Shown here: in pieces, positions 1-64,000 of the stretch | Numbering within the stretch: the stretch's first letter is position 1 | Layout: every line of letters starts with the position of its first letter | From: an uncultured virus (IMG/VR IMGVR_UViG_3300043410_001952) | Lineage: Duplodnaviria > Heunggongvirae > Uroviricota > Caudoviricetes | IMG/VR virus record: IMGVR_UViG_3300043410_001952 | Reading direction: 5' to 3' (one strand) | DNA length: 64,000 bases | The notes under the pieces: model-generated | Told to the model about the DNA's origin: nothing | Seen by the model: only the letters and a program-made list of their open reading frames with translations | Databases searched by the model: none | Translations under genes and position numbers: made by a program

Positions 1-198
1 TTTATAGCGGAAAGGAAATACGAGGCACGATACTTTATGTATTACATGATTACCCTGCAATTCAAAAAGATTATGTGGTGTTTTCATTTTGCGTTGACCA
101 ATATATCGAAAAAGCTAATTCGGATAAGCAAGGTAGCATTGGTTATAACTAATTTATAAACGCACGTTTAATACACTTGAATCTTAAAATAAATAAGT

Positions 199-597
199 AT
201 GACTAAAAAAGAACGTCAATTTATTTTTGATAAGTATGATGGTAAATGTGCTTATTGTGGAATCGAACTTTTAAAAGGTTGGCACGTTGACCATTTAGAA
301 CCAATAGTTAGGGATTTTAAATACAATAAGGTTAAATCCAGATTTGAACAAACAGGTAGGTGTCGTAACCCTCAAAACGAAACAATTGAAAATTATAACC
401 CATCATGTGCGAGTTGTAACATTCAAAAAAACTCATTTACCATTGAGCAATTTAGGAACAACATCAAACAATTTGTCAATTCATTAAACCAATATAGCAC
501 CCAATATAAGTTTGCTAAACGGTATAATTTAATCCAAGAAACAAATAACGATGTGGTTTTTTATTTTGAAACAATTGAAAATCAAACAAATGATTAA
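199..597 (+). CDS. HNH endonuclease
   Basis: CAYCG...WHVDHLEP...NYNPSCASCNIQK zinc-finger HNH pattern. Confidence 0.9.
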   Translation: MTKKERQFIFDKYDGKCAYCGIELLKGWHVDHLEPIVRDFKYNKVKSRFEQTGRCRNPQNETIENYNPSCASCNIQKNSFTIEQFRNNIKQFVNSLNQYSTQYKFAKRYNLIQETNNDVVFYFETIENQTND

Positions 598-646
598 ATT
601 TTAACATTTTTTAACAAATAAATGTATTGTTGTATTTCTTTTGTTA

Positions 647-654
647 TACATTTG
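647..654 (+). promoter_or_regulatory. Bacteroidota sigma70 -7 element (TAnnTTTG)
   Basis: TACATTTG in intergenic gap upstream of ORF at 682. Confidence 0.65.
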
Positions 655-681
655 TACAATAAAACATTAAAATAAATAAGT

Positions 682-783
682 ATGAATAGTTTAACACCTT
701 TTGGAAAACGATTAGCCTTAACATTATTCTGGGCTTTTATCTTGGTAGGTCTTTATTTAACAAAAGACATCTATAATTTTTAA
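682..783 (+). CDS. 33-aa membrane peptide (not in ORF track)
   Basis: AAATAAGT-ATG start; MNSLTPFGKRLALTLFWAFILVGLYLTKDIYNF. Confidence 0.6.
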   Translation: MNSLTPFGKRLALTLFWAFILVGLYLTKDIYNF

Positions 784-792
784 CATTTGGTT

Positions 793-1092
793 ATGGATTT
801 CAAAGGAACAAAAGGAAAGTGGTTTAGCTGTTGTTTAGATTCAAAGCCTCATTATTGTTTTGCAAATGATGGAGAAATAACAATTTGCGGATTTTATAAG
901 AAGCAAGATATTGGAAGAGATTTATCAGATGAAGAACTTAGAGCCAACGCCTTACTAATCAGCAAAGCACCCGAAATGTTGGAGATGTTGCAAGAATACA
1001 TTAGTGCTATTTCTGAAATAACCCCACAACAAAAAAAATATTCAGAAAAAGTAAAACAACTAATCAAAGAAGCAACAGAATTAAAATCGTAA
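793..1092 (+). CDS. phage hypothetical protein
   Basis: FKGTKGKW...ANALLISKAPEMLEML pattern common in phages; ATG at 793 preferred over TTG at 787. Confidence 0.7.
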   Translation: MDFKGTKGKWFSCCLDSKPHYCFANDGEITICGFYKKQDIGRDLSDEELRANALLISKAPEMLEMLQEYISAISEITPQQKKYSEKVKQLIKEATELKS

Positions 1093-1111
1093 ATTTTTAA
1101 AAACAAATAGT

Positions 1112-1492
1112 ATGCAAACAAAAACAAACATCGAAGACCACGTTTTGGCAATCCAAACGTACTTCAAAGAAAAAGTCTTGAACCAAGATTTTGAGGTTAC
1201 AAGAGTTAGTGAATATCACATAAACATTAAGTTTGATGGTAAATATGACTTTTCAATTTGGATAGGTCAAATTGCAAAAAATTGTGGTTTTTGGAATGGC
1301 ACTTTTGCTGATAATCTATCATCATTGAACCCAGAGTTTACCGATGATGAAAAAGAAAAGCTACACACAATTTGCTTAAATATTCAAGAATCACATCAAT
1401 CAGACATTGTACAAAAAGAAATTGATGAACTTGAAAAAAAGAAAAAAGACTTAGAGGCAAAAATCGAATCACTTAACTCTAAAAACAAATAA
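1112..1492 (+). CDS. hypothetical protein, C-terminal coiled coil
   Basis: ORF with AAATAGT-ATG start context. Confidence 0.7.
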   Translation: MQTKTNIEDHVLAIQTYFKEKVLNQDFEVTRVSEYHINIKFDGKYDFSIWIGQIAKNCGFWNGTFADNLSSLNPEFTDDEKEKLHTICLNIQESHQSDIVQKEIDELEKKKKDLEAKIESLNSKNK

Positions 1493-1494
1493 TC

Positions 1495-1773
1495 ATGGAC
1501 ACAACAAAACAAGCATTTATCTACACAACAGGTGGCGAGATATTACCAATATTACCTTTGAATGGAGTTGAATTTGGTTTAAAAGAAATGCAAAAAATAG
1601 TTGGGGGCTACATCCAAGTTTTACACCTAAAAGATGGTAGGTTAATGGTTATAAACGAGGAGGGTAAAATGGATAACCTTGACTATAATGAACAAGCATC
1701 TAAATTATACAATAATCAGTATGACTTTATTGTGGGGGATGTTTTAGTAACACCTGCTTGTTTTATAAAATAA
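1495..1773 (+). CDS. DUF3846-like protein
   Basis: LKEMQKIVGGYIQ...VINEEGK...NEQAS...IVGDVLV motif. Confidence 0.75.
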   Translation: MDTTKQAFIYTTGGEILPILPLNGVEFGLKEMQKIVGGYIQVLHLKDGRLMVINEEGKMDNLDYNEQASKLYNNQYDFIVGDVLVTPACFIK

Positions 1774-1826
1774 CCAAAAAAAAATATTTACATTGCAATT
1801 ATAAACCCCATAAAAACCAAAATAGT

Positions 1827-2087
1827 ATGCAAACTAAATTAGGAGTACAAAGAAGAGAATATCACCCAAAAGAGCATGGTGGTATGATTTGCGAAACGGT
1901 TATTTTTACAAATATTCTAAAACATGAATTAAGCACAACTTTTTTAGGAGATTTGGTAGAAGCTTACTGTATTGTTGCAATACAAAATAAATTAGCAGTT
2001 TACCCATCTAAAAAAGTACTGGTATGTAGAGGTAACCACTTTGAACGAGCAACTATTTTGCTTGAAAATTCAATCATGTATAACTAA
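1827..2087 (+). CDS. hypothetical protein
   Basis: AATAGT-ATG at 1827, in frame with the track ORF. Confidence 0.6.
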   Translation: MQTKLGVQRREYHPKEHGGMICETVIFTNILKHELSTTFLGDLVEAYCIVAIQNKLAVYPSKKVLVCRGNHFERATILLENSIMYN

Positions 2088-2102
2088 GAAAATCAAAAAA
2101 AA

Positions 2103-2327
2103 ATGAAAGTTGAAATTTTAATGAATGGAACGACAAAGATTGTTCTATTGCCAGAAAACGAAATTGAAAAAGCTATCCTTGATAGTATGTCTAAGAATGA
2201 TGTTGATGCCATCATGATTAAGCAACAAACCCATATTCTTGACAAAGTAGTTCAAGATGCGTTGGTAATTAGCACCAAAAAAGCAACAAGCGCAGTGGAT
2301 AAAGTTGGAGAGGCTTTACTTGATTAA
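2103..2327 (+). CDS. hypothetical protein
   Basis: packed in operon. Confidence 0.65.
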   Translation: MKVEILMNGTTKIVLLPENEIEKAILDSMSKNDVDAIMIKQQTHILDKVVQDALVISTKKATSAVDKVGEALLD

Positions 2328-2349
2328 AAAACTTTAAAAACAAATAAGG

Positions 2350-2628
2350 ATGAAAAAAATATTTTTAATATTAGGAATGACATCATTTTTAACATCATGT
2401 TATAGAGATGTCAAAACAATTAAAATTCAAGCACCTGAATTTTTAAAACAAAGAGGCTATACAATAGTTTCATACGATGGTTATGAAAGTGACATTATTG
2501 CTGGCGGATTCGTTGCTTATGTTGTAAAAGACAAACAAGGCTTTATTTACCAAATTGAAATCACAGAATGGAAAGGTGAATTTCATATTTATAACAGAAT
2601 ATGCTTAAATGCAGTTTCAACTAATTAA
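2350..2628 (+). CDS. putative lipoprotein
   Basis: MKK + hydrophobic stretch + lipobox-like LTSC. Confidence 0.65.
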   Translation: MKKIFLILGMTSFLTSCYRDVKTIKIQAPEFLKQRGYTIVSYDGYESDIIAGGFVAYVVKDKQGFIYQIEITEWKGEFHIYNRICLNAVSTN

Positions 2629-2640
2629 AAACAAATAAGG

Positions 2641-3057
2641 ATGAATAAAAAATTTTATTACACTGAAGGTTGCGAAAAATTAAGAGATTTTTTTAAGTCA
2701 ATTGAATTTCCTGATTTAGCAGGAGATGTAAAACGTTATGGATATTATTTAGATGGTAAAAAATTTACATATGACGACCTTGATGTTTTAAATGAAATGA
2801 GCAACTATATTTACCTCGAAATAGATGAGTTTATTGAGTACAGTAAAAACGTGTTAAACGTCAAAGAAGTGCAACCAGAACCCAAAACACTTTACGCTAT
2901 AATGGTTGATGGTAAACAAACACCTGCTATGTTGTATGATAGCATTGAAGAAGCGAGAGAACTGGCTAAGAAAATGGCTTTAAAAGAACTTCGCACAACT
3001 TACATCTTACAGTGTATTGAACGTGTTGAAATATTGACAGAAACAATTAAAATGTAA
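2641..3057 (+). CDS. hypothetical protein
   Basis: AAATAAGG-ATG start, operon packing. Confidence 0.7.
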   Translation: MNKKFYYTEGCEKLRDFFKSIEFPDLAGDVKRYGYYLDGKKFTYDDLDVLNEMSNYIYLEIDEFIEYSKNVLNVKEVQPEPKTLYAIMVDGKQTPAMLYDSIEEARELAKKMALKELRTTYILQCIERVEILTETIKM

Positions 3058-3060
3058 GCC

Positions 3061-3639
3061 ATGAAAATCGAAAGTAAATTTAAAAAAGACGATTTGGTGT
3101 TCTTTTTAGAGGATGCAAAGGTTAAAATTGGAGTTGTAACATCATTAAGTTATAAAGAAGATATATTTCATTACGTTGTTAAAACTGGTATATGGTCAAA
3201 TTGGACTTACGAAGAAAAAGATTTGTTTGGCTCAGCAGAAGATTTAGCAAACCACGTTAAAAAGGAAGCCGAACTTTCACTTGTTATTAAAAGCATACAT
3301 ATATATTCTCCTACAAAATTATTCAAAGCGGTTAATAATTACTTAAAAAAGAAACAAGAGCAAAAAAAGCAACCAACATCAGAGTTAACACCTATTGAAA
3401 ATGAAATTGTAGGTAAATTAGATGCTGTTTTTCCTCCAAATGTAAATCCAAATCAAACACGCCTATTAAATATTCTTAAAAGCATGGGAGTTAAGCACAT
3501 CGAAGATTTACAAAACATTACACTACAAGAATTGCGTGAAATGTTTGGTTTTGGTAAAAAGTTGGAAACAATTTTGATGGCTGAATTATACAAAAGAAAT
3601 CTTATGCTAAAAGGCAAAAAGAAAAACAATTTAATCTAA
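3061..3639 (+). CDS. protein with C-terminal RNA polymerase alpha-CTD-like (HhH) domain
   Basis: TRLLNILKSMGVKHIEDLQNITLQELREMFGFGKKLETI resembles RpoA CTD R-x-x-N-x-L...I-x-D-L...E-L...G-K-K. Confidence 0.65.
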   Translation: MKIESKFKKDDLVFFLEDAKVKIGVVTSLSYKEDIFHYVVKTGIWSNWTYEEKDLFGSAEDLANHVKKEAELSLVIKSIHIYSPTKLFKAVNNYLKKKQEQKKQPTSELTPIENEIVGKLDAVFPPNVNPNQTRLLNILKSMGVKHIEDLQNITLQELREMFGFGKKLETILMAELYKRNLMLKGKKKNNLI

Positions 3640-3644
3640 AAAAC

Positions 3645-3839
3645 ATGAAAATCTTAAACATTATTATTCGACTACTTGCCTTTCCTTTCGTGATTGGGCT
3701 TGTTTTGATAAAAGTAAATTGCTCGGCTATTATTGATTGCTTCAGTTTTTTAATGTATGGAGGCGAGTATATTAAGTATGACAGTGAAACAAAGGCAACA
3801 ATGGCTGATATTTACCATGAATTAAAGTCAAAAAAATAG
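3645..3839 (+). CDS. small membrane protein
   Basis: N-terminal hydrophobic helix. Confidence 0.6.
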   Translation: MKILNIIIRLLAFPFVIGLVLIKVNCSAIIDCFSFLMYGGEYIKYDSETKATMADIYHELKSKK

Positions 3840-3851
3840 TATATTTAACCT

Positions 3852-4001
3852 ATGACCGATGTATTGTTACTCATATTTTTCTTTTTCGCTTGTATAGTGA
3901 TGAGTTTTATGTTGTACGTGGTAATATCGGTATTTAGGCTTTACAATTTCAAAAATAAAAAGGATGCAAGACGTAAAAAAGCCGAAATCACCCAAAATTA
4001 A
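3852..4001 (+). CDS. 49-aa membrane protein (not in ORF track)
   Basis: MTDVLLLIFFFFACIVMSFMLYVVISV + basic tail. Confidence 0.45.
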   Translation: MTDVLLLIFFFFACIVMSFMLYVVISVFRLYNFKNKKDARRKKAEITQN

Positions 4002-4173
4002 CGCACAAGAAAAGCGTTTAATCGAATTAAAAGCACAATACAGGATTTTATCGCAAATAGAAGATATTTTGCCTGTAAAATCAAATAGTAGGGTATATTC
4101 TTTTGTTCACAGAAATCTTCACTCTATTTTAAAAGAAATAGCCGAACTAAACACCCCAAAGTATGACAAGTGA
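3964..4173 (+). CDS. hypothetical protein
   Basis: ORF in operon. Confidence 0.55.
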   Translation: MQDVKKPKSPKINAQEKRLIELKAQYRILSQIEDILPVKSNSRVYSFVHRNLHSILKEIAELNTPKYDK

Positions 4174-4402
4174 AAATCAATCTGCAGTAGACTTCTTAAT
4201 CAACCAATGGTTATATCTTGATACCGAGTTCGAAATGGGCTTGATGGATAAAAACACCTATTGGCAAAAACTAAGGAAAATCCAATCTCAAGCCAAAGAA
4301 ATGGAGGAACAACTAAAAAAATGTAAATGTGGTAATCCTATCGTTGGTGGATATTCCTGCAGGAGAACTGATTGTAATCAAACTAAACAACGAAACCTTT
4401 AA
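4163..4402 (+). CDS. small phage protein of the TAVEWL/QAKEME family with C-terminal Cys cluster
   Basis: QSAVDFL...QAKEMEEQ; CKC...C...C. Confidence 0.65.
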   Translation: MTSENQSAVDFLINQWLYLDTEFEMGLMDKNTYWQKLRKIQSQAKEMEEQLKKCKCGNPIVGGYSCRRTDCNQTKQRNL

Positions 4403-4414
4403 ATCAGAAATAGT

Positions 4415-4756
4415 ATGAAAACAGCAATGCAAGAACTAAGAGATGACTTAGTTTTAACTTTAGAAACTGGGAATGAAGCTCTTAATGAAATTAAAGATAA
4501 ATCAATTAGAGAAAGTTGTCAAAAGGTTGTCCAATTAACATTAGAATCAATTATCAAAAGGATTGATGAGGAGCTATTAGAAATGGAGAAAAATCAAATA
4601 GGTTACAGTGAAAAAGTGGTTAGAATAGCGTTTGCACTTGGAATGGATTATTATTGTGAGCCTAACGCTTGGGATAAAGTTTCGCCAGTGCAAAAACTAG
4701 AAAATTTACTGAATAATCCCGAAACATTTATTGAGCAAAGAAAAAACAACCTTTAA
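4415..4756 (+). CDS. small phage protein (MKTAMQEL...LLEMEK family)
   Basis: motifs shared with neighbours. Confidence 0.7.
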   Translation: MKTAMQELRDDLVLTLETGNEALNEIKDKSIRESCQKVVQLTLESIIKRIDEELLEMEKNQIGYSEKVVRIAFALGMDYYCEPNAWDKVSPVQKLENLLNNPETFIEQRKNNL

Positions 4757-4768
4757 ACAACAAGAACA

Positions 4769-5008
4769 ATGAAACAGACAGCAGTAGAGTTTGCATTTGA
4801 AGAATTAAACAATTGGAGGATTAAAAATTTAGGAGAACACGCAATAATTGGAATACCTAACGAAGTAGTTCAAAAAGCCAAAGAAATGGAGAAGGAGCAA
4901 TTAATAGATTTTGCAAGAGAATGTTTAAATAAAGCAAAGGATTTAGATATTCTAACAGCATTTATGAATGTTGAACAATACTACACCAAAATCTTTAAAT
5001 CAGAATAG
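4769..5008 (+). CDS. small phage protein (MKQTAVE...AKEMEKEQ...FKSE family)
   Basis: motifs shared with 4163 and 6391 ORFs. Confidence 0.7.
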   Translation: MKQTAVEFAFEELNNWRIKNLGEHAIIGIPNEVVQKAKEMEKEQLIDFARECLNKAKDLDILTAFMNVEQYYTKIFKSE

Positions 5009-5125
5009 TATGAAAAAATACAATGAACAAGAAGAAGAAGAAGATTTATCAGTAAAATCGTTAATTATTTTTTTTGGGGTAATGATTATAGTACTTCAAA
5101 TTTTTATAGCAATTATCCTTTAAAT
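4991..5125 (+). repeat. ~135-bp direct repeat, copy 1
   Basis: near-identical to 5503-5637 (4 mismatches seen). Confidence 0.95.
5010..5123 (+). CDS. 37-aa acidic membrane peptide, copy 1
   Basis: MKKYNEQEEEEDLSVKSLIIFFGVMIIVLQIFIAIIL. Confidence 0.6.
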   Translation: MKKYNEQEEEEDLSVKSLIIFFGVMIIVLQIFIAIIL

Positions 5126-5133
5126 AAAAAAAC

Positions 5134-5520
5134 ATGAAAGCAAGTGAATTAAGAATTGGGAATTTAGTAAGGAATAATATGAACGGAGAAATCCTTAAAC
5201 CTTGCGATGTTTTATGTTACGGAATAAACACATATAATATTGTAGGGTTAAACTATGGTTTTATTGAACCAATTCCACTAACAGAAGAATGGTTGTTGAA
5301 GTTTGGATTTGAGAAAGTAAATAATGAACTAACAAATATTGCACCATTGAACTTACCTTGTACATTTAACTTGCCAAACACACCATTTAGTTTTTGTCAA
5401 GGCAAACTTATATTAATAACAGGTACTGGTGATTTTTGTGTTAATACAGAATACGTTCACCAATTTCAAAACCTTTATTTTGCACTAACAGGAGAAGAAT
5501 TAATCTTTAAATCAGAATAA
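5134..5520 (+). CDS. conserved Bacteroidota-phage-type hypothetical protein
   Basis: ELRIGNLV...EPIPLTEEWLLKFGF...YVHQFQNLYFALTGEEL. Confidence 0.8.
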   Translation: MKASELRIGNLVRNNMNGEILKPCDVLCYGINTYNIVGLNYGFIEPIPLTEEWLLKFGFEKVNNELTNIAPLNLPCTFNLPNTPFSFCQGKLILITGTGDFCVNTEYVHQFQNLYFALTGEELIFKSE

Positions 5521-5637
5521 CATGAAAAAATACAATGAACAAGAAGAAGAAGAAGATTTATCAGTAAAATCGTTAATTATTTTTTTTGGGGTAATGATTA
5601 TAGTACTTCAAATCTTTATGGCAATTATCCTTTAAAT
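5503..5637 (+). repeat. ~135-bp direct repeat, copy 2
   Basis: near-identical to 4991-5125. Confidence 0.95.
5522..5635 (+). CDS. 37-aa acidic membrane peptide, copy 2
   Basis: same peptide with one I->M change. Confidence 0.6.
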   Translation: MKKYNEQEEEEDLSVKSLIIFFGVMIIVLQIFMAIIL

Positions 5638-5645
5638 TTAAAAAA

Positions 5646-6161
5646 ATGAGAAATATATATTACAATCTTTATCCATCAAAAATGATATATATAATTTCTG
5701 ATGAGGAAATTACGAATGGTGACTGGGTGTTATACAAAAATAAATATGTAAATAGAGTTAAAGAAAAAGACTCTTGTGGATATATTTGTTCAGAAGCTTG
5801 TAAACCACTTTTTCATGAAGTAAAAAAAATTATTCTTACAAATGACCCCGACTTAATCAAAGATGGTGTTCAAGAGATTGATGATAAGTTCTTAGAATGG
5901 TTTACTAATAATCCTGGATGTAAGTTTGTTGAAATTCAAAAAGGATTTGCAGATGGAAGTGCTTATGGTTATAATTTTTTAGATTACAAAATCATCATTC
6001 CACAAGAAGATTTAACTAAAGAAGAAGAAGATACATTTTTTGTTAATCATGTTTGTGGAATACAAGAAAAACCTAAACAAGATAGAACTTGCACTAATAA
6101 TTGTTCTGTTATTTGTGGAGAATGCCAAATATTTAAACCTAACAATAATTTAATTTTATAA
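5646..6161 (+). CDS. phage hypothetical protein
   Basis: KKIILTNDPDLIKDGVQEIDDKFLEWF...YKIIIPQE motif; Cys-rich tail. Confidence 0.7.
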   Translation: MRNIYYNLYPSKMIYIISDEEITNGDWVLYKNKYVNRVKEKDSCGYICSEACKPLFHEVKKIILTNDPDLIKDGVQEIDDKFLEWFTNNPGCKFVEIQKGFADGSAYGYNFLDYKIIIPQEDLTKEEEDTFFVNHVCGIQEKPKQDRTCTNNCSVICGECQIFKPNNNLIL

Positions 6162-6390
6162 AATTTTAACTGAAAGATGAGTAAACAAAAAACTTGGAGC
6201 AAAAGAGCAAAATGCTATGATGCAAAACATACAGAAAATGGAACTGTTTTATACTATGAGTGTCTTATTACAGGTAAAAAAACGGAAATAAGACACTCTG
6301 AAAAACTTACATTATCGTCATATATTGGATATGTCGTGGTTTTGGTGTAGTCTTATTAATTGCAAATAATTATCCTTTAAATAAAAAAAT

Positions 6391-6609
6391 ATGAAAACAG
6401 GAGTAGAATGGTTGATTGAGCAAGTTCGTAATAATTATGGGTGTAACGGAACTTTAATTGAAGATTTAGAAGAACAAGCCAAAGTAATTGAAGAAGCGTG
6501 GTTACGGTTTGCCATTAGATTAGGAGCTGGGAGTTTAAGTCAATGGACACACGAGTTAGAGGAAGCAATATTAAAAGAGTTTAAAAGTAAAAATTTAAAA
6601 AATAAATAA
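6391..6609 (+). CDS. small phage protein (MKTGVEWL...EQAK family)
   Basis: related to 4769..5008. Confidence 0.7.
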   Translation: MKTGVEWLIEQVRNNYGCNGTLIEDLEEQAKVIEEAWLRFAIRLGAGSLSQWTHELEEAILKEFKSKNLKNK

Positions 6610-6639
6610 TTATTAAAAAATAATTCTTATATTTTTTGT

Positions 6640-6813
6640 ATGAAAAAGATATTTAAACATCTAGTTCTTTTACATGTAATGATTGGCGCTGGTCTTATCG
6701 CATTAGTCGAAGGAATAATATCGCTTCTTACTTTGAGTATCATTAGTACTCATGTGGGTTTTAAAATTGGAAAGTGGGCTTCTAAAATTATAATAGAAGA
6801 CACTAACAAATAA
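6640..6813 (+). CDS. 57-aa membrane protein (not in ORF track)
   Basis: MKKIFKHLVLLHVMIGAGLIALVEGIISLLTLSII... Confidence 0.55.
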   Translation: MKKIFKHLVLLHVMIGAGLIALVEGIISLLTLSIISTHVGFKIGKWASKIIIEDTNK

Positions 6814-6846
6814 CGATATGAAAAAGATAACAAAATAAAGGGTTTT

Positions 6847-7212
6847 ATGAGTAAACAAAGTATTATAGTTAAGGAAACGACAACATATAAACTAACCGAG
6901 CAAATGGAAATACACTATGTTTCATTTCCACAAAGAGGAATTGATATGGCATCTATAAGAAATAAAAACATAGAATTTGCTTTTGCTTTTAACCCTAAAA
7001 GTTCATTATTAAAATTTCATCCAATAAAAAACAGAAATACGACACATATACATTATGGTAATGGTATATGTAAAACAGAATGGATTTATCTTGATAAAGA
7101 ATCTAATGATGAAAGTTTTCCAAAAGTTGGATATTTAAAAGATATTAAAATTAGTGTTCGTTTTCCGAAATTTATTAAGGATTTAAACAACGAAAAAATA
7201 CAAGACAATTAA
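6847..7212 (+). CDS. hypothetical protein
   Basis: ORF in operon. Confidence 0.6.
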   Translation: MSKQSIIVKETTTYKLTEQMEIHYVSFPQRGIDMASIRNKNIEFAFAFNPKSSLLKFHPIKNRNTTHIHYGNGICKTEWIYLDKESNDESFPKVGYLKDIKISVRFPKFIKDLNNEKIQDN

Positions 7213-7240
7213 AACTTTTTACAAATTTTAAAATAATAGT

Positions 7241-7747
7241 ATGCAAAAAATAATATTTCTTGATATTGATGGTGTTTTAGCAACGCCAGACTATATAAAA
7301 GCTGGTATGTGGGCATTAAACCCAAAAAAACAAGAGTTACTTGCTAAAATAATTGATGAAACGGATGCTAAAATTGTTCTTTCATCTTCTTGGAGGTGGG
7401 CAACTTTGGAAAAGACAAAGGAACACATGGAAAGTGAAGGTTTTTTGTTTCTTGATAAATTGATTGGTGTTACGATTAGGGCGCACCAATACATTGATAG
7501 GGATTCTAAAATACATCTTTCAATCCCAAGAGGTGTTGAGATAAAACAATGGATTGACACCAATATACACTCTGAAAATGGTAAAAACTGGGATAAGAAA
7601 AAAATTGGTGTTGATTACAATTACGTTATCTTGGATGATGATGATGATATGCTTTTAGAGCAAAAGGATTACTTCATACACACTAATCCTATTACTGGGC
7701 TAACAGAAGAAGACGTACAAAAAGCAATTTTAATTTTAAACCAATAA
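7241..7747 (+). CDS. HAD-superfamily phosphatase (Swiss-army-knife RNA repair-like)
   Basis: IFLDIDGVL, IVLSSSWR, RGVEIKQW, YVILDD motifs. Confidence 0.85.
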   Translation: MQKIIFLDIDGVLATPDYIKAGMWALNPKKQELLAKIIDETDAKIVLSSSWRWATLEKTKEHMESEGFLFLDKLIGVTIRAHQYIDRDSKIHLSIPRGVEIKQWIDTNIHSENGKNWDKKKIGVDYNYVILDDDDDMLLEQKDYFIHTNPITGLTEEDVQKAILILNQ

Positions 7748-7748
7748 A

Positions 7749-8009
7749 ATGAAAGCATTAGGCAAGGATTTAGAGTTTATAAGTTTCGTTAAAAGGGATG
7801 GCAGTGGAACGATTCCTGTTGGAACTAAATGGGATGTTGATATGCCACACCCAAAAACAGATGATGTTAGCTATATGGATGATGATTTATTTACGTTAAA
7901 TATTATTAGCTTAACACATAAAACATACATAGCAAGTGGATTCAATACATGGGTGGTAAAAATTAAAGATAACCCATTAAATACAGCATTTATTAAACAA
8001 ACAAAATGA
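7749..8009 (+). CDS. hypothetical protein
   Basis: operon packing. Confidence 0.6.
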   Translation: MKALGKDLEFISFVKRDGSGTIPVGTKWDVDMPHPKTDDVSYMDDDLFTLNIISLTHKTYIASGFNTWVVKIKDNPLNTAFIKQTK

Positions 8010-8557
8010 AAGCAAAACTGATTAAAACTGAAAAAATGTATGTACTTTCTGCTAATAATGCTGAACTACATAAATTTAAAAGTGCTATTAACACGAGTAA
8101 TTATGGATGGGTGATAGCAGATGAATATGGTGGAGATATTTTAAAACTTTCAGCTAAAAACTGTGATGAGATATTTGGAGTACTTGATGTTGAGAAGTTG
8201 GTTCAAGATTATATGGAACAATTTAAAAATCCAATGTTGAAAAATTACCGAATAGGTGAAGCATTTAATGATGGTTTTCAAAAAGCCCTTGAGTTGATGG
8301 GTGATAAGAAGTTTAGTGAATTTGATGTAAGAAACGCATATCATAAAGGATATTTTTTAGATAAAATAAGTGATACTCGGTTTATTGACAAAGTAAATGA
8401 TTTTATCCAATCACTACAACAAACTGAATGGGAAGTTGAGGTTGAGATGGATGATATTTGGGATGGCATTGATTCAGCAAGAATTTTACCTAAAGAAGAA
8501 ACTTCAATACCAATGTTAGATAAAGATGGATGTTTAATTTTAAAACGTGTAAAATGA
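8006..8557 (+). CDS. phage hypothetical protein
   Basis: LSAKNCDEIFG...FIQSLQQTEWEVEVEM...LDKDGCLILKR. Confidence 0.7.
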   Translation: MKAKLIKTEKMYVLSANNAELHKFKSAINTSNYGWVIADEYGGDILKLSAKNCDEIFGVLDVEKLVQDYMEQFKNPMLKNYRIGEAFNDGFQKALELMGDKKFSEFDVRNAYHKGYFLDKISDTRFIDKVNDFIQSLQQTEWEVEVEMDDIWDGIDSARILPKEETSIPMLDKDGCLILKRVK

Positions 8558-8934
8558 AAAATTTATTACTTACAATGGCATTTGCGTTATGCCTAATTAC
8601 AATTAACGCACAAAAACTTGAAACATTCCACAATGTAACAGCTCATTGGAATACAACTTACAAAACATGGGATTTTGATGATGGAAGAGATGCCAACATC
8701 ACATTTGAGCTGGTTGGTGATTATTTAATTGCCACTGATGATGCCCATTCGAAATACCTTTTGGTTGAAGTAAAAGAAGACGATGATGATAGTTTTTTTG
8801 AAGCAGAAGCAATTGATGAAAGAGGTATTTATTGTACGATTATGATAAGCAACAACACAAATGGAGTTGATAAAATTGCGATTATGTATGGTGGGAGCAA
8901 TAGTGTACTATACGAATATTGGTTTTTCTTTTAA
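8554..8934 (+). CDS. exported protein
   Basis: Sec-type signal MKNLLLTMAFALCLITINA-Q; ATGA overlap with upstream stop. Confidence 0.65.
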   Translation: MKNLLLTMAFALCLITINAQKLETFHNVTAHWNTTYKTWDFDDGRDANITFELVGDYLIATDDAHSKYLLVEVKEDDDDSFFEAEAIDERGIYCTIMISNNTNGVDKIAIMYGGSNSVLYEYWFFF

Positions 8935-8946
8935 AAATAAGCGACT

Positions 8947-9315
8947 ATGGACATGACACTAAAACTAATTGATGGCAAGTTTTTTCGAAATGGCGAAGAA
9001 GTAAAAGCTGAATTTGGCAATCGTGAACAAATTGCACTACTTGAAAAAATGAATAGGCTAAAGGATGAAAAAACGGTTATTGGTAAAATTTCATCAACCG
9101 AAGTAACAACATACCAACCCATTGTTAAATTCATTTGCCCATTTTGTCAATGTGAAAACACAGTTGATGATTTTGATACTGTTGAAGATACTGAACCAGA
9201 TTGCTCTGATGTTGATGATTGCTATATAGATTGCATTAAATGTGGTGCAGAGTTTGAAACAATCAAGGACAAAGATTTAAAACGAAACGAAATAAAAATT
9301 GTAACTAAAAAATAG
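8947..9315 (+). CDS. zinc-ribbon protein
   Basis: CPFC...CIKC. Confidence 0.65.
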   Translation: MDMTLKLIDGKFFRNGEEVKAEFGNREQIALLEKMNRLKDEKTVIGKISSTEVTTYQPIVKFICPFCQCENTVDDFDTVEDTEPDCSDVDDCYIDCIKCGAEFETIKDKDLKRNEIKIVTKK

Positions 9316-9339
9316 TAAAAACTATAATTAAAAAAAATT

Positions 9340-9612
9340 ATGTATGGATTTTTTAAATTACCTATATCAGATAAAAAGATGGCAAAGGTTATGTACGCAC
9401 TTTTAAAAACACAAAGTAAGTTAGTCAATTCTCACTCTCATAGCATTAACCAATATGATAGAAAACAAAGTAGTGGTTTTTTGGTTGATGTGGTTGTAGA
9501 AGTTGATGAACACAAAACAAAACAGTTTGAAGAATTAGCAGAAGTAAAACTTCAAACAAGCGAGGAATTTCAAGGCAAAATGATTGTCAATCAACATAAA
9601 AAAACAAAATAA
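9340..9612 (+). CDS. hypothetical protein
   Basis: operon packing. Confidence 0.6.
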   Translation: MYGFFKLPISDKKMAKVMYALLKTQSKLVNSHSHSINQYDRKQSSGFLVDVVVEVDEHKTKQFEELAEVKLQTSEEFQGKMIVNQHKKTK

Positions 9613-9618
9613 ATAAGT

Positions 9619-10125
9619 ATGAAATATCCAATTATCACCAAAGAAAACTTTCAAGAGTTTATTGAAAAGCATGTTGTACGAGAATATGGTAAAGAAACTT
9701 TAACAGGTATTGAAATGCCTAAAAATCAAGAAGAGTTCAAAGAAATAACTAAAGCACTTTATGGCATTGAGTTAGATGTTGAATGTTTAGCATATCAAAA
9801 AAATGCTTTTTCTCGAAGTGAGTATAGTTGTAAGTACGAAATTGTAGGTACAGACCACGATGAATACTCAAAAAATCCTATATATAAATTGTGGGATAAA
9901 GAATTTAGTCAATATGATGGCTTAAAAGTATTGCTTAATACTTGCTTTGGAGAGCTTATTTGTGGCGGTGTTGCAGGAACTCATTATGGGCAAACAAGGT
10001 GCGATAAAGAAACGTGGGAAAGAGTTAAAAACTGGGATTCTAACAATGATACTAAACTTTTGATAAATGCTTTAGAGCAAGATAGAGCACTGAAAGAAAT
10101 ATTTGGTACGAACCCTTTTAGATAA
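9619..10125 (+). CDS. hypothetical protein
   Basis: AAATAAGT-ATG start. Confidence 0.7.
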   Translation: MKYPIITKENFQEFIEKHVVREYGKETLTGIEMPKNQEEFKEITKALYGIELDVECLAYQKNAFSRSEYSCKYEIVGTDHDEYSKNPIYKLWDKEFSQYDGLKVLLNTCFGELICGGVAGTHYGQTRCDKETWERVKNWDSNNDTKLLINALEQDRALKEIFGTNPFR

Positions 10126-10318
10126 AATCATGATAACGCCTTATCAATATTTAGTAACGTATAGTGAAAATGGCAAACGCCACGCATTTTATACACATTG
10201 GTTCGATGTAGAAAACAACTTTGCATCAGATAAAGCAATGATTGTTTTTGATTTGTTAAACCATAAATACATGGTAAATACATTAGGTTGGGCAGATATT
10301 GAAGAAGACCACTTGTAA
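10103..10318 (+). CDS. hypothetical protein (start probably slightly downstream, MITPYQ)
   Basis: last gene of + block. Confidence 0.55.
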   Translation: MVRTLLDKIMITPYQYLVTYSENGKRHAFYTHWFDVENNFASDKAMIVFDLLNHKYMVNTLGWADIEEDHL

Positions 10319-10387
10319 GTATTCAATAACCAGTAAACTAAAACAAGGAGGGTTGAGTATTGAAATGCGATTGCATACCGCTATCAA

Positions 10388-10750
10388 TTACTCGCCCTCT
10401 TTTGTCTGTTTCAGCCGATACATCTCCTCATCCTTCTTGATGTTTTTATGTAAAACCCCTATCACAAAGCCACCTGCTATTAATCCAAGCAAAATATTTC
10501 GTTTTTGAGTGAAATCTTTTCCTATCAATAACGAAGCACCGAGAACACTACCCCACCATAACGGATTTAGCCCATAATAAGCCATTGCATCACGTGTCCA
10601 ATATTGTTTTGGTGTAATTGTACCATTCTCTAATTTTTGTTTGTTATTCCGCATATAATTAAAGTAAATGGCATCTGCAGGTGTTGGTAAAATATCTGAA
10701 ACTATCAAACCAACGCCAAACGCTAATAAAATATGGTTTTTGCTATCCAT
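10388..10750 (-). CDS. membrane protein
   Basis: three hydrophobic segments. Confidence 0.75.
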   Translation of the reverse strand: MDSKNHILLAFGVGLIVSDILPTPADAIYFNYMRNNKQKLENGTITPKQYWTRDAMAYYGLNPLWWGSVLGASLLIGKDFTQKRNILLGLIAGGFVIGVLHKNIKKDEEMYRLKQTKEGE

Positions 10751-11427
10751 TATTTCTCAATAAAATCTTCTACAAAATATCTTCTTAATACTTTGTGCTT
10801 ATTTTTAAAATTTCTAATGTTACCATCGTTTACATTTAACTTTGCAGCACATTCTTTAGAGTTTTTAAATATAAATATCTCGTTTGTAAAAGTGTCGGTT
10901 ACTTTAAGTGGTTTTTTGCTATTTGAATCTATTTGTTTTTGTATATATGCTTCGTTTTTAAATTTAGAGCCATAATTAGGATTGTTTTTACCAGATGAAT
11001 TTAAAGATATTTTTTTTAATGCTTCTGGCGTATGCTTTTTACCATAAAAACCATTTAGTTTACCAGTTGCTTTTTCAGATATTATTTTTTTGGTTTCATC
11101 TGATAATACTTTCTTTTTATCTTTTGTATTTGTAAAAAAACAATTTAAACCACCATGTACTGAATTATAAAATTCCTGCCAGTATCTTTCCCTTTCTTTT
11201 AGATTTTCTGAATCACAATATTCAATAATTTCTATTAAATGATTTTCAACAGAATGTTCAACTAAAGAATTATAAATAGCTTTTTGATTTTTTATCCTAT
11301 TCGGGTTTAAATAACAAGTACACCTTTGTTTTAAATTAACAGCGTCACCAATATAAACTCTACCAGATGGAGATGTTATTTTGTATATACCTGAAACACT
11401 TGGGAAATTTAAAATGCTACTTCTCAT
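10750..11427 (-). CDS. free-standing GIY-YIG homing endonuclease with NUMOD3-like motifs
   Basis: SGIYKITSPSGRVYIG; NGFYGKKHTPE. Confidence 0.9.
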   Translation of the reverse strand: MRSSILNFPSVSGIYKITSPSGRVYIGDAVNLKQRCTCYLNPNRIKNQKAIYNSLVEHSVENHLIEIIEYCDSENLKERERYWQEFYNSVHGGLNCFFTNTKDKKKVLSDETKKIISEKATGKLNGFYGKKHTPEALKKISLNSSGKNNPNYGSKFKNEAYIQKQIDSNSKKPLKVTDTFTNEIFIFKNSKECAAKLNVNDGNIRNFKNKHKVLRRYFVEDFIEK

Positions 11428-12023
11428 TAAATCAAATCGTTGCTTGTAATCAATGTATATGTAAATGAATTACCATGAATATCCTTTGCTTTACGACAAA
11501 TAGCCATAAATTCATTAAAGTCTTTGATACGCTTAAACACCTGGCAACCTTCGCTCCAGTTGCTTACGATTGAAGAATCTGCTCCTGCATGGTGTATATT
11601 GATTCCAAAAACCCCTGTTTGTATCTTTGTTTCATCAAAAGTCATATCTTTATTTGCATCACGAAACACAGATATATCTTTTTGTTGTGTTAGGGCTTCG
11701 TATTTACCTTTGTGTAAGCCTATTTTATGTACAGAACGATATTGCCCTGGCACTACTCTTGCAACTCCATTTATATTGTGAAATTGTTGAACGGCTTTCG
11801 TTCCAGGGTCTGTTGTTATTTGCCATTCTTTGTACTGCCAAACACCATTTTCCTTGTAGGATAGAGTAAGAATATCATCAAACAAGTTTGTCACAATGTT
11901 TTTAGATGATGAATTGCGTACACCTATGATATTTACATCAAATCCTTTGTTTAACTTATCTTCAAAATAGACGTAACCTTTCTTTTGTAACGCTTTTTGT
12001 ATTGTTTCTCGTGTGTATTTCAT
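11427..12023 (-). CDS. putative endolysin, YkuD/L,D-transpeptidase-like catalytic motif
   Basis: GINIHHAG...NWSEGCQVF (H...SxGC); next to holin-like genes. Confidence 0.6.
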   Translation of the reverse strand: MKYTRETIQKALQKKGYVYFEDKLNKGFDVNIIGVRNSSSKNIVTNLFDDILTLSYKENGVWQYKEWQITTDPGTKAVQQFHNINGVARVVPGQYRSVHKIGLHKGKYEALTQQKDISVFRDANKDMTFDETKIQTGVFGINIHHAGADSSIVSNWSEGCQVFKRIKDFNEFMAICRKAKDIHGNSFTYTLITSNDLI

Positions 12024-12277
12024 TTTTTGCTAATTAAATCATCCACGTAGGCATCACGTTGTTTCATTAGGTATTTCTCCCTATTTAGAAACCTTACACG
12101 TTCATCCTCGTATATTTTTTTTATTGTTAAATCCCTTTCTTCAATGATGCTTTCGTAACGTGTCTTTGCTTCGGTAAACATTTTGTTTTGATAGTATAGC
12201 ATACCTACCATGAGCATAATTGTAAACGATTGCTCTTTCAACTTATTAGTGAAAGAACCAACTAAGCCACCATCCAT
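12020..12277 (-). CDS. membrane/coiled-coil protein, lysis cassette
   Basis: one TM helix followed by a charged helix. Confidence 0.55.
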   Translation of the reverse strand: MDGGLVGSFTNKLKEQSFTIMLMVGMLYYQNKMFTEAKTRYESIIEERDLTIKKIYEDERVRFLNREKYLMKQRDAYVDDLISKK

Positions 12278-12289
12278 GAAAAAATGTTT

Positions 12290-12505
12290 TTATTTTTCTT
12301 TGGCACATTGAGCAATCCCAGCAGCTACTGTACCTCCAAGAACTAAATAACCACCCAAAGATGCAATTGCAACCGGCAAAACAACAGGCGCACCAACGAT
12401 ACCCGTACCAATAGCAGTTAGCAACAATCCTATATTCCTAACTTTTCTGAAGAATTTAGGTGTAGGTGATGCTATTCTTCTTCCAATTTCTTTTAAACCT
12501 TTCAT
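12290..12505 (-). CDS. putative holin
   Basis: 71 aa, two TM helices, SPTPKFFRKV N-terminus. Confidence 0.55.
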   Translation of the reverse strand: MKGLKEIGRRIASPTPKFFRKVRNIGLLLTAIGTGIVGAPVVLPVAIASLGGYLVLGGTVAAGIAQCAKEK

Positions 12506-12516
12506 AACTATATATT

Positions 12517-12750
12517 TTAAACGTTGTACATGGTTAATAATTTGTCAATAACATCCATATCTGTCCATTGCCCTGCATCAATATAAGATTGACCTTCGAA
12601 AACTACTACTTGCCCAAGTTCTTTTGTGACAACAGTAAGTTTTTTATCCATTGGGTTATCAATCATGTACATTACATTGATTTCGCTTATTATTTTTGTT
12701 ACAGCAGGGTGCGTTATAATTGTTTTTTGACCACTTAATGTTGCTTTCAT
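12517..12750 (-). CDS. hypothetical protein
   Basis: operon packing. Confidence 0.65.
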   Translation of the reverse strand: MKATLSGQKTIITHPAVTKIISEINVMYMIDNPMDKKLTVVTKELGQVVVFEGQSYIDAGQWTDMDVIDKLLTMYNV

Positions 12751-12761
12751 ATTCTTTTGTT

Positions 12762-13361
12762 TTAAACTATTACATAGCCATTAGAATCAACCTTGTTTTC
12801 TTTTTTCAAAGCTGCAAGATTAACAGTTGACTTTCCGTTTGGTTTAATGAAGAAATGCACAGGGTCGTGATAACCACCAAACAATCCATCGCCACCCCAA
12901 AGCATACCCAATTCTTTTGAAATATCAATAACACCAGAATCTTTCCATTTTTTTGATGATGATGCTTTGGTTAAAATCAAATTGCCATTCTTATCTCTTA
13001 CATTCACATCAAAAGCAAAGCCAAAATTGTGTGAAGAAACACCTGGTTTTGCATTGTTTGGGTTTTGTTGATGCAATTTCTCTTGTTCAGCGTATGTTCT
13101 ATATCCTGAGGTAATAAACATCTTTAAACCTAAATTATCCTCAACACGATTTATCAATGCACGTGCTAAATTTCTAAACTTTGGGTGTAACCTTTTGATA
13201 TACGCTTCATCATCTGCGCTATCAACTGGTTTTATATCGTTTTCGTTTAGTTTAACGCCATTTATAGCAGTAAACTTAGTTGTACTTACCACATAAACAA
13301 TTAAGGCAACAAGCGTAATACCTATTGCCCATTGATAGCCTTTTATGTTTTTAATGTTCAT
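12762..13361 (-). CDS. membrane-anchored M15 family (L-Ala-D-Glu-type) peptidoglycan peptidase
   Basis: TSGYRT..EQ, SSHNFGFAFDV, WGG, DPVHF; N-terminal TM; start MNIK at 13361 overlaps upstream stop. Confidence 0.85.
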   Translation of the reverse strand: MNIKNIKGYQWAIGITLVALIVYVVSTTKFTAINGVKLNENDIKPVDSADDEAYIKRLHPKFRNLARALINRVEDNLGLKMFITSGYRTYAEQEKLHQQNPNNAKPGVSSHNFGFAFDVNVRDKNGNLILTKASSSKKWKDSGVIDISKELGMLWGGDGLFGGYHDPVHFFIKPNGKSTVNLAALKKENKVDSNGYVIV

Positions 13362-13708
13362 TACTTTGTCAATTGATATGCTTTTTTCATTCCATAAACA
13401 GCAAAACCTAAAACAATAGCAAAAATACTCCAAGCAATTAAACTATCCTGAGCCTTCATGTGAAATAAAAACTTGTTTGCACTACCATAAGGTAATAGTT
13501 TCCATTCAAATTCATTATTCTTTTGGTTGCTAACTAATTCAAATAGCATGAATTCTTTCAAGTCATTTTGTTCAGCGTATTTTAAAACCTCTTGCAAAGA
13601 ACCTTGAGGAAACATTTTACTATCAAGTAAGCTATAATCCTTTTTGTTAATCCAAGTAAGTTTTAATGTACCTGCTTCGTATGTGCTATCTGAAATGTTA
13701 ATATCCAT
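13361..13708 (-). CDS. C-terminally anchored membrane protein
   Basis: C-terminal TM + KK. Confidence 0.7.
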   Translation of the reverse strand: MDINISDSTYEAGTLKLTWINKKDYSLLDSKMFPQGSLQEVLKYAEQNDLKEFMLFELVSNQKNNEFEWKLLPYGSANKFLFHMKAQDSLIAWSIFAIVLGFAVYGMKKAYQLTK

Positions 13709-13710
13709 TG

Positions 13711-14055
13711 TTAACGTGTTTGAAGCAATATTTTATCAAGTTTTTCATCCATTTTGCTCATGTTTTGCTCAAGAGCATTGATTTTATCATTCATTGCTTG
13801 AACCTCAACTTGTGATACACCCTTGAATACATCAGTTGCTTGAATCTCGTTTTTTATTTGTGTTACATCACTTTTGACCTCTTTGATGTCTTGGGTGTGA
13901 CTATCAAGTGTAGATGATGTTTTGTAATAAAAGCCATAACCTACACCAATTGCACAAATCATAGCAACAAAAGCCGAAACAAAATTAGTTACAGTTGTTG
14001 CCTTTTTCAAGTGTTGTTCAAGTGTTTGATGCTCTGTTGTCATTATTTTATTCAT
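13711..14055 (-). CDS. TM + coiled-coil protein
   Basis: hydrophobic helix then heptad repeats. Confidence 0.7.
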   Translation of the reverse strand: MNKIMTTEHQTLEQHLKKATTVTNFVSAFVAMICAIGVGYGFYYKTSSTLDSHTQDIKEVKSDVTQIKNEIQATDVFKGVSQVEVQAMNDKINALEQNMSKMDEKLDKILLQTR

Positions 14056-14287
14056 TGCTTAAAATTTCTTTCAATGTAATTTCCCTTACGTGCTTTGGTG
14101 CACTACCACTCTCTGCTTTGTAAATGTGAAACTTCATGTTAAATTTATCATCTACAGGCTTAATCATTATGAAAAAATCTTTGTAACTACATCCTAATTC
14201 CTCAGCAACATCTTCAAGTGTTGATTGAATTGTGTCATGTGTGATTTTTTCAGTGTTAATCAACCCACTCATTAAATTTCCGAACAT
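14048..14287 (-). CDS. hypothetical protein
   Basis: AAATAAGT-ATG start. Confidence 0.7.
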   Translation of the reverse strand: MFGNLMSGLINTEKITHDTIQSTLEDVAEELGCSYKDFFIMIKPVDDKFNMKFHIYKAESGSAPKHVREITLKEILSNE

Positions 14288-14312
14288 ACTTATTTGTTTT
14301 TATTGGTTAATA

Positions 14313-14825
14313 CTATTTCATTGGTAACAATGCAGGTATAGTTACTGGAAATGAATAACTATACGGCACAGGAATTTTAAAAATAAACAATTTTACTTTA
14401 AAACTCATATCAATTCTCATATTTGCTTTTAAAGGTTGCATAAGTGCCATCAAAAATGTACTACTTAGCCTTTGTGAAAGTTCTTTTGGATTAAGTTTAA
14501 GTGTCAATGGAATTGGTGTTGTAGCATTTGCTTTCAAAGTTGTTGTTTTATCGTTTGTAAGCGTTGTTATGTAGTTTCCATCCAAGAAAATATCATACTT
14601 TTGACTTGCAAGAACGATGTCAACATCCATGTTATTTGTGTAATCATACACCACCTCAAAATCAAACTCATTCAAAGTGATTTTACCTACCTTGAAAGAT
14701 TTAAAAGTGGTTACGTTTTTCAATAATTTTTGATATTGTTTTCTTATCCAAATTATCGTTGTTCCTGTAACACCTACAACACCTACAAGTAAAGCATATT
14801 TTAAAGTTGTTTTTCCTTTTGCCAT
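14313..14825 (-). CDS. LEA_2/WHy-like domain protein with N-terminal TM
   Basis: TM then beta-rich N-x-M-D-V-D-I...YDIFLDG...LKANATTPI pattern. Confidence 0.6.
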   Translation of the reverse strand: MAKGKTTLKYALLVGVVGVTGTTIIWIRKQYQKLLKNVTTFKSFKVGKITLNEFDFEVVYDYTNNMDVDIVLASQKYDIFLDGNYITTLTNDKTTTLKANATTPIPLTLKLNPKELSQRLSSTFLMALMQPLKANMRIDMSFKVKLFIFKIPVPYSYSFPVTIPALLPMK

Positions 14826-14836
14826 TGAATTATTTT

Positions 14837-15208
14837 TTATGGGTAAACACGTATTTCTATTGAAGTTTTATATAGTAAATTATCACTTGGAGTATCCACA
14901 TCTGATTCTGTTGCAATAGCATATTTATCAGCATCTACTCTATACAACGTACCTTTATAAGTTGCTCCACCAACGCCAAGAACTATAACTGGAGTACACC
15001 ACGTTTTATCTTCGGTAAAAGATGGTGATTGCAATATGTAATAACCTACACTTTGATATGTTATAGTAATATCACCAATAGTATCTTCAAGGACAATTGC
15101 AGTAGGGTCATTCGTTTCAGATTGAGATATTAAGGCAGAATAAACCTTGTAAGTGGATGTATTTCCACCACCATTACTACCACCTTGAAACCCAAATTCT
15201 GTACTCAT
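14837..15208 (-). CDS. virion structural protein (TEFGFQGG N-terminus)
   Basis: YKVYSALISQ...P...VLEDTIG...SIEIRVY beta domain; N-terminus shared with 17289..17660. Confidence 0.6.
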   Translation of the reverse strand: MSTEFGFQGGSNGGGNTSTYKVYSALISQSETNDPTAIVLEDTIGDITITYQSVGYYILQSPSFTEDKTWCTPVIVLGVGGATYKGTLYRVDADKYAIATESDVDTPSDNLLYKTSIEIRVYP

Positions 15209-15215
15209 CCTATTT

Positions 15216-17081
15216 TTACGTTAATGATTGAACTATTGCGCCCACTGTTGCATCAGTAGAAGCGTTTTGAAGTCTTTTTGATTGATTATCTATTCCTGCT
15301 CCAATATTTGTTCCAATTGCACTCTGCGCTATTTTTGATGCACTAATAGCATTGTCTGCTAATTTCGTATTACTAATTGCACCATCAGCTACTTTTGCAT
15401 TGCTTATAGCGTTGTCTGCAAAACTTGCATTGGTTATACCTCCACTTGCAACTGATGTAATTTGTTTTACAGAAGCACCCCAAACTGATGTTGCAATATC
15501 AAGTGTTCCAACTGTGTTATCAACTGGTACGCCAACTAAAACCGATGCAACTGCAGGAACTTCTAAAGCACCTGCTTGTGGTGAAACACCAAAAGCAACG
15601 TTTTTTCTAACATTTGCAGTTGTTAAATTTGCATCTATGTATGTAGGAGTTGTTCCACTTCCACCAATACCAAAATTACCATTACTTACTAATACTTTTG
15701 AAGCAATAGGTAGTGTTAAAGTACCACTTATACCACCAACACTTTGCCCACTTAAAATATATTGAGCATCTGAAGCAGTACCAGCTTGTGCTAAAGTTAT
15801 ATTTGGGTCACCGTTTGTTGAACTTGCGTAAGTAAATGATGTTGCAGTTGATACACGTACTTTAGAAGTCATGAACGATATACCTGCAATTTGTCCATTA
15901 TTTGTCACAACACAAGTGGCTTTATAATCTAAATAACTACTTGCATTTGCAGCAATAACAATTGTGCTTGAATAATTAACAATGTTTATCGCACTTTTTG
16001 TAGTATTAGCAGTGGCAGTACTACCTGTAAAAGTAAAAGCCAAAGAATTTTGAGTTGCAGTAGCGTTATAAAATGCTTCATAAGAACTACCAGATATTGA
16101 GGTAAAAATACTACTTGTTACGTTTAATATTCCTATTGAAGGTCCTGTTGAAGCAGTTGCTGATATATTTAATCCATAACCACCTGCATTACTTTTACAA
16201 GTTACTGAATTTAATTCCAATGTTCCAATAGATACAGTTGTAGGACCTGTTGTAATTCCATGACTTCCACTACTTGATGCACCACCTCCATTAAGTATGC
16301 CACTTATTTGTAATTTTGTTATAGATGCAGAAGAAACAATAATTGCTCCATGATTCGCTGTGCCATTTCCCCCTGTGAATGTTCCATTAAGAAAAATATT
16401 TTGTATTGTTGTACCACCAGATGTATTACTTATATATATTCCACCACCACCATTTGCACTTATACTTCCAGTAGCAGCACCATAATAAGTAAATGAGGTT
16501 TGAGAAACTAATGACATATAAATACCATTTCCACCACTTGATGATGAATTTGAACCAGCAGTAGAATCACAACCATTACTACTTGTTCCTATCACGATTG
16601 TATTGGTATTACCAGTAAAAACAAGACCATTTCCAGTAGAAGTTGGTGCTATAATTCTGCTGTTTGTTCCAATTAAATTAAAATTACAATTTGAAGCACT
16701 TACTACAACACAATTAGCAGTTCCAGTAGCATTTATATAAGCATCCTTAATAGTATGAGTTCCAGCACCTGTACTTGATAATGTTAAACAAACTGTGTTT
16801 GCTGAAAAAATACCTGCATTAGCACTTGTTCCTCCAAGAGTTATTGTTCTTGCTACTCCAACAGCAACTGAAGCTGTAAATCCACCACCTGCTGTGCCTC
16901 CTAATGTATTTGTATTTCTTAATGAATTTACAGTTATATCTGCATCAATAGTAATAGCATTATTATTTGAAACTGCATCGTCTGAAGCACCAGGTGTTGA
17001 AACTGGATTCCCTCCTGTTGGGGCATCATACCATTGAATTACTGTAAAACTTCCTGCTCCTTGCGCGTATTTTGTTGCCAT
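15216..17081 (-). CDS. spike/fibre-like beta-helix protein
   Basis: G/S/T/N-rich beta-solenoid repeats; C-terminal ADNAISxxK repeats. Confidence 0.6.
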   Translation of the reverse strand: MATKYAQGAGSFTVIQWYDAPTGGNPVSTPGASDDAVSNNNAITIDADITVNSLRNTNTLGGTAGGGFTASVAVGVARTITLGGTSANAGIFSANTVCLTLSSTGAGTHTIKDAYINATGTANCVVVSASNCNFNLIGTNSRIIAPTSTGNGLVFTGNTNTIVIGTSSNGCDSTAGSNSSSSGGNGIYMSLVSQTSFTYYGAATGSISANGGGGIYISNTSGGTTIQNIFLNGTFTGGNGTANHGAIIVSSASITKLQISGILNGGGASSSGSHGITTGPTTVSIGTLELNSVTCKSNAGGYGLNISATASTGPSIGILNVTSSIFTSISGSSYEAFYNATATQNSLAFTFTGSTATANTTKSAINIVNYSSTIVIAANASSYLDYKATCVVTNNGQIAGISFMTSKVRVSTATSFTYASSTNGDPNITLAQAGTASDAQYILSGQSVGGISGTLTLPIASKVLVSNGNFGIGGSGTTPTYIDANLTTANVRKNVAFGVSPQAGALEVPAVASVLVGVPVDNTVGTLDIATSVWGASVKQITSVASGGITNASFADNAISNAKVADGAISNTKLADNAISASKIAQSAIGTNIGAGIDNQSKRLQNASTDATVGAIVQSLT

Positions 17082-17275
17082 TATTGAATAGTTTGATTAT
17101 TGTTAACAAATTCTTGTGCAACTAAAAATGATTGTTCAAGTGTTAAACCACCTTTGATGTCATTATTTATAATAATTTGCGAACCATTATCGTCAATATA
17201 CCAAGCACTCATTATAATGGAATACAAATCGTTATCTTGGCAATTACAAACAAATGTGTATTTAATATCTATCAT
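17081..17275 (-). CDS. hypothetical protein
   Basis: stop/start overlap with spike gene. Confidence 0.55.
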   Translation of the reverse strand: MIDIKYTFVCNCQDNDLYSIIMSAWYIDDNGSQIIINNDIKGGLTLEQSFLVAQEFVNNNQTIQ

Positions 17276-17288
17276 AATTTCTAATTTT

Positions 17289-17660
17289 TTAAGCTGGTGA
17301 ATAACTTGCTGTTAATCTATTATCCCATGAATCGGTAGCAATGTATATTGTAACACTACCATCGGCAGCAACAACTGTTTTTGTCAATGCCCAAATTATA
17401 GTTGATGTAGAAGTTCCAAAAGGCGCAACTCCTGAGTAATAAGTTGGTGCTTGAGTTGCATCAAACTCGTTAATTATTCCAATGGTAACATTTGTTTTTC
17501 CAGTACCATTTGAAGCACTAACATAGTTACCAATAAGGTTTAAAACACTTTGTTGAGTTAATGGTGTTCCCTCATCTTGAATGGTTTGATAGGCTTGGGT
17601 TATTCCACCACCACCTCCACCACCAGAGCCACCACCTTGAAAACCAAACTCAGTATTCAT
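17289..17660 (-). CDS. virion structural protein (TEFGFQGG N-terminus)
   Basis: poly-Gly linker, IQDEG...LNLIG, WDNRLT.SY end. Confidence 0.6.
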   Translation of the reverse strand: MNTEFGFQGGGSGGGGGGGITQAYQTIQDEGTPLTQQSVLNLIGNYVSASNGTGKTNVTIGIINEFDATQAPTYYSGVAPFGTSTSTIIWALTKTVVAADGSVTIYIATDSWDNRLTASYSPA

Positions 17661-17662
17661 AA

Positions 17663-17938
17663 TTATCTTCCTACAATTTGTATTACACCACCACCACTAC
17701 AATCAATTGTTATACCATCTAAAGGTAAATTATCACTATCAGATGATAAAGTTACTGGCAAACCTACTGTAAGTGCAACAGCACTTGGTGTAGTAGCACC
17801 AGCACTCATTGTGCCAGTAAATGTACCTGTACCACTTACTAAATTCAATGAAATAGCAAATAAAGCCATAGTATTTCTATCTACTACAAAAGTACCATTA
17901 GTTAAAGTATAACTAAATATGTTTTGTGAAGTTTGCAT
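17663..17938 (-). CDS. small beta-rich structural protein
   Basis: all-beta composition in structural block. Confidence 0.55.
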   Translation of the reverse strand: MQTSQNIFSYTLTNGTFVVDRNTMALFAISLNLVSGTGTFTGTMSAGATTPSAVALTVGLPVTLSSDSDNLPLDGITIDCSGGGVIQIVGR

Positions 17939-17940
17939 TT

Positions 17941-18678
17941 TTATTTTCCTTTATTTATGAATTTTTTATAACCCAAATAAGCTAAAATTACAAATCCTAA
18001 AACTACAATCCCTTTTTGTGGTGTAGTAAAATCAGCTAATAAACCTTTTTTTGGCTCTTCTTTACCTTCGTTTCTTGTACCTTTTACATCAGTAGGCGTT
18101 TCGGCACTTTTAACCTCTTCGGCTTGTTGCGCTTGTGGTTGTTCAAATGGATTTTGTTCCTCATTGTAAACAACCCCACTTCCACCACCTATTCCACCTC
18201 CAGTTGTAGGCGTTGGATTTGTAGCTACTGAAGCTAATGTTTTTACTGATACTTGTGAACCAGTAGATTTATTACCTGCTGCATCTATTGCTACAACTTT
18301 GTACGTGTAGTTAGTTAATGCACTAAGCCCAGAATCGGTAAATGTTGTTGTTGGTGCTAAGACTGATTTAATCAAAGTTCCATTTCTGTACAAATTGTAT
18401 TTAACAACTTTAATGTTATCAGTTGCTACACCCCAACTTAAATTTACTTGAGAACTATTTAAAGCATTTGCATTTATGCTATTTGGTCCTGATGGTGCAA
18501 TTTTATCGGTAGTTGGTGTTACAATATTTCTTACTGGTGTTTGAACAATAGGAACACGTGTTGCAGTAGATGCTGTTGTAGTTGCAGTAACAGTTGGTGT
18601 TACAACAGGTTTTACAGGTGCAGCTACTACTCCAGTAGCATTTGAATAAAGCACCTTGTTATTTCTAATTACTTTCAT
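17941..18678 (-). CDS. fibronectin type III domain protein with C-terminal membrane anchor
   Basis: APSGP...LSWGVATDNIKVVKYNLYRNG...YTYKVVAIDAAGNKS; C-terminal TM + KGK; YSNATG. Confidence 0.85.
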   Translation of the reverse strand: MKVIRNNKVLYSNATGVVAAPVKPVVTPTVTATTTASTATRVPIVQTPVRNIVTPTTDKIAPSGPNSINANALNSSQVNLSWGVATDNIKVVKYNLYRNGTLIKSVLAPTTTFTDSGLSALTNYTYKVVAIDAAGNKSTGSQVSVKTLASVATNPTPTTGGGIGGGSGVVYNEEQNPFEQPQAQQAEEVKSAETPTDVKGTRNEGKEEPKKGLLADFTTPQKGIVVLGFVILAYLGYKKFINKGK

Positions 18679-18681
18679 GAC

Positions 18682-19188
18682 TTATTTTCCTTTTGATTTA
18701 GCACCTCTTGACCTAACTGCAAAAATGATTATCCCAATCAACGCCAAACCACCAATTGCAATTCCAATCATCGCACCAGTAGATAAACCACCTTTTGTAT
18801 CACCACTATCTTGCAAAGCCTTAGCTAATTCAACATCGCTTTGTTTTTCTTGTGATAAACCACGATTAAGCTCTGCTCTTGAATTGATTTCATTGGTTTT
18901 AGCTGCTTTACGAGCCATTCTTGCTTCAATTCTTGCTTTACGTGCATCACTCATGTACGAAAACTCATCTTGTTCAGGGAAAACTTCATTTCTGAAATTA
19001 TCACCTTTACCATCAAATGGGTAAAAATCATCTCCATCACGAAAGTTTTTAACATCAGATGCTCCTGACATTACTTCGTATTTCAAAATACCATTTTTAG
19101 TGGCTGATAAATCCTCAAAAGTACCATCGCTACCTATTGAAGTGCGTGGAACTGCGATTCTTTTCGTTAGTACCTTTACTTGTGCCAT
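18682..19188 (-). CDS. C-terminally anchored membrane protein
   Basis: GLSTGAMIGIAIGG TM + basic tail. Confidence 0.75.
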   Translation of the reverse strand: MAQVKVLTKRIAVPRTSIGSDGTFEDLSATKNGILKYEVMSGASDVKNFRDGDDFYPFDGKGDNFRNEVFPEQDEFSYMSDARKARIEARMARKAAKTNEINSRAELNRGLSQEKQSDVELAKALQDSGDTKGGLSTGAMIGIAIGGLALIGIIIFAVRSRGAKSKGK

Positions 19189-19751
19189 TATTTAAACTTT
19201 TTGTATAAAACATAAGTTGCACCCAATAAAAGTACAACTAAAACTATTGCTTTGTAATCAGTTGGCTTATCAAACAACCTTTTTGGAGGGTGATATGATT
19301 GTGCCTCTTTATCTAAATCTTCCAAATTGTTATCATGTATAACATCTTTGAGAAAATTAGCATATTTATTATCCTCAGCGTAACCTGCTTTGGCAATTGC
19401 ATCTATTTGTTGTTGTGGCGTATTAGCTTCAAAAACACCTGCTCTTTCATACCTATCATTATTCATTAAAAAACTATTATGGTCTTTAATAGAATCGTTT
19501 GCACTTTTGTATTTTCTGAAAGAACTTACTTTACTTGCATCTTTCGATGTTGGCAAAGATACTTTTTCACCTTTCCATGAAGCATCAGCCTTAATACCAA
19601 AATAATTGTTGGCTTTTTTAACTGCTAAGTTTTCACCCCAACCACTTTCAATTATCATTTGAGCCATTTTAACACTTGGAAAAATTTGTGTGTCGTATGT
19701 TTGCTCAATAATTGCTTGTTTGTGCTTCGATATGAAATCTTTTTTATTCAT
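19188..19751 (-). CDS. GH73 (FlgJ-like) glucosaminidase with C-terminal TM
   Basis: AQMIIESGWG, NNYFGIKA, FRKY, GYAED..YA. Confidence 0.9.
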   Translation of the reverse strand: MNKKDFISKHKQAIIEQTYDTQIFPSVKMAQMIIESGWGENLAVKKANNYFGIKADASWKGEKVSLPTSKDASKVSSFRKYKSANDSIKDHNSFLMNNDRYERAGVFEANTPQQQIDAIAKAGYAEDNKYANFLKDVIHDNNLEDLDKEAQSYHPPKRLFDKPTDYKAIVLVVLLLGATYVLYKKFK

Positions 19752-19754
19752 GAC

Positions 19755-20195
19755 TTATACTGCAGCGTTCCACTTCTTTAACGCTTCTAAGTATTGTTTG
19801 CCAAAAATTTTCCATACTTGAGCTGTTGCAGGACCAAAATTACCCAATCCTTTACCTGCTACATTTGGATTACCCTCTTTCAAGAAATGCCATTTACCAT
19901 TTACGTTTATCCAGGGTTTACCTTGAGCATCCATCCAAGTTTGAAAACTTTGTACTTTTTGAGGAGTATCAAGTTCTTTTGGTGCTTTTAACGATGGAGT
20001 ACCACTTGGAGTTGTTTTTGGTTTTGTAACACCTTTAACTGGATTTACGCTTGTCGAATCAATTGCATCTTGCAAGGTGTCATCTAAAACATCCTGCTCA
20101 ACTCCTCTACCCTTTTTAATGATATAATAAGCAACACCTACAATAACAAGAATAGAACCACCAACCAATAACAATTGCTTAGTTTCTTTATTCAT
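19755..20195 (-). CDS. N-anchored protein with peptidoglycan-binding-like domain
   Basis: VQSFQTWM...GNFGPATAQVW resembles the PG_binding_1 GxxGxxT pattern. Confidence 0.5.
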   Translation of the reverse strand: MNKETKQLLLVGGSILVIVGVAYYIIKKGRGVEQDVLDDTLQDAIDSTSVNPVKGVTKPKTTPSGTPSLKAPKELDTPQKVQSFQTWMDAQGKPWINVNGKWHFLKEGNPNVAGKGLGNFGPATAQVWKIFGKQYLEALKKWNAAV

Positions 20196-20201
20196 GTTTT
20201 A

Positions 20202-20414
20202 TTATTTTATAGTGCTTTTGTTTGGAGTGCTTCTTTTCGCTGCAATCATTGCTTGAGCATTTGCCCCAACTACTGCACCTACAAGAGCAATACCTACTTT
20301 TAACCATGTTTTAGAAACATTTGCATATTTCCCTGAAGCCCAATAAAATGCACCTGCACCTACTACTGCTCCAATAACATTACTTTTTACTTTTGCTACT
20401 ACTTTAGTTCCCAT
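20202..20414 (-). CDS. small two-TM membrane protein
   Basis: Gly/Ala-rich hydrophobic helices. Confidence 0.7.
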   Translation of the reverse strand: MGTKVVAKVKSNVIGAVVGAGAFYWASGKYANVSKTWLKVGIALVGAVVGANAQAMIAAKRSTPNKSTIK

Positions 20415-20438
20415 TTTGTGTAATTTTAAATTTGATTT

Positions 20439-20639
20439 TTACTCTTTTATTTTGATGACTTCTTTGTCATTCATTGCATAATTAAAAGCAGCAACACCTA
20501 CAAGGATTGCCACAACTGGCATAATACCTTCTTTAACGTTTTTAACTGCCATTAAACTCATTCCAGCACCAACAACCAATGCAGCTGAACCAGCGATTGT
20601 TGCTATGCGAATTGTTTTTTTAACTGTTGGATTTGCCAT
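20439..20639 (-). CDS. small two-TM membrane protein
   Basis: two hydrophobic helices. Confidence 0.7.
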   Translation of the reverse strand: MANPTVKKTIRIATIAGSAALVVGAGMSLMAVKNVKEGIMPVVAILVGVAAFNYAMNDKEVIKIKE

Positions 20640-20658
20640 TTTATATTTGTTTTGATTA

Positions 20659-21156
20659 TTAAACTCTGTATTTAATACCTTTTGTCTTTAAAATATAATT
20701 CAATTTATTTATTTCAGTATCACTCATCTCGTAACGTAAGAATTGCGAAAGGGTATAATCCAAAGGAACTGCCCAATCGTATGTTTTACGTGTTGGTTTA
20801 CCCCATGCTTGTTGTAATGCCAAATAATCGCTATCATTATTTAATTTTCTAAAAATAGAATAGATAGCTTGTTCATCAGTACCAAGACCGAAACCTGCTA
20901 CTTCAATTTGATTTGCCCAAGATTTGTATTGTGATAAAGGAAAAGATAATGGATGTTTTTTAACTGATTGTTGAATTTCAGTTTCAACATCTTTATTTTC
21001 TTCATTTGCACGTTGTTGCTCTGCACTGAATCTTTTACTTGCTTTATACAAAGTATAACCAACTGCTGCAACTACACCAACTGAAATAAGCCCTTTAGCC
21101 CATGATGGAAGACCAGAAAAACTCTCTTTTAAGAAATTACCTTTTGCCATAAACAA
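20659..21156 (-). CDS. N-anchored protein with annexin-like repeat
   Basis: GLGTDEQAIYSIF matches the annexin GxGTDExxL..I signature. Confidence 0.6.
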   Translation of the reverse strand: MFMAKGNFLKESFSGLPSWAKGLISVGVVAAVGYTLYKASKRFSAEQQRANEENKDVETEIQQSVKKHPLSFPLSQYKSWANQIEVAGFGLGTDEQAIYSIFRKLNNDSDYLALQQAWGKPTRKTYDWAVPLDYTLSQFLRYEMSDTEINKLNYILKTKGIKYRV

Positions 21157-21285
21157 TTATTTCAACACGATGATATTTAAAGTGTTACACTATTTATTTG
21201 TTTGTTTAGGGCTTATAAATAGAGAGTTGTTGTTTGTAAAATTAACAAAAATTATTACAAAGTGTATTTTTTTACATTTTTTTTA

Positions 21286-22863
21286 TTATGAAGATGATTG
21301 ATTATCATTGTATAAGTTATCTATGTAGGCAATATTGTTTTTTGAAATAACTTGTAATTCACTTGGTAAATCTTGATAAGTATTGACCAAATCATAAAAC
21401 AAATCTTTTGATTTTAAATGTAAACCTATGTGTAATGTGCTTAAAGCCTTTTGAAATAAAACTATTTCTTCCTTATACCCAATATCTATATTTGTTTTTT
21501 TGGCATTTTTTACATTGTGATTTGCAACTGAAGTCCATGTATGGGCATCTATCCACTCGCCACGCCTTTCACATAAAAAACTTAGCATCAAGTATGCTTC
21601 TGGTCTTTCAGGGCAATAAGCGATAGCATTGTTAAAAGCAGTTTTAGTGCTTGTATCTCTATTACCTTGTAAAAACAAACATTTACCAACCATTATCAAT
21701 GATTCATACACCAAGTCTTTGTTTTCAGAAAACTCTGCACAACGTAAGAAAAAAGACAAAGCTGAAGGAAATTGTTGTTTTGAAAAGTAAAGCCATCCTA
21801 AAGCAAAGTTGTTTTCATCATTATCTGGTTTTTCAATAAAGTTTTTTAGAATTGGTGGCGTAATCTTTGAATTTGTTTTTGGTGATTGAATATCAATCAT
21901 ACCGATAAAACTTTCAAAGAAATCGCTTGTAAAACGTAACACAAAGGATGTTGAATCTTGAAATCCAAACGTTGCATAAAAATTATTTTCATGATACGCC
22001 AACCCACAACAAAATTCAATCCTCGCATCTAAAAACTTAAAATCTTCTGATATGTGAACAATATTCCACTTTTTATCCCAAACAATGAAACGATGATAGT
22101 ATTGACCATCTTTGTTTCCATTCTTATTGTGCCATAAATCAACCTCATGTGTAATTGCAACGTAATAATCTTTGTAAGAAATAACTTGTGAGCCACCACG
22201 TAAATCCCTATTCACTTCAATATTTTGTGGTATTGTAAATAATGATTGTGATGTTCCAGTTTCAATATCTGCTTTTACGACTTCAGTTGGATTTGTCCAT
22301 TTAACGTACATATAAGGCGCATCAATTATAGGCATCCAATTTTTTTCACAATATGTTGGTTGTGGTGCATCTATTCGAACTCTTGAAACTTCTTTATTAT
22401 TTTCAATAACGCTTAACTCCATTCTACCCTCACCATTTGGCGTTGTATCACGCCTCACGCCACTTAGAGCAAGTTTATTACCCCAATTAACCAAACGTGC
22501 ATCCTCAAGCCCTATAAACTCCCACAATGGCTCTATATCCAATTTGCTTGTATCAATTTTTTCATAGCTTAAAATTGAAAGTGTGTTTGGGTCTAATTCA
22601 CATAAAAAGTTGTTAGTGCGCAAGTGCATATCATTTTCTGGATGCAAGTATGCCAAAACGCCCCATTGATTTTGAAACTTTTGTTCTTTCTCGCAATGGT
22701 AAAGTGAATACTCAACACCACGTATGTTCACAAAGAAACGCCCATTTACAACTATGATACTTGGATTGCAAAGCCCTGTTTTGCCACTTAACTCTGCTGG
22801 TATTATCATTGTTTGCATATCGCCACCATTGAGCAATGCGTGTTTACAAAAGTTATAAATCAT
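21286..22863 (-). CDS. beta-propeller glycosidase-like (GH130-like) + TPR protein
   Basis: NPSI, GLEDARL, EKNWMP, RGGS, IEFCCGL; C-terminal helical repeats (PERPEAY). Confidence 0.6.
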   Translation of the reverse strand: MIYNFCKHALLNGGDMQTMIIPAELSGKTGLCNPSIIVVNGRFFVNIRGVEYSLYHCEKEQKFQNQWGVLAYLHPENDMHLRTNNFLCELDPNTLSILSYEKIDTSKLDIEPLWEFIGLEDARLVNWGNKLALSGVRRDTTPNGEGRMELSVIENNKEVSRVRIDAPQPTYCEKNWMPIIDAPYMYVKWTNPTEVVKADIETGTSQSLFTIPQNIEVNRDLRGGSQVISYKDYYVAITHEVDLWHNKNGNKDGQYYHRFIVWDKKWNIVHISEDFKFLDARIEFCCGLAYHENNFYATFGFQDSTSFVLRFTSDFFESFIGMIDIQSPKTNSKITPPILKNFIEKPDNDENNFALGWLYFSKQQFPSALSFFLRCAEFSENKDLVYESLIMVGKCLFLQGNRDTSTKTAFNNAIAYCPERPEAYLMLSFLCERRGEWIDAHTWTSVANHNVKNAKKTNIDIGYKEEIVLFQKALSTLHIGLHLKSKDLFYDLVNTYQDLPSELQVISKNNIAYIDNLYNDNQSSS

Positions 22864-22875
22864 GCTTATTTGTTT

Positions 22876-24231
22876 TTAGAAACCAAAGTGTTTCTGCCTT
22901 AAAAATCCAATGTCGTATGTTGTTGTCGAAACAGGAAGATTTTCATTATCAAATGGGTATTTATTAGGAGTAAATTGCCATTCCTTTTCTTTCCATTCAT
23001 TGCCCCATTTTTGAGCCATATATTCATGATTCATATTGTGGGCGTGTTCAACTTTTGGATATAAACTCATATCAGTACGCCACGTTTGAGAACCACTTTC
23101 CTTATATCCTTTGTCACCATGTAAATAAGGCAACATTACATTATCACATTTGATATCAAGCGATTGTATTCTAATTGCATAATCAATGTCTTCACAATAT
23201 GCTGGATAAAAATTCTCATCAAATAAACCACATTGTTGAACGACCCAATCTTTTAGTAAAAATAAGCACCATTCTTGATGTTTTGAAAACACCATGCCTA
23301 CATCTTCATTTTGCGCTTTTGTAGCCATTTCTTTTAAATAACCTGATGTAAAAGCAATATCATGATTGCAAATTACCCAATAAGGTTTTAGCATATAGGA
23401 TTTGATAATTAAATTCCAAGCACCAGCACACCCAATATTTGAAGGCAATGTACAAATGGTTATTTTACCAATATAGTGGTATTTTGTTTGTGATAACTCA
23501 AACAAGTCATTATCCAATTCACCACGCCCATTGTTGTTAATTATACACACCTCATCAACTGGGTAGTCAATACTTTCAATCAATCTTTTCAACCAATGAA
23601 CACCATTTACAATAGGCACACCAATTATGGGGATTGGATTTAATACCAATTCTTCAGTAGGCTTTATAATTTTTACATCGCTTTGTTTTTCCAAAATCAT
23701 AAGCCCATTATTGTTTGTAATGTTGATTTTGAATTTCCATTCTGGATTTTCAGTCATAAACTCAACGATTGCAGGTAATAACCCTAAACCACTTTGGCTT
23801 TTTTCAATGTAATTATCCTCAGCAATAAGCCCGTAAGTATATGTATCATGAAAAGCAATGTATTTTCGTGCCTTTTTGTGATGTAAGGCTAACTCTATTT
23901 TAAGTTGCTCGTAACAATGCCATGTGTCAATAAAAAGTAAGTCGGTTTCCTCAATCTCTATTTTACGAACATCTGCAATGATGTATTGTGCATTTTTAGC
24001 GTATTCATTTGCTTTTTCAAACAACAAAGCAACATCTGCATTGTATTCAAAATCGTATGATGTTAATTTAGCATTTGTATTTAAAAAAGCCCTTGTTGAA
24101 ATTGCATCTCTAACACCAAACTCAGTAATATGGTTACATTGTAAGGCTAACTCATGTAAATAGTGTAAATTTTCATTTATATCACTTGGTATAACACGAT
24201 ACTGCTCGTATTCACGTTCAAAGAAATTCAT
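22876..24231 (-). CDS. SAM methyltransferase - GT2 glycosyltransferase fusion
   Basis: EFGVR, DLLFIDTWH, FHDT; then N.GCAGAWN, NHDI, FDENFYPAYCEDIDY. Confidence 0.8.
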   Translation of the reverse strand: MNFFEREYEQYRVIPSDINENLHYLHELALQCNHITEFGVRDAISTRAFLNTNAKLTSYDFEYNADVALLFEKANEYAKNAQYIIADVRKIEIEETDLLFIDTWHCYEQLKIELALHHKKARKYIAFHDTYTYGLIAEDNYIEKSQSGLGLLPAIVEFMTENPEWKFKINITNNNGLMILEKQSDVKIIKPTEELVLNPIPIIGVPIVNGVHWLKRLIESIDYPVDEVCIINNNGRGELDNDLFELSQTKYHYIGKITICTLPSNIGCAGAWNLIIKSYMLKPYWVICNHDIAFTSGYLKEMATKAQNEDVGMVFSKHQEWCLFLLKDWVVQQCGLFDENFYPAYCEDIDYAIRIQSLDIKCDNVMLPYLHGDKGYKESGSQTWRTDMSLYPKVEHAHNMNHEYMAQKWGNEWKEKEWQFTPNKYPFDNENLPVSTTTYDIGFLRQKHFGF

Positions 24232-24253
24232 ACTTATTTGTTTTAAAAGAAAA

Positions 24254-24421
24254 TTATTTTGCTATCAAGAGTATTTGACCATGCTCAATCGTGCAATTGT
24301 ATTTTTGCATCAAAGCATCTAACTCTATTTTGAATTGTTGAACCCTTTGTGCCTTATCTTTTTCAATAATATTTTTGGCTTCTTGGATTGGGTCTAATTC
24401 TTTTTTTGTTTCCTCAGTCAT
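24254..24421 (-). CDS. 55-aa hypothetical protein (not in ORF track)
   Basis: MTEETKKELDPIQEAK...LMQKYNC; TAAATTTG promoter at 24444-24451 upstream. Confidence 0.55.
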   Translation of the reverse strand: MTEETKKELDPIQEAKNIIEKDKAQRVQQFKIELDALMQKYNCTIEHGQILLIAK

Positions 24422-24458
24422 ACTAATTTATTTTACGTTTAAACAAATTTAATAAAAA

Positions 24459-27362
24459 TTAAGGCACATAAACTGCATCTATTGAATTTGTAGTAGTGTT
24501 ATAATAAAAATAATAGTTTCCACTTACAGCACCAGTTCCAGGATTTATACCTGCTGAAGCATTTATGTAGTCTGTATATTGAGGAATATATTGTTGTGCA
24601 ACGATAAATGAATTTGGTAAGTTATTTGATGCTGGCGTTATTGAATCAAAACCTGCATTTAAACCTATACCCACTACTTGTGTTGCAGAGTTACCATATA
24701 AAGCATTATTACCAAAAGCAACAACATCATTTGCCGAGTTTTGATATGCAGAGCCATGCCCTATACACACTAAATTTTCTGCGATACTATTGTTATATCC
24801 CGACAACTCTCCAATACCTAAAAAAGCTGTTGTTTTATTTAGATATGCAGATTGATACCCAATTGCTAAAACTTGTTCATAAGCATTTTGATAAGCAGCA
24901 CTCTCGCCTATTGCTATTACCGCAGGGTTTTGATTTTGATATGCTGAATTTCTACCTATTGCTATTACATCTCTTGCACCAATATTTTCATACCCAGCGA
25001 ACTCTCCAATAGCTATAAAATGAGAACCTGTATTACTTCTACCTGCATCATAGCCAATACCAATTACATTATCACCTATATTGCCTCTTAATGCCTCAAA
25101 ACCAAAAGCAACAACTTCAGTTCCACTACCAGTAGCAAAAACATCTTTACCAAAAGCAACAATGCTTGGGTCATATTGCCACGTACCCCAATTGTTACCT
25201 GTAAGAACAAAATTTATTGTAGCACCTGATGTAGTACCAAAATAATCTGTTGGCGTAATACCTGCGTTTCCACCTAATAACCAAGCAGTACCTCCACCTC
25301 CACCTCCAGCAGGTCCTTGAATACCTTGAATACCTTGAGATTGGTTAAATCCTCCACCTTGAAGCCCTTGTGTACCCTGACGACCTTGAATACCAATTGT
25401 ACCTTGAATACCTTGATTTGAAATACCTTGCAATCCTTGCGTTCCTTGTCTGCCTTGAATACCTTGTGAGCCAATAGTACCTTGAATACCTTGATTTGAA
25501 ATTCCTTGTGTACCTTGTAAGCCTTGAGTACCAAAACCTCCTTGTACACCTTGTGTTCCCTGAACACCTTGTAATCCTTGTAATCCAATCAAACCCTGTA
25601 CTCCTTGTGTGCCTTGTGCTTGATTAAAACCACCTCCTTGTACACCCTGCGTACCTTGAATACCTTGAATACCTTGAATAGCATACGCCACTTGTGTGGC
25701 AGTAAGTATTACTGATGGTATTCTTGGTGATATTGGTATTGTACCAGCAGGGGTTGTTGTTAACGATAATTGTGTGCTTGAACCTGCAAAAACTAACTCT
25801 ATGTAATCCCCTGCGTTTAATTTTAACACAAAATTAACGGTCATTATGTATGCACCATTTACACCAGAGTGTTTTTTTGGAATAGTAGCTTTACTATCCG
25901 AATCTGGTATATTACCTGTACTTCCACTATCATTTAGTCTTAACCATAGGTTTGCATCTTGCTCATTTGAATTGTCAGAATTCGTTATTTGCACTGAAAA
26001 TGTAATTGAATATACACCTGCATTTGCAAACGTCATTCTTGAACCAGAAACTATTGAAACACCATTTGAATTGGGGTCAGTTGTATTTATGGTTACTATT
26101 TGCTCTGATGTGGTGCTTAACAAAGGTTGAGTTGTTGTATCCCAAAAAGAACCCCAATATCCAACTACACCACCTGCGCCAACAGGTCCAACTAAACCTT
26201 GTAATCCCTGCAAGCCTTGCGTACCTTGAGTACCAAAATTTCCTTGTACACCTTGTGTACCTTGAACACCTTGTATTCCTTGTATTCCTTGCAATCCTTG
26301 CAATCCTTGAACAGAATACGTTACTTGAGAAACACTTGCCCATTTAGAGCCACCATCAGGTCCATTGTAAGGCGAAATTGGTGTTGGAGTAGCATCTATG
26401 ATAGCTGTTATCGCATCTGATGTCCAAAATAATTCAACGTAATTCGTGCCACCTAAAATATCAGCAGATGTTATTGTTACTTCGATTTGCCTTTCAACCA
26501 ATGCTGGGTAAGCATCTAAGGCTTGTGACATCATTGTTCGTGCTATATTTGTACCACCTTTTTTGAAAAAAGTGTAAAAATTTATACCACTACCACCTGC
26601 AGTATCTCTCGCAGTAACATTACAAACTAATAAGTATGTGCCTTCGTATGCAAAAGTTATCTTAGAATTTGAAACAACTGAAACACCATTGCTTATGTAT
26701 GTTAAATCAAACTGAACTGCTTGTGGTGTATTTGCAACCAAAATAGATTGTGTGCCAAATGAGTAAAACGTTCCATAATAACCTATAACACCACCTGCAC
26801 CAACATCTCCTTTTAAACCTTGAAGCCCTTGTAACCCCTGTATTCCTTGAATTCCTTGCCCAGCAAAAGAACCAGGTAATCCCTGTATTCCTTGAATACC
26901 TTGTAATCCCTGAATACCTTGTGAACCAATTAACCCTTGAATACCTTGTGTTCCTTGAATACCTTGTGAACCAATTAACCCTTGAATACCTTGTGTTCCT
27001 TGAATACCTTGTGAACCAATGCCAGATGCTATGTTTAATTGAGCTAAATATTTTGTGTCAGCAACAATTCGAACCAACGCACTACCACCATTTGTATTGA
27101 TAACTACACTTGCACTTCCATTTATTGTATAACCACTTGGAGCATTTATTGTAATATTTTTTGTCGCTGCGTTATTAGAAGCATCAATAACATACAATTT
27201 GTAAATGCTATTCCATGCTCCTGCAGGTATATCAAGTAGGTTAATTGTTACAACATCAATCGAAGTGTCACACAATAAAATCTCATCAGAAGGGCTTACA
27301 ATTGGTGTGCCACTTACTGTCCTTGAAATATTTGAATATTGTTGTGATGGTAATGTACTCAT
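24459..27362 (-). CDS. collagen-like fibre/receptor-binding protein
   Basis: three Gly-X-Gln triplet blocks separated by two related C1q/BclA-like beta domains; C-terminal A[IF]GxxA repeats like trimeric adhesin heads. Confidence 0.85.
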   Translation of the reverse strand: MSTLPSQQYSNISRTVSGTPIVSPSDEILLCDTSIDVVTINLLDIPAGAWNSIYKLYVIDASNNAATKNITINAPSGYTINGSASVVINTNGGSALVRIVADTKYLAQLNIASGIGSQGIQGTQGIQGLIGSQGIQGTQGIQGLIGSQGIQGLQGIQGIQGLPGSFAGQGIQGIQGLQGLQGLKGDVGAGGVIGYYGTFYSFGTQSILVANTPQAVQFDLTYISNGVSVVSNSKITFAYEGTYLLVCNVTARDTAGGSGINFYTFFKKGGTNIARTMMSQALDAYPALVERQIEVTITSADILGGTNYVELFWTSDAITAIIDATPTPISPYNGPDGGSKWASVSQVTYSVQGLQGLQGIQGIQGVQGTQGVQGNFGTQGTQGLQGLQGLVGPVGAGGVVGYWGSFWDTTTQPLLSTTSEQIVTINTTDPNSNGVSIVSGSRMTFANAGVYSITFSVQITNSDNSNEQDANLWLRLNDSGSTGNIPDSDSKATIPKKHSGVNGAYIMTVNFVLKLNAGDYIELVFAGSSTQLSLTTTPAGTIPISPRIPSVILTATQVAYAIQGIQGIQGTQGVQGGGFNQAQGTQGVQGLIGLQGLQGVQGTQGVQGGFGTQGLQGTQGISNQGIQGTIGSQGIQGRQGTQGLQGISNQGIQGTIGIQGRQGTQGLQGGGFNQSQGIQGIQGPAGGGGGGTAWLLGGNAGITPTDYFGTTSGATINFVLTGNNWGTWQYDPSIVAFGKDVFATGSGTEVVAFGFEALRGNIGDNVIGIGYDAGRSNTGSHFIAIGEFAGYENIGARDVIAIGRNSAYQNQNPAVIAIGESAAYQNAYEQVLAIGYQSAYLNKTTAFLGIGELSGYNNSIAENLVCIGHGSAYQNSANDVVAFGNNALYGNSATQVVGIGLNAGFDSITPASNNLPNSFIVAQQYIPQYTDYINASAGINPGTGAVSGNYYFYYNTTTNSIDAVYVP

Positions 27363-28276
27363 AATAATCTTTTAGAATCCCTCGCTTCTTTGTAAAAAAC
27401 TTTTTTCAAACTTATTTGCTCATAAAAGAAACACATTGTAACATTCGTGTTTGCATAAACAGTGTAGTTCATAACATCCATTCCATCAGGGAAGTATGGT
27501 CTTCCAATACTATCCTTAAAATTGAACGCAATTATGTTTCCTTGTGACTGCATCGTATCAATTGTCAAAGATAAGTTTAGTGGGTCAACCAATACGTGTC
27601 CTTGAATGTTTTTATTTTGAAATTGAATTGGTGCAGTAATTTGTCGTGCTATTGCATTTTTTGACCCATCAACAGTGCAATAAGCATTATGTATCATTAT
27701 TGGATTTGCCAACATATTGAATAAAACATCACTATATTGTATCAATCCTCCTTGAACTGTTATTCTATTGTTTAAGTTTTGAGATGTTGAAAATAAATAA
27801 TTCAAAGGCATAGAGGGGTCAAACAAAGAAACAGTGAAATCAACTTCTGAATCGTTTGCAATGTTTATTACCAACTCCTTTAGCTTTTTACCATCTGTGT
27901 AACCAATTTGTCTACGTGCTTCGTTTTTTCTTGTTTGATTAAGAATGAATTTCGAAACATTTTGAACGATAACTGGTGTATCACGTGGCACAACAACTCT
28001 TGATGATTTATTTTGCCCAAATGGGGCGCATGATTGTGCGGTTACATTGTTTGGGGATAATCTTTTATTATTGTCAATGGTTCTATTTACCTTGCGAAAT
28101 ATCTTTTTGAAATCATCACTACCTCCATCAATGCTACTAAAATCCAAATTGTTTACAGCATCATCAAAGTAGTTAAACTCTTCGTTTGGTGTATAGATAG
28201 AATTACCTCTGCCACGCAAAAAGTTGTTTAGACGAGCATCTAAACCAGAATAATCTTCGGCATCCCATAATTCCAT
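27359..28276 (-). CDS. capsid-protein paralog (minor/vertex candidate)
   Basis: C-terminal half aligns with 35702..36475: LF, QGG..Y, PLNL, Q.Q.NI, DG, TVYANT. Confidence 0.6.
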   Translation of the reverse strand: MELWDAEDYSGLDARLNNFLRGRGNSIYTPNEEFNYFDDAVNNLDFSSIDGGSDDFKKIFRKVNRTIDNNKRLSPNNVTAQSCAPFGQNKSSRVVVPRDTPVIVQNVSKFILNQTRKNEARRQIGYTDGKKLKELVINIANDSEVDFTVSLFDPSMPLNYLFSTSQNLNNRITVQGGLIQYSDVLFNMLANPIMIHNAYCTVDGSKNAIARQITAPIQFQNKNIQGHVLVDPLNLSLTIDTMQSQGNIIAFNFKDSIGRPYFPDGMDVMNYTVYANTNVTMCFFYEQISLKKVFYKEARDSKRLL

Positions 28277-28278
28277 TT

Positions 28279-29064
28279 TTAGTTCTTTTTAGCGAACTCT
28301 TGATTTTCAAAGCGTTGAATGTAATCCATTATTTTACGCATCCTTTCAATGTTACCCTTTGTTTGGGCTTTCAAGAATACATTTGCAAACACACAAATTG
28401 CATCTACTTTAGAAAATCCAAGTCCTAAGTAAATATACAAAGCATTTATGTCAGCACCAACCTCATTTTCAATTTCTAACCCAATTTTAGGATTTTTGTA
28501 TTTATGAGAATACTCATGCAAAAGAATTATCAAACGCATTGGAATTGTGTAAGCATTGAATTTCGTTTTTGCTACTTCTATTCTCCCTGATTGATGTCCA
28601 ATACGAGCAGGGGTGTTCATAATCGCACCCTTTTCATCTCTTATCGCATCAAAGTAAACAATCTTAAATTGGTCGTCTTTTGATTTGAAAAGTTTTCCAG
28701 TTTGTGATGCACCAACAAAACCTGCTACTTGACAAAATGGCACAGCAAGATTTAAAAATCCTCTTGTTTGTGCATCAAGCCAAATATTGTAGTCAACAAG
28801 TGCTGATTCATTTAATTCAACTTTAAAGTCTTTGTCAGTTGGCGATATGCTATTCAAAACACCAACAAAAAGCGTTTTAGGTGACACAGGGAAAGGAAAA
28901 TAAATAGTACGTGAACCATTTACAACAATCTCTCTATCACCATACTTAGAATTAGTTTTTTGAAACTCTTCAGCCCAAACACGAAACTTCTTTTCACCAC
29001 TACAAGTGATTGTAATGTTAAGTTGAAACTTGTTGTTATTTGAATCGTATTGTTGTGAAAACAT
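28279..29064 (-). CDS. zincin-like metallopeptidase (candidate maturation protease)
   Basis: ILLHEYSH followed by NEVGAD. Confidence 0.6.
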   Translation of the reverse strand: MFSQQYDSNNNKFQLNITITCSGEKKFRVWAEEFQKTNSKYGDREIVVNGSRTIYFPFPVSPKTLFVGVLNSISPTDKDFKVELNESALVDYNIWLDAQTRGFLNLAVPFCQVAGFVGASQTGKLFKSKDDQFKIVYFDAIRDEKGAIMNTPARIGHQSGRIEVAKTKFNAYTIPMRLIILLHEYSHKYKNPKIGLEIENEVGADINALYIYLGLGFSKVDAICVFANVFLKAQTKGNIERMRKIMDYIQRFENQEFAKKN

Positions 29065-29576
29065 TATGCAGTTTGAGTTTTATTGCCTCTTGTTAATACA
29101 AGTGCTAATATACCAATAATTGCAACACCACCTACAATATACCATACAGTATTGTCTTTTTCTGCTGGTGGAGGGGGCGTATTATCAACAGTTCCTCCAG
29201 TTTGACCGCCAGTTATTTTTTGTTGCAAATAAGCCAATGTTTGTTGCAAAGCAAATTGTCCTGCTGGGCTATTTTTAAATTTCTTCCAAGTTTTAGAAGT
29301 GTTATCCCAAAACTTACCATCTTTTTTTGCAGCATCAAGTTGCATTTGTACAGTTGGAGCAGTTCCTTTTTCTTTAGCTTGTTTTTCTAAAAAATCAAAA
29401 TATGTCGTTTGTGTTGATGAAGACGTTGGTTTTTCAGTAGTGCTATAAGTAACACTATCTTGTGGTTTTATACCACCAACTTCTTGACCTTGAGGCGAAA
29501 CAACATCCCCTACTGCATTTGAATAAATTGATTCTTTAGGGTTAACTAAAATTGGATATTTTGTAATTACGTTCAT
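29064..29576 (-). CDS. C-terminally anchored membrane protein
   Basis: MNVIT start, YSNAVG, PPPP linker, TM. Confidence 0.75.
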   Translation of the reverse strand: MNVITKYPILVNPKESIYSNAVGDVVSPQGQEVGGIKPQDSVTYSTTEKPTSSSTQTTYFDFLEKQAKEKGTAPTVQMQLDAAKKDGKFWDNTSKTWKKFKNSPAGQFALQQTLAYLQQKITGGQTGGTVDNTPPPPAEKDNTVWYIVGGVAIIGILALVLTRGNKTQTA

Positions 29577-29582
29577 ATCGTT

Positions 29583-30098
29583 TTATATTAAATCTTCTTG
29601 ATTAACTATTTTTACTTTTGGCTTTCCATTACTTGTACGATAAACGATGTAAGCACCTAATAAAGCACCTGCAATAGCACCATACAATTTGTATTTTTTA
29701 TCTGGCTCACCAATTAAGCCTTGTTTTTCTGCTACGTAAACACCTACTGCGCCAAGAATAGCACCAATAACCATTGCATCAGCGTAACGCACCTTTGGGT
29801 TTGTTGGTAATGACACTTTCTTTGTTTTAGGCACTCCATCAAAAGACGATGTTTTAGTTGGCATTGTGCCACCAACTGCCTTCGTTGTAAGTTCACGAAC
29901 AACATCAAGTGGAACGATACATCCCTCACCTACCAAAATGAAAGCAGGTTTATTATTTGCGTGTTTTAACTCACCACGAATAATATCACCCTTTCTAAAG
30001 CGTTTTGCTTTTACCTCTTGTGGTTTATGTGGAATACCCGTTACTTGAACGTAAGGAGCATTAAAATCATGCGTTATGATATAACTCTTTTGTGCCAT
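29583..30098 (-). CDS. membrane protein, two C-terminal TMs
   Basis: GAxxGA helices; SSFDG. Confidence 0.75.
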   Translation of the reverse strand: MAQKSYIITHDFNAPYVQVTGIPHKPQEVKAKRFRKGDIIRGELKHANNKPAFILVGEGCIVPLDVVRELTTKAVGGTMPTKTSSFDGVPKTKKVSLPTNPKVRYADAMVIGAILGAVGVYVAEKQGLIGEPDKKYKLYGAIAGALLGAYIVYRTSNGKPKVKIVNQEDLI

Positions 30099-30104
30099 TT
30101 TTTT

Positions 30105-30617
30105 TTATTTTTTAAACGTATTGTATGTGTTGTAAGCGTTTAATACCCCAAAGGTAATAATTGCTATGTCTAATCCTTTTGTTTTACCCCAACTTGTTTT
30201 TGCAATGTAAGCAAATGAAGCCCAACTTGCGATTAACAAAAATGTTTGCTCGTTATTCTTTTTGGTTAATTCTGTTTTAGTTGAAAATTTTGTAATATCT
30301 GCCATTTTTGTAGGCAATAATTTCTCAGAAACAACTACCGAATCTAAAGGAAAGCTACCCCAATCAATAGTTTCACCTTTCTCGTTAAACAATTGACCTT
30401 CTTTATTTGCTCCCAAGCTGTATTTTTTATCAACTATTTTAATAGTTGATGTAGCAGGGTAAACTACTTTTTTGTTGTTTTTACCTACAAAAGTCAATTC
30501 ATTGTTTGGAGTAACGATAAGCGTTGAAGGAACACGAAAGTTATTGAACGTAGAAGATATTGGTAAGCCACTTGTGCTTCCATCTGCATTACTTATATCA
30601 ATTCTTTCTTGTGCCAT
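30105..30617 (-). CDS. membrane protein
   Basis: ISNADG near N-terminus; C-terminal hydrophobic helices. Confidence 0.7.
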   Translation of the reverse strand: MAQERIDISNADGSTSGLPISSTFNNFRVPSTLIVTPNNELTFVGKNNKKVVYPATSTIKIVDKKYSLGANKEGQLFNEKGETIDWGSFPLDSVVVSEKLLPTKMADITKFSTKTELTKKNNEQTFLLIASWASFAYIAKTSWGKTKGLDIAIITFGVLNAYNTYNTFKK

Positions 30618-30704
30618 TTTAATTCAATTTTGCGCTTTTATTACTCTTTGACTTTTTGTATTGGTTGTAAACGTAAATGCCTATGCCAAGAATAGCCAAC
30701 GTTC

Positions 30705-31115
30705 CTAATAGCTTTTTCCTTTACCTTTTTTCATTACATTGTAACCAACAACCAAAGCAACAAAAATAATGCTTCCTATAATAATGTTTTTCTTGGTAAA
30801 CATTTGTGCAAATTTTCCTTTTCCACTACCATTTGTATCATCTTCGATATTTTCATCTGTTACATTACCACTTGTATCAGGAATTGGCTTAGTTTCTGGC
30901 TTTGGCTTTACATCTTCAACCTTAGTCATAATATCACCCAAAGACTTCATAGGCACATAGAACTTTCGCGTTACTACACCCAATTGATTAAATGTAAATA
31001 CTTCTACATTTTCCCAATCTTTTTTCCATCTACCAACTTTAATATCACCTTTTTTAGCAACATCCTTGTAATCTTTCAAGAATTTAAACTTGGCTTTTTT
31101 ATATTCCTCTGCCAT
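30705..31115 (-). CDS. C-anchored membrane protein, paralog of 31326..31748
   Basis: FLKD...AKKGD...W..DW...N.LGV...KF..PM shared; start MAEEY at 31115. Confidence 0.75.
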   Translation of the reverse strand: MAEEYKKAKFKFLKDYKDVAKKGDIKVGRWKKDWENVEVFTFNQLGVVTRKFYVPMKSLGDIMTKVEDVKPKPETKPIPDTSGNVTDENIEDDTNGSGKGKFAQMFTKKNIIIGSIIFVALVVGYNVMKKGKGKSY

Positions 31116-31119
31116 AACT

Positions 31120-31323
31120 TTATAATTTACCTTTTTTGATGTACTTTTTGTACACGAAATAACCAATTGCTAAAACTGCCACTCCAAGTACAACATTTTT
31201 AGTTGTCAATAGTTTTTTAGGTTCTTCCTTAATTGGTGGTTTGCTTTCAACTGGCTTACCTTTAGTCGTTGGTGTTTTTGTAGCATCAGGTTTTTTAGTA
31301 ACTGCTTTTGATGTTGTTGCCAT
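31120..31323 (-). CDS. small C-anchored membrane protein
   Basis: P/K/T-rich, LTTKNVV TM, KKGK. Confidence 0.7.
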   Translation of the reverse strand: MATTSKAVTKKPDATKTPTTKGKPVESKPPIKEEPKKLLTTKNVVLGVAVLAIGYFVYKKYIKKGKL

Positions 31324-31325
31324 AA

Positions 31326-31748
31326 CTATTTACCTTTTTTAGTTGCCATTTTAAAACCAACAAATAACACAACCAATGCACCAACACCAATTAAAATGTT
31401 TTTTGTAGTGAATATTGATTTCTTTTCCTCTACCACAGGAGGTGTAGTAAGTGCTGTTTCAGTTGGTTTAGTTTCAGGTGCTTTTTCACCTTTATCTATA
31501 GGTTTATGTGGCAACTCTTTTATTATTGGCTTTGGAGTTGCTACATTGTCAACTTTTTTCATTGTTTTGTCAATCTCTGTCATTGGAATCCAAAACTTAT
31601 CATCAATAACACCAAGAGAATTTACATGACGAAACTCAATATCTTTCCAATCATCAGCCCAATAACCAAATTTTTTATCACCTTTTTTAGCTTTATTGCT
31701 CCAATCTTTTAAGAACAAAAACGTTCCACTTTTATTTGCTGCTCCCAT
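31326..31748 (-). CDS. C-anchored membrane protein
   Basis: FTTKNILIGV TM, KKGK. Confidence 0.75.
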   Translation of the reverse strand: MGAANKSGTFLFLKDWSNKAKKGDKKFGYWADDWKDIEFRHVNSLGVIDDKFWIPMTEIDKTMKKVDNVATPKPIIKELPHKPIDKGEKAPETKPTETALTTPPVVEEKKSIFTTKNILIGVGALVVLFVGFKMATKKGK

Positions 31749-31753
31749 TTCTA

Positions 31754-32167
31754 CTATTTTTTACCTTTTTTAACGTATTTTTTATACCCATAATAAGCTA
31801 CTGCCAATACTATAACACCAATTAAAATGTTTTTTGTAGTAAACAATCCACTTTGCGTTTGAGATGTTGTTGTACCACTTGTTGTTGTGCTATTTTCTTT
31901 TGTTTTTACTGGAGTTGTTGTATTATTAGATGTTTCTAAAGGTTTAAATAATCTATTATTCCCTTTGTCTTCACGACCACCAAATCCAATTTTTAAAAGA
32001 CCATTTGTTCCACTTACAACTAAAAGGTTTGGTGGCTCACTTGATTTATTACGTTCAACAGTTCCTTCAACAATATCACCAGCTTTATATGAAAATGTTC
32101 TTATTCCTACTACTCCACCTACGGTTACTGTTTTCGAAAATGGTTTAAGAAAAATATATTTTGCCAT
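31754..32167 (-). CDS. C-anchored membrane protein
   Basis: FTTKNILIGV TM, KKGKK. Confidence 0.75.
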   Translation of the reverse strand: MAKYIFLKPFSKTVTVGGVVGIRTFSYKAGDIVEGTVERNKSSEPPNLLVVSGTNGLLKIGFGGREDKGNNRLFKPLETSNNTTTPVKTKENSTTTSGTTTSQTQSGLFTTKNILIGVIVLAVAYYGYKKYVKKGKK

Positions 32168-32172
32168 AACAC

Positions 32173-32700
32173 TTATTTTTTACCACTTTTCATTACTAAA
32201 AATATCACCAATCCTACAACTGCTAATCCTCCTACTGCAATTCCAATTTTAACACCAAGTTTCATTGGTTCTTTTACAGGTGGTTTATTTTCATCAGTTG
32301 TGTATGTTGGCGCACCCGTTGGAGTTAAATCTGCACTTGAAGCACATTTGTTCCATGCCTCGATTGCTTTTTTTCCAACTTTAGGCTTTTTACCACACTT
32401 TTGTTCAACATCAGTATATGTACGTTGTCTTCCTATCAATGCTGTACCAAGTTGAGTAAAAATATCTGTACCTGCACTTAACAAATCAGCATTGATACCA
32501 CTTTTACCTCGACCAGTAGTTTGTGCTGATTCACCAGATTGTGTTGGTGTTGATTCTATTGGTTTTGGTTTTCTTGGTGTTAAAGTACCTACTGTATCAC
32601 CATCTCCATTTGAATAACTATCTTGACAACCACAAGCATTTGATGTAGATTGATTCAAGTGTTGAACTATAACTGGATTATTTGGGCTAATTATTTTCAT
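32173..32700 (-). CDS. C-anchored membrane protein
   Basis: SNACG, YSNGDG; KIGIAVGGL TM. Confidence 0.75.
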   Translation of the reverse strand: MKIISPNNPVIVQHLNQSTSNACGCQDSYSNGDGDTVGTLTPRKPKPIESTPTQSGESAQTTGRGKSGINADLLSAGTDIFTQLGTALIGRQRTYTDVEQKCGKKPKVGKKAIEAWNKCASSADLTPTGAPTYTTDENKPPVKEPMKLGVKIGIAVGGLAVVGLVIFLVMKSGKK

Positions 32701-32704
32701 ATTG

Positions 32705-33061
32705 TTACTTTTTTCTTGTTGCTAAAAAGATAACCAAGCCAACAACAACTAAACCTCCAACTGCTAAACCAATTTTAGCATTTTTTGACATACCTTGTTG
32801 AGTTTGTTGAGTTTGTTGAGTATCTGCGCCAGTAACTTCAGCCCCTTTAATTGGTGCTTTAGTATCAGGCGATTTACCACCAGTTGTTTCTTCTTGTTTA
32901 GAAAAACCAACATCAGAACCACTTTTTTTTCCTTTGCGTTCTCCTAATTTATAAACACCATATCCTGCTGCACCAATAGGAGAAGCAAACAACAATGATT
33001 TCCACCATTTCTTTTTGCCACTTGCATTGGAGTAAATATCTCCTTGAGTAATTACGTTCAT
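32705..33061 (-). CDS. C-anchored membrane protein
   Basis: MNVIT, YSNASG; KIGLAVGGL TM. Confidence 0.75.
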   Translation of the reverse strand: MNVITQGDIYSNASGKKKWWKSLLFASPIGAAGYGVYKLGERKGKKSGSDVGFSKQEETTGGKSPDTKAPIKGAEVTGADTQQTQQTQQGMSKNAKIGLAVGGLVVVGLVIFLATRKK

Positions 33062-33062
33062 T

Positions 33063-33731
33063 TTACTTTCCTTTATTTCGTTTCATTGCTACAATAGCAA
33101 CTATAATTCCTATTACTAATACACCACTAATTGCTATAATAGCAGTGGTTTTTCCTTTACCTGCTTGTTCGGCTTTTGATTTTTTGTAGTCTAAAGCACT
33201 TTGAAATAAAGCAGATTTAGCAGCGTTTTGTTGAGCAGCTAACTTTTGACCTGCTGTTTTCTGTTCTTGTTTTCCTTTAACAATTGTATTTGTTAAATCT
33301 ATTCCTTTTCCACCTGCTTCAAACATTTTTCCAGCTGCTTCTGCTATTGCACTAACTGGGTCTATGGCATTCGAATAACTTTCTGCACTAAAGCAACTTT
33401 TTAAAACACCATAAACATTGCGAACATTTGTATCAGAAATCTCTTGAGTTCCATCTGCACCAACAATTTTATTTTTTTGTTGTGTTAATAAAGCACTACC
33501 AATAGCTAATTTCTTGTTTGTAGGTAAGTTATCTGCATACTTGTTAATCAAATCTATGTCACTATCGCTTATATTAGCTTGAACGCCTGATTCATTCAAT
33601 AAATTGACAAAATCACGCTTTTCATCAACCAACGTTTTGCCAAGTTCTTGCATAACTCTATCACCAGCCTCAATAATTTGATTTTGTTGAATCAACTCAT
33701 TAAATTCGCTATTGAAATCATCTAAAGTCAT
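33063..33731 (-). CDS. C-anchored membrane protein
   Basis: GADG, YSNAID; TM + KRNKGK. Confidence 0.75.
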   Translation of the reverse strand: MTLDDFNSEFNELIQQNQIIEAGDRVMQELGKTLVDEKRDFVNLLNESGVQANISDSDIDLINKYADNLPTNKKLAIGSALLTQQKNKIVGADGTQEISDTNVRNVYGVLKSCFSAESYSNAIDPVSAIAEAAGKMFEAGGKGIDLTNTIVKGKQEQKTAGQKLAAQQNAAKSALFQSALDYKKSKAEQAGKGKTTAIIAISGVLVIGIIVAIVAMKRNKGK

Positions 33732-33734
33732 ATC

Positions 33735-33842
33735 TTAATGTTTAAAATGTTTAAACTTAATTACAAATAAAGTAGCATAAGCAAGAGCCACAGCACCGTA
33801 AGCAACAAGTAACAATTTATCTTCTGTACTAATATTTTTCAT
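33735..33842 (-). CDS. 35-aa membrane peptide (not in ORF track)
   Basis: MKNISTEDKLLLVAYGAVALAYATLFVIKFKHFKH fills the gap exactly. Confidence 0.6.
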   Translation of the reverse strand: MKNISTEDKLLLVAYGAVALAYATLFVIKFKHFKH

Positions 33843-33843
33843 A

Positions 33844-34668
33844 TTACAATCCTTTTAAAAGCCCATATTTTTTGATAGCCCAAATAGCACCTACTGCCAC
33901 TATGCCACCAACAAGGAAACTACCCCAATTTATGTTTAAAGTAGTTTTACCATCTGCATTCACGAAGAACTCTCTTACAGGAGGCGCATCGAAATCATTC
34001 ACATTGTCTAAGCCATTCAATCCAGTCATATTTGAGTTTCTTTCCTCAGCAGGAATCATAATTTTTCCTTCGCTAAACTTTGGCTCTAAATCCTTTGAAA
34101 CTGGGATAACTCCTTGTTGTGAGTTTTGAGTACTTTTTCTGTTTTTTGCGTTGTGTAATGCTTTTTCAACCTCAATCTTTCTACACTTGCATTGCATTTG
34201 CATATCATCAAAATTCGCATAGTTTTCACCTACACAATTTGAATAATTATCCAAAGCATCTTGAAGCTCACGCATACGTTTCTTACGTTCAATGATAATG
34301 ATTGAAATATTTTGCTTACCATTGGTATTAGCCCTTTCTCTTGTCAATTTATCAATGAACATTTTGTTCCAAATAACTTTGTTGGCTATATCTTGAACTT
34401 GTGGGTTAATAACTACTTCAAGTGGTTGAACGTCTGTGTATCTATCTTCTGCGCCTGGTAATGTACTATCCATAGCATCAAAAGAAGAACCATCACTCAT
34501 TTCACTTGTAGACATAGGAACTTCATGGTGTTTCTTATGGTGACGTTTTGCACGACATTTTTTGCAATTGCAATTTTCATCACAACCAGAAGCATTTTTG
34601 TACAAATCATCAAAAAACAATGTTGATTCGTTATTATTATCAAGTGTAACTATTCTTGCGTTTCCCAT
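33844..34668 (-). CDS. C-anchored membrane protein with Cys clusters
   Basis: YKNASG, YSNCVG, SNMTG, VNADG; C-terminal TM. Confidence 0.75.
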   Translation of the reverse strand: MGNARIVTLDNNNESTLFFDDLYKNASGCDENCNCKKCRAKRHHKKHHEVPMSTSEMSDGSSFDAMDSTLPGAEDRYTDVQPLEVVINPQVQDIANKVIWNKMFIDKLTRERANTNGKQNISIIIIERKKRMRELQDALDNYSNCVGENYANFDDMQMQCKCRKIEVEKALHNAKNRKSTQNSQQGVIPVSKDLEPKFSEGKIMIPAEERNSNMTGLNGLDNVNDFDAPPVREFFVNADGKTTLNINWGSFLVGGIVAVGAIWAIKKYGLLKGL

Positions 34669-34676
34669 CGTGAAAA

Positions 34677-35147
34677 TTATTTACTTGTTTTAACCGTAAT
34701 TGCTCTTCGTCTATCAACGATATAACCAGAAGCATAGCCTATGATTGCACCAATAGCACTTGCATAAATTGCTTTACGATTGTCCATTTTTTTAGACTTT
34801 GCATAAGCATATCCTAAAACTCCCCCTGCAACGATTCCAATCATCTTCACTTTTGAAAATGTTTCAGCAGGTATTAAATTAACTGTTGTTGGTGTTCTAC
34901 TTTCATCTGCACCAAGCATTACTTCTGTTGCCATAATTGGTTCTACTTTGTTTAAGTATAAAATTTTATCATCATTTGTCACGAATAAGCGATACGTAAA
35001 TGGCTCACCTCTTCGTAATCCTTCAATCATTTTTTGTTCACCTTCAATTGTTGTATCCATTGGAATAACAACATCTGTTTCGGTAAAATTTTTGTGTTCT
35101 TTGTTAGGTAATAAAACCTTTGCATTTTCCAACACTTTTGCTTTCAT
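34677..35147 (-). CDS. membrane protein, two C-terminal TMs
   Basis: LGADE; GA-rich helices. Confidence 0.75.
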   Translation of the reverse strand: MKAKVLENAKVLLPNKEHKNFTETDVVIPMDTTIEGEQKMIEGLRRGEPFTYRLFVTNDDKILYLNKVEPIMATEVMLGADESRTPTTVNLIPAETFSKVKMIGIVAGGVLGYAYAKSKKMDNRKAIYASAIGAIIGYASGYIVDRRRAITVKTSK

Positions 35148-35159
35148 ACTTATTTATTT

Positions 35160-35615
35160 TTAATGTTTACTTGCCATTTTAACAGCAAAACCTAATGTAA
35201 GCCCTACCAATGCTATCAACATTGCAGGACCTATAAACGCTTCGATTGGTGCATATTTTTTTACTTGTGTATCACCTTCTAAGTTACTTCTTTGCTCATA
35301 ACTTGGTGTTTGTGTTGTAGGGCAGTCGTCATCTACCATGTTTGATGTTTTTTCCCCATTAACACCATCAACAACTTTTGGCGCAACATACTTCATCAAG
35401 AATTTCTTGTGTGGGTGTATATCAGCCAATTTCTTTTCAAGTTCAATCTTATCTGGAGTTTTAACGTATAACTCTGACAATTTGACTTCCAAATCAGTAT
35501 GGTTTTTTGCATCAGGCACACCATACGATTTCAATAATTTTCGGGCATCACTTGTGGCTTCATGTGCTAACAAAGTCATGATTGTAATATCTGCCTTATC
35601 TGATTTCCTTTTCAT
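35160..35615 (-). CDS. C-anchored membrane protein
   Basis: IHPHK; SNMVD, SNLEG; C-terminal TM. Confidence 0.75.
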   Translation of the reverse strand: MKRKSDKADITIMTLLAHEATSDARKLLKSYGVPDAKNHTDLEVKLSELYVKTPDKIELEKKLADIHPHKKFLMKYVAPKVVDGVNGEKTSNMVDDDCPTTQTPSYEQRSNLEGDTQVKKYAPIEAFIGPAMLIALVGLTLGFAVKMASKH

Positions 35616-35638
35616 TCTCTTTCAAAAGATTGATAAAT

Positions 35639-35678
35639 AAAAAAAAGGGGAGGACATCAATGTAGCCCTGCCCCTTTC
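35639..35678 (-). terminator. intrinsic terminator after the major capsid candidate
   Basis: minus strand AAAGGGGCAGGGC-loop-GTCCTCCCCTTTTTTTT. Confidence 0.8.
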
Positions 35679-35701
35679 TTATTTTGTCGTAACAAAAATT
35701 A

Positions 35702-36475
35702 CTATCCTGTAATTCCTTTTACTGCTTGTGCAGTTTGGATGATTACTGGCGCAACATTTTTAGCACTCAAACGAGGTGCTTGAGCCATGTTCAATGTTTT
35801 ACCACCATTCAATACAGCTTTAGTAGAGAACACTTCAACTGGGAACATTGCGATAGTCAACACTGTGTTAGCGTAAACTGTGAATGTTAAGTAAGTGTTT
35901 CCGTCCACTGTGATTGGCTTAGTAACATCCAAAATGTTATTTTGTTGCTGATAAGCATCACGTGCGATAGCCAAGTTCAACGGAGTTGAATATTGTTTAC
36001 CATTACCATCAACGTGGTTAATAGTGATTGTAATTGCTAATTGAGATGATGTATTATCAGTTCCAGAAGTATAGGTAGCCGCTTGGAAACGGAATTTACC
36101 AATTTTGAATGGTTTGTTGTTTGACTGTGTCAATAAACGACCATAAGTACCACCTTGTAAGTTGGCTACTTGGATTCCAGGCCATGCTGGTTGTCCTTGC
36201 GTGTAACCAGTAGAGTAATCATTATATCCAAACAATACAGCAGTATTATTAGTACCAGTTGTAGTGTTAGTAAATGATAAAACGTAAGGGTCTGACACCA
36301 TAGAAGATGCGCCAGGACCTGATGCGTAAGACATATCGTCATTATCGAAGTAGCTCATAGAGTCACCATCGAAATAACTCATATCTCCCTCATCGTAGCT
36401 ATCAAAACCAGACATTCTTTCTGTTCCGTTGATATAGCCATGAAGTTCTTTTTCAATAGAGTTCATCTTTTTCAA
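35702..36475 (-). CDS. candidate major capsid protein (jelly-roll-like, all-beta)
   Basis: ~160-aa beta-rich core with two paralogs; followed by a strong terminator; near ATPase; acidic N-terminal MSYFD repeats. Confidence 0.6.
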   Translation of the reverse strand: MKKMNSIEKELHGYINGTERMSGFDSYDEGDMSYFDGDSMSYFDNDDMSYASGPGASSMVSDPYVLSFTNTTTGTNNTAVLFGYNDYSTGYTQGQPAWPGIQVANLQGGTYGRLLTQSNNKPFKIGKFRFQAATYTSGTDNTSSQLAITITINHVDGNGKQYSTPLNLAIARDAYQQQNNILDVTKPITVDGNTYLTFTVYANTVLTIAMFPVEVFSTKAVLNGGKTLNMAQAPRLSAKNVAPVIIQTAQAVKGITG

Positions 36476-36665
36476 TTTTTATAAGATGTTAATAAATAAA
36501 GTTAATTCCCAAATTTTTGCATTTTGTTTGCTTAGTTAAAAGCATTTAAACATTGCACTTACTTAAAACAACAAATCATCTATTAAAGATGTAGCCATTT
36601 ATACCTTCAGCTAATATTTATACGAGCCATTCAATGCGTTTGCCCATTTTCCGTTGCTGTTCGAA

Positions 36666-36767
36666 TTATTTTTTCAAACGTGGTGCAACGAATTTATCGT
36701 GTACTGCTAAAGCAACCATAACGATTACAAGCGTAGTAACTGCACCTTTTAAATCTGCCTTTGACAT
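36666..36767 (-). CDS. 33-aa membrane peptide upstream of the MCP candidate (not in ORF track)
   Basis: MSKADLKGAVTTLVIVMVALAVHDKFVAPRLKK. Confidence 0.65.
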   Translation of the reverse strand: MSKADLKGAVTTLVIVMVALAVHDKFVAPRLKK

Positions 36768-36794
36768 ATCTTAAAGTATTAAAAGTTTCAAAAA

Positions 36795-36802
36795 CAAATA
36801 TA
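36795..36802 (-). promoter_or_regulatory. Bacteroidota -7 element for capsid operon
   Basis: TATATTTG on minus strand. Confidence 0.6.
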
Positions 36803-36914
36803 AGTATGTAATATATAGGGGTATAGGTAGAAAAAATGTACAACAATACTATAAAACAATGTATATTATTGAATTATAAATAGATAGTTGTACATAATGT
36901 GTACACAATAAAGA

Positions 36915-37088
36915 CTAATCGTTTTTGGATTGTTGTTGCTCTAAGATGTGTTTAGCGTAGTTTTCCATTAAAAGACAAAGGTTAGGTTGTCGCATATAGC
37001 CATCAATGTAACATATAAGCGTTGTTGCATTTAGTTCAATGCCTTGTTCTTTTAAATAATCTTCAGCTGATAAAGGTAGGTTATCCAT
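36915..37088 (-). CDS. 57-aa hypothetical protein (not in ORF track)
   Basis: MDNLPLSAEDYLKEQGI...; TAATG overlap with upstream stop. Confidence 0.55.
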   Translation of the reverse strand: MDNLPLSAEDYLKEQGIELNATTLICYIDGYMRQPNLCLLMENYAKHILEQQQSKND

Positions 37089-37846
37089 TATTTATAATCT
37101 AAGCCAAATACACCCCATGCTTGGTTATCATGCCTTACAACAAGTGATGTATCAATAAAAATTGGTATTCTATTTTTGAAACAATCTTCTGCGAAATAAG
37201 TATCTGGGTGGTTATTTTCGCCTTTTATAAAACGAAACTTAATCTTTTCTAAAACATTTCTTTTAATCAAAACGCATCCAAGCCCAATATGCGCTGCTTG
37301 TTTTATGTTTCCATCACAAAAAACCAAATCTTCACCTGCTACAAAGTTTTGTGAAATGATGTGTTTAATCATTCTGTCTTCACCTACATTTATTCTTCGC
37401 TGAATCATTGGTTTTCTGTATTGCCCATTATCAACGTAGTATAAAGCACCAATTACTTGTTTTTGTGAAAAATAAAGCTGTTCTATAATATCTTTTTGAG
37501 GGAATAAATCACTTTCTAAATGTAGCAAATAATCGTAACCTCCTTTCACACAACAATCCCCACAATCATTGTGCGAATAAGCCATCTTTTCAATTACACT
37601 ATTGCTACTTATTTTGTTTAAACTAAGTGTATTTATAGCCATGAATTTATTGTCATTGCCATAATTATCACGATAATAGTCATTCATGTACTTACAAAAC
37701 TTACCGTTATCGTTTGTGTTATCAAACAAACGAATATCAAAGTTTGGGTACGTGAATTTCATTACATTATCAAGCCATTCTTCAAAACAATAGTTTTTAG
37801 CAGATGCAGTGGGCGCAGCTACTAAAATCTTAGGAAAATCAACCAT
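37088..37846 (-). CDS. GT-A fold (GT2-like) glycosyltransferase
   Basis: YDYLLHLESD, GLGCVLIKR, PDTYF, IDT...H. Confidence 0.75.
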   Translation of the reverse strand: MVDFPKILVAAPTASAKNYCFEEWLDNVMKFTYPNFDIRLFDNTNDNGKFCKYMNDYYRDNYGNDNKFMAINTLSLNKISSNSVIEKMAYSHNDCGDCCVKGGYDYLLHLESDLFPQKDIIEQLYFSQKQVIGALYYVDNGQYRKPMIQRRINVGEDRMIKHIISQNFVAGEDLVFCDGNIKQAAHIGLGCVLIKRNVLEKIKFRFIKGENNHPDTYFAEDCFKNRIPIFIDTSLVVRHDNQAWGVFGLDYK

Positions 37847-37848
37847 TG

Positions 37849-38268
37849 TTAAATAAACTTTTTGAGTTTTGTGTAGATAATGACTTTTGATTCATCATTT
37901 GTTTTTGCCTCATCAAAATTTGCTTGGCTCATAAGTTGCATGAGTGGAGGGTTCTTTTTAGCAGCAATCCAAGCCTTTTTAATAACCTTGTCCCAATTTT
38001 CATTTGCTTCTTTTAAATCAAGGTCAAATTGTTTGGCGTACTTAATAAAATACTGCTCTTTTTCGTGCAATATCTTTTTAAGTGTATCAATTTCGTGTAA
38101 AGTTTTTAAACGAAGTATTTTGTCAGAGTTTTTATCTCTTTCACTTCTTGTATCGCTTTCCAAATCAACATCAATATACTTAATTTGATTTTCCATCAAC
38201 CTAAGCATCTCCTGCATAGGAACTAACTTATCACGTAAATCATCAATAAATGTTCGTTGCTTTTCCAT
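37849..38268 (-). CDS. coiled-coil hypothetical protein
   Basis: helical charged ORF. Confidence 0.7.
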   Translation of the reverse strand: MEKQRTFIDDLRDKLVPMQEMLRLMENQIKYIDVDLESDTRSERDKNSDKILRLKTLHEIDTLKKILHEKEQYFIKYAKQFDLDLKEANENWDKVIKKAWIAAKKNPPLMQLMSQANFDEAKTNDESKVIIYTKLKKFI

Positions 38269-38271
38269 TAT

Positions 38272-38694
38272 TTAGTATTTACGTGGTTGGTACTTGATAT
38301 TACGTGAAAGCATTTGATTTTGAGCATCTTCAAATTTTTGAATTGTTTTCAAAATATCTTTTACAAAAGATTCACTAATAAAGGCTTTTTTCTCATCAAC
38401 AAGAACATAGTATTTGCACACTGCGTTATCAATACACCATTGTTTTGCTTCATCTAAAGTTGCACTTGTGGCTTCAGCTTCTTTACAGTACCAAAGTATT
38501 CGAACACGATTTTTTTGTTTGCCAACTTTTTCAATTTGCGCTTGAAGTGTTTTAGCAAGTTCCATCACACTTGATTCTTCAGGGTTCGAGCCTTTTTCAA
38601 CAATTCCATAAACACATATTTCAAGCAATGCTCGTTGTATTATTGTTGGTGTAATAAAGTTCTCGGGTAACGCATCATTTTTAACGATTTCCAT
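38272..38694 (-). CDS. hypothetical protein, possibly degenerate GT-A fragment
   Basis: AVCKYYVLVD resembles the GT2 region before DxD. Confidence 0.5.
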   Translation of the reverse strand: MEIVKNDALPENFITPTIIQRALLEICVYGIVEKGSNPEESSVMELAKTLQAQIEKVGKQKNRVRILWYCKEAEATSATLDEAKQWCIDNAVCKYYVLVDEKKAFISESFVKDILKTIQKFEDAQNQMLSRNIKYQPRKY

Positions 38695-38709
38695 ATTTAT
38701 TTATTTTAA

Positions 38710-39450
38710 TTATTCTTCAAAATTTATGTTTGCCTTCACAAAATCATTTATCATGTCAACACCTTTGCGTGTTGGTTTTGGAAACAACGTTTCATTTTCC
38801 ATATCCAAAGGTATATAAGATTGCTTACGAATGTAAAAATTATTCATCCCTGCAAAGGCAAATTTAAGGGAAAATTCAACTTGTTCAAATCCTGTTTCAT
38901 CAAACCATTTGTCATACATTCCAACCTCGCCTTTGATGTGTTTTGTTTCAACCATAACGATGCCATCAACTACATTGTTTTCTGTCATCCAAACATTACT
39001 TAACTCATCTTGGGTATTTAAAATGGAGGACAATTGGGCTTTTTTTCCAATGGAACGAATACCAACACACCCAATATTTTTCAAGTTTTTGATATTGAAA
39101 AGTAAATCTTCACACCAATTCTCATTTACAAGCGCATTGCAAGGAAATAAAACGCAGTAATCCTCTTTTACACGATTAAAGTTTTCGTTTACCAAATCGC
39201 ATAAGGTATATTTTTTATCGTGGGTATTATGCCTACAAATAACAGATGTATTTTTTTCTTCAAATCCATAATCTCCATCTTGATTGTTGGACAATAAAAG
39301 CAAGTAAACATGAATGTTACACTTGGTTTTTTCCAATAAGTTATTGACAACGTATTTTGTTGCAACATCATTTTCAAGACCAACAATACAAACTGCTATG
39401 CTTTCTTCCATTCTAATTTGTTTGAGCAAACTCATAAATTGTCCACGCAT
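38710..39450 (-). CDS. GT2-like protein (possibly inactive)
   Basis: N....V.ENW...L, VG, VGMYDKWF..GFEQVEFS; no clear DxD. Confidence 0.6.
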   Translation of the reverse strand: MRGQFMSLLKQIRMEESIAVCIVGLENDVATKYVVNNLLEKTKCNIHVYLLLLSNNQDGDYGFEEKNTSVICRHNTHDKKYTLCDLVNENFNRVKEDYCVLFPCNALVNENWCEDLLFNIKNLKNIGCVGIRSIGKKAQLSSILNTQDELSNVWMTENNVVDGIVMVETKHIKGEVGMYDKWFDETGFEQVEFSLKFAFAGMNNFYIRKQSYIPLDMENETLFPKPTRKGVDMINDFVKANINFEE

Positions 39451-39676
39451 CCTTGAGTTCTTTGTTCAACTCACGTGTTTTTTCATCAATTTTTAATATA
39501 GCACTTTGGGATTCAATCTCCTTAATGTCAATCTCGTTTCTTTCAAACTCATTCTTGTTTTGTAAGTCTGAACGTAACAACTTAACACGCAACTCGTAGC
39601 AATCTTTAATCTTTTGCAAGTTAAATATTTGCTTCATCTTGTACTCCAAAACTGGGTTTAACTCAACTTCAATCAT
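39413..39676 (-). CDS. coiled-coil hypothetical protein
   Basis: operon overlap. Confidence 0.6.
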   Translation of the reverse strand: MIEVELNPVLEYKMKQIFNLQKIKDCYELRVKLLRSDLQNKNEFERNEIDIKEIESQSAILKIDEKTRELNKELKDAWTIYEFAQTN

Positions 39677-39894
39677 CTTCTTCGAATAAAATGCGCTATT
39701 GAATAAGGGATGGATAATGGAAGTATTGCAAAAAGCATAATTAAAGAAAGTAATTGTAAAATAAATCTTTTATTGTTAAAGTAACTTTCAATATCTGACA
39801 TTACAATATAAGCATCCTTTCGTAAGGTAATTAAGCCTATTGCTAATACACACAAGGCAATCCAAATCCATAAAATTGTTAATATCGTGTTCAT
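39673..39894 (-). CDS. small two-TM membrane protein
   Basis: two hydrophobic helices; adjacent to ATPase. Confidence 0.7.
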   Translation of the reverse strand: MNTILTILWIWIALCVLAIGLITLRKDAYIVMSDIESYFNNKRFILQLLSLIMLFAILPLSIPYSIAHFIRRR

Positions 39895-39897
39895 ACC

Positions 39898-40749
39898 CTA
39901 TTTATTAGCGTTACCATAATATTGGTCGTAGTATTGTTTACACAACCTTGTAATTGCCTCATCTTTGCTCACACTGTTTATCTCAACAAACTCTTTGATT
40001 TCACGCTTGTTCAAAAGCAAATACTTTTTACAAGCATCAATAAACTCTGTTTTGGTAAACTTACCTTCAATCTTATTTTCAAAACAGTGTATGTACACAA
40101 AGAATCGTTTATCACCATTATGATAACGGGTTTTAACAATAATCTCTGCAATCTTGTACAACGCCAAGTTGGCTATTTTACCTTTAATATCATTTACGTT
40201 ATCTTGTTGATAGTGTAACCTCATCCAACGTGAATTGGAATACATACGTGGCTCTACTGCCCTCAATGATTGATACGATATAAGCATATCAACTCCTCTA
40301 TGTCGTAAGTTTACCAAACCACCCACAATCTCCTCCATGTGTGTTACATTTAGGATGTAGGTGTTAATATCTTCAACAACAAGCAAACCATTTTTGTAAA
40401 AACGAATAACGTACTCCAATACCTTCTTTTTTTCAGGAATTGAAAGGTTTTTTGCATCTATTCTTCTACATTCAACGATGTCGCTTACACTCCATGCAGG
40501 AATATCTCTCAATGCGATTACACGTGGGTTAAAATTCTCAATATCGTTACGTGCGAATTGCTCTGGTGTAAACTCTCCATTGGTGTCTACAATTAAGCAC
40601 TTTCTTCCACGCACTTTGTTGTAGAACTTATCTGCAACGTATGATTTAATGATGTACATATTTTGGTATGTTTTACCCACACCTTGCACACCAGTTGTAA
40701 CCATCATACCAGCTGCTCTTTGTTTGACTTCTACTTTTTGTTTTGCCAT
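39898..40749 (-). CDS. FtsK/HerA-superfamily (A32/P9-like) genome-packaging ATPase
   Basis: Walker A GVQGVGKT, Walker B LLVVED, Arg finger LRHRG, hhhhQ (LISYQ); single domain, no nuclease, no TM. Confidence 0.75.
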   Translation of the reverse strand: MAKQKVEVKQRAAGMMVTTGVQGVGKTYQNMYIIKSYVADKFYNKVRGRKCLIVDTNGEFTPEQFARNDIENFNPRVIALRDIPAWSVSDIVECRRIDAKNLSIPEKKKVLEYVIRFYKNGLLVVEDINTYILNVTHMEEIVGGLVNLRHRGVDMLISYQSLRAVEPRMYSNSRWMRLHYQQDNVNDIKGKIANLALYKIAEIIVKTRYHNGDKRFFVYIHCFENKIEGKFTKTEFIDACKKYLLLNKREIKEFVEINSVSKDEAITRLCKQYYDQYYGNANK

Positions 40750-40768
40750 TTTTTAGTCTTTCTATTTA

Positions 40769-41251
40769 TTATACCTTAATAACTTCAACAGGAAAAACAT
40801 CTAATACAATTTTAGTATTTGGTTGAATTGTACCAGATAAATGCGTATTCTTATCTATTGTAAAACTAATTTTAACATCTATAACACTATCTTGTAATTG
40901 GTTTTGGTTATAATGCTCTTTTAATTTTTCACACCTTTGTACAGTTGCGTTAAATTTAACGTGTCTAATTATTAAGTTTGATTCAAAATTTTGTTTATTA
41001 TCAGTATAAAATCTAAGTAAATTTACTTTTATGCTATTGCTTATAAAGTCGGTCAAAATAGCATGATAAGGCATTATATTTTTACTTGTTACATTAACAC
41101 CTAACTTATTGCCAAAGTTATCGCTGTGTAAGTGTAGATTTGAACCGAAAAGAAACCAATCTTGTACTTCATCAGTAGTATTTTCAATTGTTAAAACGTA
41201 AGGATGACTACCATTTTTTTGATTTTTTAGCACCGTTTGTTTAAAACTCAT
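40769..41251 (-). CDS. capsid-protein paralog (core domain only)
   Basis: PYVL..NTT..LFG.N...RF...HV..N...Q.Q...DV...T.D.NT.L...NT...FPVEV shared with 35702..36475. Confidence 0.65.
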   Translation of the reverse strand: MSFKQTVLKNQKNGSHPYVLTIENTTDEVQDWFLFGSNLHLHSDNFGNKLGVNVTSKNIMPYHAILTDFISNSIKVNLLRFYTDNKQNFESNLIIRHVKFNATVQRCEKLKEHYNQNQLQDSVIDVKISFTIDKNTHLSGTIQPNTKIVLDVFPVEVIKV

Positions 41252-41257
41252 AATTTT

Positions 41258-42460
41258 CTACTCTTTAGTTTCAATAACTTGTTCAATTTCTAATACTTCT
41301 TCTTGTGGCACTTGAACTTCAGCTTCTTCGATTTGTTGCTCTACTACTGGTTGCGCCTCAGGTATCACTTCTTCATACGCTTGGGGTTGTGGTTGATATT
41401 CTGGTTGTGGTTGATAAGTATTACCTTGTGGATTGCCCTCATTTCTAATACGCAACTGGTCAAGTAAGCTATTCGTTTGTGATTTCAAAGCAAATAACAT
41501 AGCCCCTTTCTTAACCAAAACACCACCAACAACAATCATTAACTCTTGTGTAGCAGTTGGGGCAATACCTTTTTCCATGAACACTTCAGTAAGAGCCTCA
41601 GTCATATCAGCCTTTTCCTCATCTTCAAATTTTGCTAATTGTTCAGCTGCAAAGCATTGTCCTTGAAAGAATTGTTTAATCGTTGCCTCTTGACCATCAG
41701 CCAAAGTAACCAACAAACTCAAGTCCATCTCGCCATTCATCTCGTACTCTGTCAACTTAGATTCGTTAATATCCTTGTTGGCATACCATACGAATCCTTT
41801 TTCAGCTAAAGCACAAACTGCCTCAACGATGTATTTAGCAAACTTTTTGGTGGATTTCTTTTTCTTCGATGCACTCATGTCATCAAAAGATGGATTTAAA
41901 GGCTCTGCCTTCTCACGTTTTTGGCGTGGTGGAGGGGTGTTTGTTTTACCTTGATTTGTTTTACCACCTGATGTTGGTTGTTCTGATTCATTATCATTAT
42001 TATCATTTGGGATAACAAACGCTTCATCAAATGACATTGGTTCTGCAAAATCTGTTCTGCCATCAGCATTTACGTTGTCTTTACTCAAACCACTTTCCAA
42101 AGTGTAATTATACGTTGTTGGCTCTTCTCTATTGAATGGGTCAATGAACGTGTTGTCATCATCATCATCAAATCCAATTGATTCGTTTGGTTTACTATTC
42201 ATTTCTTTTAAGAAGTCATCTTCTTCTTCAACCTCAATGTTTTTTTTAGCCATATCGTTATTTTTTATTTCCTCAAATGTGGTTTCTTGTGATGTGTATT
42301 GCCTGTGTAACGCTTGTAACTCTTCAAATGTTGTTGCAGGGCTAAATCGTATATCAGGGTTTTCTTGAATTTTTTTGTCAATAATTGGTTGCAATTCCTT
42401 TAAGATGCGTTGCTCTTTATAGTTTCGCTTCCCATTTTTCATGTAAATTTTAACACTCAT
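41258..42460 (-). CDS. acidic protein with hydrophobic helix (possible packaging/assembly accessory)
   Basis: very acidic, P/Q-rich tail, ELMIVVGGVLV segment; upstream of ATPase. Confidence 0.6.
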   Translation of the reverse strand: MSVKIYMKNGKRNYKEQRILKELQPIIDKKIQENPDIRFSPATTFEELQALHRQYTSQETTFEEIKNNDMAKKNIEVEEEDDFLKEMNSKPNESIGFDDDDDNTFIDPFNREEPTTYNYTLESGLSKDNVNADGRTDFAEPMSFDEAFVIPNDNNDNESEQPTSGGKTNQGKTNTPPPRQKREKAEPLNPSFDDMSASKKKKSTKKFAKYIVEAVCALAEKGFVWYANKDINESKLTEYEMNGEMDLSLLVTLADGQEATIKQFFQGQCFAAEQLAKFEDEEKADMTEALTEVFMEKGIAPTATQELMIVVGGVLVKKGAMLFALKSQTNSLLDQLRIRNEGNPQGNTYQPQPEYQPQPQAYEEVIPEAQPVVEQQIEEAEVQVPQEEVLEIEQVIETKE

Positions 42461-42463
42461 CCT

Positions 42464-42898
42464 CTATTTTTTTTTGAATTTATCTACACATTGTTTTTTA
42501 AGTAATTCATACTTTTCAACAAACTCTTTGTCAGGTTTTAACTCCATGTTGGCGTTTTTAAAGCGCATGATTCCACGATGTACGTTTGTGTGAACGCTAT
42601 ATCCAAAAACCCTCTCTGCAATGTAACGAGTAGAAAGCCCCAATTGGAAATTCATAATACAATAACATATTTGTTTCGCATCATGAAGTTCACCATGTAC
42701 ATTTTTTTGTTTTAAAGTGGCTACTGTGGTATCAAAATGCTCTGAAACAACATTTAAAATCGTGTTGATTTCAAGTGTTTTATCGTCATTTTTGTTAAAA
42801 TAAGACACTATTCCATCCTTTAACTCCTTGATACTGTATTTTTTAAGCCCACTTTGTATATTTTTAAGCAATTGCTCTAACTCTGCACTTTCACCCAT
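42464..42898 (-). CDS. DnaA C-terminal (domain IV)-like HTH protein
   Basis: ILNVVSEHF...AKQICY...LS...IA...F...HTNV..GI. Confidence 0.7.
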   Translation of the reverse strand: MGESAELEQLLKNIQSGLKKYSIKELKDGIVSYFNKNDDKTLEINTILNVVSEHFDTTVATLKQKNVHGELHDAKQICYCIMNFQLGLSTRYIAERVFGYSVHTNVHRGIMRFKNANMELKPDKEFVEKYELLKKQCVDKFKKK

Positions 42899-42921
42899 AA
42901 GTTGTTATGTACCCTTGTGTA

Positions 42922-43001
42922 CAAAAATAAACAAAATACCTTATAAATAACGCCAAGTCAATAATATAAAGCATTTTTTTATGTAGCAATTGTTATTTTT
43001 G
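42922..43001. promoter_or_regulatory. divergent Bacteroidota promoter pair
   Basis: TATTTTTG on minus (42922-42929) and plus (42994-43001). Confidence 0.55.
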
Positions 43002-43014
43002 CTTAAATAAGAGG

Positions 43015-43305
43015 ATGGAACAACGTGATATAATCAAAAACGAAAAGCAAGTTTATTACAACCAAGTAAGGGGTGTGATAGAGGAAATGAATGATGGGGA
43101 TGCCTTTTGTAATATCGTTGTTGTGGTGGGTCACGAAAATAAACGCCATATCAGTTTTTTCACCAAAAAGGAATATTACGATAACTTCATGAAAGATTTT
43201 GTTATTGGTGATAAGGTGGCAATTAAGTTCTACCTAACAAGCAGAAAAAAACATGACAGGTGGTACACCACTGCAAGTATCTTAGAAATGCAAAAAGATA
43301 TTTAG
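43015..43305 (+). CDS. OB-fold ssDNA-binding-like protein (DUF3127-like)
   Basis: GDKVAIKFYLTSR...RWYTT pattern. Confidence 0.55.
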   Translation: MEQRDIIKNEKQVYYNQVRGVIEEMNDGDAFCNIVVVVGHENKRHISFFTKKEYYDNFMKDFVIGDKVAIKFYLTSRKKHDRWYTTASILEMQKDI

Positions 43306-43616
43306 TCTAAGAAATTATCGTCAACTAACCTATTTTCCTCCCATTCAACCCAATCAATGTAGCCAACCATTTCGTGTTGAATTTCGAATAGTTCAAAGTC
43401 ATCAAGTAAATAAGGAACGCCCTTTGAATTTTTATCAAACTGCATTGCTTCAATACTATTGATTGTTACTTTGTATTCTTCACGTTTTTGATTGTGATAA
43501 AGCGTTAAATCTAAGTTGGTGATAAAAAGAGTTTTCAGATATTTACCATTACCATCGAAATACATTATTTCGCATTCCTTTTCATAACCAGTAAAGTTAA
43601 ATATCTGAATCTCCAT
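43302..43616 (-). CDS. hypothetical protein
   Basis: operon with HTH gene. Confidence 0.6.
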   Translation of the reverse strand: MEIQIFNFTGYEKECEIMYFDGNGKYLKTLFITNLDLTLYHNQKREEYKVTINSIEAMQFDKNSKGVPYLLDDFELFEIQHEMVGYIDWVEWEENRLVDDNFLD

Positions 43617-43626
43617 GAAATTTGCT

Positions 43627-43860
43627 TTATGATTTTAGAGTATCTCTACCTCCAAAATGATAAACACCATAACGTACTTTGTCTTCAAATACCATTTGAG
43701 TAGTTATTGACCAACCTTGTTCTTTAAGCAAGAAAATAATAGCACTTAAACGTGTGGCATGATAAAGATTGATAGCTTCCAAAGAAGTTATTGTTCCATG
43801 CGTTTGCAAGTGGTTTAAAACTTGCTTTGTTTTTGATTCAAAAGATTTTGTTTTTTCCAT
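43627..43860 (-). CDS. winged HTH protein
   Basis: VLNHLQTHGTITSLEA...TRLSAIIF.LK..GW.I; TATATTTG promoter at 43883-43890. Confidence 0.8.
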   Translation of the reverse strand: MEKTKSFESKTKQVLNHLQTHGTITSLEAINLYHATRLSAIIFLLKEQGWSITTQMVFEDKVRYGVYHFGGRDTLKS

Positions 43861-43938
43861 GTTTATTTATTTTAGCATTGTACAAATATACAATTTGTAA
43901 CCACAAAACAAGTTAATAAATAGAAAAGTTATCAACAT

Positions 43939-44145
43939 TTACACGTTGACATCTTCCCCATTCTTCATTTTCTTCAGTTGCAATAGCTTGATTTGCTTAT
44001 CCAACGCAAACAACTCACGTTGTACTGCATTATGTTTTCTTTGATTCAAAAAAGCAAACAAAGCAACAAGCCCACCTACTGCTGTCAAAGCACCAATGAG
44101 AACACGAATTTTCTTCTCTTGTAATATGTCAATGCTTGAAGCCAT
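43939..44145 (-). CDS. small membrane protein
   Basis: TM + coiled coil. Confidence 0.65.
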   Translation of the reverse strand: MASSIDILQEKKIRVLIGALTAVGGLVALFAFLNQRKHNAVQRELFALDKQIKLLQLKKMKNGEDVNV

Positions 44146-44147
44146 TG

Positions 44148-44327
44148 TTAATCTTGTTCTGTTTGTTTTATAACTGCTTTATTTCGGTTCTCAATATACT
44201 TGTAACCCAAGTAAACTGCGCCAACTAAGAGTAAGCCCCATAGCCATGCACTTCCACCTTTAGAACCACCTTTTGCGCTTCCACCACCAGAAGCACTACC
44301 AATCGCTGTGTTAAATTGTTTAATCAT
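44148..44327 (-). CDS. 59-aa Gly-rich membrane protein (not in ORF track)
   Basis: MIKQFNTAIGSASGGGSAKGGSKGGSAWLWGLLLVGAVYLGYKY... Confidence 0.6.
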   Translation of the reverse strand: MIKQFNTAIGSASGGGSAKGGSKGGSAWLWGLLLVGAVYLGYKYIENRNKAVIKQTEQD

Positions 44328-44330
44328 TTT

Positions 44331-44888
44331 TTATATTTTTTTCAATGTGAATACTTTTGTGTTCCCTTGTTCAATTAGCGAAAAATGTGATGTTTCAACA
44401 CCGTTTTCAACACCATCGTCGTAATTATCCCAAATCGTTTTATACGTTGTAGGTGCTTTAGAATTTAACCTTTCAACAGTAATCGTTTTTACACCTTCAC
44501 CATGCAATTGCAATAACTCTTCATCAATTTTAACTCCAATTGGGTCTACATTGTTTGAATTGTCATCATTTTCGTTTGGTTTGGATGAATCATTGCCTTT
44601 GTTTTTATTTGCATCATCGTCACCTAATACATCATCTGCCTCAAAAGGTATATCATCATCATTATTGTCGGTATCATGCAGGTAATCGTAAATTTCGTAA
44701 ACTACCCACTTGTCCATTGCTGCAAGTTTTTTTAATGATTTAGGAGTTGGTGATTTGCCATTTTTCTCATTCATTCTAAAAGCCTTCAACACTTCATTGA
44801 TTGATTCAATTCCTGTTTGTGCATCCTCTGGAAGGTCGGCATAAGTAAGCCCATTCTCTTCCATTACTTTTTTGTATTTTAAATCCAT
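44331..44888 (-). CDS. acidic hypothetical protein
   Basis: own promoter TATATTTG at 44917-44924. Confidence 0.7.
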   Translation of the reverse strand: MDLKYKKVMEENGLTYADLPEDAQTGIESINEVLKAFRMNEKNGKSPTPKSLKKLAAMDKWVVYEIYDYLHDTDNNDDDIPFEADDVLGDDDANKNKGNDSSKPNENDDNSNNVDPIGVKIDEELLQLHGEGVKTITVERLNSKAPTTYKTIWDNYDDGVENGVETSHFSLIEQGNTKVFTLKKI

Positions 44889-44949
44889 TTTTTTTATGTT
44901 TTTTGCTTATTTATTACAAATATAACAATTTAAGGAGTGATGAAACCCC

Positions 44950-46041
44950 TTATTTGATTGCGTTAAATACATTGCTAACTTTTGTGTAACCTTCTGATTT
45001 AAGTTTTTTAACTTCTTGTTCAAGTTTTATTTTGTTTGAAAAAGTCTTAATTCCAATAAAAGGGCTTCCATCATTGTGTTTTGATTTCCCATCATAATAA
45101 TCAATCACATATTTTGCTTTACCAATTGAATGAGGGTTTATTGAAAACATCTTTTCACCAACTCCTCCACCTTTAGCCATCTTATGTTTCCAACCCATTG
45201 AACCGCCTTTTGCCATTTTAATTTGATTTGAAGTTACTTGGTGAATCCTGTTAGTTTTAGGGTTTTTAACACCATAAATTCCATCTGTTATGTAAATTAC
45301 TTCGCCATTTTCAACTTTTTCAAATTGAACATCTCCATTTTTCATTTTGATTTCTGGTAAAGTAACAGTATCACCAACTTTAATTGAACCACCTTGAGCC
45401 ATTTTAAAGCCACTATAAACTTTTAATGTTGACTTTTGTTTTGCAGAGCCAAAAGATTTGATGTAATCAACTACTTCTTTTTCAATTTTATTCAAATTAC
45501 TTTCAGAAATTTCAGAAACTTTATTTGATTTTAAAGAATATGTGTTTCTAAATTGTGGGTTGTTGATTTGAATTGAAAACGCTTTTTGATTTGGGAAACC
45601 AACCTTTACAACAGTATTTCCATTTGTATCACGACCAAAACCATAGAAATATAAGTTCGAATTATCAAAACTCAATTCTTTAATTGAACCACCACGAGCC
45701 ATTTTTACACTTCGTGCCTCTGCCAAACCAATTGCAAGTGCTTGTTTGCGTGATTTTACAACAGGACCATGTTTAGAACCACTGTGTAATTCACCCATTT
45801 TGAACTCATGCAACACTTTTTCCAATTTTGCTTGTTGTCTTGCAGTTAGTTTTTTGCTTTTTGGAACGTAACCGCCTTTACGCATTTTGATTATCTCATC
45901 ATTTGACACCAAAGCCATTCCGCTATCAGTCGAAACTTCGAAATCCCCATTATCTAAAATTGATACAACACGCCCTGAACGTGCATCACCTTTCCAATCT
46001 TCAAATTTGATTGTTCTACCAACCATATTACCTATTGCCAT
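44950..46041 (-). CDS. multidomain protein with DUF6496-like domain and five MxxGG linkers
   Basis: KVLHEFKMGELHSGSK.GPVVKSRKQALAIGL.EAR. Confidence 0.7.
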   Translation of the reverse strand: MAIGNMVGRTIKFEDWKGDARSGRVVSILDNGDFEVSTDSGMALVSNDEIIKMRKGGYVPKSKKLTARQQAKLEKVLHEFKMGELHSGSKHGPVVKSRKQALAIGLAEARSVKMARGGSIKELSFDNSNLYFYGFGRDTNGNTVVKVGFPNQKAFSIQINNPQFRNTYSLKSNKVSEISESNLNKIEKEVVDYIKSFGSAKQKSTLKVYSGFKMAQGGSIKVGDTVTLPEIKMKNGDVQFEKVENGEVIYITDGIYGVKNPKTNRIHQVTSNQIKMAKGGSMGWKHKMAKGGGVGEKMFSINPHSIGKAKYVIDYYDGKSKHNDGSPFIGIKTFSNKIKLEQEVKKLKSEGYTKVSNVFNAIK

Positions 46042-46067
46042 AATTCCTAATTATTTTACTAAGTTAA

Positions 46068-48170
46068 TTATTTTGTTTTACCTCCTTTACCAAACTCAAA
46101 TGTTTCATCTTCGAATTGAGTTCGTGCAACTTTCGGTTGTTTTTTAGGTGTTCGTTTTGCTTTAATGCCAAGTACCGAGTTTTCAACGTATATGCCATCA
46201 AAAATATCGCTACCTTTCACAGTGTGTTGTTTGCCATCAATCGTAAACGTAATGCTTTCAATGTTTCTATGAGGAATGTATTTTGATGCTTCCGAAATGT
46301 GTTTGCCTTTCAATCTGTCATCTTTAACAACAACTGCTGATTTTTCATCCTCTTTGGTTTCAACTTCTTCTTCATGGGCTTCAATTTCTTCTTCTTGTTT
46401 AGCATCCAATCCTAAATCGTATTTTGCCAACCATTCACGAACTTCTTGTTTTTGCGATTCGCTTTCGCCACTCTCATCTGACAACAAGTAATCCAACCAC
46501 TCTTTAACATGAACACCAAATACGTTTCCAATGTAAGGTTCTACATTTGGATTATCTACTTTTGAAGCAACATCTAAACGCCCAGTATATTGTTCATCAT
46601 CTTCAAACGTAATTACGAAACCTACCTTGTTGTAAGCCTCATGTTTTGAAGCATCTTTTGAAATAGGTTTTACTGCTTCGTTGGCACTTTTCCATGACGT
46701 GTATTTTTTAGGAAATTTGTCGTACTTTTTTGTATCACCCTCCGCCCAAAGTATTTCAACGTCTTTCAATTTTACTTTTGTTTTGGGTTTGCTTTCAGGA
46801 GTTTTAAAAGCTTCGTTGCTTTTAGCAAAATCAATGATTTGTTTTTCAAATTCTTTATTGCCCATTAGTGAATTGACAAATTCCATAGGTTTAATCTTGC
46901 CCATTCCAAGTCCTTGAAGCAAGTTTAAAGTTTCATTATCGTTCAAACCATTGTCTTTGATAAATTCAGTAACCGCACGTTGGTCTGTTACAGTTCTTGA
47001 AGCTATTTCTTTTACGTATAACTCTTGATTTTTAGATAACGTTTCAATTCGATTTGGGTCATCTTTCGTTGCTTCTTCTAAGGCATTTGCAATTTTATGA
47101 TAACCTTTCATTCGTAGAACAAAATCTAAACATTCTTTTATTGCATGCATATCCAAACCACAAAAGTTGGCAATTTCAACACCAACTTCTCTTGTTTTTT
47201 TATCACCTTTAAACAATGGTGATTTATACCAATCTTCTTTAGTTTTAATGCTTTTATCAACTAATTTAGCAAACTCATAATTAGCTGAATGATAATTAGC
47301 ATCTTCCAATGTGAAACTAACCAAGTTTACAAAATCAATTATATTGTTTTTTTCAACTAAAGCAAGTGCTTTTTTGTTTAACTCACGTTGCTCTGCCGAA
47401 ATACCAGTTGATGTTTCACTTTTCAATCTTTCAATTTCCAAACGTGCTTTTTCTTTCGCTGATTCTGGCACTAAGTTAGATGACAACACCTTTTCAAGTT
47501 TTGCAATTTTTTCCTGATTTTCCGATGAAATAATACCACCATCAGCCATTTGTGTATTTGGAGCTTTCATTTCAAATTCGTATTCTTCAATTTGTTGCAT
47601 ACTCAACCATTCTGGTTTTTCTGGAACTCTATTCCACAATTTTTTCATTTCTTCGATGTGGTCATCAACATTACCTGCCCATAAAACTTTTGGATTCCTA
47701 TTTCCATATCCTAAATAATAATCACAATCTTGTTGAAGTCTACTTAGCATCATATAATCAAATTGATTATCAACACTACCACCATCAGCGTACATTGAAC
47801 CACCATGTTCCATTTTACGTTCACCATCCAAGTAATGTGTAATATCACTTAAATCAGTTGTTGCACGTTCCATTTTTGCAACTACCCAAGGTTCAACACG
47901 TTTTGTCTTTTTAACAACCTCGCTTAACTCTTTTGCATGATGAGTAACTTCATAGCTTTGATTCATCAACATTTCTTTGTTTTCAACAGAACCACCATGC
48001 TCCATTGTATCGTTGTCATCTATCATAACACTTTCCATTTTGTAATTAACTTTTTCCGAGAAACCTAAACTTGGGTAATCAACCGTTACAAATTCATCAT
48101 CGTAATCAATTATCTCACCTTGCGTATTTCTAAATGGTACATATACCGTTTTTCCAATTAAATTTTCCAT
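46068..48170 (-). CDS. large polyvalent protein (LPD11- and LPD25-like domains)
   Basis: YMMLSRLQQDCDYYLG.G.R..K.LWA...KPEWL (LPD11-like); LWAEG...YNKVGF...YTGRLD (LPD25-like). Confidence 0.7.
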   Translation of the reverse strand: MENLIGKTVYVPFRNTQGEIIDYDDEFVTVDYPSLGFSEKVNYKMESVMIDDNDTMEHGGSVENKEMLMNQSYEVTHHAKELSEVVKKTKRVEPWVVAKMERATTDLSDITHYLDGERKMEHGGSMYADGGSVDNQFDYMMLSRLQQDCDYYLGYGNRNPKVLWAGNVDDHIEEMKKLWNRVPEKPEWLSMQQIEEYEFEMKAPNTQMADGGIISSENQEKIAKLEKVLSSNLVPESAKEKARLEIERLKSETSTGISAEQRELNKKALALVEKNNIIDFVNLVSFTLEDANYHSANYEFAKLVDKSIKTKEDWYKSPLFKGDKKTREVGVEIANFCGLDMHAIKECLDFVLRMKGYHKIANALEEATKDDPNRIETLSKNQELYVKEIASRTVTDQRAVTEFIKDNGLNDNETLNLLQGLGMGKIKPMEFVNSLMGNKEFEKQIIDFAKSNEAFKTPESKPKTKVKLKDVEILWAEGDTKKYDKFPKKYTSWKSANEAVKPISKDASKHEAYNKVGFVITFEDDEQYTGRLDVASKVDNPNVEPYIGNVFGVHVKEWLDYLLSDESGESESQKQEVREWLAKYDLGLDAKQEEEIEAHEEEVETKEDEKSAVVVKDDRLKGKHISEASKYIPHRNIESITFTIDGKQHTVKGSDIFDGIYVENSVLGIKAKRTPKKQPKVARTQFEDETFEFGKGGKTK

Positions 48171-48180
48171 TTTATTACTA

Positions 48181-50571
48181 TTAAACCAATAATTTTAAAC
48201 CATCAATTACATCTTGCAATTCTTGTTTTTCATCGCCATCCATTGTTTCTAAAAGTACCTCCAAACCATCAATGACATCTTGTACATTTTCGGCTTGTTC
48301 TTCAGCTTCTTTTGTTGTTTCTACAACATCAACAACCTTATCATCTTTTACAAATACGATTTCTTCTTGTTGTGGCGTTATTTTTTCAATAACCATACCG
48401 TTGTCAACCTTACCTTGTTTTTTGTTGTCAGATAAGTCTAAATACTCATCCTCACGTATGCTTGATGGTGGTATAAAAGAACCAATATTGAATTTCACTT
48501 GGATTTGTGCAATGATTCTTTTGATAATGTTTTCAATGTGTTCCAATTCACTACCTGCTGGGTAAGGCGCAAAGTACGTTTCAGAAATAACATCATCCAT
48601 AGGAATATCTGCTACTAAATAGTTGCTTTCACGTTTTGCATCCAATAACATTTTCAATATCACTGTTTCAAATGCACGTGCAAATAATTCAACTTCACTA
48701 CTCCAATATTTTGTTCGGTTACTGACTACTATAACTTCTCTGCCTTTATCATCAAAACCCGAATAGTCAAAACGATTGTAAGCCGATTTATGGTAAAAGT
48801 AGCTTGTGCCTAACTTTAAAGGTATTTCGTAGCTATCAAGCCCAAAATGATTTATAATGTAACCAAACACTTTTATTTGCGTTGAATATATCCTATTTTG
48901 ATAATCAACTTTCATCAAATCTTCGTATTGGCTCAATGTTTCTTCAATTGTGTTTAAAATAACAACTGGCGTAGAAACCCAATTATAATTGATGTACTTG
49001 TAATACGTTGGTGCTGTGTTTAGTTTTTTAGCAAAAAATGTAAATGGTACTTTTGGTGTTACACCATCTTTACCTTTTCTACAAAAGTCCATAAACTCTT
49101 TGAACAGTTGGCTGATGTCGTAGTCTGGCATCATTCCCTGACTTGCGAATTTTGTTGTTGCTTGTTTTTTATCAAGTTCAACAATTACATTGTCTAAGTA
49201 ATGACCCCATTCGTGAGCCACCGAGCCATCACCATTACCTTTTGTAAGGTTTATATCCTTTGTTTGAGAATAATATGCAGCAGCGTGTCCTTTTCTACCT
49301 TTAGCACCAAAAGCAATAGCAAGTTTACCTAAGTCGTTTACTTGTTTGATATTGATGTTAAGTATATCCCCTAAATCACTCATTGCACCTAAAAAGTGTT
49401 TTGTGTGTTCTTTAGACCATTTATCATCAACATAAACCCCGTAATTAACCGCACTAAAACCAAAGTTTTCAATAACTGATTTTGGGCTTATATCTTCAAT
49501 TTTATAACCACCAATTCGCTTAATGTACGAAAGTGGTGCTTTGGTGTTGATAGCAACATTTTTCTCTTTTACAGATTCTGATTTTTCTTTTGGTGTTTCA
49601 AACCATGACCAATCATCCGATTTAGGTTGAACTGCTTTTAGTTTTTCCTCATAACGTGCCAACTCATTTTTGATACGTCTTTCGTAAAATTCAAAAACAA
49701 ATTTTCTAAAGGCTTCAATATCTTTTTTGTAAATATCTAAACTTGCAGAACTTAGTTTCCACTCTATTCTCATGGCACTTCTAAGTTCCGTTTCAGTCAT
49801 GTACTTATATCTCTTGATTATTTCCTCATTGGCTTCGGTAAATCGCTTTTTCCTTTCTAACAAGTCTGCAACCAACACCTCCGATTCGGCTTTGCTTATA
49901 GCTTCTTTAGAAGATGCTTGTACCCAAATATCATTACCAGCGTTTGAATCCCTAAACAACGTATTTCTAAACCTTGCACCAAATACTTCTTCACATAATT
50001 TTGCAGCAAGTCCATAACTATACAAAAATGCTACTCTATAAGCACCACTCGTTTTAATTGCTTGGATTAACTTTTCTTGCGTTTCAACGTTTTCTTTTAA
50101 TATGCTTGGGTCAATGAAGTTAGCAATCACTTCTTCAGTAGTCATTTTTTTATACCTTTCGGTTAAATCACCAATATCCTTAACAGTATAACATTTACTC
50201 AAATCATTCTGCAAGTTCTCCAAAAAGTAAACGTATGCCTCACGTTTTTTAACCTCATTTTTTGGTCGGGTTGGTGCGGATTCCCTAATTTTTACCTTTA
50301 GGAATGTAGCACCAGATGATACACCCATTTCTTTTTGAAGATTTACGTCAATTGGATTCCAAACATTTTCCTTTTTGACCATATTGTAAGCCATAACAGG
50401 GTCTTGCTCCAAATCGGTAAGTATCGAAGTGCTTATTAGCTTGTAGGCAGACTTTTCCTTCTTAGTTTGCGCTACCCTACCAACGTCTTTAAACTCTTTC
50501 TTCTCTTGCTGTTTAACAAGTTTTTGTTCTACTTGTTGCTTAATTTTATCTATTTCTGATAATTCTGACAT
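48181..50571 (-). CDS. large polyvalent protein with zincin motif and LPD1-like domain
   Basis: FGFSAVNYG, LAIAFGAKG, GSVAHEWGHYLD, YWSSEVELFARAFE, PYP.G.E. Confidence 0.8.
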   Translation of the reverse strand: MSELSEIDKIKQQVEQKLVKQQEKKEFKDVGRVAQTKKEKSAYKLISTSILTDLEQDPVMAYNMVKKENVWNPIDVNLQKEMGVSSGATFLKVKIRESAPTRPKNEVKKREAYVYFLENLQNDLSKCYTVKDIGDLTERYKKMTTEEVIANFIDPSILKENVETQEKLIQAIKTSGAYRVAFLYSYGLAAKLCEEVFGARFRNTLFRDSNAGNDIWVQASSKEAISKAESEVLVADLLERKKRFTEANEEIIKRYKYMTETELRSAMRIEWKLSSASLDIYKKDIEAFRKFVFEFYERRIKNELARYEEKLKAVQPKSDDWSWFETPKEKSESVKEKNVAINTKAPLSYIKRIGGYKIEDISPKSVIENFGFSAVNYGVYVDDKWSKEHTKHFLGAMSDLGDILNINIKQVNDLGKLAIAFGAKGRKGHAAAYYSQTKDINLTKGNGDGSVAHEWGHYLDNVIVELDKKQATTKFASQGMMPDYDISQLFKEFMDFCRKGKDGVTPKVPFTFFAKKLNTAPTYYKYINYNWVSTPVVILNTIEETLSQYEDLMKVDYQNRIYSTQIKVFGYIINHFGLDSYEIPLKLGTSYFYHKSAYNRFDYSGFDDKGREVIVVSNRTKYWSSEVELFARAFETVILKMLLDAKRESNYLVADIPMDDVISETYFAPYPAGSELEHIENIIKRIIAQIQVKFNIGSFIPPSSIREDEYLDLSDNKKQGKVDNGMVIEKITPQQEEIVFVKDDKVVDVVETTKEAEEQAENVQDVIDGLEVLLETMDGDEKQELQDVIDGLKLLV

Positions 50572-50583
50572 ATCAATTTTAAA

Positions 50584-52974
50584 TTAAATGTTGTTTGAAC
50601 CAAATTGGTCTTCCATAATCATTCTGTCAATCTCATCCTGCAGTTCGTGTGAAGTAGGCGCATATTCTTTTCTACCCCTTTTACGAGTTAAGTTATCATG
50701 CGCTTTTGCAATCAACTTTTCAATTTCGATGTTACCGCCTACTTCCATTTTTGGCTTCAAATGTTTATGTTCAATATCGGCAATGTAAGTATAGTCATCC
50801 ATTGTTAATTCTGGCTTATTTTTTAAGTCTAACAAGCGTTCAACCATTTCATGTAACTCTGCATCCGATTTAATATCCTCATGTGCTAATTCCAATGTTC
50901 TAATAAGAAGTGGAATATCCAATGTTACTGTATCTTTTGCATCAACTGAACCACCATCTTTCATATAAAGTTGGTCAATTGAAATACGAATATCTCTACC
51001 ACTTTTAGTTGTTCCTAAAACCTCTTGTACTTTATGACCATCTCCATTTTTGATTGTTTTTATCATAAATGAATCTTTATCCAAATGTTCGTTGAAATGA
51101 TATTGACAGTATTCGTCTAAATGTTGCATTAAAATATTATACGATTCTGATGCGCCTTTTTCAACTTTTCCACCATTTTTCATTTTAATATTTTTATAGG
51201 TTATTGCATCTCTATCAATTATAAAAACATTTTTATTATCGAGTTCTGGCAAAATTGTCAATGTATCAAATCTTCGTGCGCTTTTAATATAATAATCAGA
51301 AACCATATTTGCTTGTGTAAAATCTAAATTGAATAATTTTTCAAGCATTCCGTTTAAAAAATCTACATTGATTGTATCAATACATTTTAATCCTTTTTGA
51401 CCACCACTATTATATGTTATGATAACTCCTTTTAAACTTAATGGAAATAGTCCATAAGCATCCATATAATTATTTGTTTCGCTTAAATCTAAGTAATAAC
51501 CATTTGTTAAAATAGTTTCAGTATTCTTAATAAAATCAGAATAGTTTTTAATGTTGCCACCATCTTTGTATCGAATATCTTTTTTAATCGTTTCCCAATC
51601 ACTATTTAATAATTCAACCTTAGTTTTACTTTGAATAACTTTATGTTTATCATCAACATAAACAAATGGCGCAGTATAAATTATTACATCTTCATTTTTT
51701 TCAACATCGTAAGTGTGCATTGTCATTTGAAAATGATTTTTTGGATTTTTACTTTCATTCACAAAATCAACCATACCAACAGGAAATCCATTTTTAATAG
51801 CTATTTGTTGTAAATATTGCATTGCAACAATAGAATTTATTTTTTCTATTGAATCATAATCTTCTTTGTAAGTTTTAAGATATTCAGATTCAATCATTTT
51901 GTTAAATTCAACTATACCACCTTTAGCCATCTTTTGAACACTTATGCCCAATTCTTCAAACAAATCGTTGTCTTGCGAATAATTACCTGACTTTGATTTT
52001 CCTGTTTGTGCTTTGTAAATAAATGCTTTTAAACGTGCTAATCCCCATGCAGTCCTACTATTTGGCTTACCACCACTAATCGTTGGTCTATGAGAATACG
52101 AATACGCACCCATACCACGCCTAACAACCGCTTTTGCAACCGAAAGCGTTATTTTTTTACTTGGGTGTTCATCGTTGTGTTCATCAATCAATCGTTGAAT
52201 GGATGAAATTGTCTTGTCATCAAATTTAATATCACTTGCCTTTGATGAGGTTGATGCGCTACCTTTCTCGTTAAACTTACTTCCCTTAATTCTATCTTTC
52301 AAAGGGGCAGGTGTTTGTGATATTGTGCGCCCACCATCCTTCATTTTTTGCTTACGTTCTTCGATTTTGGCAATCTTTTCCTCAATAAGTTGTTTCATGT
52401 ACGCCCAACCCTTGTCTACCTTATCGCACCATTTTAACATGGCAACAACACCTTCAATTCTGAAATCTTTGGCGTGTCTGGCAACGTAGGCTCTCCATTT
52501 TATGTACATCCATTCTTCAGATTCTAACCAATAACCTCTTTTAGATACACGTAATAAGTTTTCAAATGCTTCGTTACCAAAAATATTTCCTCCTAACTTC
52601 CAAATTTCTGGGTGTTTGGATTTAATGTTTTTGGCATAATTTACAATCATTTTGCTTGGTATATGATTGGGGTTGAAATCTATTTTGCCACCATGTTCAT
52701 AGTTATCTTCGGGGTCTTCATCAAATGCCCCTGCTGGTGGTTCAATTGCTACACCATTTCCTGCTGATTGATTTATGCGTGATAATTCTTTCCAATGTTT
52801 TTTTGATGCCTCACGATTGATAATTACTTCCCCACCCTCTAATTCAACTGGCTTTCCTCCTGCATCTGTTACAACTGCTTTGATTCCCCCAAGTGGTTTG
52901 CCATTCTTATCGTAGTGTCGTTTCCCTACTAACCAACCACCTTTTCTGCCATCATTAGTTTGCTTTTTCTCCAT
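50584..52974 (-). CDS. large multidomain protein with [MY]xxGG linkers, includes a DUF5824-like domain
   Basis: GKRH..GGI...ELEGGEVIIN; VVRRGMGAY..SHRP...AWGLARLKAF. Confidence 0.65.
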   Translation of the reverse strand: MEKKQTNDGRKGGWLVGKRHYDKNGKPLGGIKAVVTDAGGKPVELEGGEVIINREASKKHWKELSRINQSAGNGVAIEPPAGAFDEDPEDNYEHGGKIDFNPNHIPSKMIVNYAKNIKSKHPEIWKLGGNIFGNEAFENLLRVSKRGYWLESEEWMYIKWRAYVARHAKDFRIEGVVAMLKWCDKVDKGWAYMKQLIEEKIAKIEERKQKMKDGGRTISQTPAPLKDRIKGSKFNEKGSASTSSKASDIKFDDKTISSIQRLIDEHNDEHPSKKITLSVAKAVVRRGMGAYSYSHRPTISGGKPNSRTAWGLARLKAFIYKAQTGKSKSGNYSQDNDLFEELGISVQKMAKGGIVEFNKMIESEYLKTYKEDYDSIEKINSIVAMQYLQQIAIKNGFPVGMVDFVNESKNPKNHFQMTMHTYDVEKNEDVIIYTAPFVYVDDKHKVIQSKTKVELLNSDWETIKKDIRYKDGGNIKNYSDFIKNTETILTNGYYLDLSETNNYMDAYGLFPLSLKGVIITYNSGGQKGLKCIDTINVDFLNGMLEKLFNLDFTQANMVSDYYIKSARRFDTLTILPELDNKNVFIIDRDAITYKNIKMKNGGKVEKGASESYNILMQHLDEYCQYHFNEHLDKDSFMIKTIKNGDGHKVQEVLGTTKSGRDIRISIDQLYMKDGGSVDAKDTVTLDIPLLIRTLELAHEDIKSDAELHEMVERLLDLKNKPELTMDDYTYIADIEHKHLKPKMEVGGNIEIEKLIAKAHDNLTRKRGRKEYAPTSHELQDEIDRMIMEDQFGSNNI

Positions 52975-52996
52975 AAAATGTGCAATTGTTGATTTA

Positions 52997-53123
52997 CAAA
53001 TGTATTGAAAATAAATACATAAAACATCAAAAGAATAAAGTTTGTATAAACATACAAAGCTGAAGTGTACACAAAATAAATTGTTGAAATAAAATGATTT
53101 AATGATATGATTTTTTATTTTTG
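52997..53123. promoter_or_regulatory. divergent Bacteroidota promoter pair
   Basis: TACATTTG minus (52997-53004), TATTTTTG plus (53116-53123). Confidence 0.6.
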
Positions 53124-53146
53124 TACGTTACAAATACTATTTTGAT

Positions 53147-53317
53147 ATGAATAAGAAAAAAATAGCAATAATCATTATATCAATACTTGCTCTTGGGGGT
53201 ATTGGATATTTTGGTTATAAATACTTTATGAAAAATTCAGGAAATGCAGAAAAAGACAATCGAAGAATTAGGCTTTTTAGGAATCTTGATTTTACTGAAA
53301 ATGATGATAATGATTAA
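53147..53317 (+). CDS. 56-aa membrane protein (not in ORF track)
   Basis: MNKKKIAIIIISILALGGIGYFGYKYF... Confidence 0.65.
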   Translation: MNKKKIAIIIISILALGGIGYFGYKYFMKNSGNAEKDNRRIRLFRNLDFTENDDND

Positions 53318-53322
53318 AGATT

Positions 53323-54036
53323 ATGGCAACACTTAATTTAGCAATCCCACAAACAGGGTTAGTTTCTCCAGCAAACTGGGGTAGTCGTGCTTCAATAGTA
53401 TCAATGATGAATAGAATTATTGATAATTATGGGGGCTATTTAAAATTCGCTTCTGAAAATTCTAAAATTCCAATTGAAGTTCTTGCTGCTTTTATTGCGG
53501 TAGAAAGTGGAGGAAATCCAAGTGCAGGAAGACAAGGAGGTGTTACGCAAGGATTGATGCAGTGGAATAGACAATATATTTATGCCACTCTTGAAGCAGA
53601 GTATAAAATGGGAAGATTATCACCTGCTGAAAAACAAAAACTTGCATCTTATGGGCTTACTTTTAGTCCAAATGGCACACTTAATCGTAAAGTAACAAAC
53701 GCTGACCAACTCAAACCTGAGTTAAATATTGTAATTGGTTCAATTTTATTAGGACAAATGCTTGATAGTTATTTTGATGGTGGTAAAAAAACTAATATTT
53801 GGGCTACTGACAAAGATGGAAAGTTACGCCTTGATAGAGTTATAGCAGTTTATAACGCAGGTCCTTATGGAGATATTGGTAAGGCTGGTAGGCTTGGTAA
53901 CCATCCAACTCCAAAAGATTTAGCAAGAGTAGTACCAGAACCTACAAAATCATACATTAAAAAAATTATGGGTACAAATGGGGCATTAGATGTGGCAACA
54001 AAAGAATTAGCACCAAAGATTTCACAAATAGCTTAA
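53323..54036 (+). CDS. lytic transglycosylase (SLT/GH23)
   Basis: IAVESGG, GLMQ, NI..GS, YNAG, TKSYI. Confidence 0.9.
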   Translation: MATLNLAIPQTGLVSPANWGSRASIVSMMNRIIDNYGGYLKFASENSKIPIEVLAAFIAVESGGNPSAGRQGGVTQGLMQWNRQYIYATLEAEYKMGRLSPAEKQKLASYGLTFSPNGTLNRKVTNADQLKPELNIVIGSILLGQMLDSYFDGGKKTNIWATDKDGKLRLDRVIAVYNAGPYGDIGKAGRLGNHPTPKDLARVVPEPTKSYIKKIMGTNGALDVATKELAPKISQIA

Positions 54037-54084
54037 ATATTTGTATATTTACATCGTTTGTTTAGTGTTTTCATGGTTAAAACG

Positions 54085-54124
54085 AAAAAAGGGGTAAGTG
54101 TTTTACATTTATCTCTTTTTTTTT
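54085..54124 (+). terminator. intrinsic terminator
   Basis: GGGGTAAGTG/CATTTATCTC stem + T9. Confidence 0.65.
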
Positions 54125-54199
54125 ATATATTTGTACTCAAGGTGGTTATTTTGATTGGTGGTTCTCTCAAACATTTTCATAAAAACATATTTTTTTTTC

Positions 54200-54232
54200 A
54201 AAGAAAGCGGATGTTTTGCATCTGCTTTTTTT
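54200..54232 (+). terminator. intrinsic terminator
   Basis: AAAGCGGATG/CATCTGCTTT stem + T run. Confidence 0.7.
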
Positions 54233-54234
54233 GT

Positions 54235-54242
54235 TATATTTG
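54235..54242 (+). promoter_or_regulatory. Bacteroidota -7 element, tmRNA promoter
   Basis: TATATTTG just upstream of the acceptor piece. Confidence 0.65.
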
Positions 54243-54249
54243 TACGTTG

Positions 54250-54530
54250 ATTTTCCTTTTGGAAGGTTTATATTAGTCGTATGTTTGGACGGGAGTTCGA
54301 ATCTCCTCACCTCCACTAATAAAAGTTTCCAATGTGTCAATTAACGAGTTAGGCATTTATGCAACCCTCGTTTGTTTTGGGGGTGTTCTGGTTTTTGACA
54401 AGCATAAAAGAGGTATGAGTTATATCAACACAAAAATTAACTGGCAAAATTGTCAACCTGTTTCCACAAGCTACAAGTTTAGCTGCGTAGAACGAAATTA
54501 AAGGGGCGAACAATAGTACCCCCTTTTTTT
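54250..54530 (+). ncRNA. ssrA: circularly permuted (two-piece) tmRNA; ends approximate
   Basis: T arm GGGAG-TTCGAAT-CTCCT + CACCTCC-A (54291-54315) precedes GGGGGTG..TTGAC (54379-); G3.U70 pair; tag GKIVNLFPQATSLAA at 54443-54490. Confidence 0.9.
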
Positions 54531-54533
54531 TTT
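54500..54533 (+). terminator. terminator between tmRNA and the convergent RusA-like gene
   Basis: AAAGGGG...CCCCTTTTTTTTTT. Confidence 0.7.
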
Positions 54534-55020
54534 ATTGAAATATGATTATTGAACCTTTATAAGCCCAACGCTTTTCAGCTTTTTCATACCACACATTTGA
54601 ATCATTTTTACAAAAAGTATCTTTAATTCCTTTGGTGATATTGTCTGTGTCTGGTTTTACTTCGCAAGGCAATCCATTCATGTGTTTTTTCTTTTTCTCA
54701 CTCCATGAATTAGGCATAGGTATAAGATATAAAGCATCAAGTGTTTTTCCAAGAGTGAAATCCATTTCTTTAGCTTGGAGTAGCAATATTGTTTTGAAAT
54801 GAAAATAGTTTGTTACACACGTTCTCTGTCGTTTTCTTGGGTCAGGGTGATTAGGATTAGTTTTCCATTTATCTGATTGTGTCATACGAGGCGCACCCAT
54901 TGGTATTATATCAAACAAATAAAACCTACGTGTATTGTCAAGTTTGTAAAATTTATTATCAATGTTCAAAGGCGTTCCATTATTAAAATGGCACTTACCA
55001 AAGCTACTTTTTATTCTCAA
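54532..55020 (-). CDS. RusA-like Holliday junction resolvase
   Basis: PMGAPRMT; PMP.SWS.KKK; KPDTDNITKGIKD...ND. Confidence 0.8.
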   Translation of the reverse strand: MRIKSSFGKCHFNNGTPLNIDNKFYKLDNTRRFYLFDIIPMGAPRMTQSDKWKTNPNHPDPRKRQRTCVTNYFHFKTILLLQAKEMDFTLGKTLDALYLIPMPNSWSEKKKKHMNGLPCEVKPDTDNITKGIKDTFCKNDSNVWYEKAEKRWAYKGSIIIFQ

Positions 55021-55774
55021 GTTGTGTCTTTTTTGTAAGAATTATTTGTTCAAATTTAATCCTTTTAGAACAAGCTACTATTATTCCATCTTCGCAAAAA
55101 GTATCGTTTAGGTCAACCTCAAATATTATGTTCATGTGGTGCTTTATAAAATCCAAGCAGTTGTAATGTAAATCGTTTGTATGGGTTGAAACGAATAGAT
55201 AATCAATAATATCTTTAGAAAATGATTTTTTTGCACCATCTAACATTTCTAATTCAAACCCTTGAATATCAGAGTGTAAAATATCAATTTTTTTTATCTC
55301 TCTTTTTTCACAAAAATCATCTACTTTAAAAGCACTTGAACTTACAAAGTCATGTATAAATTCGCCATTTTTGTTGTTCAAATCAAAGTTATTTTTACCC
55401 TTTGAAAGTAAATCTTCATCTGCTTCAATACAAATTGTTTTGCCATTGTTGTGTTTTTGAAGAAATGAAAGCGAATAAAATGCCCAATAGCTTCCAAGTT
55501 CAATCATCAATGGTTTTTTTGAGTATATATTATCCAAAACTTTTGAAAAAACATACTCTTCTTGTGGCTCATGAATACCTTTATTTAAAAGTAAAATATC
55601 AGAAAAATTATCATAATAAGATTGATTCTGAATCTTAACACCATTGTACATTGTTATCACATCATCAATACAACTCCCTGCGTTTTCACACTTTGAAATT
55701 AGGTCGTTTGTTGGGTCTGATAAAATTGTATTAAACCTTCTAAAATAAGGGTGGTTTTCAATGTTTTCAATCAT
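55004..55774 (-). CDS. FkbM-family methyltransferase
   Basis: MIELGSYW, IEAD, IDILHSDIQGFE. Confidence 0.8.
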   Translation of the reverse strand: MIENIENHPYFRRFNTILSDPTNDLISKCENAGSCIDDVITMYNGVKIQNQSYYDNFSDILLLNKGIHEPQEEYVFSKVLDNIYSKKPLMIELGSYWAFYSLSFLQKHNNGKTICIEADEDLLSKGKNNFDLNNKNGEFIHDFVSSSAFKVDDFCEKREIKKIDILHSDIQGFELEMLDGAKKSFSKDIIDYLFVSTHTNDLHYNCLDFIKHHMNIIFEVDLNDTFCEDGIIVACSKRIKFEQIILTKKTQLENKK

Positions 55775-56355
55775 TTTGCCATTATTAAGTTTTCTGCATT
55801 TATGGCAATTGTTTTGAATCCAAATTTTTCAATGTAATCTATGTATTTTTGAGTTTCAACTCCATTTGTTTCAATACAAATCATTTGGCACTTTACATCA
55901 TCTAAATCAATTTGAATTAAAATCTCATAGTCTACCCCTCCACAATCTATTGAAATGAAATCAAACACCTTATACTTTGATAATTCAAGAAAAGATTTAA
56001 AATCTAAAACCCTACAACTTATTTTTTGAAATTCAAATTCACCATGCCATCTTTGAATTTCGCTTTCTTTCAATGTTGAATAAAACGTATCGTTGGCGTT
56101 TAGGGTACACATTCCACTTTTTTCACCTATTGCACATTCAAAAAGTTGTACATTTTCAAAATCTTTACAATTTGTTTTTAATTTCTCAAAAATATCAGGG
56201 TTTGGCTCAACAAGAACACCACTCCATCCATTTTCAAGCAAGGCACGTGTATTGGACAGCTCAACACCATTGTAAGCCCCCAAATCTAAAAACACACCTT
56301 TAAAATCTTTGAAATAATTTTTAACTATTTCCTCTTCGTTATTTTGTGAATACAT
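55771..56355 (-). CDS. FkbM-family methyltransferase
   Basis: YSQ, FLDLGAYNG..SNT, GVLVEP, DFISID. Confidence 0.9.
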   Translation of the reverse strand: MYSQNNEEEIVKNYFKDFKGVFLDLGAYNGVELSNTRALLENGWSGVLVEPNPDIFEKLKTNCKDFENVQLFECAIGEKSGMCTLNANDTFYSTLKESEIQRWHGEFEFQKISCRVLDFKSFLELSKYKVFDFISIDCGGVDYEILIQIDLDDVKCQMICIETNGVETQKYIDYIEKFGFKTIAINAENLIMAK

Positions 56356-56359
56356 ACTT

Positions 56360-57007
56360 TTAATTTAAGTCAAACTTTTGTTGTTGTCTTTTTTGGAAAA
56401 TTGATTCATCATGCCCTGCAAAACTTTCAGTATAATGATATTGAGCATCCATTGATATTTTACCAGTAGCTGGGTGCAAATGCTCATAAATCCAACAATT
56501 TACAAACTTATAACAACCAAGCAATCTTGCTACCTCTGTTGTTTCGTTGTCACACCAAACAGATATATATTCTGGGTGATAAACATACCCAAATCTATCG
56601 TAATAATCTCTTCCTAAAACACTAAGCGTTATCAATTTATCAAAGTGTATCGTATCAGGGAAATGAATACATTGGTCAAGATTATCAAAACTATTTCGAA
56701 TAATCGTATCAAAACCTCTTTGAGTAAAAATCATATCGTCTGACATATTTACCAAAATATCCCATTCATCAAACAAATCTACATCTCTATTTATTGCATT
56801 TACTTTGCCAGTAGAAGTTCCATAAATAAAACGTATTTTGTCATTTGTCATGTATTTTTTTACCATCTCACGCATTGAATCGTCATCTAAATCAATAGAC
56901 ACCAAAACAATGTAGTTATCACTTTCTACGTTGTCAATGATTGACCTCAAGCCACGTTCAAACCAATCAGGGCGTGTTCGTGTTGTGTAGTTAAACAAAA
57001 TTTTCAT
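56360..57007 (-). CDS. GT-A glycosyltransferase
   Basis: TRTRP, D.DD, AINR, NMSDDM, Y.SVWCD.E, EHLH. Confidence 0.8.
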   Translation of the reverse strand: MKILFNYTTRTRPDWFERGLRSIIDNVESDNYIVLVSIDLDDDSMREMVKKYMTNDKIRFIYGTSTGKVNAINRDVDLFDEWDILVNMSDDMIFTQRGFDTIIRNSFDNLDQCIHFPDTIHFDKLITLSVLGRDYYDRFGYVYHPEYISVWCDNETTEVARLLGCYKFVNCWIYEHLHPATGKISMDAQYHYTESFAGHDESIFQKRQQQKFDLN

Positions 57008-57791
57008 TGATAGAATTTAAACTTTTTAATACTTCACTAATATGATTTTGTGGAATATCTCTTATGATTATCCCATGTTTGCTTTTAAAGTAATCAGATG
57101 CTTTATAGAAACAATCTAAAAAATCACTTCTGTTTCCAATACTTGATTCTTGAATTGAATTTTCTATTTCTTGTAAATATTTATCAGATTCTTTTATGTC
57201 TGCAAATGTCCAAAATGGAGGGTGCATACCAGCCTTAATGATTTGATAGGTGTGTTCAACGTGTTCTGATGCGTTAAAGAAATTTTCATCCATCAAACCT
57301 ACTTTTTCAATGCACAATTTGCTGTAATAACTAAAAGCACCAACACACGCTTGGTATAGTTGAAATTCTACTCCCTCGTGTTTTAGTGTAACAAGTGGGC
57401 TTGGATTATAATTCGAATCTCTATTTGCAGGACCATGCAATGCAAAATTAAAATGCTGTATGCCTATAACTTTTGATGCTTCAATGTATTTTTCGAAAAC
57501 TTGAGGGCTTTGTATTAAAATGTCATCTTCCATGATGAAGATATGGTCGCAACCTTTATCCATTAAAAATTGAATAGCTTTGTTTTTTGTTTTGCCTACA
57601 CCTAAGTTTGTTTCGTTTTGAATAACTGACTCATGCTTACCAAAATAACTTTTTAAATCATAAGGTGTGCCATCATTTACGATAACAAAAAAATCAATTT
57701 TATTAAATGGAATTGTTTGAATTACTTGTTTGAAATAATCCTCTCTTTTGTGCGTTACAATGCCAAGACCTATTTTATCCATTATTAGCAT
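56991..57791 (-). CDS. GT2 glycosyltransferase
   Basis: IVNDG, N.GV..TKN, FIMEDD, VG.MDE.F. Confidence 0.85.
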   Translation of the reverse strand: MLIMDKIGLGIVTHKREDYFKQVIQTIPFNKIDFFVIVNDGTPYDLKSYFGKHESVIQNETNLGVGKTKNKAIQFLMDKGCDHIFIMEDDILIQSPQVFEKYIEASKVIGIQHFNFALHGPANRDSNYNPSPLVTLKHEGVEFQLYQACVGAFSYYSKLCIEKVGLMDENFFNASEHVEHTYQIIKAGMHPPFWTFADIKESDKYLQEIENSIQESSIGNRSDFLDCFYKASDYFKSKHGIIIRDIPQNHISEVLKSLNSINENFV

Positions 57792-57993
57792 CTTTTAATT
57801 CTAACCCAATAAATATTTCAGCTGCTTTTTTGTTTTCCCAAGTCCAAATGTGTCTGTAACTTGAAAGTTTTGTTCTTGGCGCACGACAATAACGCCAAGC
57901 TGAAAACCAATATCTTTTATACATTACATGGAAAAAACCATGCCTTTTATCCTCTACTATTTTATACCTCACAAATCCAATTTTTTTAGACAC
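57775..57993 (-). CDS. small basic hypothetical protein
   Basis: GTG start, overlaps next gene. Confidence 0.5.
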   Translation of the reverse strand: MSKKIGFVRYKIVEDKRHGFFHVMYKRYWFSAWRYCRAPRTKLSSYRHIWTWENKKAAEIFIGLELKDANNG

Positions 57994-58049
57994 ACAAATC
58001 TACAAAATTTATACACGTTTTAAAAATATGTATAGTAAATCGGTTAAAT

Positions 58050-58247
58050 CTATACATAAAAAACACCTTGCTTGTTGTGTACCTTGTTTAATGTATTGCT
58101 GAACGAATCTTTATGTCTTTTAGGCTGTTATTTGTTTGACAAATACAAATAACCCACTTATATATTAAAGAAAAGAATTTAAAGAAGCCACTATGTTACA
58201 TTGAGAAGTAGAAAGACACTTGTTGCAAGGTGTTTTTATATGTATAG
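58050..58247. repeat. ~200-bp intergenic segment bounded by a 22/23-bp inverted repeat
   Basis: CTATACATAAAAAACACCTTGC vs GCAAGGTGTTTTTATATGTATAG. Confidence 0.8.
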
Positions 58248-58273
58248 TAAATTGATAAATTTATTTAATTATT

Positions 58274-58501
58274 TTATTTCAATGATGTCCACTTATTAAC
58301 ATATTGTGAATAGTAAAAATGGTCACTTTCATCTCTAAAACCAACAAAAAACATATCCTCTTTTTCAATGTAAACACCTACGTTAATCTCTTTAAAATCT
58401 AAAGTCGCAAATAGTATTTTTTGATTGTTTAAAGGCTTTTGTAATTTGGGGTCTATCCAGTTTTTACAAATTTCTCTTATTTCGTTTACTTGTTCTTCCA
58501 T
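58274..58501 (-). CDS. hypothetical protein
   Basis: ORF in operon. Confidence 0.55.
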   Translation of the reverse strand: MEEQVNEIREICKNWIDPKLQKPLNNQKILFATLDFKEINVGVYIEKEDMFFVGFRDESDHFYYSQYVNKWTSLK

Positions 58502-58623
58502 TGTGGAATTTTTTCTTCGAAATACTCGTGTGAAACCTTAATCTTCGCTTTTGGAATACTTAATGATGTAAGCCAAAATTTTAAAGTTTCAATTTTTGAT
58601 TTTTTGCTTGATTTTGACATTGT

Positions 58624-59472
58624 TTATGCGTTTTTAATTGTTAATAAACCCCAAAGTATGCTAAAAGAACGTGTTGATTTTTCTTGCGTTTTTGGCTTTT
58701 TTTCAACTTTTGGCTTTTGTTTTAACTCATCTACTGTTTCGGTTAATTTGTCTACTATTTTGTTTTGGCTAAAAACAATTCCAACAAGTGCTTTAGTTAC
58801 ATTATCAAGTTTATCAATCGTTTTAATTTGTTCATCTTTTTTATCAAGTTGCATAGCTATATTCCCAATGATAAGCGACTTTTCTGAATTGAGGTTCATT
58901 GCTTTAACTAACTCCTTTTCAACCTCTTTTACTTCAAAATTTTGAGCATAATCTAATTGGTGTTCTAAGTGTTTGTTTAATTTGTTAAGTCTTTCAATTT
59001 CAGATTTCAAATTTTCTATTTCACCTCTATCACATATCTCAATATCGCAAATTTCCACTGGTTTAAACGATGATTTTTCCATTTCATCATTTGATACGTC
59101 ATCTTGTTCTTCCCATTTTTCTTCAAGAGGTGCTAAAAGTGGTGCGTTGGATTGTTTTTTTCTAAGTTTTGCTTTTTCGTTGTTCTTTTTGTTATAATCA
59201 CGCAACTTTTCAATTAGTTTTTCAGCCATGTGAATATTTGGCTCAATTGTGTTCCAAATGTAGGCAACTCTTCTATTTTCAGTTTTATTAATTTTAATAA
59301 TTCCTACATTTTTTAATATTGGAATCAAAGCTCTATGTATGCGTTCTTGATTTGCATAGTCATAAATTAAAAAAGTATCGCCATATCTTGTGTATTCACG
59401 TATCTTTTTAAGACTTTCTAACATATTTTTGTTAGTAACCATTTTGTTATATCTTTTAATTGATTTTGACAT
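58624..59472 (-). CDS. coiled-coil protein, possible N-terminal wHTH
   Basis: YIWNTIEPNIHMAEKL; C-terminal FSILWGLL. Confidence 0.65.
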   Translation of the reverse strand: MSKSIKRYNKMVTNKNMLESLKKIREYTRYGDTFLIYDYANQERIHRALIPILKNVGIIKINKTENRRVAYIWNTIEPNIHMAEKLIEKLRDYNKKNNEKAKLRKKQSNAPLLAPLEEKWEEQDDVSNDEMEKSSFKPVEICDIEICDRGEIENLKSEIERLNKLNKHLEHQLDYAQNFEVKEVEKELVKAMNLNSEKSLIIGNIAMQLDKKDEQIKTIDKLDNVTKALVGIVFSQNKIVDKLTETVDELKQKPKVEKKPKTQEKSTRSFSILWGLLTIKNA

Positions 59473-59498
59473 GATTATTTATTTTAGAAAGTGAATAA

Positions 59499-60065
59499 TT
59501 ATTTAGCTGAATAAAACTTGCCTGTTTTAGAAACTGAATAAAACTTGCCTTTTTTGACTACTAATCCAGACTTAAACAAGTATGCAATAGTTCTTTTGTG
59601 CGCACCATAAACATCAAACTGCCATTTAGGTAGATTATCAGGAATCCCATCAGGAAACTTAATTGCTAAATATTCTTTGCATAGGTTAATCCCCGAAATC
59701 TTATCATGTTTAGCGATTACACTATACAAAATATGTTGTTTTTCGGTGAGTGAGAATGTTGTACCATCTTTAAAAACATCGAATTTTAATGGAGAATACA
59801 CTCTGCTTTTAATTGTAGTGTTTAAAACATCTTTTGGAATTGGATTACTACCAATAACTATTTCATCAATAGGCATATCATCTCGTTCAACAAAAGGCAT
59901 AAATTGAGGTTCTGGCGCATTACCATTAAGTATTGCTTTAACCTTATCTTCTTGTGGCTCTGGTTTTACTACTTTCATTGTTGGTGTTTGTAAAGGGGCA
60001 GTTACTTCCACCCCTTTTTTATTACCAAACAACCATTGCCAAATACTAATAAATACTTTTTTCAT
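59499..60065 (-). CDS. hypothetical protein, possible C-terminal wHTH
   Basis: LTEKQ..LY...LFKSGLV. Confidence 0.6.
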   Translation of the reverse strand: MKKVFISIWQWLFGNKKGVEVTAPLQTPTMKVVKPEPQEDKVKAILNGNAPEPQFMPFVERDDMPIDEIVIGSNPIPKDVLNTTIKSRVYSPLKFDVFKDGTTFSLTEKQHILYSVIAKHDKISGINLCKEYLAIKFPDGIPDNLPKWQFDVYGAHKRTIAYLFKSGLVVKKGKFYSVSKTGKFYSAK

Positions 60066-60086
60066 CTTGATTGTTTAAAATAGTTT

Positions 60087-60593
60087 TTAATACTCCGAAT
60101 TAGCGTGAGTTTCTGTATCTTCTTCAACGCTTTCGATTGGTGTGCGAGATATTTCTTTGTCTAACTCTTCTTTGTAAGGGAATACATCTATAATTGGGCT
60201 TTCAACAACAGATATGATTTGATAATCAACCATCATAGTACTCAAACTTTCATTTGTGTTTTTTGTAGCATCATCAATATTGTTACCTTGTACCAAGAAT
60301 TTTGTTGTGATTTTTTTAGCTTTTTCACCATCATCCGCAAAAGATACATACTGCACCTTTACCTGATACCAACTTTGACAACCATCAATACCAAAAATAT
60401 CGTGAAAATCAGCTCTTGTGATTGCTAAAACATGAAACTCACCTCTAATCATTGAACCAAGTTCTTCAAATGCTCGTGCTTCAGCATCTGTGAAACTTAT
60501 TGCAGCGAATAAATTCGATTCGCTAACTCTTTTGAAAGTACCATTTTCTAATTGTTTAGTGTACTTCACTTTTACGTTAAACCAATTGTTCAT
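60087..60593 (-). CDS. DUF4494 family protein
   Basis: WF.VKVKY.K..ENG..K.V.E..L..A.SFTDAEAR; Bacteroidota-associated family. Confidence 0.85.
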   Translation of the reverse strand: MNNWFNVKVKYTKQLENGTFKRVSESNLFAAISFTDAEARAFEELGSMIRGEFHVLAITRADFHDIFGIDGCQSWYQVKVQYVSFADDGEKAKKITTKFLVQGNNIDDATKNTNESLSTMMVDYQIISVVESPIIDVFPYKEELDKEISRTPIESVEEDTETHANSEY

Positions 60594-60606
60594 TTTTATT
60601 TTGATT

Positions 60607-60948
60607 TTAATTGTTACTTGTTATTTTTTTTATGTACTCATCCCACCCAAGTTTTTTAGCATGGTAAGCTACTTTTAATGTATGACCTACCATAGCTCCT
60701 GTTTGACTGCCAGATTGTTCTTGGTTTTCTTCATTTAGGCACATATATTCAATCATAGGCTTTACAGCTTTATCGCCAATTGTTACACCTCCTAATGATA
60801 TTTTATCGAATATATTTGGGTTTTCATCAAGGTATTTAACACCTCGAACTACCATCCTTTGGCATTCTAATTCATAATCACATGGGTTTTTTTCATCTTC
60901 TGAAAATCCACTTAAAAAATCACCCACTGGGTATTTATACTCACTCAT
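60607..60948 (-). CDS. hypothetical protein
   Basis: SGF...YE..CQ.M...G...TGAM...GWD.Y. Confidence 0.7.
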   Translation of the reverse strand: MSEYKYPVGDFLSGFSEDEKNPCDYELECQRMVVRGVKYLDENPNIFDKISLGGVTIGDKAVKPMIEYMCLNEENQEQSGSQTGAMVGHTLKVAYHAKKLGWDEYIKKITSNN

Positions 60949-60968
60949 TTTTATTTGATTTTAGATTG

Positions 60969-61229
60969 TTACTTAACTTCAAAGTAGTTTGCTTCGAATA
61001 TTTGTGGCTTTACTGCGTAAAACTCATCGAAGTTACCATGCACTACATAATCCCCATGTTTAACCATGTGTTCGCCTTCAAGCGTTTGAATTATTATTAA
61101 ACCCTCAGAATGTATTACTCGGTGTGGGAAAACGTTTATAAACGCACTTACATCATCAATGTTAGTTGTTAGAAACTGCATTGCTTCAATTGTAACAGGC
61201 TTTTTTTGATACTTTTTTGGTTTTTCCAT
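60969..61229 (-). CDS. phage protein (KKPV.IEA / TLEG / GDY family)
   Basis: YQKKPVTIEAMQF...TLEG.H....GDY...EFY.VKP.IF...Y. Confidence 0.8.
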   Translation of the reverse strand: MEKPKKYQKKPVTIEAMQFLTTNIDDVSAFINVFPHRVIHSEGLIIIQTLEGEHMVKHGDYVVHGNFDEFYAVKPQIFEANYFEVK

Positions 61230-61231
61230 AC

Positions 61232-61444
61232 TTATTTATTTTCTAATTCAACTACTCGTAACGCATAATTTTTACCTTGATAATTAAATCTAAGTTCTTC
61301 ATCAAGTTGTAATAAGTGTTGTGCAACTGCTCCAACTGCTGTTTCCGTTACATTATGTTTTTTACCCCATAAACCAGTTTTCGACACTGTTCCTGCGTAA
61401 ATTTCACTTGTTATAGGTGAGCATCCTACTTTAAAATTACTCAT
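61232..61444 (-). CDS. phage hypothetical protein
   Basis: SPIT..IYAG...W..K..VT..AV.AV. Confidence 0.7.
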   Translation of the reverse strand: MSNFKVGCSPITSEIYAGTVSKTGLWGKKHNVTETAVGAVAQHLLQLDEELRFNYQGKNYALRVVELENK

Positions 61445-61463
61445 GCTTATTTATTTTAGATTA

Positions 61464-61745
61464 TTAAATATCAAAATCTTTTAATTCTTGTTCAGTTAAT
61501 GGTTTATCACGCATTTCCCAAGTAATGCTATTAAACAATATGCCTTCATGTATTGTAGGCTTCATGTATCGAACCTTGTCTTTAATTGCTTTTCGTTGTT
61601 GAAGTCTTGGTAGCACCATTGATTTAAAAATCATTGCGATAGTCCAGATTAGTGCTTTTTGCCACCATTTTAGTTTTTTTTCAATTGGTTCTGCTTCTTC
61701 GTATAAATCAAAGTAATTCATGTTATTTATTTTCAATAATTTCAA
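61464..61745 (-). CDS. hypothetical protein
   Basis: operon packing. Confidence 0.55.
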   Translation of the reverse strand: MKLLKINNMNYFDLYEEAEPIEKKLKWWQKALIWTIAMIFKSMVLPRLQQRKAIKDKVRYMKPTIHEGILFNSITWEMRDKPLTEQELKDFDI

Positions 61746-62136
61746 TTAGTTTTTCAAGACAAGCAAGTTCAGCTTCTTCGTAGATGTATGTCTTATAACA
61801 CTTACTTTTCTTGAATGATTCCGTCTTTTCTAATGATTCCCATTTTACATTTTTAATAGTAAACCTGTTTATTTCTTTACCATTTATGTAAAGGATATAA
61901 GAATCCAATATGTCATAATTTAATTTTAAACAAGACTGTAGATTATACTTCTCTCTAAACCATCTAAATGCTTGTGAGTATGTTGGTGCTATAATATCTC
62001 CCTTAACATCACCCCATAAAACAGAATCAAGCAAAGTGGTTAATTTACAATCTATATATGAAGCAAAACAAGGCTCATCAAATCCAAGTTCTTCGAGTTT
62101 AACCGCTAACTTATAAGGTACAAATTCTGATTTCAT
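61723..62136 (-). CDS. conserved Bacteroidota-phage-type hypothetical protein
   Basis: EFVPY.LA..L.ELGFDEPC...APTYSQAFRWFREKY...YEEAELACL.KLIEI. Confidence 0.8.
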   Translation of the reverse strand: MKSEFVPYKLAVKLEELGFDEPCFASYIDCKLTTLLDSVLWGDVKGDIIAPTYSQAFRWFREKYNLQSCLKLNYDILDSYILYINGKEINRFTIKNVKWESLEKTESFKKSKCYKTYIYEEAELACLEKLIEIIENK

Positions 62137-62138
62137 AC

Positions 62139-62426
62139 TTATTTGTTTTTTAGTGTTTCAATTTGCATGTTTATCCATTCAACTCTTGGTGATATTAAAC
62201 CTACTTCCCAACTAAATGTATAAGTTCTTTTTGGTATATTTTCTCTTAAATACGAACGGAGTAATTTGCATTCTTTGTTAGTTATCAAATCTTTATTCAT
62301 AACTTCCATAATCCAAGCACATAATCCATTCTTAAATAACTGTTTGTTTTCAAGCAACACCTCAAACAATTCGATTGTTGTTGCACGTTTGAATAGCCCA
62401 AACCAATTATACAATTTTCGTTTCAT
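62139..62426 (-). CDS. hypothetical protein
   Basis: AAATAAGT-ATG start. Confidence 0.65.
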   Translation of the reverse strand: MKRKLYNWFGLFKRATTIELFEVLLENKQLFKNGLCAWIMEVMNKDLITNKECKLLRSYLRENIPKRTYTFSWEVGLISPRVEWINMQIETLKNK

Positions 62427-62534
62427 ACTTATTTATTTTTGGTAAATATAACATTTGTTGTATGATTGTACAATAATTCATCAATCTTTTTTTTATTGCC
62501 ATTCTTATCTACTGAATAAACCTGCGTGTATTCC

Positions 62535-63011
62535 TTAGTCTTCTTGCGTTTTCGCTTCATCTCTTTGCTTGTAAATAAACACCTCCTCAACAGGTCTTTG
62601 AAGTGCATTGGCAATTTTTATGGCTATGGGCAATGAAATTGAACGCCTTTGACCATTTATAATTCGTGATAAGTGAGCAGAATCTCCATCAAGTGCTATA
62701 TCCGCTAACTCTGCTTGTGACATCTCCAATTCCTCAAGAATAATGCGTATTTTATTGCTGTGTAATTTTTCCTTTGGTTTTCTTTCCTTTACTTCCTTCA
62801 TAATCTTTGTTTTTTTTGTGTTAAAGTCAAGCGTGTAATTCACGCATATTGTTATTTGATTGCTGTTGTAGTGTTTTATATTTCCATTTTCAACATTTGC
62901 ACATACCCATATAGTATTTTGATGTATGCCATAATCAATGATGAAAAGCACTTGTGATATTCCATGTGGCGTATTAACATACATTACATTATTCAACTCA
63001 CATATACCCAT
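62535..63011 (-). CDS. XRE-family HTH protein (internal start possible at 62801) with N-terminal phage domain
   Basis: MSQAELAD...HLSRIING....SL..A.KIANAL..PVEEVF. Confidence 0.75.
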   Translation of the reverse strand: MGICELNNVMYVNTPHGISQVLFIIDYGIHQNTIWVCANVENGNIKHYNSNQITICVNYTLDFNTKKTKIMKEVKERKPKEKLHSNKIRIILEELEMSQAELADIALDGDSAHLSRIINGQRRSISLPIAIKIANALQRPVEEVFIYKQRDEAKTQED

Positions 63012-63015
63012 GATG

Positions 63016-63594
63016 CTATTTTTTATCTATTTGTTCAAGAATATACAAACCAGTGCTTTCATGCTTACGACTATCAATTACACCTCCAATAAAATCTTTT
63101 ATGCGTTCAATCTCCTTTTCATCGAATCCTGATAGTATAATGCCTTTGTCATCTTTTAATTTTAAAGATGTGTGATTTTCAAAGTCAATGTAGTAGAAAT
63201 GCTTATCAATGTTTATATTCTTGGATAAAGACTTAGATTTGAATTTTATTGCAGTATCTAATTCGTTAACAATTCTTTTAAAAGATTTGTCGCTATCGCA
63301 TAAATTCATAACAGTTCGTTCAGCGTGTAACACTGTTGCGTGGTTTTTATTTGCATAATATCTACCAATCCCCTCTTGAGTTAATGATGTGTATTTGCGT
63401 AAAAAATACATACCTACTTGGCGAGGAATAACGTAATTAGGTTTCCTGCTTTTTATTGTCATGTATTCATCATTTGGCAAATCGTAACAATTCTTTATTA
63501 ACAAAAAAATATACTCCGCAATCCGATTGTTAGTAATCTGCTTGGAGTTTGTGAATGGCGAGTTCAAGATATGCTCTACTTTCTCGGGTGTCAT
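63016..63594 (-). CDS. DnaA domain IV-like protein
   Basis: KSRK...VIPRQVGMY..R..T.LT...IG......NHATVLHA; start MTPEK at 63594; TACATTTG at 63700-63707. Confidence 0.85.
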   Translation of the reverse strand: MTPEKVEHILNSPFTNSKQITNNRIAEYIFLLIKNCYDLPNDEYMTIKSRKPNYVIPRQVGMYFLRKYTSLTQEGIGRYYANKNHATVLHAERTVMNLCDSDKSFKRIVNELDTAIKFKSKSLSKNINIDKHFYYIDFENHTSLKLKDDKGIILSGFDEKEIERIKDFIGGVIDSRKHESTGLYILEQIDKK

Positions 63595-63604
63595 GTTTGT
63601 TTGT

Positions 63605-64000
63605 TTAAAACGGTACATCTTCTTTTGTTTCATTATCAAAACTATCATTTATAGGTAAAGGTGTAAAACCTGTTTGTTCAAATTCATTGTTTTGTTGCGC
63701 AAATGTACAACTTTTCTTTGAATCATCACTACTTTGTGGTATGTGTTTTTGAGAAAATTCATGATTAGTGACTTTTGTTTGCTCATGAATGAACCTTAAT
63801 GGTATTTCACCAAGTTCGCCATTACGATGTTTTGCAATGATTAACATAAATAATCCATCAGTGCTAAAATCTTGACCTCCTACATAGTATTCACTCACAC
63901 CATAATACTCTGGGCGATAACAAAACAAAACCATATCTGCATCTTGTTCTATCTGACCCGATTCACGTAAATCTTGAAGCATGGGTTTTTTATCTCCTCC
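63605..64000 (-). CDS. dnaB: replicative DNA helicase, C-terminal part (truncated by window)
   Basis: KPMLQDLRESGQIEQDADMVLF.YRPEYY...IIAKHRNG. Confidence 0.95.
   Translation of the reverse strand, partial: GGDKKPMLQDLRESGQIEQDADMVLFCYRPEYYGVSEYYVGGQDFSTDGLFMLIIAKHRNGELGEIPLRFIHEQTKVTNHEFSQKHIPQSSDDSKKSCTFAQQNNEFEQTGFTPLPINDSFDNETKEDVPF

Follow-up and report, generated by a model that had tools for sequence, protein, structure and literature searches.

Recurrence of a short peptide motif on structural proteins of an uncultured tailless-looking phage, and a candidate metalloprotease encoded among its carriers

Introduction

Why should coat, vertex and membrane proteins of one virus share the same six residues? 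The question is raised by the late structural block of a 64,000-nucleotide stretch of DNA, which was analysed as a whole and is called the window below. It covers the greater part of the genome of a phage that is uncultured, low in GC, tailless-looking and probably membrane-containing. In the block, a motif of the form Φ-S-[N/G/S/Y]-[A/F/M]-x-G recurs far above shuffle expectation. The jelly-roll coat protein has it, as do a vertex candidate that resembles the coat and some ten small membrane proteins with tail anchors. It is found in three settings: at the extreme N-terminus, preceded by a conserved start M-x-[VI]-[IV]-[TSE]; in tandem in the acidic N-terminal extensions of coat proteins; and in the linkers that connect soluble domains to membrane anchors. 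The motif carriers, the protease candidate and the small coat paralogue lie on the minus strand.

Occurrence of the motif

Chance expectation was estimated from 2000 within-protein shuffles, with the 27 ORFs of 17.9-36.5 kb set against the 87 other ORFs. YSNAxG occurs three times in the block (0.00 expected) and never in the other 87 ORFs, SNAxG five times (0.18 expected; elsewhere 1 versus 0.28), and the looser pattern Φ-S-[NSYG]-[AFMLIC]-x-G eight times (0.89 expected; elsewhere 0 versus 1.24). The enrichment over shuffled background that the initial annotation had proposed as a check is present. Its remark that the early genes lack the motif also holds: in the window and in two related full contigs the motif marks structural-block proteins and not early or replication genes. 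When all 161,715 four-of-six-letter patterns were counted without bias, SNA.G came out first, with Y.NA.G in third and YSN..G in sixth place; the best raw p value (3.6e-7) becomes ~0.06 once Bonferroni-corrected, so that the four-letter pattern is borderline on window data alone. Codons vary among the copies (TAT/TAC; TCA/AGT/TCC/TCG; GCT/GCA/GCC; GGA/GGG/GGT/GGC), which places the signal at the level of protein and not of a DNA repeat. The motif on particle proteins is statistically real and restricted to the structural block, where several membrane proteins (30705-32167, 20202 and 20439) do not have it.

Proteins carrying the motif

Four tail-anchored proteins begin with an N-terminal module that contains the motif. 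These are a 118-aa protein (32705..33061; module MNVITQGDIYSNASG, YSNASG at 33017-33034), a 175-aa protein (32173..32700; module MKIIS…TSNACG, 32629-32646, followed by YSNGDG, 32599-32616) whose orthologue in locus L003 begins MNIITDKPVIFSNAEG, a 170-aa protein (29064..29576; module MNVITKYPILVNPKESIYSNAVG, YSNAVG at 29508-29525) and a 245-aa protein with an FN3-like domain (17941..18678; module MKVIRNNKVLYSNATG, YSNATG at 18631-18648). The M[NK][VI]I[TRS]-type starts described previously were recovered in all four (MNVIT in 32705 and 29064, MKIIS in 32173, MKVIR in 17941). Another 170-aa protein (30105..30617) has ISNADG at residues 8-13 (30579-30596); no orthologue of it was found in the loci examined.

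Other carriers have internal or linker sites. In 33844..34668, a protein of 274 aa that includes a charged low-complexity stretch and is hydrophobic at its C-terminus, there are four to five: YKNASG (34585-34602), YSNCVG (34228-34245), YANFDD, NSNMTG (34021-34038) and FVNADG (33949-33966). Two occur in a tail-anchored 222-aa protein (33063..33731; IVGADG, 33450-33467, and YSNAID, 33360-33377). A 156-aa protein whose C-terminal part has a glycine zipper (34677..35147) carries MLGADE (34902-34919) in the linker after its N-terminal domain, and a 171-aa protein (29583..30098) carries TSSFDG (29835-29852) between its N-terminal domain and hydrophobic part. In a tail-anchored 151-aa protein (35160..35615), RSNLEG (35274-35291) lies about 15 residues ahead of the anchor; conservation gives no support to a further TSNMVD (35331-35348). 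The tail-anchored 168-aa protein 18682..19188 was added by profile scan only (MSGASD, 19054-19071; FSYMSD, 18946-18963). What stays constant in the motif is a hydrophobic residue in fourth place and a Gly at the end; in 34677, 33063 and 33844 the Ser gives way to L, V or K, and in many copies the Asn to G, S or Y.

The major coat protein candidate (35702..36466) consists of a jelly-roll core (residues ~58-230) and an N-terminal helix with a disordered acidic extension. Its true start is likely the ATG at 36466, as orthologues begin MNS(I/V)EKE. Four copies, MSGFDS (36398-36415), MSYFDG (36365-36382), MSYFDN (36341-36358) and MSYASG (36317-36334), fall within the first 50 residues of ORF 35702-36475. 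In the AF2 model the core blocks reach a pLDDT of 92-97, while residues 24-52 stay below 50 and the motif region is disordered. The best Foldseek match of this model is the CPMV coat (E 2.3e-4) and the best VIA match PR772 chain O (Z 6.2, rmsd 3.2, 99 aligned). A 305-aa vertex or penton candidate (27359..28276) resembles the coat in its C-terminal part (BLAST to 35702, E 2e-6), and its own acidic N-terminal extension holds FSSIDG (28124-28141) and FNYFDD. The small 160-aa coat paralogue (40769..41251; E 5e-12 to 35702) has neither extension nor motif: its residue 15 aligns to residue 58 of 35702, where the BLAST alignment starts, in agreement with the initial annotation. Such short N-termini are seen in 21 of 125 coat-family representatives.

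Every peptide listed in that annotation was located in its minus-strand ORF (translations, coordinates and codons); FSSIDG in 27359 and the two sites in 18682 are new. The description of some twelve carriers as otherwise unrelated stands only in part. BLAST detects no mutual similarity among the coat, 27359, 33844, 33063, 34677, 35160 and 29583, but 32173, 32705, 29064 and 18682 are alike in their C-terminal anchors (E 1e-5 to 7e-7), and these paralogous anchors make the wording an overstatement.

Conservation in related viruses

The motif was also found in related genomes. A 71-kb contig contains 13 looser motifs (0.66 expected), all between the coat gene and a point 6 kb past the protease gene, and a distant 97-kb contig contains five (0.69 expected), four of them in the coat-to-protease block. 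Orthologues at 50-70% identity retain the motif at equivalent linker positions, and sites persist despite varying flanks and lengths, as in 33844 (274 versus 415-459 aa). The MLGADE site of 34677 reads TLGADS, TLGADG, YSNADA, NLNANG or FSKAEG in orthologues, and the TSSFDG site in 14 orthologues of 29583 reads VSNATG, MSAFNG, TSNANG, TSKFSG, ISNAEG and others; DFS-x-[ILF]-x-G is retained in 10/10 orthologues of 27359. In distant ~100-kb relatives with a coat identity of ~30%, FSNAIG is present on the coat protein, and tail-anchored proteins begin with stretches that contain LLNADG, LMGFDG, FSNATG, FSNASG and LFGFDG. Conservation in homologous genomes, also proposed at the outset as a check, is seen in retention by orthologues. 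At 11 of 17 sites in the orthologue alignments, conservation is stronger in the motif columns than in the ±15 flanks. One site is equal and five are worse (TSNMVD, the third coat copy MSYFDN, YANFDD, NSNMTG and FNYFDD).

The coat-protein family (305 representatives) permitted a rediscovery of the motif. Unsupervised EM on 104 N-extensions from other genomes yielded [DE]-x-[FYM]-S-[GYSN]-[AF]-D-G. Applied to the window minus the coat protein, this profile gave 14 matches in the block versus 4.7 expected, a number reached by none of 300 shuffles, and 14 versus 11.7 outside it. Coat-family extensions hold 51 strict motifs in 5,578 aa (shuffle mean 2.2, maximum 7), the first copy at a median residue of 19; the cores hold five in 23,991 aa, a density ~40-fold lower.

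A candidate maturation protease

Midway among the motif-bearing genes lies ORF 28279 (28279..29064), a candidate maturation protease modelled as an N-terminal β-sandwich (residues 1-89) joined to a zincin domain of M48-like type (115-253), in which HEYSH occupies 182-186 and is followed by E200-x-x-A203-D204. The AF2 model has a mean pLDDT of 92.3. Its structural matches are middling: VIA aligned E. coli BepA/YfgC (Z 8.0, rmsd 4.6, 118 aligned) and 3c37 (Z 6.4), the tool rating a Z of 8.0 as commonly reached, and Foldseek, with no hit at E <= 0.001, gave M60 peptidases and M48-like ones between E 2e-3 and 3e-2. Sequence searches gave no Pfam or PDB match, Pfam M48 failing even at E 10. H182, E183, H186, E200, A203 and D204 are invariant across 17 sequences, HExxH…ExxAD is retained in 15/15 locus homologues, and the gene occurs in 5/5 related records searched, distant ones included. 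The modelled fold and the invariant residues support the prediction that ORF 28279 is a zinc metallopeptidase.

Possible functions of the motif

As a best explanation, to which we give a little less than an even chance, the motif would be a virion targeting-and-processing signal cut by ORF 28279, by analogy with the capsid targeting sequence (CTS) of phage T4 or the adenovirus precursors. The motif would then be both recognition and cleavage site of the putative metalloprotease. Its hydrophobic fourth residue would occupy the S1' pocket, an assignment of P1' taken from the general behaviour of zincins, in which a hydrophobic residue is usual at this place. N-terminal versions may be short propeptides, taken off once they have delivered their proteins to the particle under assembly, in the manner of the T4 CTS or the pVI and pVII N-peptides of adenovirus, and tandem copies might allow the coat extension to be chopped into small pieces.

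Alternatively, the peptide may be a docking signal that stays intact in the particle. It would bind a putative common hub (the coat protein on its underside, the vertex protein, or else an assembly factor) and tether membrane proteins and coat subunits to one another during assembly. Ahead of the N-terminal motif lie β-strand-like residues (M-x-[VI]-[IV]-[TSE]…P-[VI]) whose conservation extends over paralogues and different genomes. They would be superfluous at a bare cleavage site, and their conservation speaks for a role in binding, perhaps the sole one. Tandem copies on an acidic disordered arm suggest multivalent binding, linker sites adjoin membrane anchors, where a tether would be expected, and adenovirus pVI and pVII peptides share one hexon site, as far as described in PMC8011978. 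Yet the motif is present on the coat protein itself, the gene of a conserved peptidase, its catalytic residues intact, lies among those of the carriers, and the docking peptides of T4 and adenovirus are also cut. Docking without cleavage is possible but on balance doubtful.

That the copies have no common function, the N-terminal ones being duplication leftovers among tail-anchored paralogues and the internal ones a favoured linker turn, would fit the anchor similarity of 32173, 32705, 29064 and 18682, the Gly/Asp/Ser richness of many carriers and the 5/17 sites conserved no better than their flanks. It is nevertheless improbable given eight looser motifs where composition-keeping shuffles expect 0.9, the presence of the motif in proteins without detectable similarity to one another, their persistence down to ~30% coat identity and their ~40-fold density in coat extensions relative to cores. 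Modification of the Ser or Asn, by glycosylation or otherwise, through virus transferase 22876, 37088 or 38710 is very improbable, for although glycosyltransferase-like genes lie in or adjoining the block and some copies read N-A-T or N-A-S, N-x-S/T fits only 4/23 instances and neither residue is universal, while the hydrophobic fourth residue and final Gly are constant.

Comparison with known systems

In T4, a short N-terminal peptide is common to diverse particle proteins, and in T4, φKZ and SPN3US one consensus site occurs in the major capsid and many minor proteins, with several sites in long propeptides, according to passages of PMC3012670 and PMC5694885. To the extent these phages are described there, the window virus shares with them the N-terminal peptide on diverse proteins, the recurrent site, the multi-site extensions and a protease, here a candidate, in the structural module. 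They are, however, tailed, have an HK97-fold capsid and use a serine protease that cuts after Glu (L/I-x-E, A/S-x-E), whereas here the coat is a jelly roll, most carriers are tail-anchored, the motif is Φ-S-N-A-x-G and the putative cleavage would fall to a candidate HExxH metalloprotease.

In adenovirus, whose maturation is treated in PMC8011978 and PMC4246237, the protease AVP has sites in pIIIa, pVI, pVII and pVIII. Two of these precursors, pVI and pVII, have N-peptides described as binding hexon and being cut (PMC8011978). As far as this description extends, the jelly-roll capsid lineage and several precursors with one consensus site are common ground, the adenovirus N-peptides both docking and being cut. 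Unlike the window virus, adenovirus is eukaryotic and lacks an internal membrane, and no sequence or fold relation was found between AVP and ORF 28279. AVP is a cysteine protease with sites of the (M/I/L)XGX-G type. Poxviruses (AG|X) and asfarviruses (GG|X), large membrane-containing DNA viruses of eukaryotes, likewise have a short Gly-containing consensus in many structural proteins, processed by cysteine proteases at other motifs. The poxvirus parallel drawn initially serves as an analogy only; the motif here is a different one, and the enzyme proposed is a metalloprotease with HExxH and not a cysteine protease. ORF 28279 resembles M48 enzymes and minigluzincins (E. coli BepA, HtpX, Ste24) in its HExxH, in the Glu that follows within an E-x-x-A-D-like helix, and in how its catalytic domain is folded; unlike them it is soluble, fused to an N-terminal β-sandwich and virus-encoded in a structural operon.

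The overall design would be the tailless, icosahedral, membrane-containing one of Sphaerolipoviridae, Simuloviridae, P23-77 and PRD1-type phages, so far as the sources cover these groups. Within the same coverage, vertical single jelly-roll viruses and PRD1-type phages also have in common with it small and large jelly-roll coat paralogues, numerous membrane proteins of small size and, close to the coat genes, a P-loop ATPase. Their genomes measure 16-30 kb and are not known to encode a maturation protease, whereas the contigs here measure 64-100 kb. A comparison of the window with a phage collection gave no sequence match. The window virus is an undescribed, large, tailless-looking bacterial virus.

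Occurrence of the motif in the window

The peptides of the YSNAxG type listed in the initial annotation, which had read them as marking proteins for the virion, were all found in the translations of the window. In the 27 ORFs of the late structural block (17.9-36.5 kb), YSNAxG occurs three times against 0.00 occurrences expected from within-protein shuffles, and in the 87 other ORFs not at all (0.01 expected). For SNAxG the counts are five in the block (0.18 expected) and one elsewhere (0.28 expected). The anticipated enrichment in structural over other genes is borne out by the looser pattern Φ-S-[NSYG]-[AFMLIC]-x-G, with eight copies in the block (0.89 expected) and none in the 87 others (1.24 expected). 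Among 161,715 gapped four-letter patterns that were counted blind, ranks 1, 3, and 6 were taken by SNA.G, Y.NA.G, and YSN..G, respectively. The best of these patterns reached p = 3.6e-7, or approximately 0.06 after Bonferroni correction, and therefore the window taken alone would not be compelling at four-letter resolution. A compositional artefact is ruled out by the within-protein shuffles, which were applied to the window patterns, to a profile scan, and to the N-terminal extensions of the coat family (see below). The codons vary between motif copies; this argues for selection on the peptide and rules out a DNA repeat as the source of the motif.

Conservation in related genomes

An EM motif search with random seeds was run on 104 coat-family N-terminal extensions from other genomes, and the top five of 60 seeds were inspected. 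The best-scoring runs converged on [DE]-x-[FYM]-S-[GYSN]-[AF]-D-G with approximately 164 sites. When the resulting profile was scanned against the window minus the coat protein, the block yielded 14 matches versus 4.7 expected, a count reached by none of 300 shuffles, and the rest of the window also yielded 14 versus 11.7 expected, a count reached by 88 of 300. The scan recovered sites in ORFs 18682 and 27359 that had been overlooked initially. A strong isolated match lies in ORF 48181 (FDYSGFDDKG, 14.9 bits), and the SLT transglycosylase 53323 contains one as well (DSYFDGG, 11.6 bits). Either chance accounts for them, or they hint at packaging of both proteins. The coat-family extensions contain 51 strict motifs in 5,578 aa (shuffle mean 2.2, maximum 7) and the cores five in 23,991 aa. 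At least one strict copy is present in 43 of the 104 extensions, and the first copy is found at a median position of residue 19, directly behind a conserved N-terminal helix.

In a related 71-kb contig, [FYM]S[NGSY][AFMV]xG was observed 13 times versus 0.66 expected, and all 13 copies fall in the stretch from the coat gene at 38.2 kb to 52.5 kb, which includes the protease gene (46 kb). A distant 97-kb contig, whose coat protein shares approximately 30% identity, has five copies versus 0.69 expected, four of them between the coat and protease genes. The coat protein of this distant clade contains FSNAIG, and the N-termini of its tail-anchored proteins carry LLNADG, LMGFDG, YFNFDG, FSNATG, FSNASG or LFGFDG. 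The expected conservation in homologous genomes was also confirmed at the level of single sites, which persist in orthologues whose flanks and protein lengths differ. The five sites of ORF 33844 are retained in orthologues of 415-459 aa, and TSSFDG of ORF 29583 corresponds to VSNATG, MSAFNG, TSNANG, TSKFSG or ISNAEG. In orthologue alignments, conservation is higher in the motif columns than in the flanking ±15 residues at 11 of 17 sites, equal at one, and lower at five; TSNMVD of ORF 35160 found no support in this comparison. The motif is thus real and replicated, and its confinement to the structural block together with its replication in relatives supports the view that it marks virion proteins.

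Proteins carrying the motif

Four ORFs of the window start with M-[NK]-[VI]-I-[TRS]…[YT]SNAxG, and comparable N-terminal starts in relatives are MNIITDKPVIFSNAEG, MISVETSNPVFSNVTG, and MKVITNREIEYSNACG. A second common N-terminus, M-x-E-[FC]-G-F-Q-[SG]-G-G-G-G…, heads several Gly-rich proteins that otherwise differ, range in length from 123 to 1099 aa, and are encoded downstream of the membrane-protein block (17289-17660 and 14837-15208, minus strand, in the window; 16425-19724 and 19737-20789 in the related locus L003; 18698-20077 in the related locus L006). It may be another attachment module.

One carrier is ORF 35702, the candidate major coat protein. Its AF2 model shows a helix at residues 5-18 and, beginning at residue 58, a β-rich core modelled with confidence (pLDDT >90), and the motif region in between (residues 24-52) has a pLDDT <50. 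Foldseek returned eight matches at E <= 0.001, exclusively to coat proteins of como- or picornaviruses. In VIA, chain O of PR772 ranked first (Z 6.2, rmsd 3.2, 99 aligned residues), with the jelly-rolls of FLiP, PBCV-1, and STIV at Z 5.2-5.6, and a sequence-profile search of the PDB with the coat alignment gave no match at E 10. Going by the model, the fold is a jelly-roll whose capsid class is not assignable from such middling Z values, and ORF 35702 is a candidate coat protein. Two paralogues were identified, the small ORF 40769 (40769-41251, minus strand; E 5e-12), which lacks the N-terminal extension, and the C-terminal part of the 305-aa protein 27359 (E 2e-6), which has an acidic extension of its own with DFS-x-[ILF]-x-G, retained in 10 of 10 orthologues. 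N-termini as short as that of 40769 occur in 21 of 125 coat-family representatives, and thus a pair of small and large coat proteins may be common in the family. In L002, the closest relative, no gene occupies the position of 40769 between a 400-aa gene and the ATPase gene. Next to the gene of the coat-like protein (27359-28276, minus strand) follows that of a fibre-like 967-aa protein with collagen repeats (24459-27362, minus strand; Pfam). Conservation of this fibre in relatives is limited to the first ~108 residues (44-56% identity); the remainder is replaced in the relatives examined (354-768 aa). Because of this gene order, 24459 and 27359 are suggested to form a vertex or spike complex with an exchangeable receptor-binding part.

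Membrane proteins are frequent in the block. By a Kyte-Doolittle scan, 17 of 27 block ORFs contain a hydrophobic segment, which in 14 of them ends <=15 residues from the C-terminus; of the 87 ORFs elsewhere, 13 contain one. The description of the carriers as otherwise unrelated holds for the coat protein, 27359, 33844, 33063, 34677, 35160, and 29583, apart from the C-terminal match between the coat protein and 27359, but not for 32173, 32705, 29064, and 18682, which have a common anchor similarity. The motif was not found in the membrane proteins 20202 and 20439 nor in the four window-specific paralogues at 30705-32167 (minus strand). The latter (30705, 31120, 31326, 31754) are tail-anchored, share a C-terminal …TTKN[IV]…YKKY.KKGK anchor, and have no orthologue in the loci examined; they look like a recent local expansion.

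A candidate maturation protease

The sole peptidase-like gene in the block, ORF 28279, codes for a predicted HExxH zincin. It is located amid the carrier genes, overlaps the start and stop codons of its neighbours, and is present in all five related records searched. The AF2 model (mean pLDDT 92.3) consists of a β-sandwich (residues 1-89) and a helical domain. In VIA, residues 115-253 matched the M48 peptidase BepA/YfgC of E. coli with Z 8.0 (rmsd 4.6, 118 aligned residues), although Z 7-8 is a common level in this search, followed by the putative Zn peptidase 3c37 (Z 6.4). Foldseek gave no match at E <= 0.001 and weak ones to a Bacillus anthracis protein of unknown function, then to M60 and M48-like peptidases (E 1.9e-3 to 3e-2). 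H182, E183, H186, E200, A203, and D204 do not vary among 17 sequences, and HExxH…ExxAD is found in 15 of 15 locus homologues, including the distant clade. ORF 28279 thus has the HExxH and downstream Glu of M48 peptidases and gluzincins, in which ExxAD marks the third ligand. The EVGAD peptide within the protein was ruled out as a substrate site; since it is invariant and located 14 residues after HExxH, it was read as the catalytic Glu helix. No Pfam family, including Peptidase_M48, was matched even at E 10, the PDB sequence-profile search with the protease alignment was negative at the same threshold, and the Atlas provided leads only (DUF4344, 0.88; M48, 0.80). Therefore, we call the predicted protease M48-like, on the grounds of its modelled fold and its motif, rather than assigning it to M48.

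The virus group and its putative host

The window has a G+C content of 30% and carries small plus-strand genes up to ~10.4 kb, followed by a single long minus-strand array to its end. The GC skew changes sign near 10.4 kb, and a homing-endonuclease-like gene with GIY-YIG and NUMOD3 (10750-11427, minus strand) is situated at the strand-switch region. Searches with Pfam (83 minus-strand ORFs) and PHROGs (47 ORFs) found no match to portal, terminase, HK97 capsid or tail-tube families. Besides the collagen-repeat fibre, Pfam identified three peptidoglycan enzymes (a glucosaminidase with C-terminal anchor, 19188; VanY/M15, 12762; an SLT transglycosylase, 53323-54036, plus strand), glycosyltransferases, RusA, DnaB_C, a DnaA_C-type HTH, DUF4494, and LPD1/LPD11 'polyvalent' proteins; three proteins with the latter domains, of 700-796 aa, are encoded at 46068-52974 (minus strand). 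Because of this content, the sequence is read as that of a bacterial virus.

The coat candidate and the ATPase had no tblastn match among 50,697 phage records. In metagenomes, 679 homologues of ORF 28279 and 305 coat-family representatives (E <= 0.001) were detected, and related IMG/VR contigs measure 20-146 kb. Relatives of ~100 kb were found with a 10-sequence coat sub-alignment as query; a loci search with the distant protein P0167 as sole query gave no match. Based on sequence comparison of window 10388-64000 (minus strand) with the 50 related loci, the virus is a member of an undescribed, common group of 64-100 kb. This group is characterized by the jelly-roll coat family, a P-loop ATPase (39898-40749 in the window, with only weak TrwB/AAA_10 matches), many tail-anchored proteins, and the lack of portal, terminase, and tail matches. 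Among the titles and abstracts listed by literature searches, none described the group or the motif. The protease gene is present on five MAG contigs, of which three were assigned to Bacteroidota bins (two to Saprospiraceae/Saprospira); the two 'archaeon' bins are probably binning noise. The MAG bins point to a host among Saprospiraceae and other Bacteroidota. One IMG/VR relative carries a giant-virus MAG label.

Possible functions of the motif

The constant features of the motif are its hydrophobic fourth residue and final Gly. It occurs in disordered linkers, in many unrelated particle proteins, in tandem copies in the coat extension, and at the end of a short conserved N-terminal peptide. 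We tentatively favour a combined address-and-cut signal for ORF 28279, because these properties match the pattern of the T4 CTS with its prohead protease and of the adenovirus peptides. ORF 28279 would read Φ-S-N-A-x-G as a cleavage site, and the same code would be an address label that gathers coat subunits and the membrane proteins with tail anchors. The two constant features would suit a zincin with P1' recognition. According to passages in PMC3012670 and PMC5694885, N-terminal propeptides of 10-20 residues target proteins of T4, φKZ, and SPN3US to the prohead and are then cut, and additional sites within long propeptides are thought to give small, easily cleared fragments. Passages in PMC8011978 describe the N-terminal peptides of adenovirus pVI and pVII as sharing one binding site on hexon and being cleaved by the viral protease. 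The four window ORFs and their relatives resemble the T4 CTS in that diverse particle proteins share a short N-terminal peptide. However, the T4 type combines a serine protease (gp21 or herpesvirus assemblin) with an HK97 capsid, whereas the candidates here are an HExxH zincin and a jelly-roll coat. Adenoviruses and poxviruses differ likewise, as they use a cysteine protease and another consensus: (M/I/L)XGX-G, AG-X or GG-X. With a zincin as the only candidate in the block and this difference in consensus, adenain/Ulp1-type maturation was rejected.

The main rival, a docking signal that works without cleavage, is somewhat less likely; the conservation of residues that precede the N-terminal motif speaks for it. 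The product of 41258-42460 (minus strand), a conserved 400-aa protein encoded just upstream of the ATPase, has an acidic, low-complexity middle and a C-terminal half that is 29-63% identical in relatives. It is possibly a scaffold or assembly factor and thus a candidate hub for a docking motif. That the copies have no common function is improbable; the within-protein shuffles contradict it, as does the recurrence of the motif in other genomes. A modification site is highly improbable and a poor fit: Ser and Asn are each replaced in some copies, and N-x-S/T is present in only 4 of 23, a count that also rules out an N-glycosylation sequon. An EF-hand-like Ca2+ loop, judged by eye, was dropped, since the hydrophobic fourth residue stands at a position that would need a ligand.

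Complex virions, such as those of T4, φKZ, adenovirus, and poxviruses, are characterized by consensus signals for processing or targeting. To our knowledge, no signals of this kind are on record for bacterial jelly-roll or membrane-containing phages, whose assembly is assumed to need no maturation protease, and none were described in the titles and abstracts listed by literature searches. With less confidence than for the combined address-and-cut signal itself, it is conceivable that particle maturation throughout a widespread clade of Bacteroidota phages (64-100 kb, jelly-roll, membrane-containing) depends on a virus-encoded M48-like metalloprotease. The enzyme would read one code, Φ-S-N-A-x-G, at approximately 25 sites in at least 13 proteins, and this code would double as an address label for tail-anchored proteins and coat subunits. 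The T4 CTS is in use for loading foreign proteins into particles, and the N-terminal tag, if confirmed, could serve the same purpose here. The motif also offers a means of listing the particle proteins of an uncultured, common virus group from sequence alone. If the clade-wide reading is true, no maturation-protease system would have been known before from a prokaryotic jelly-roll virus, and none based on a metalloprotease from any capsid lineage.
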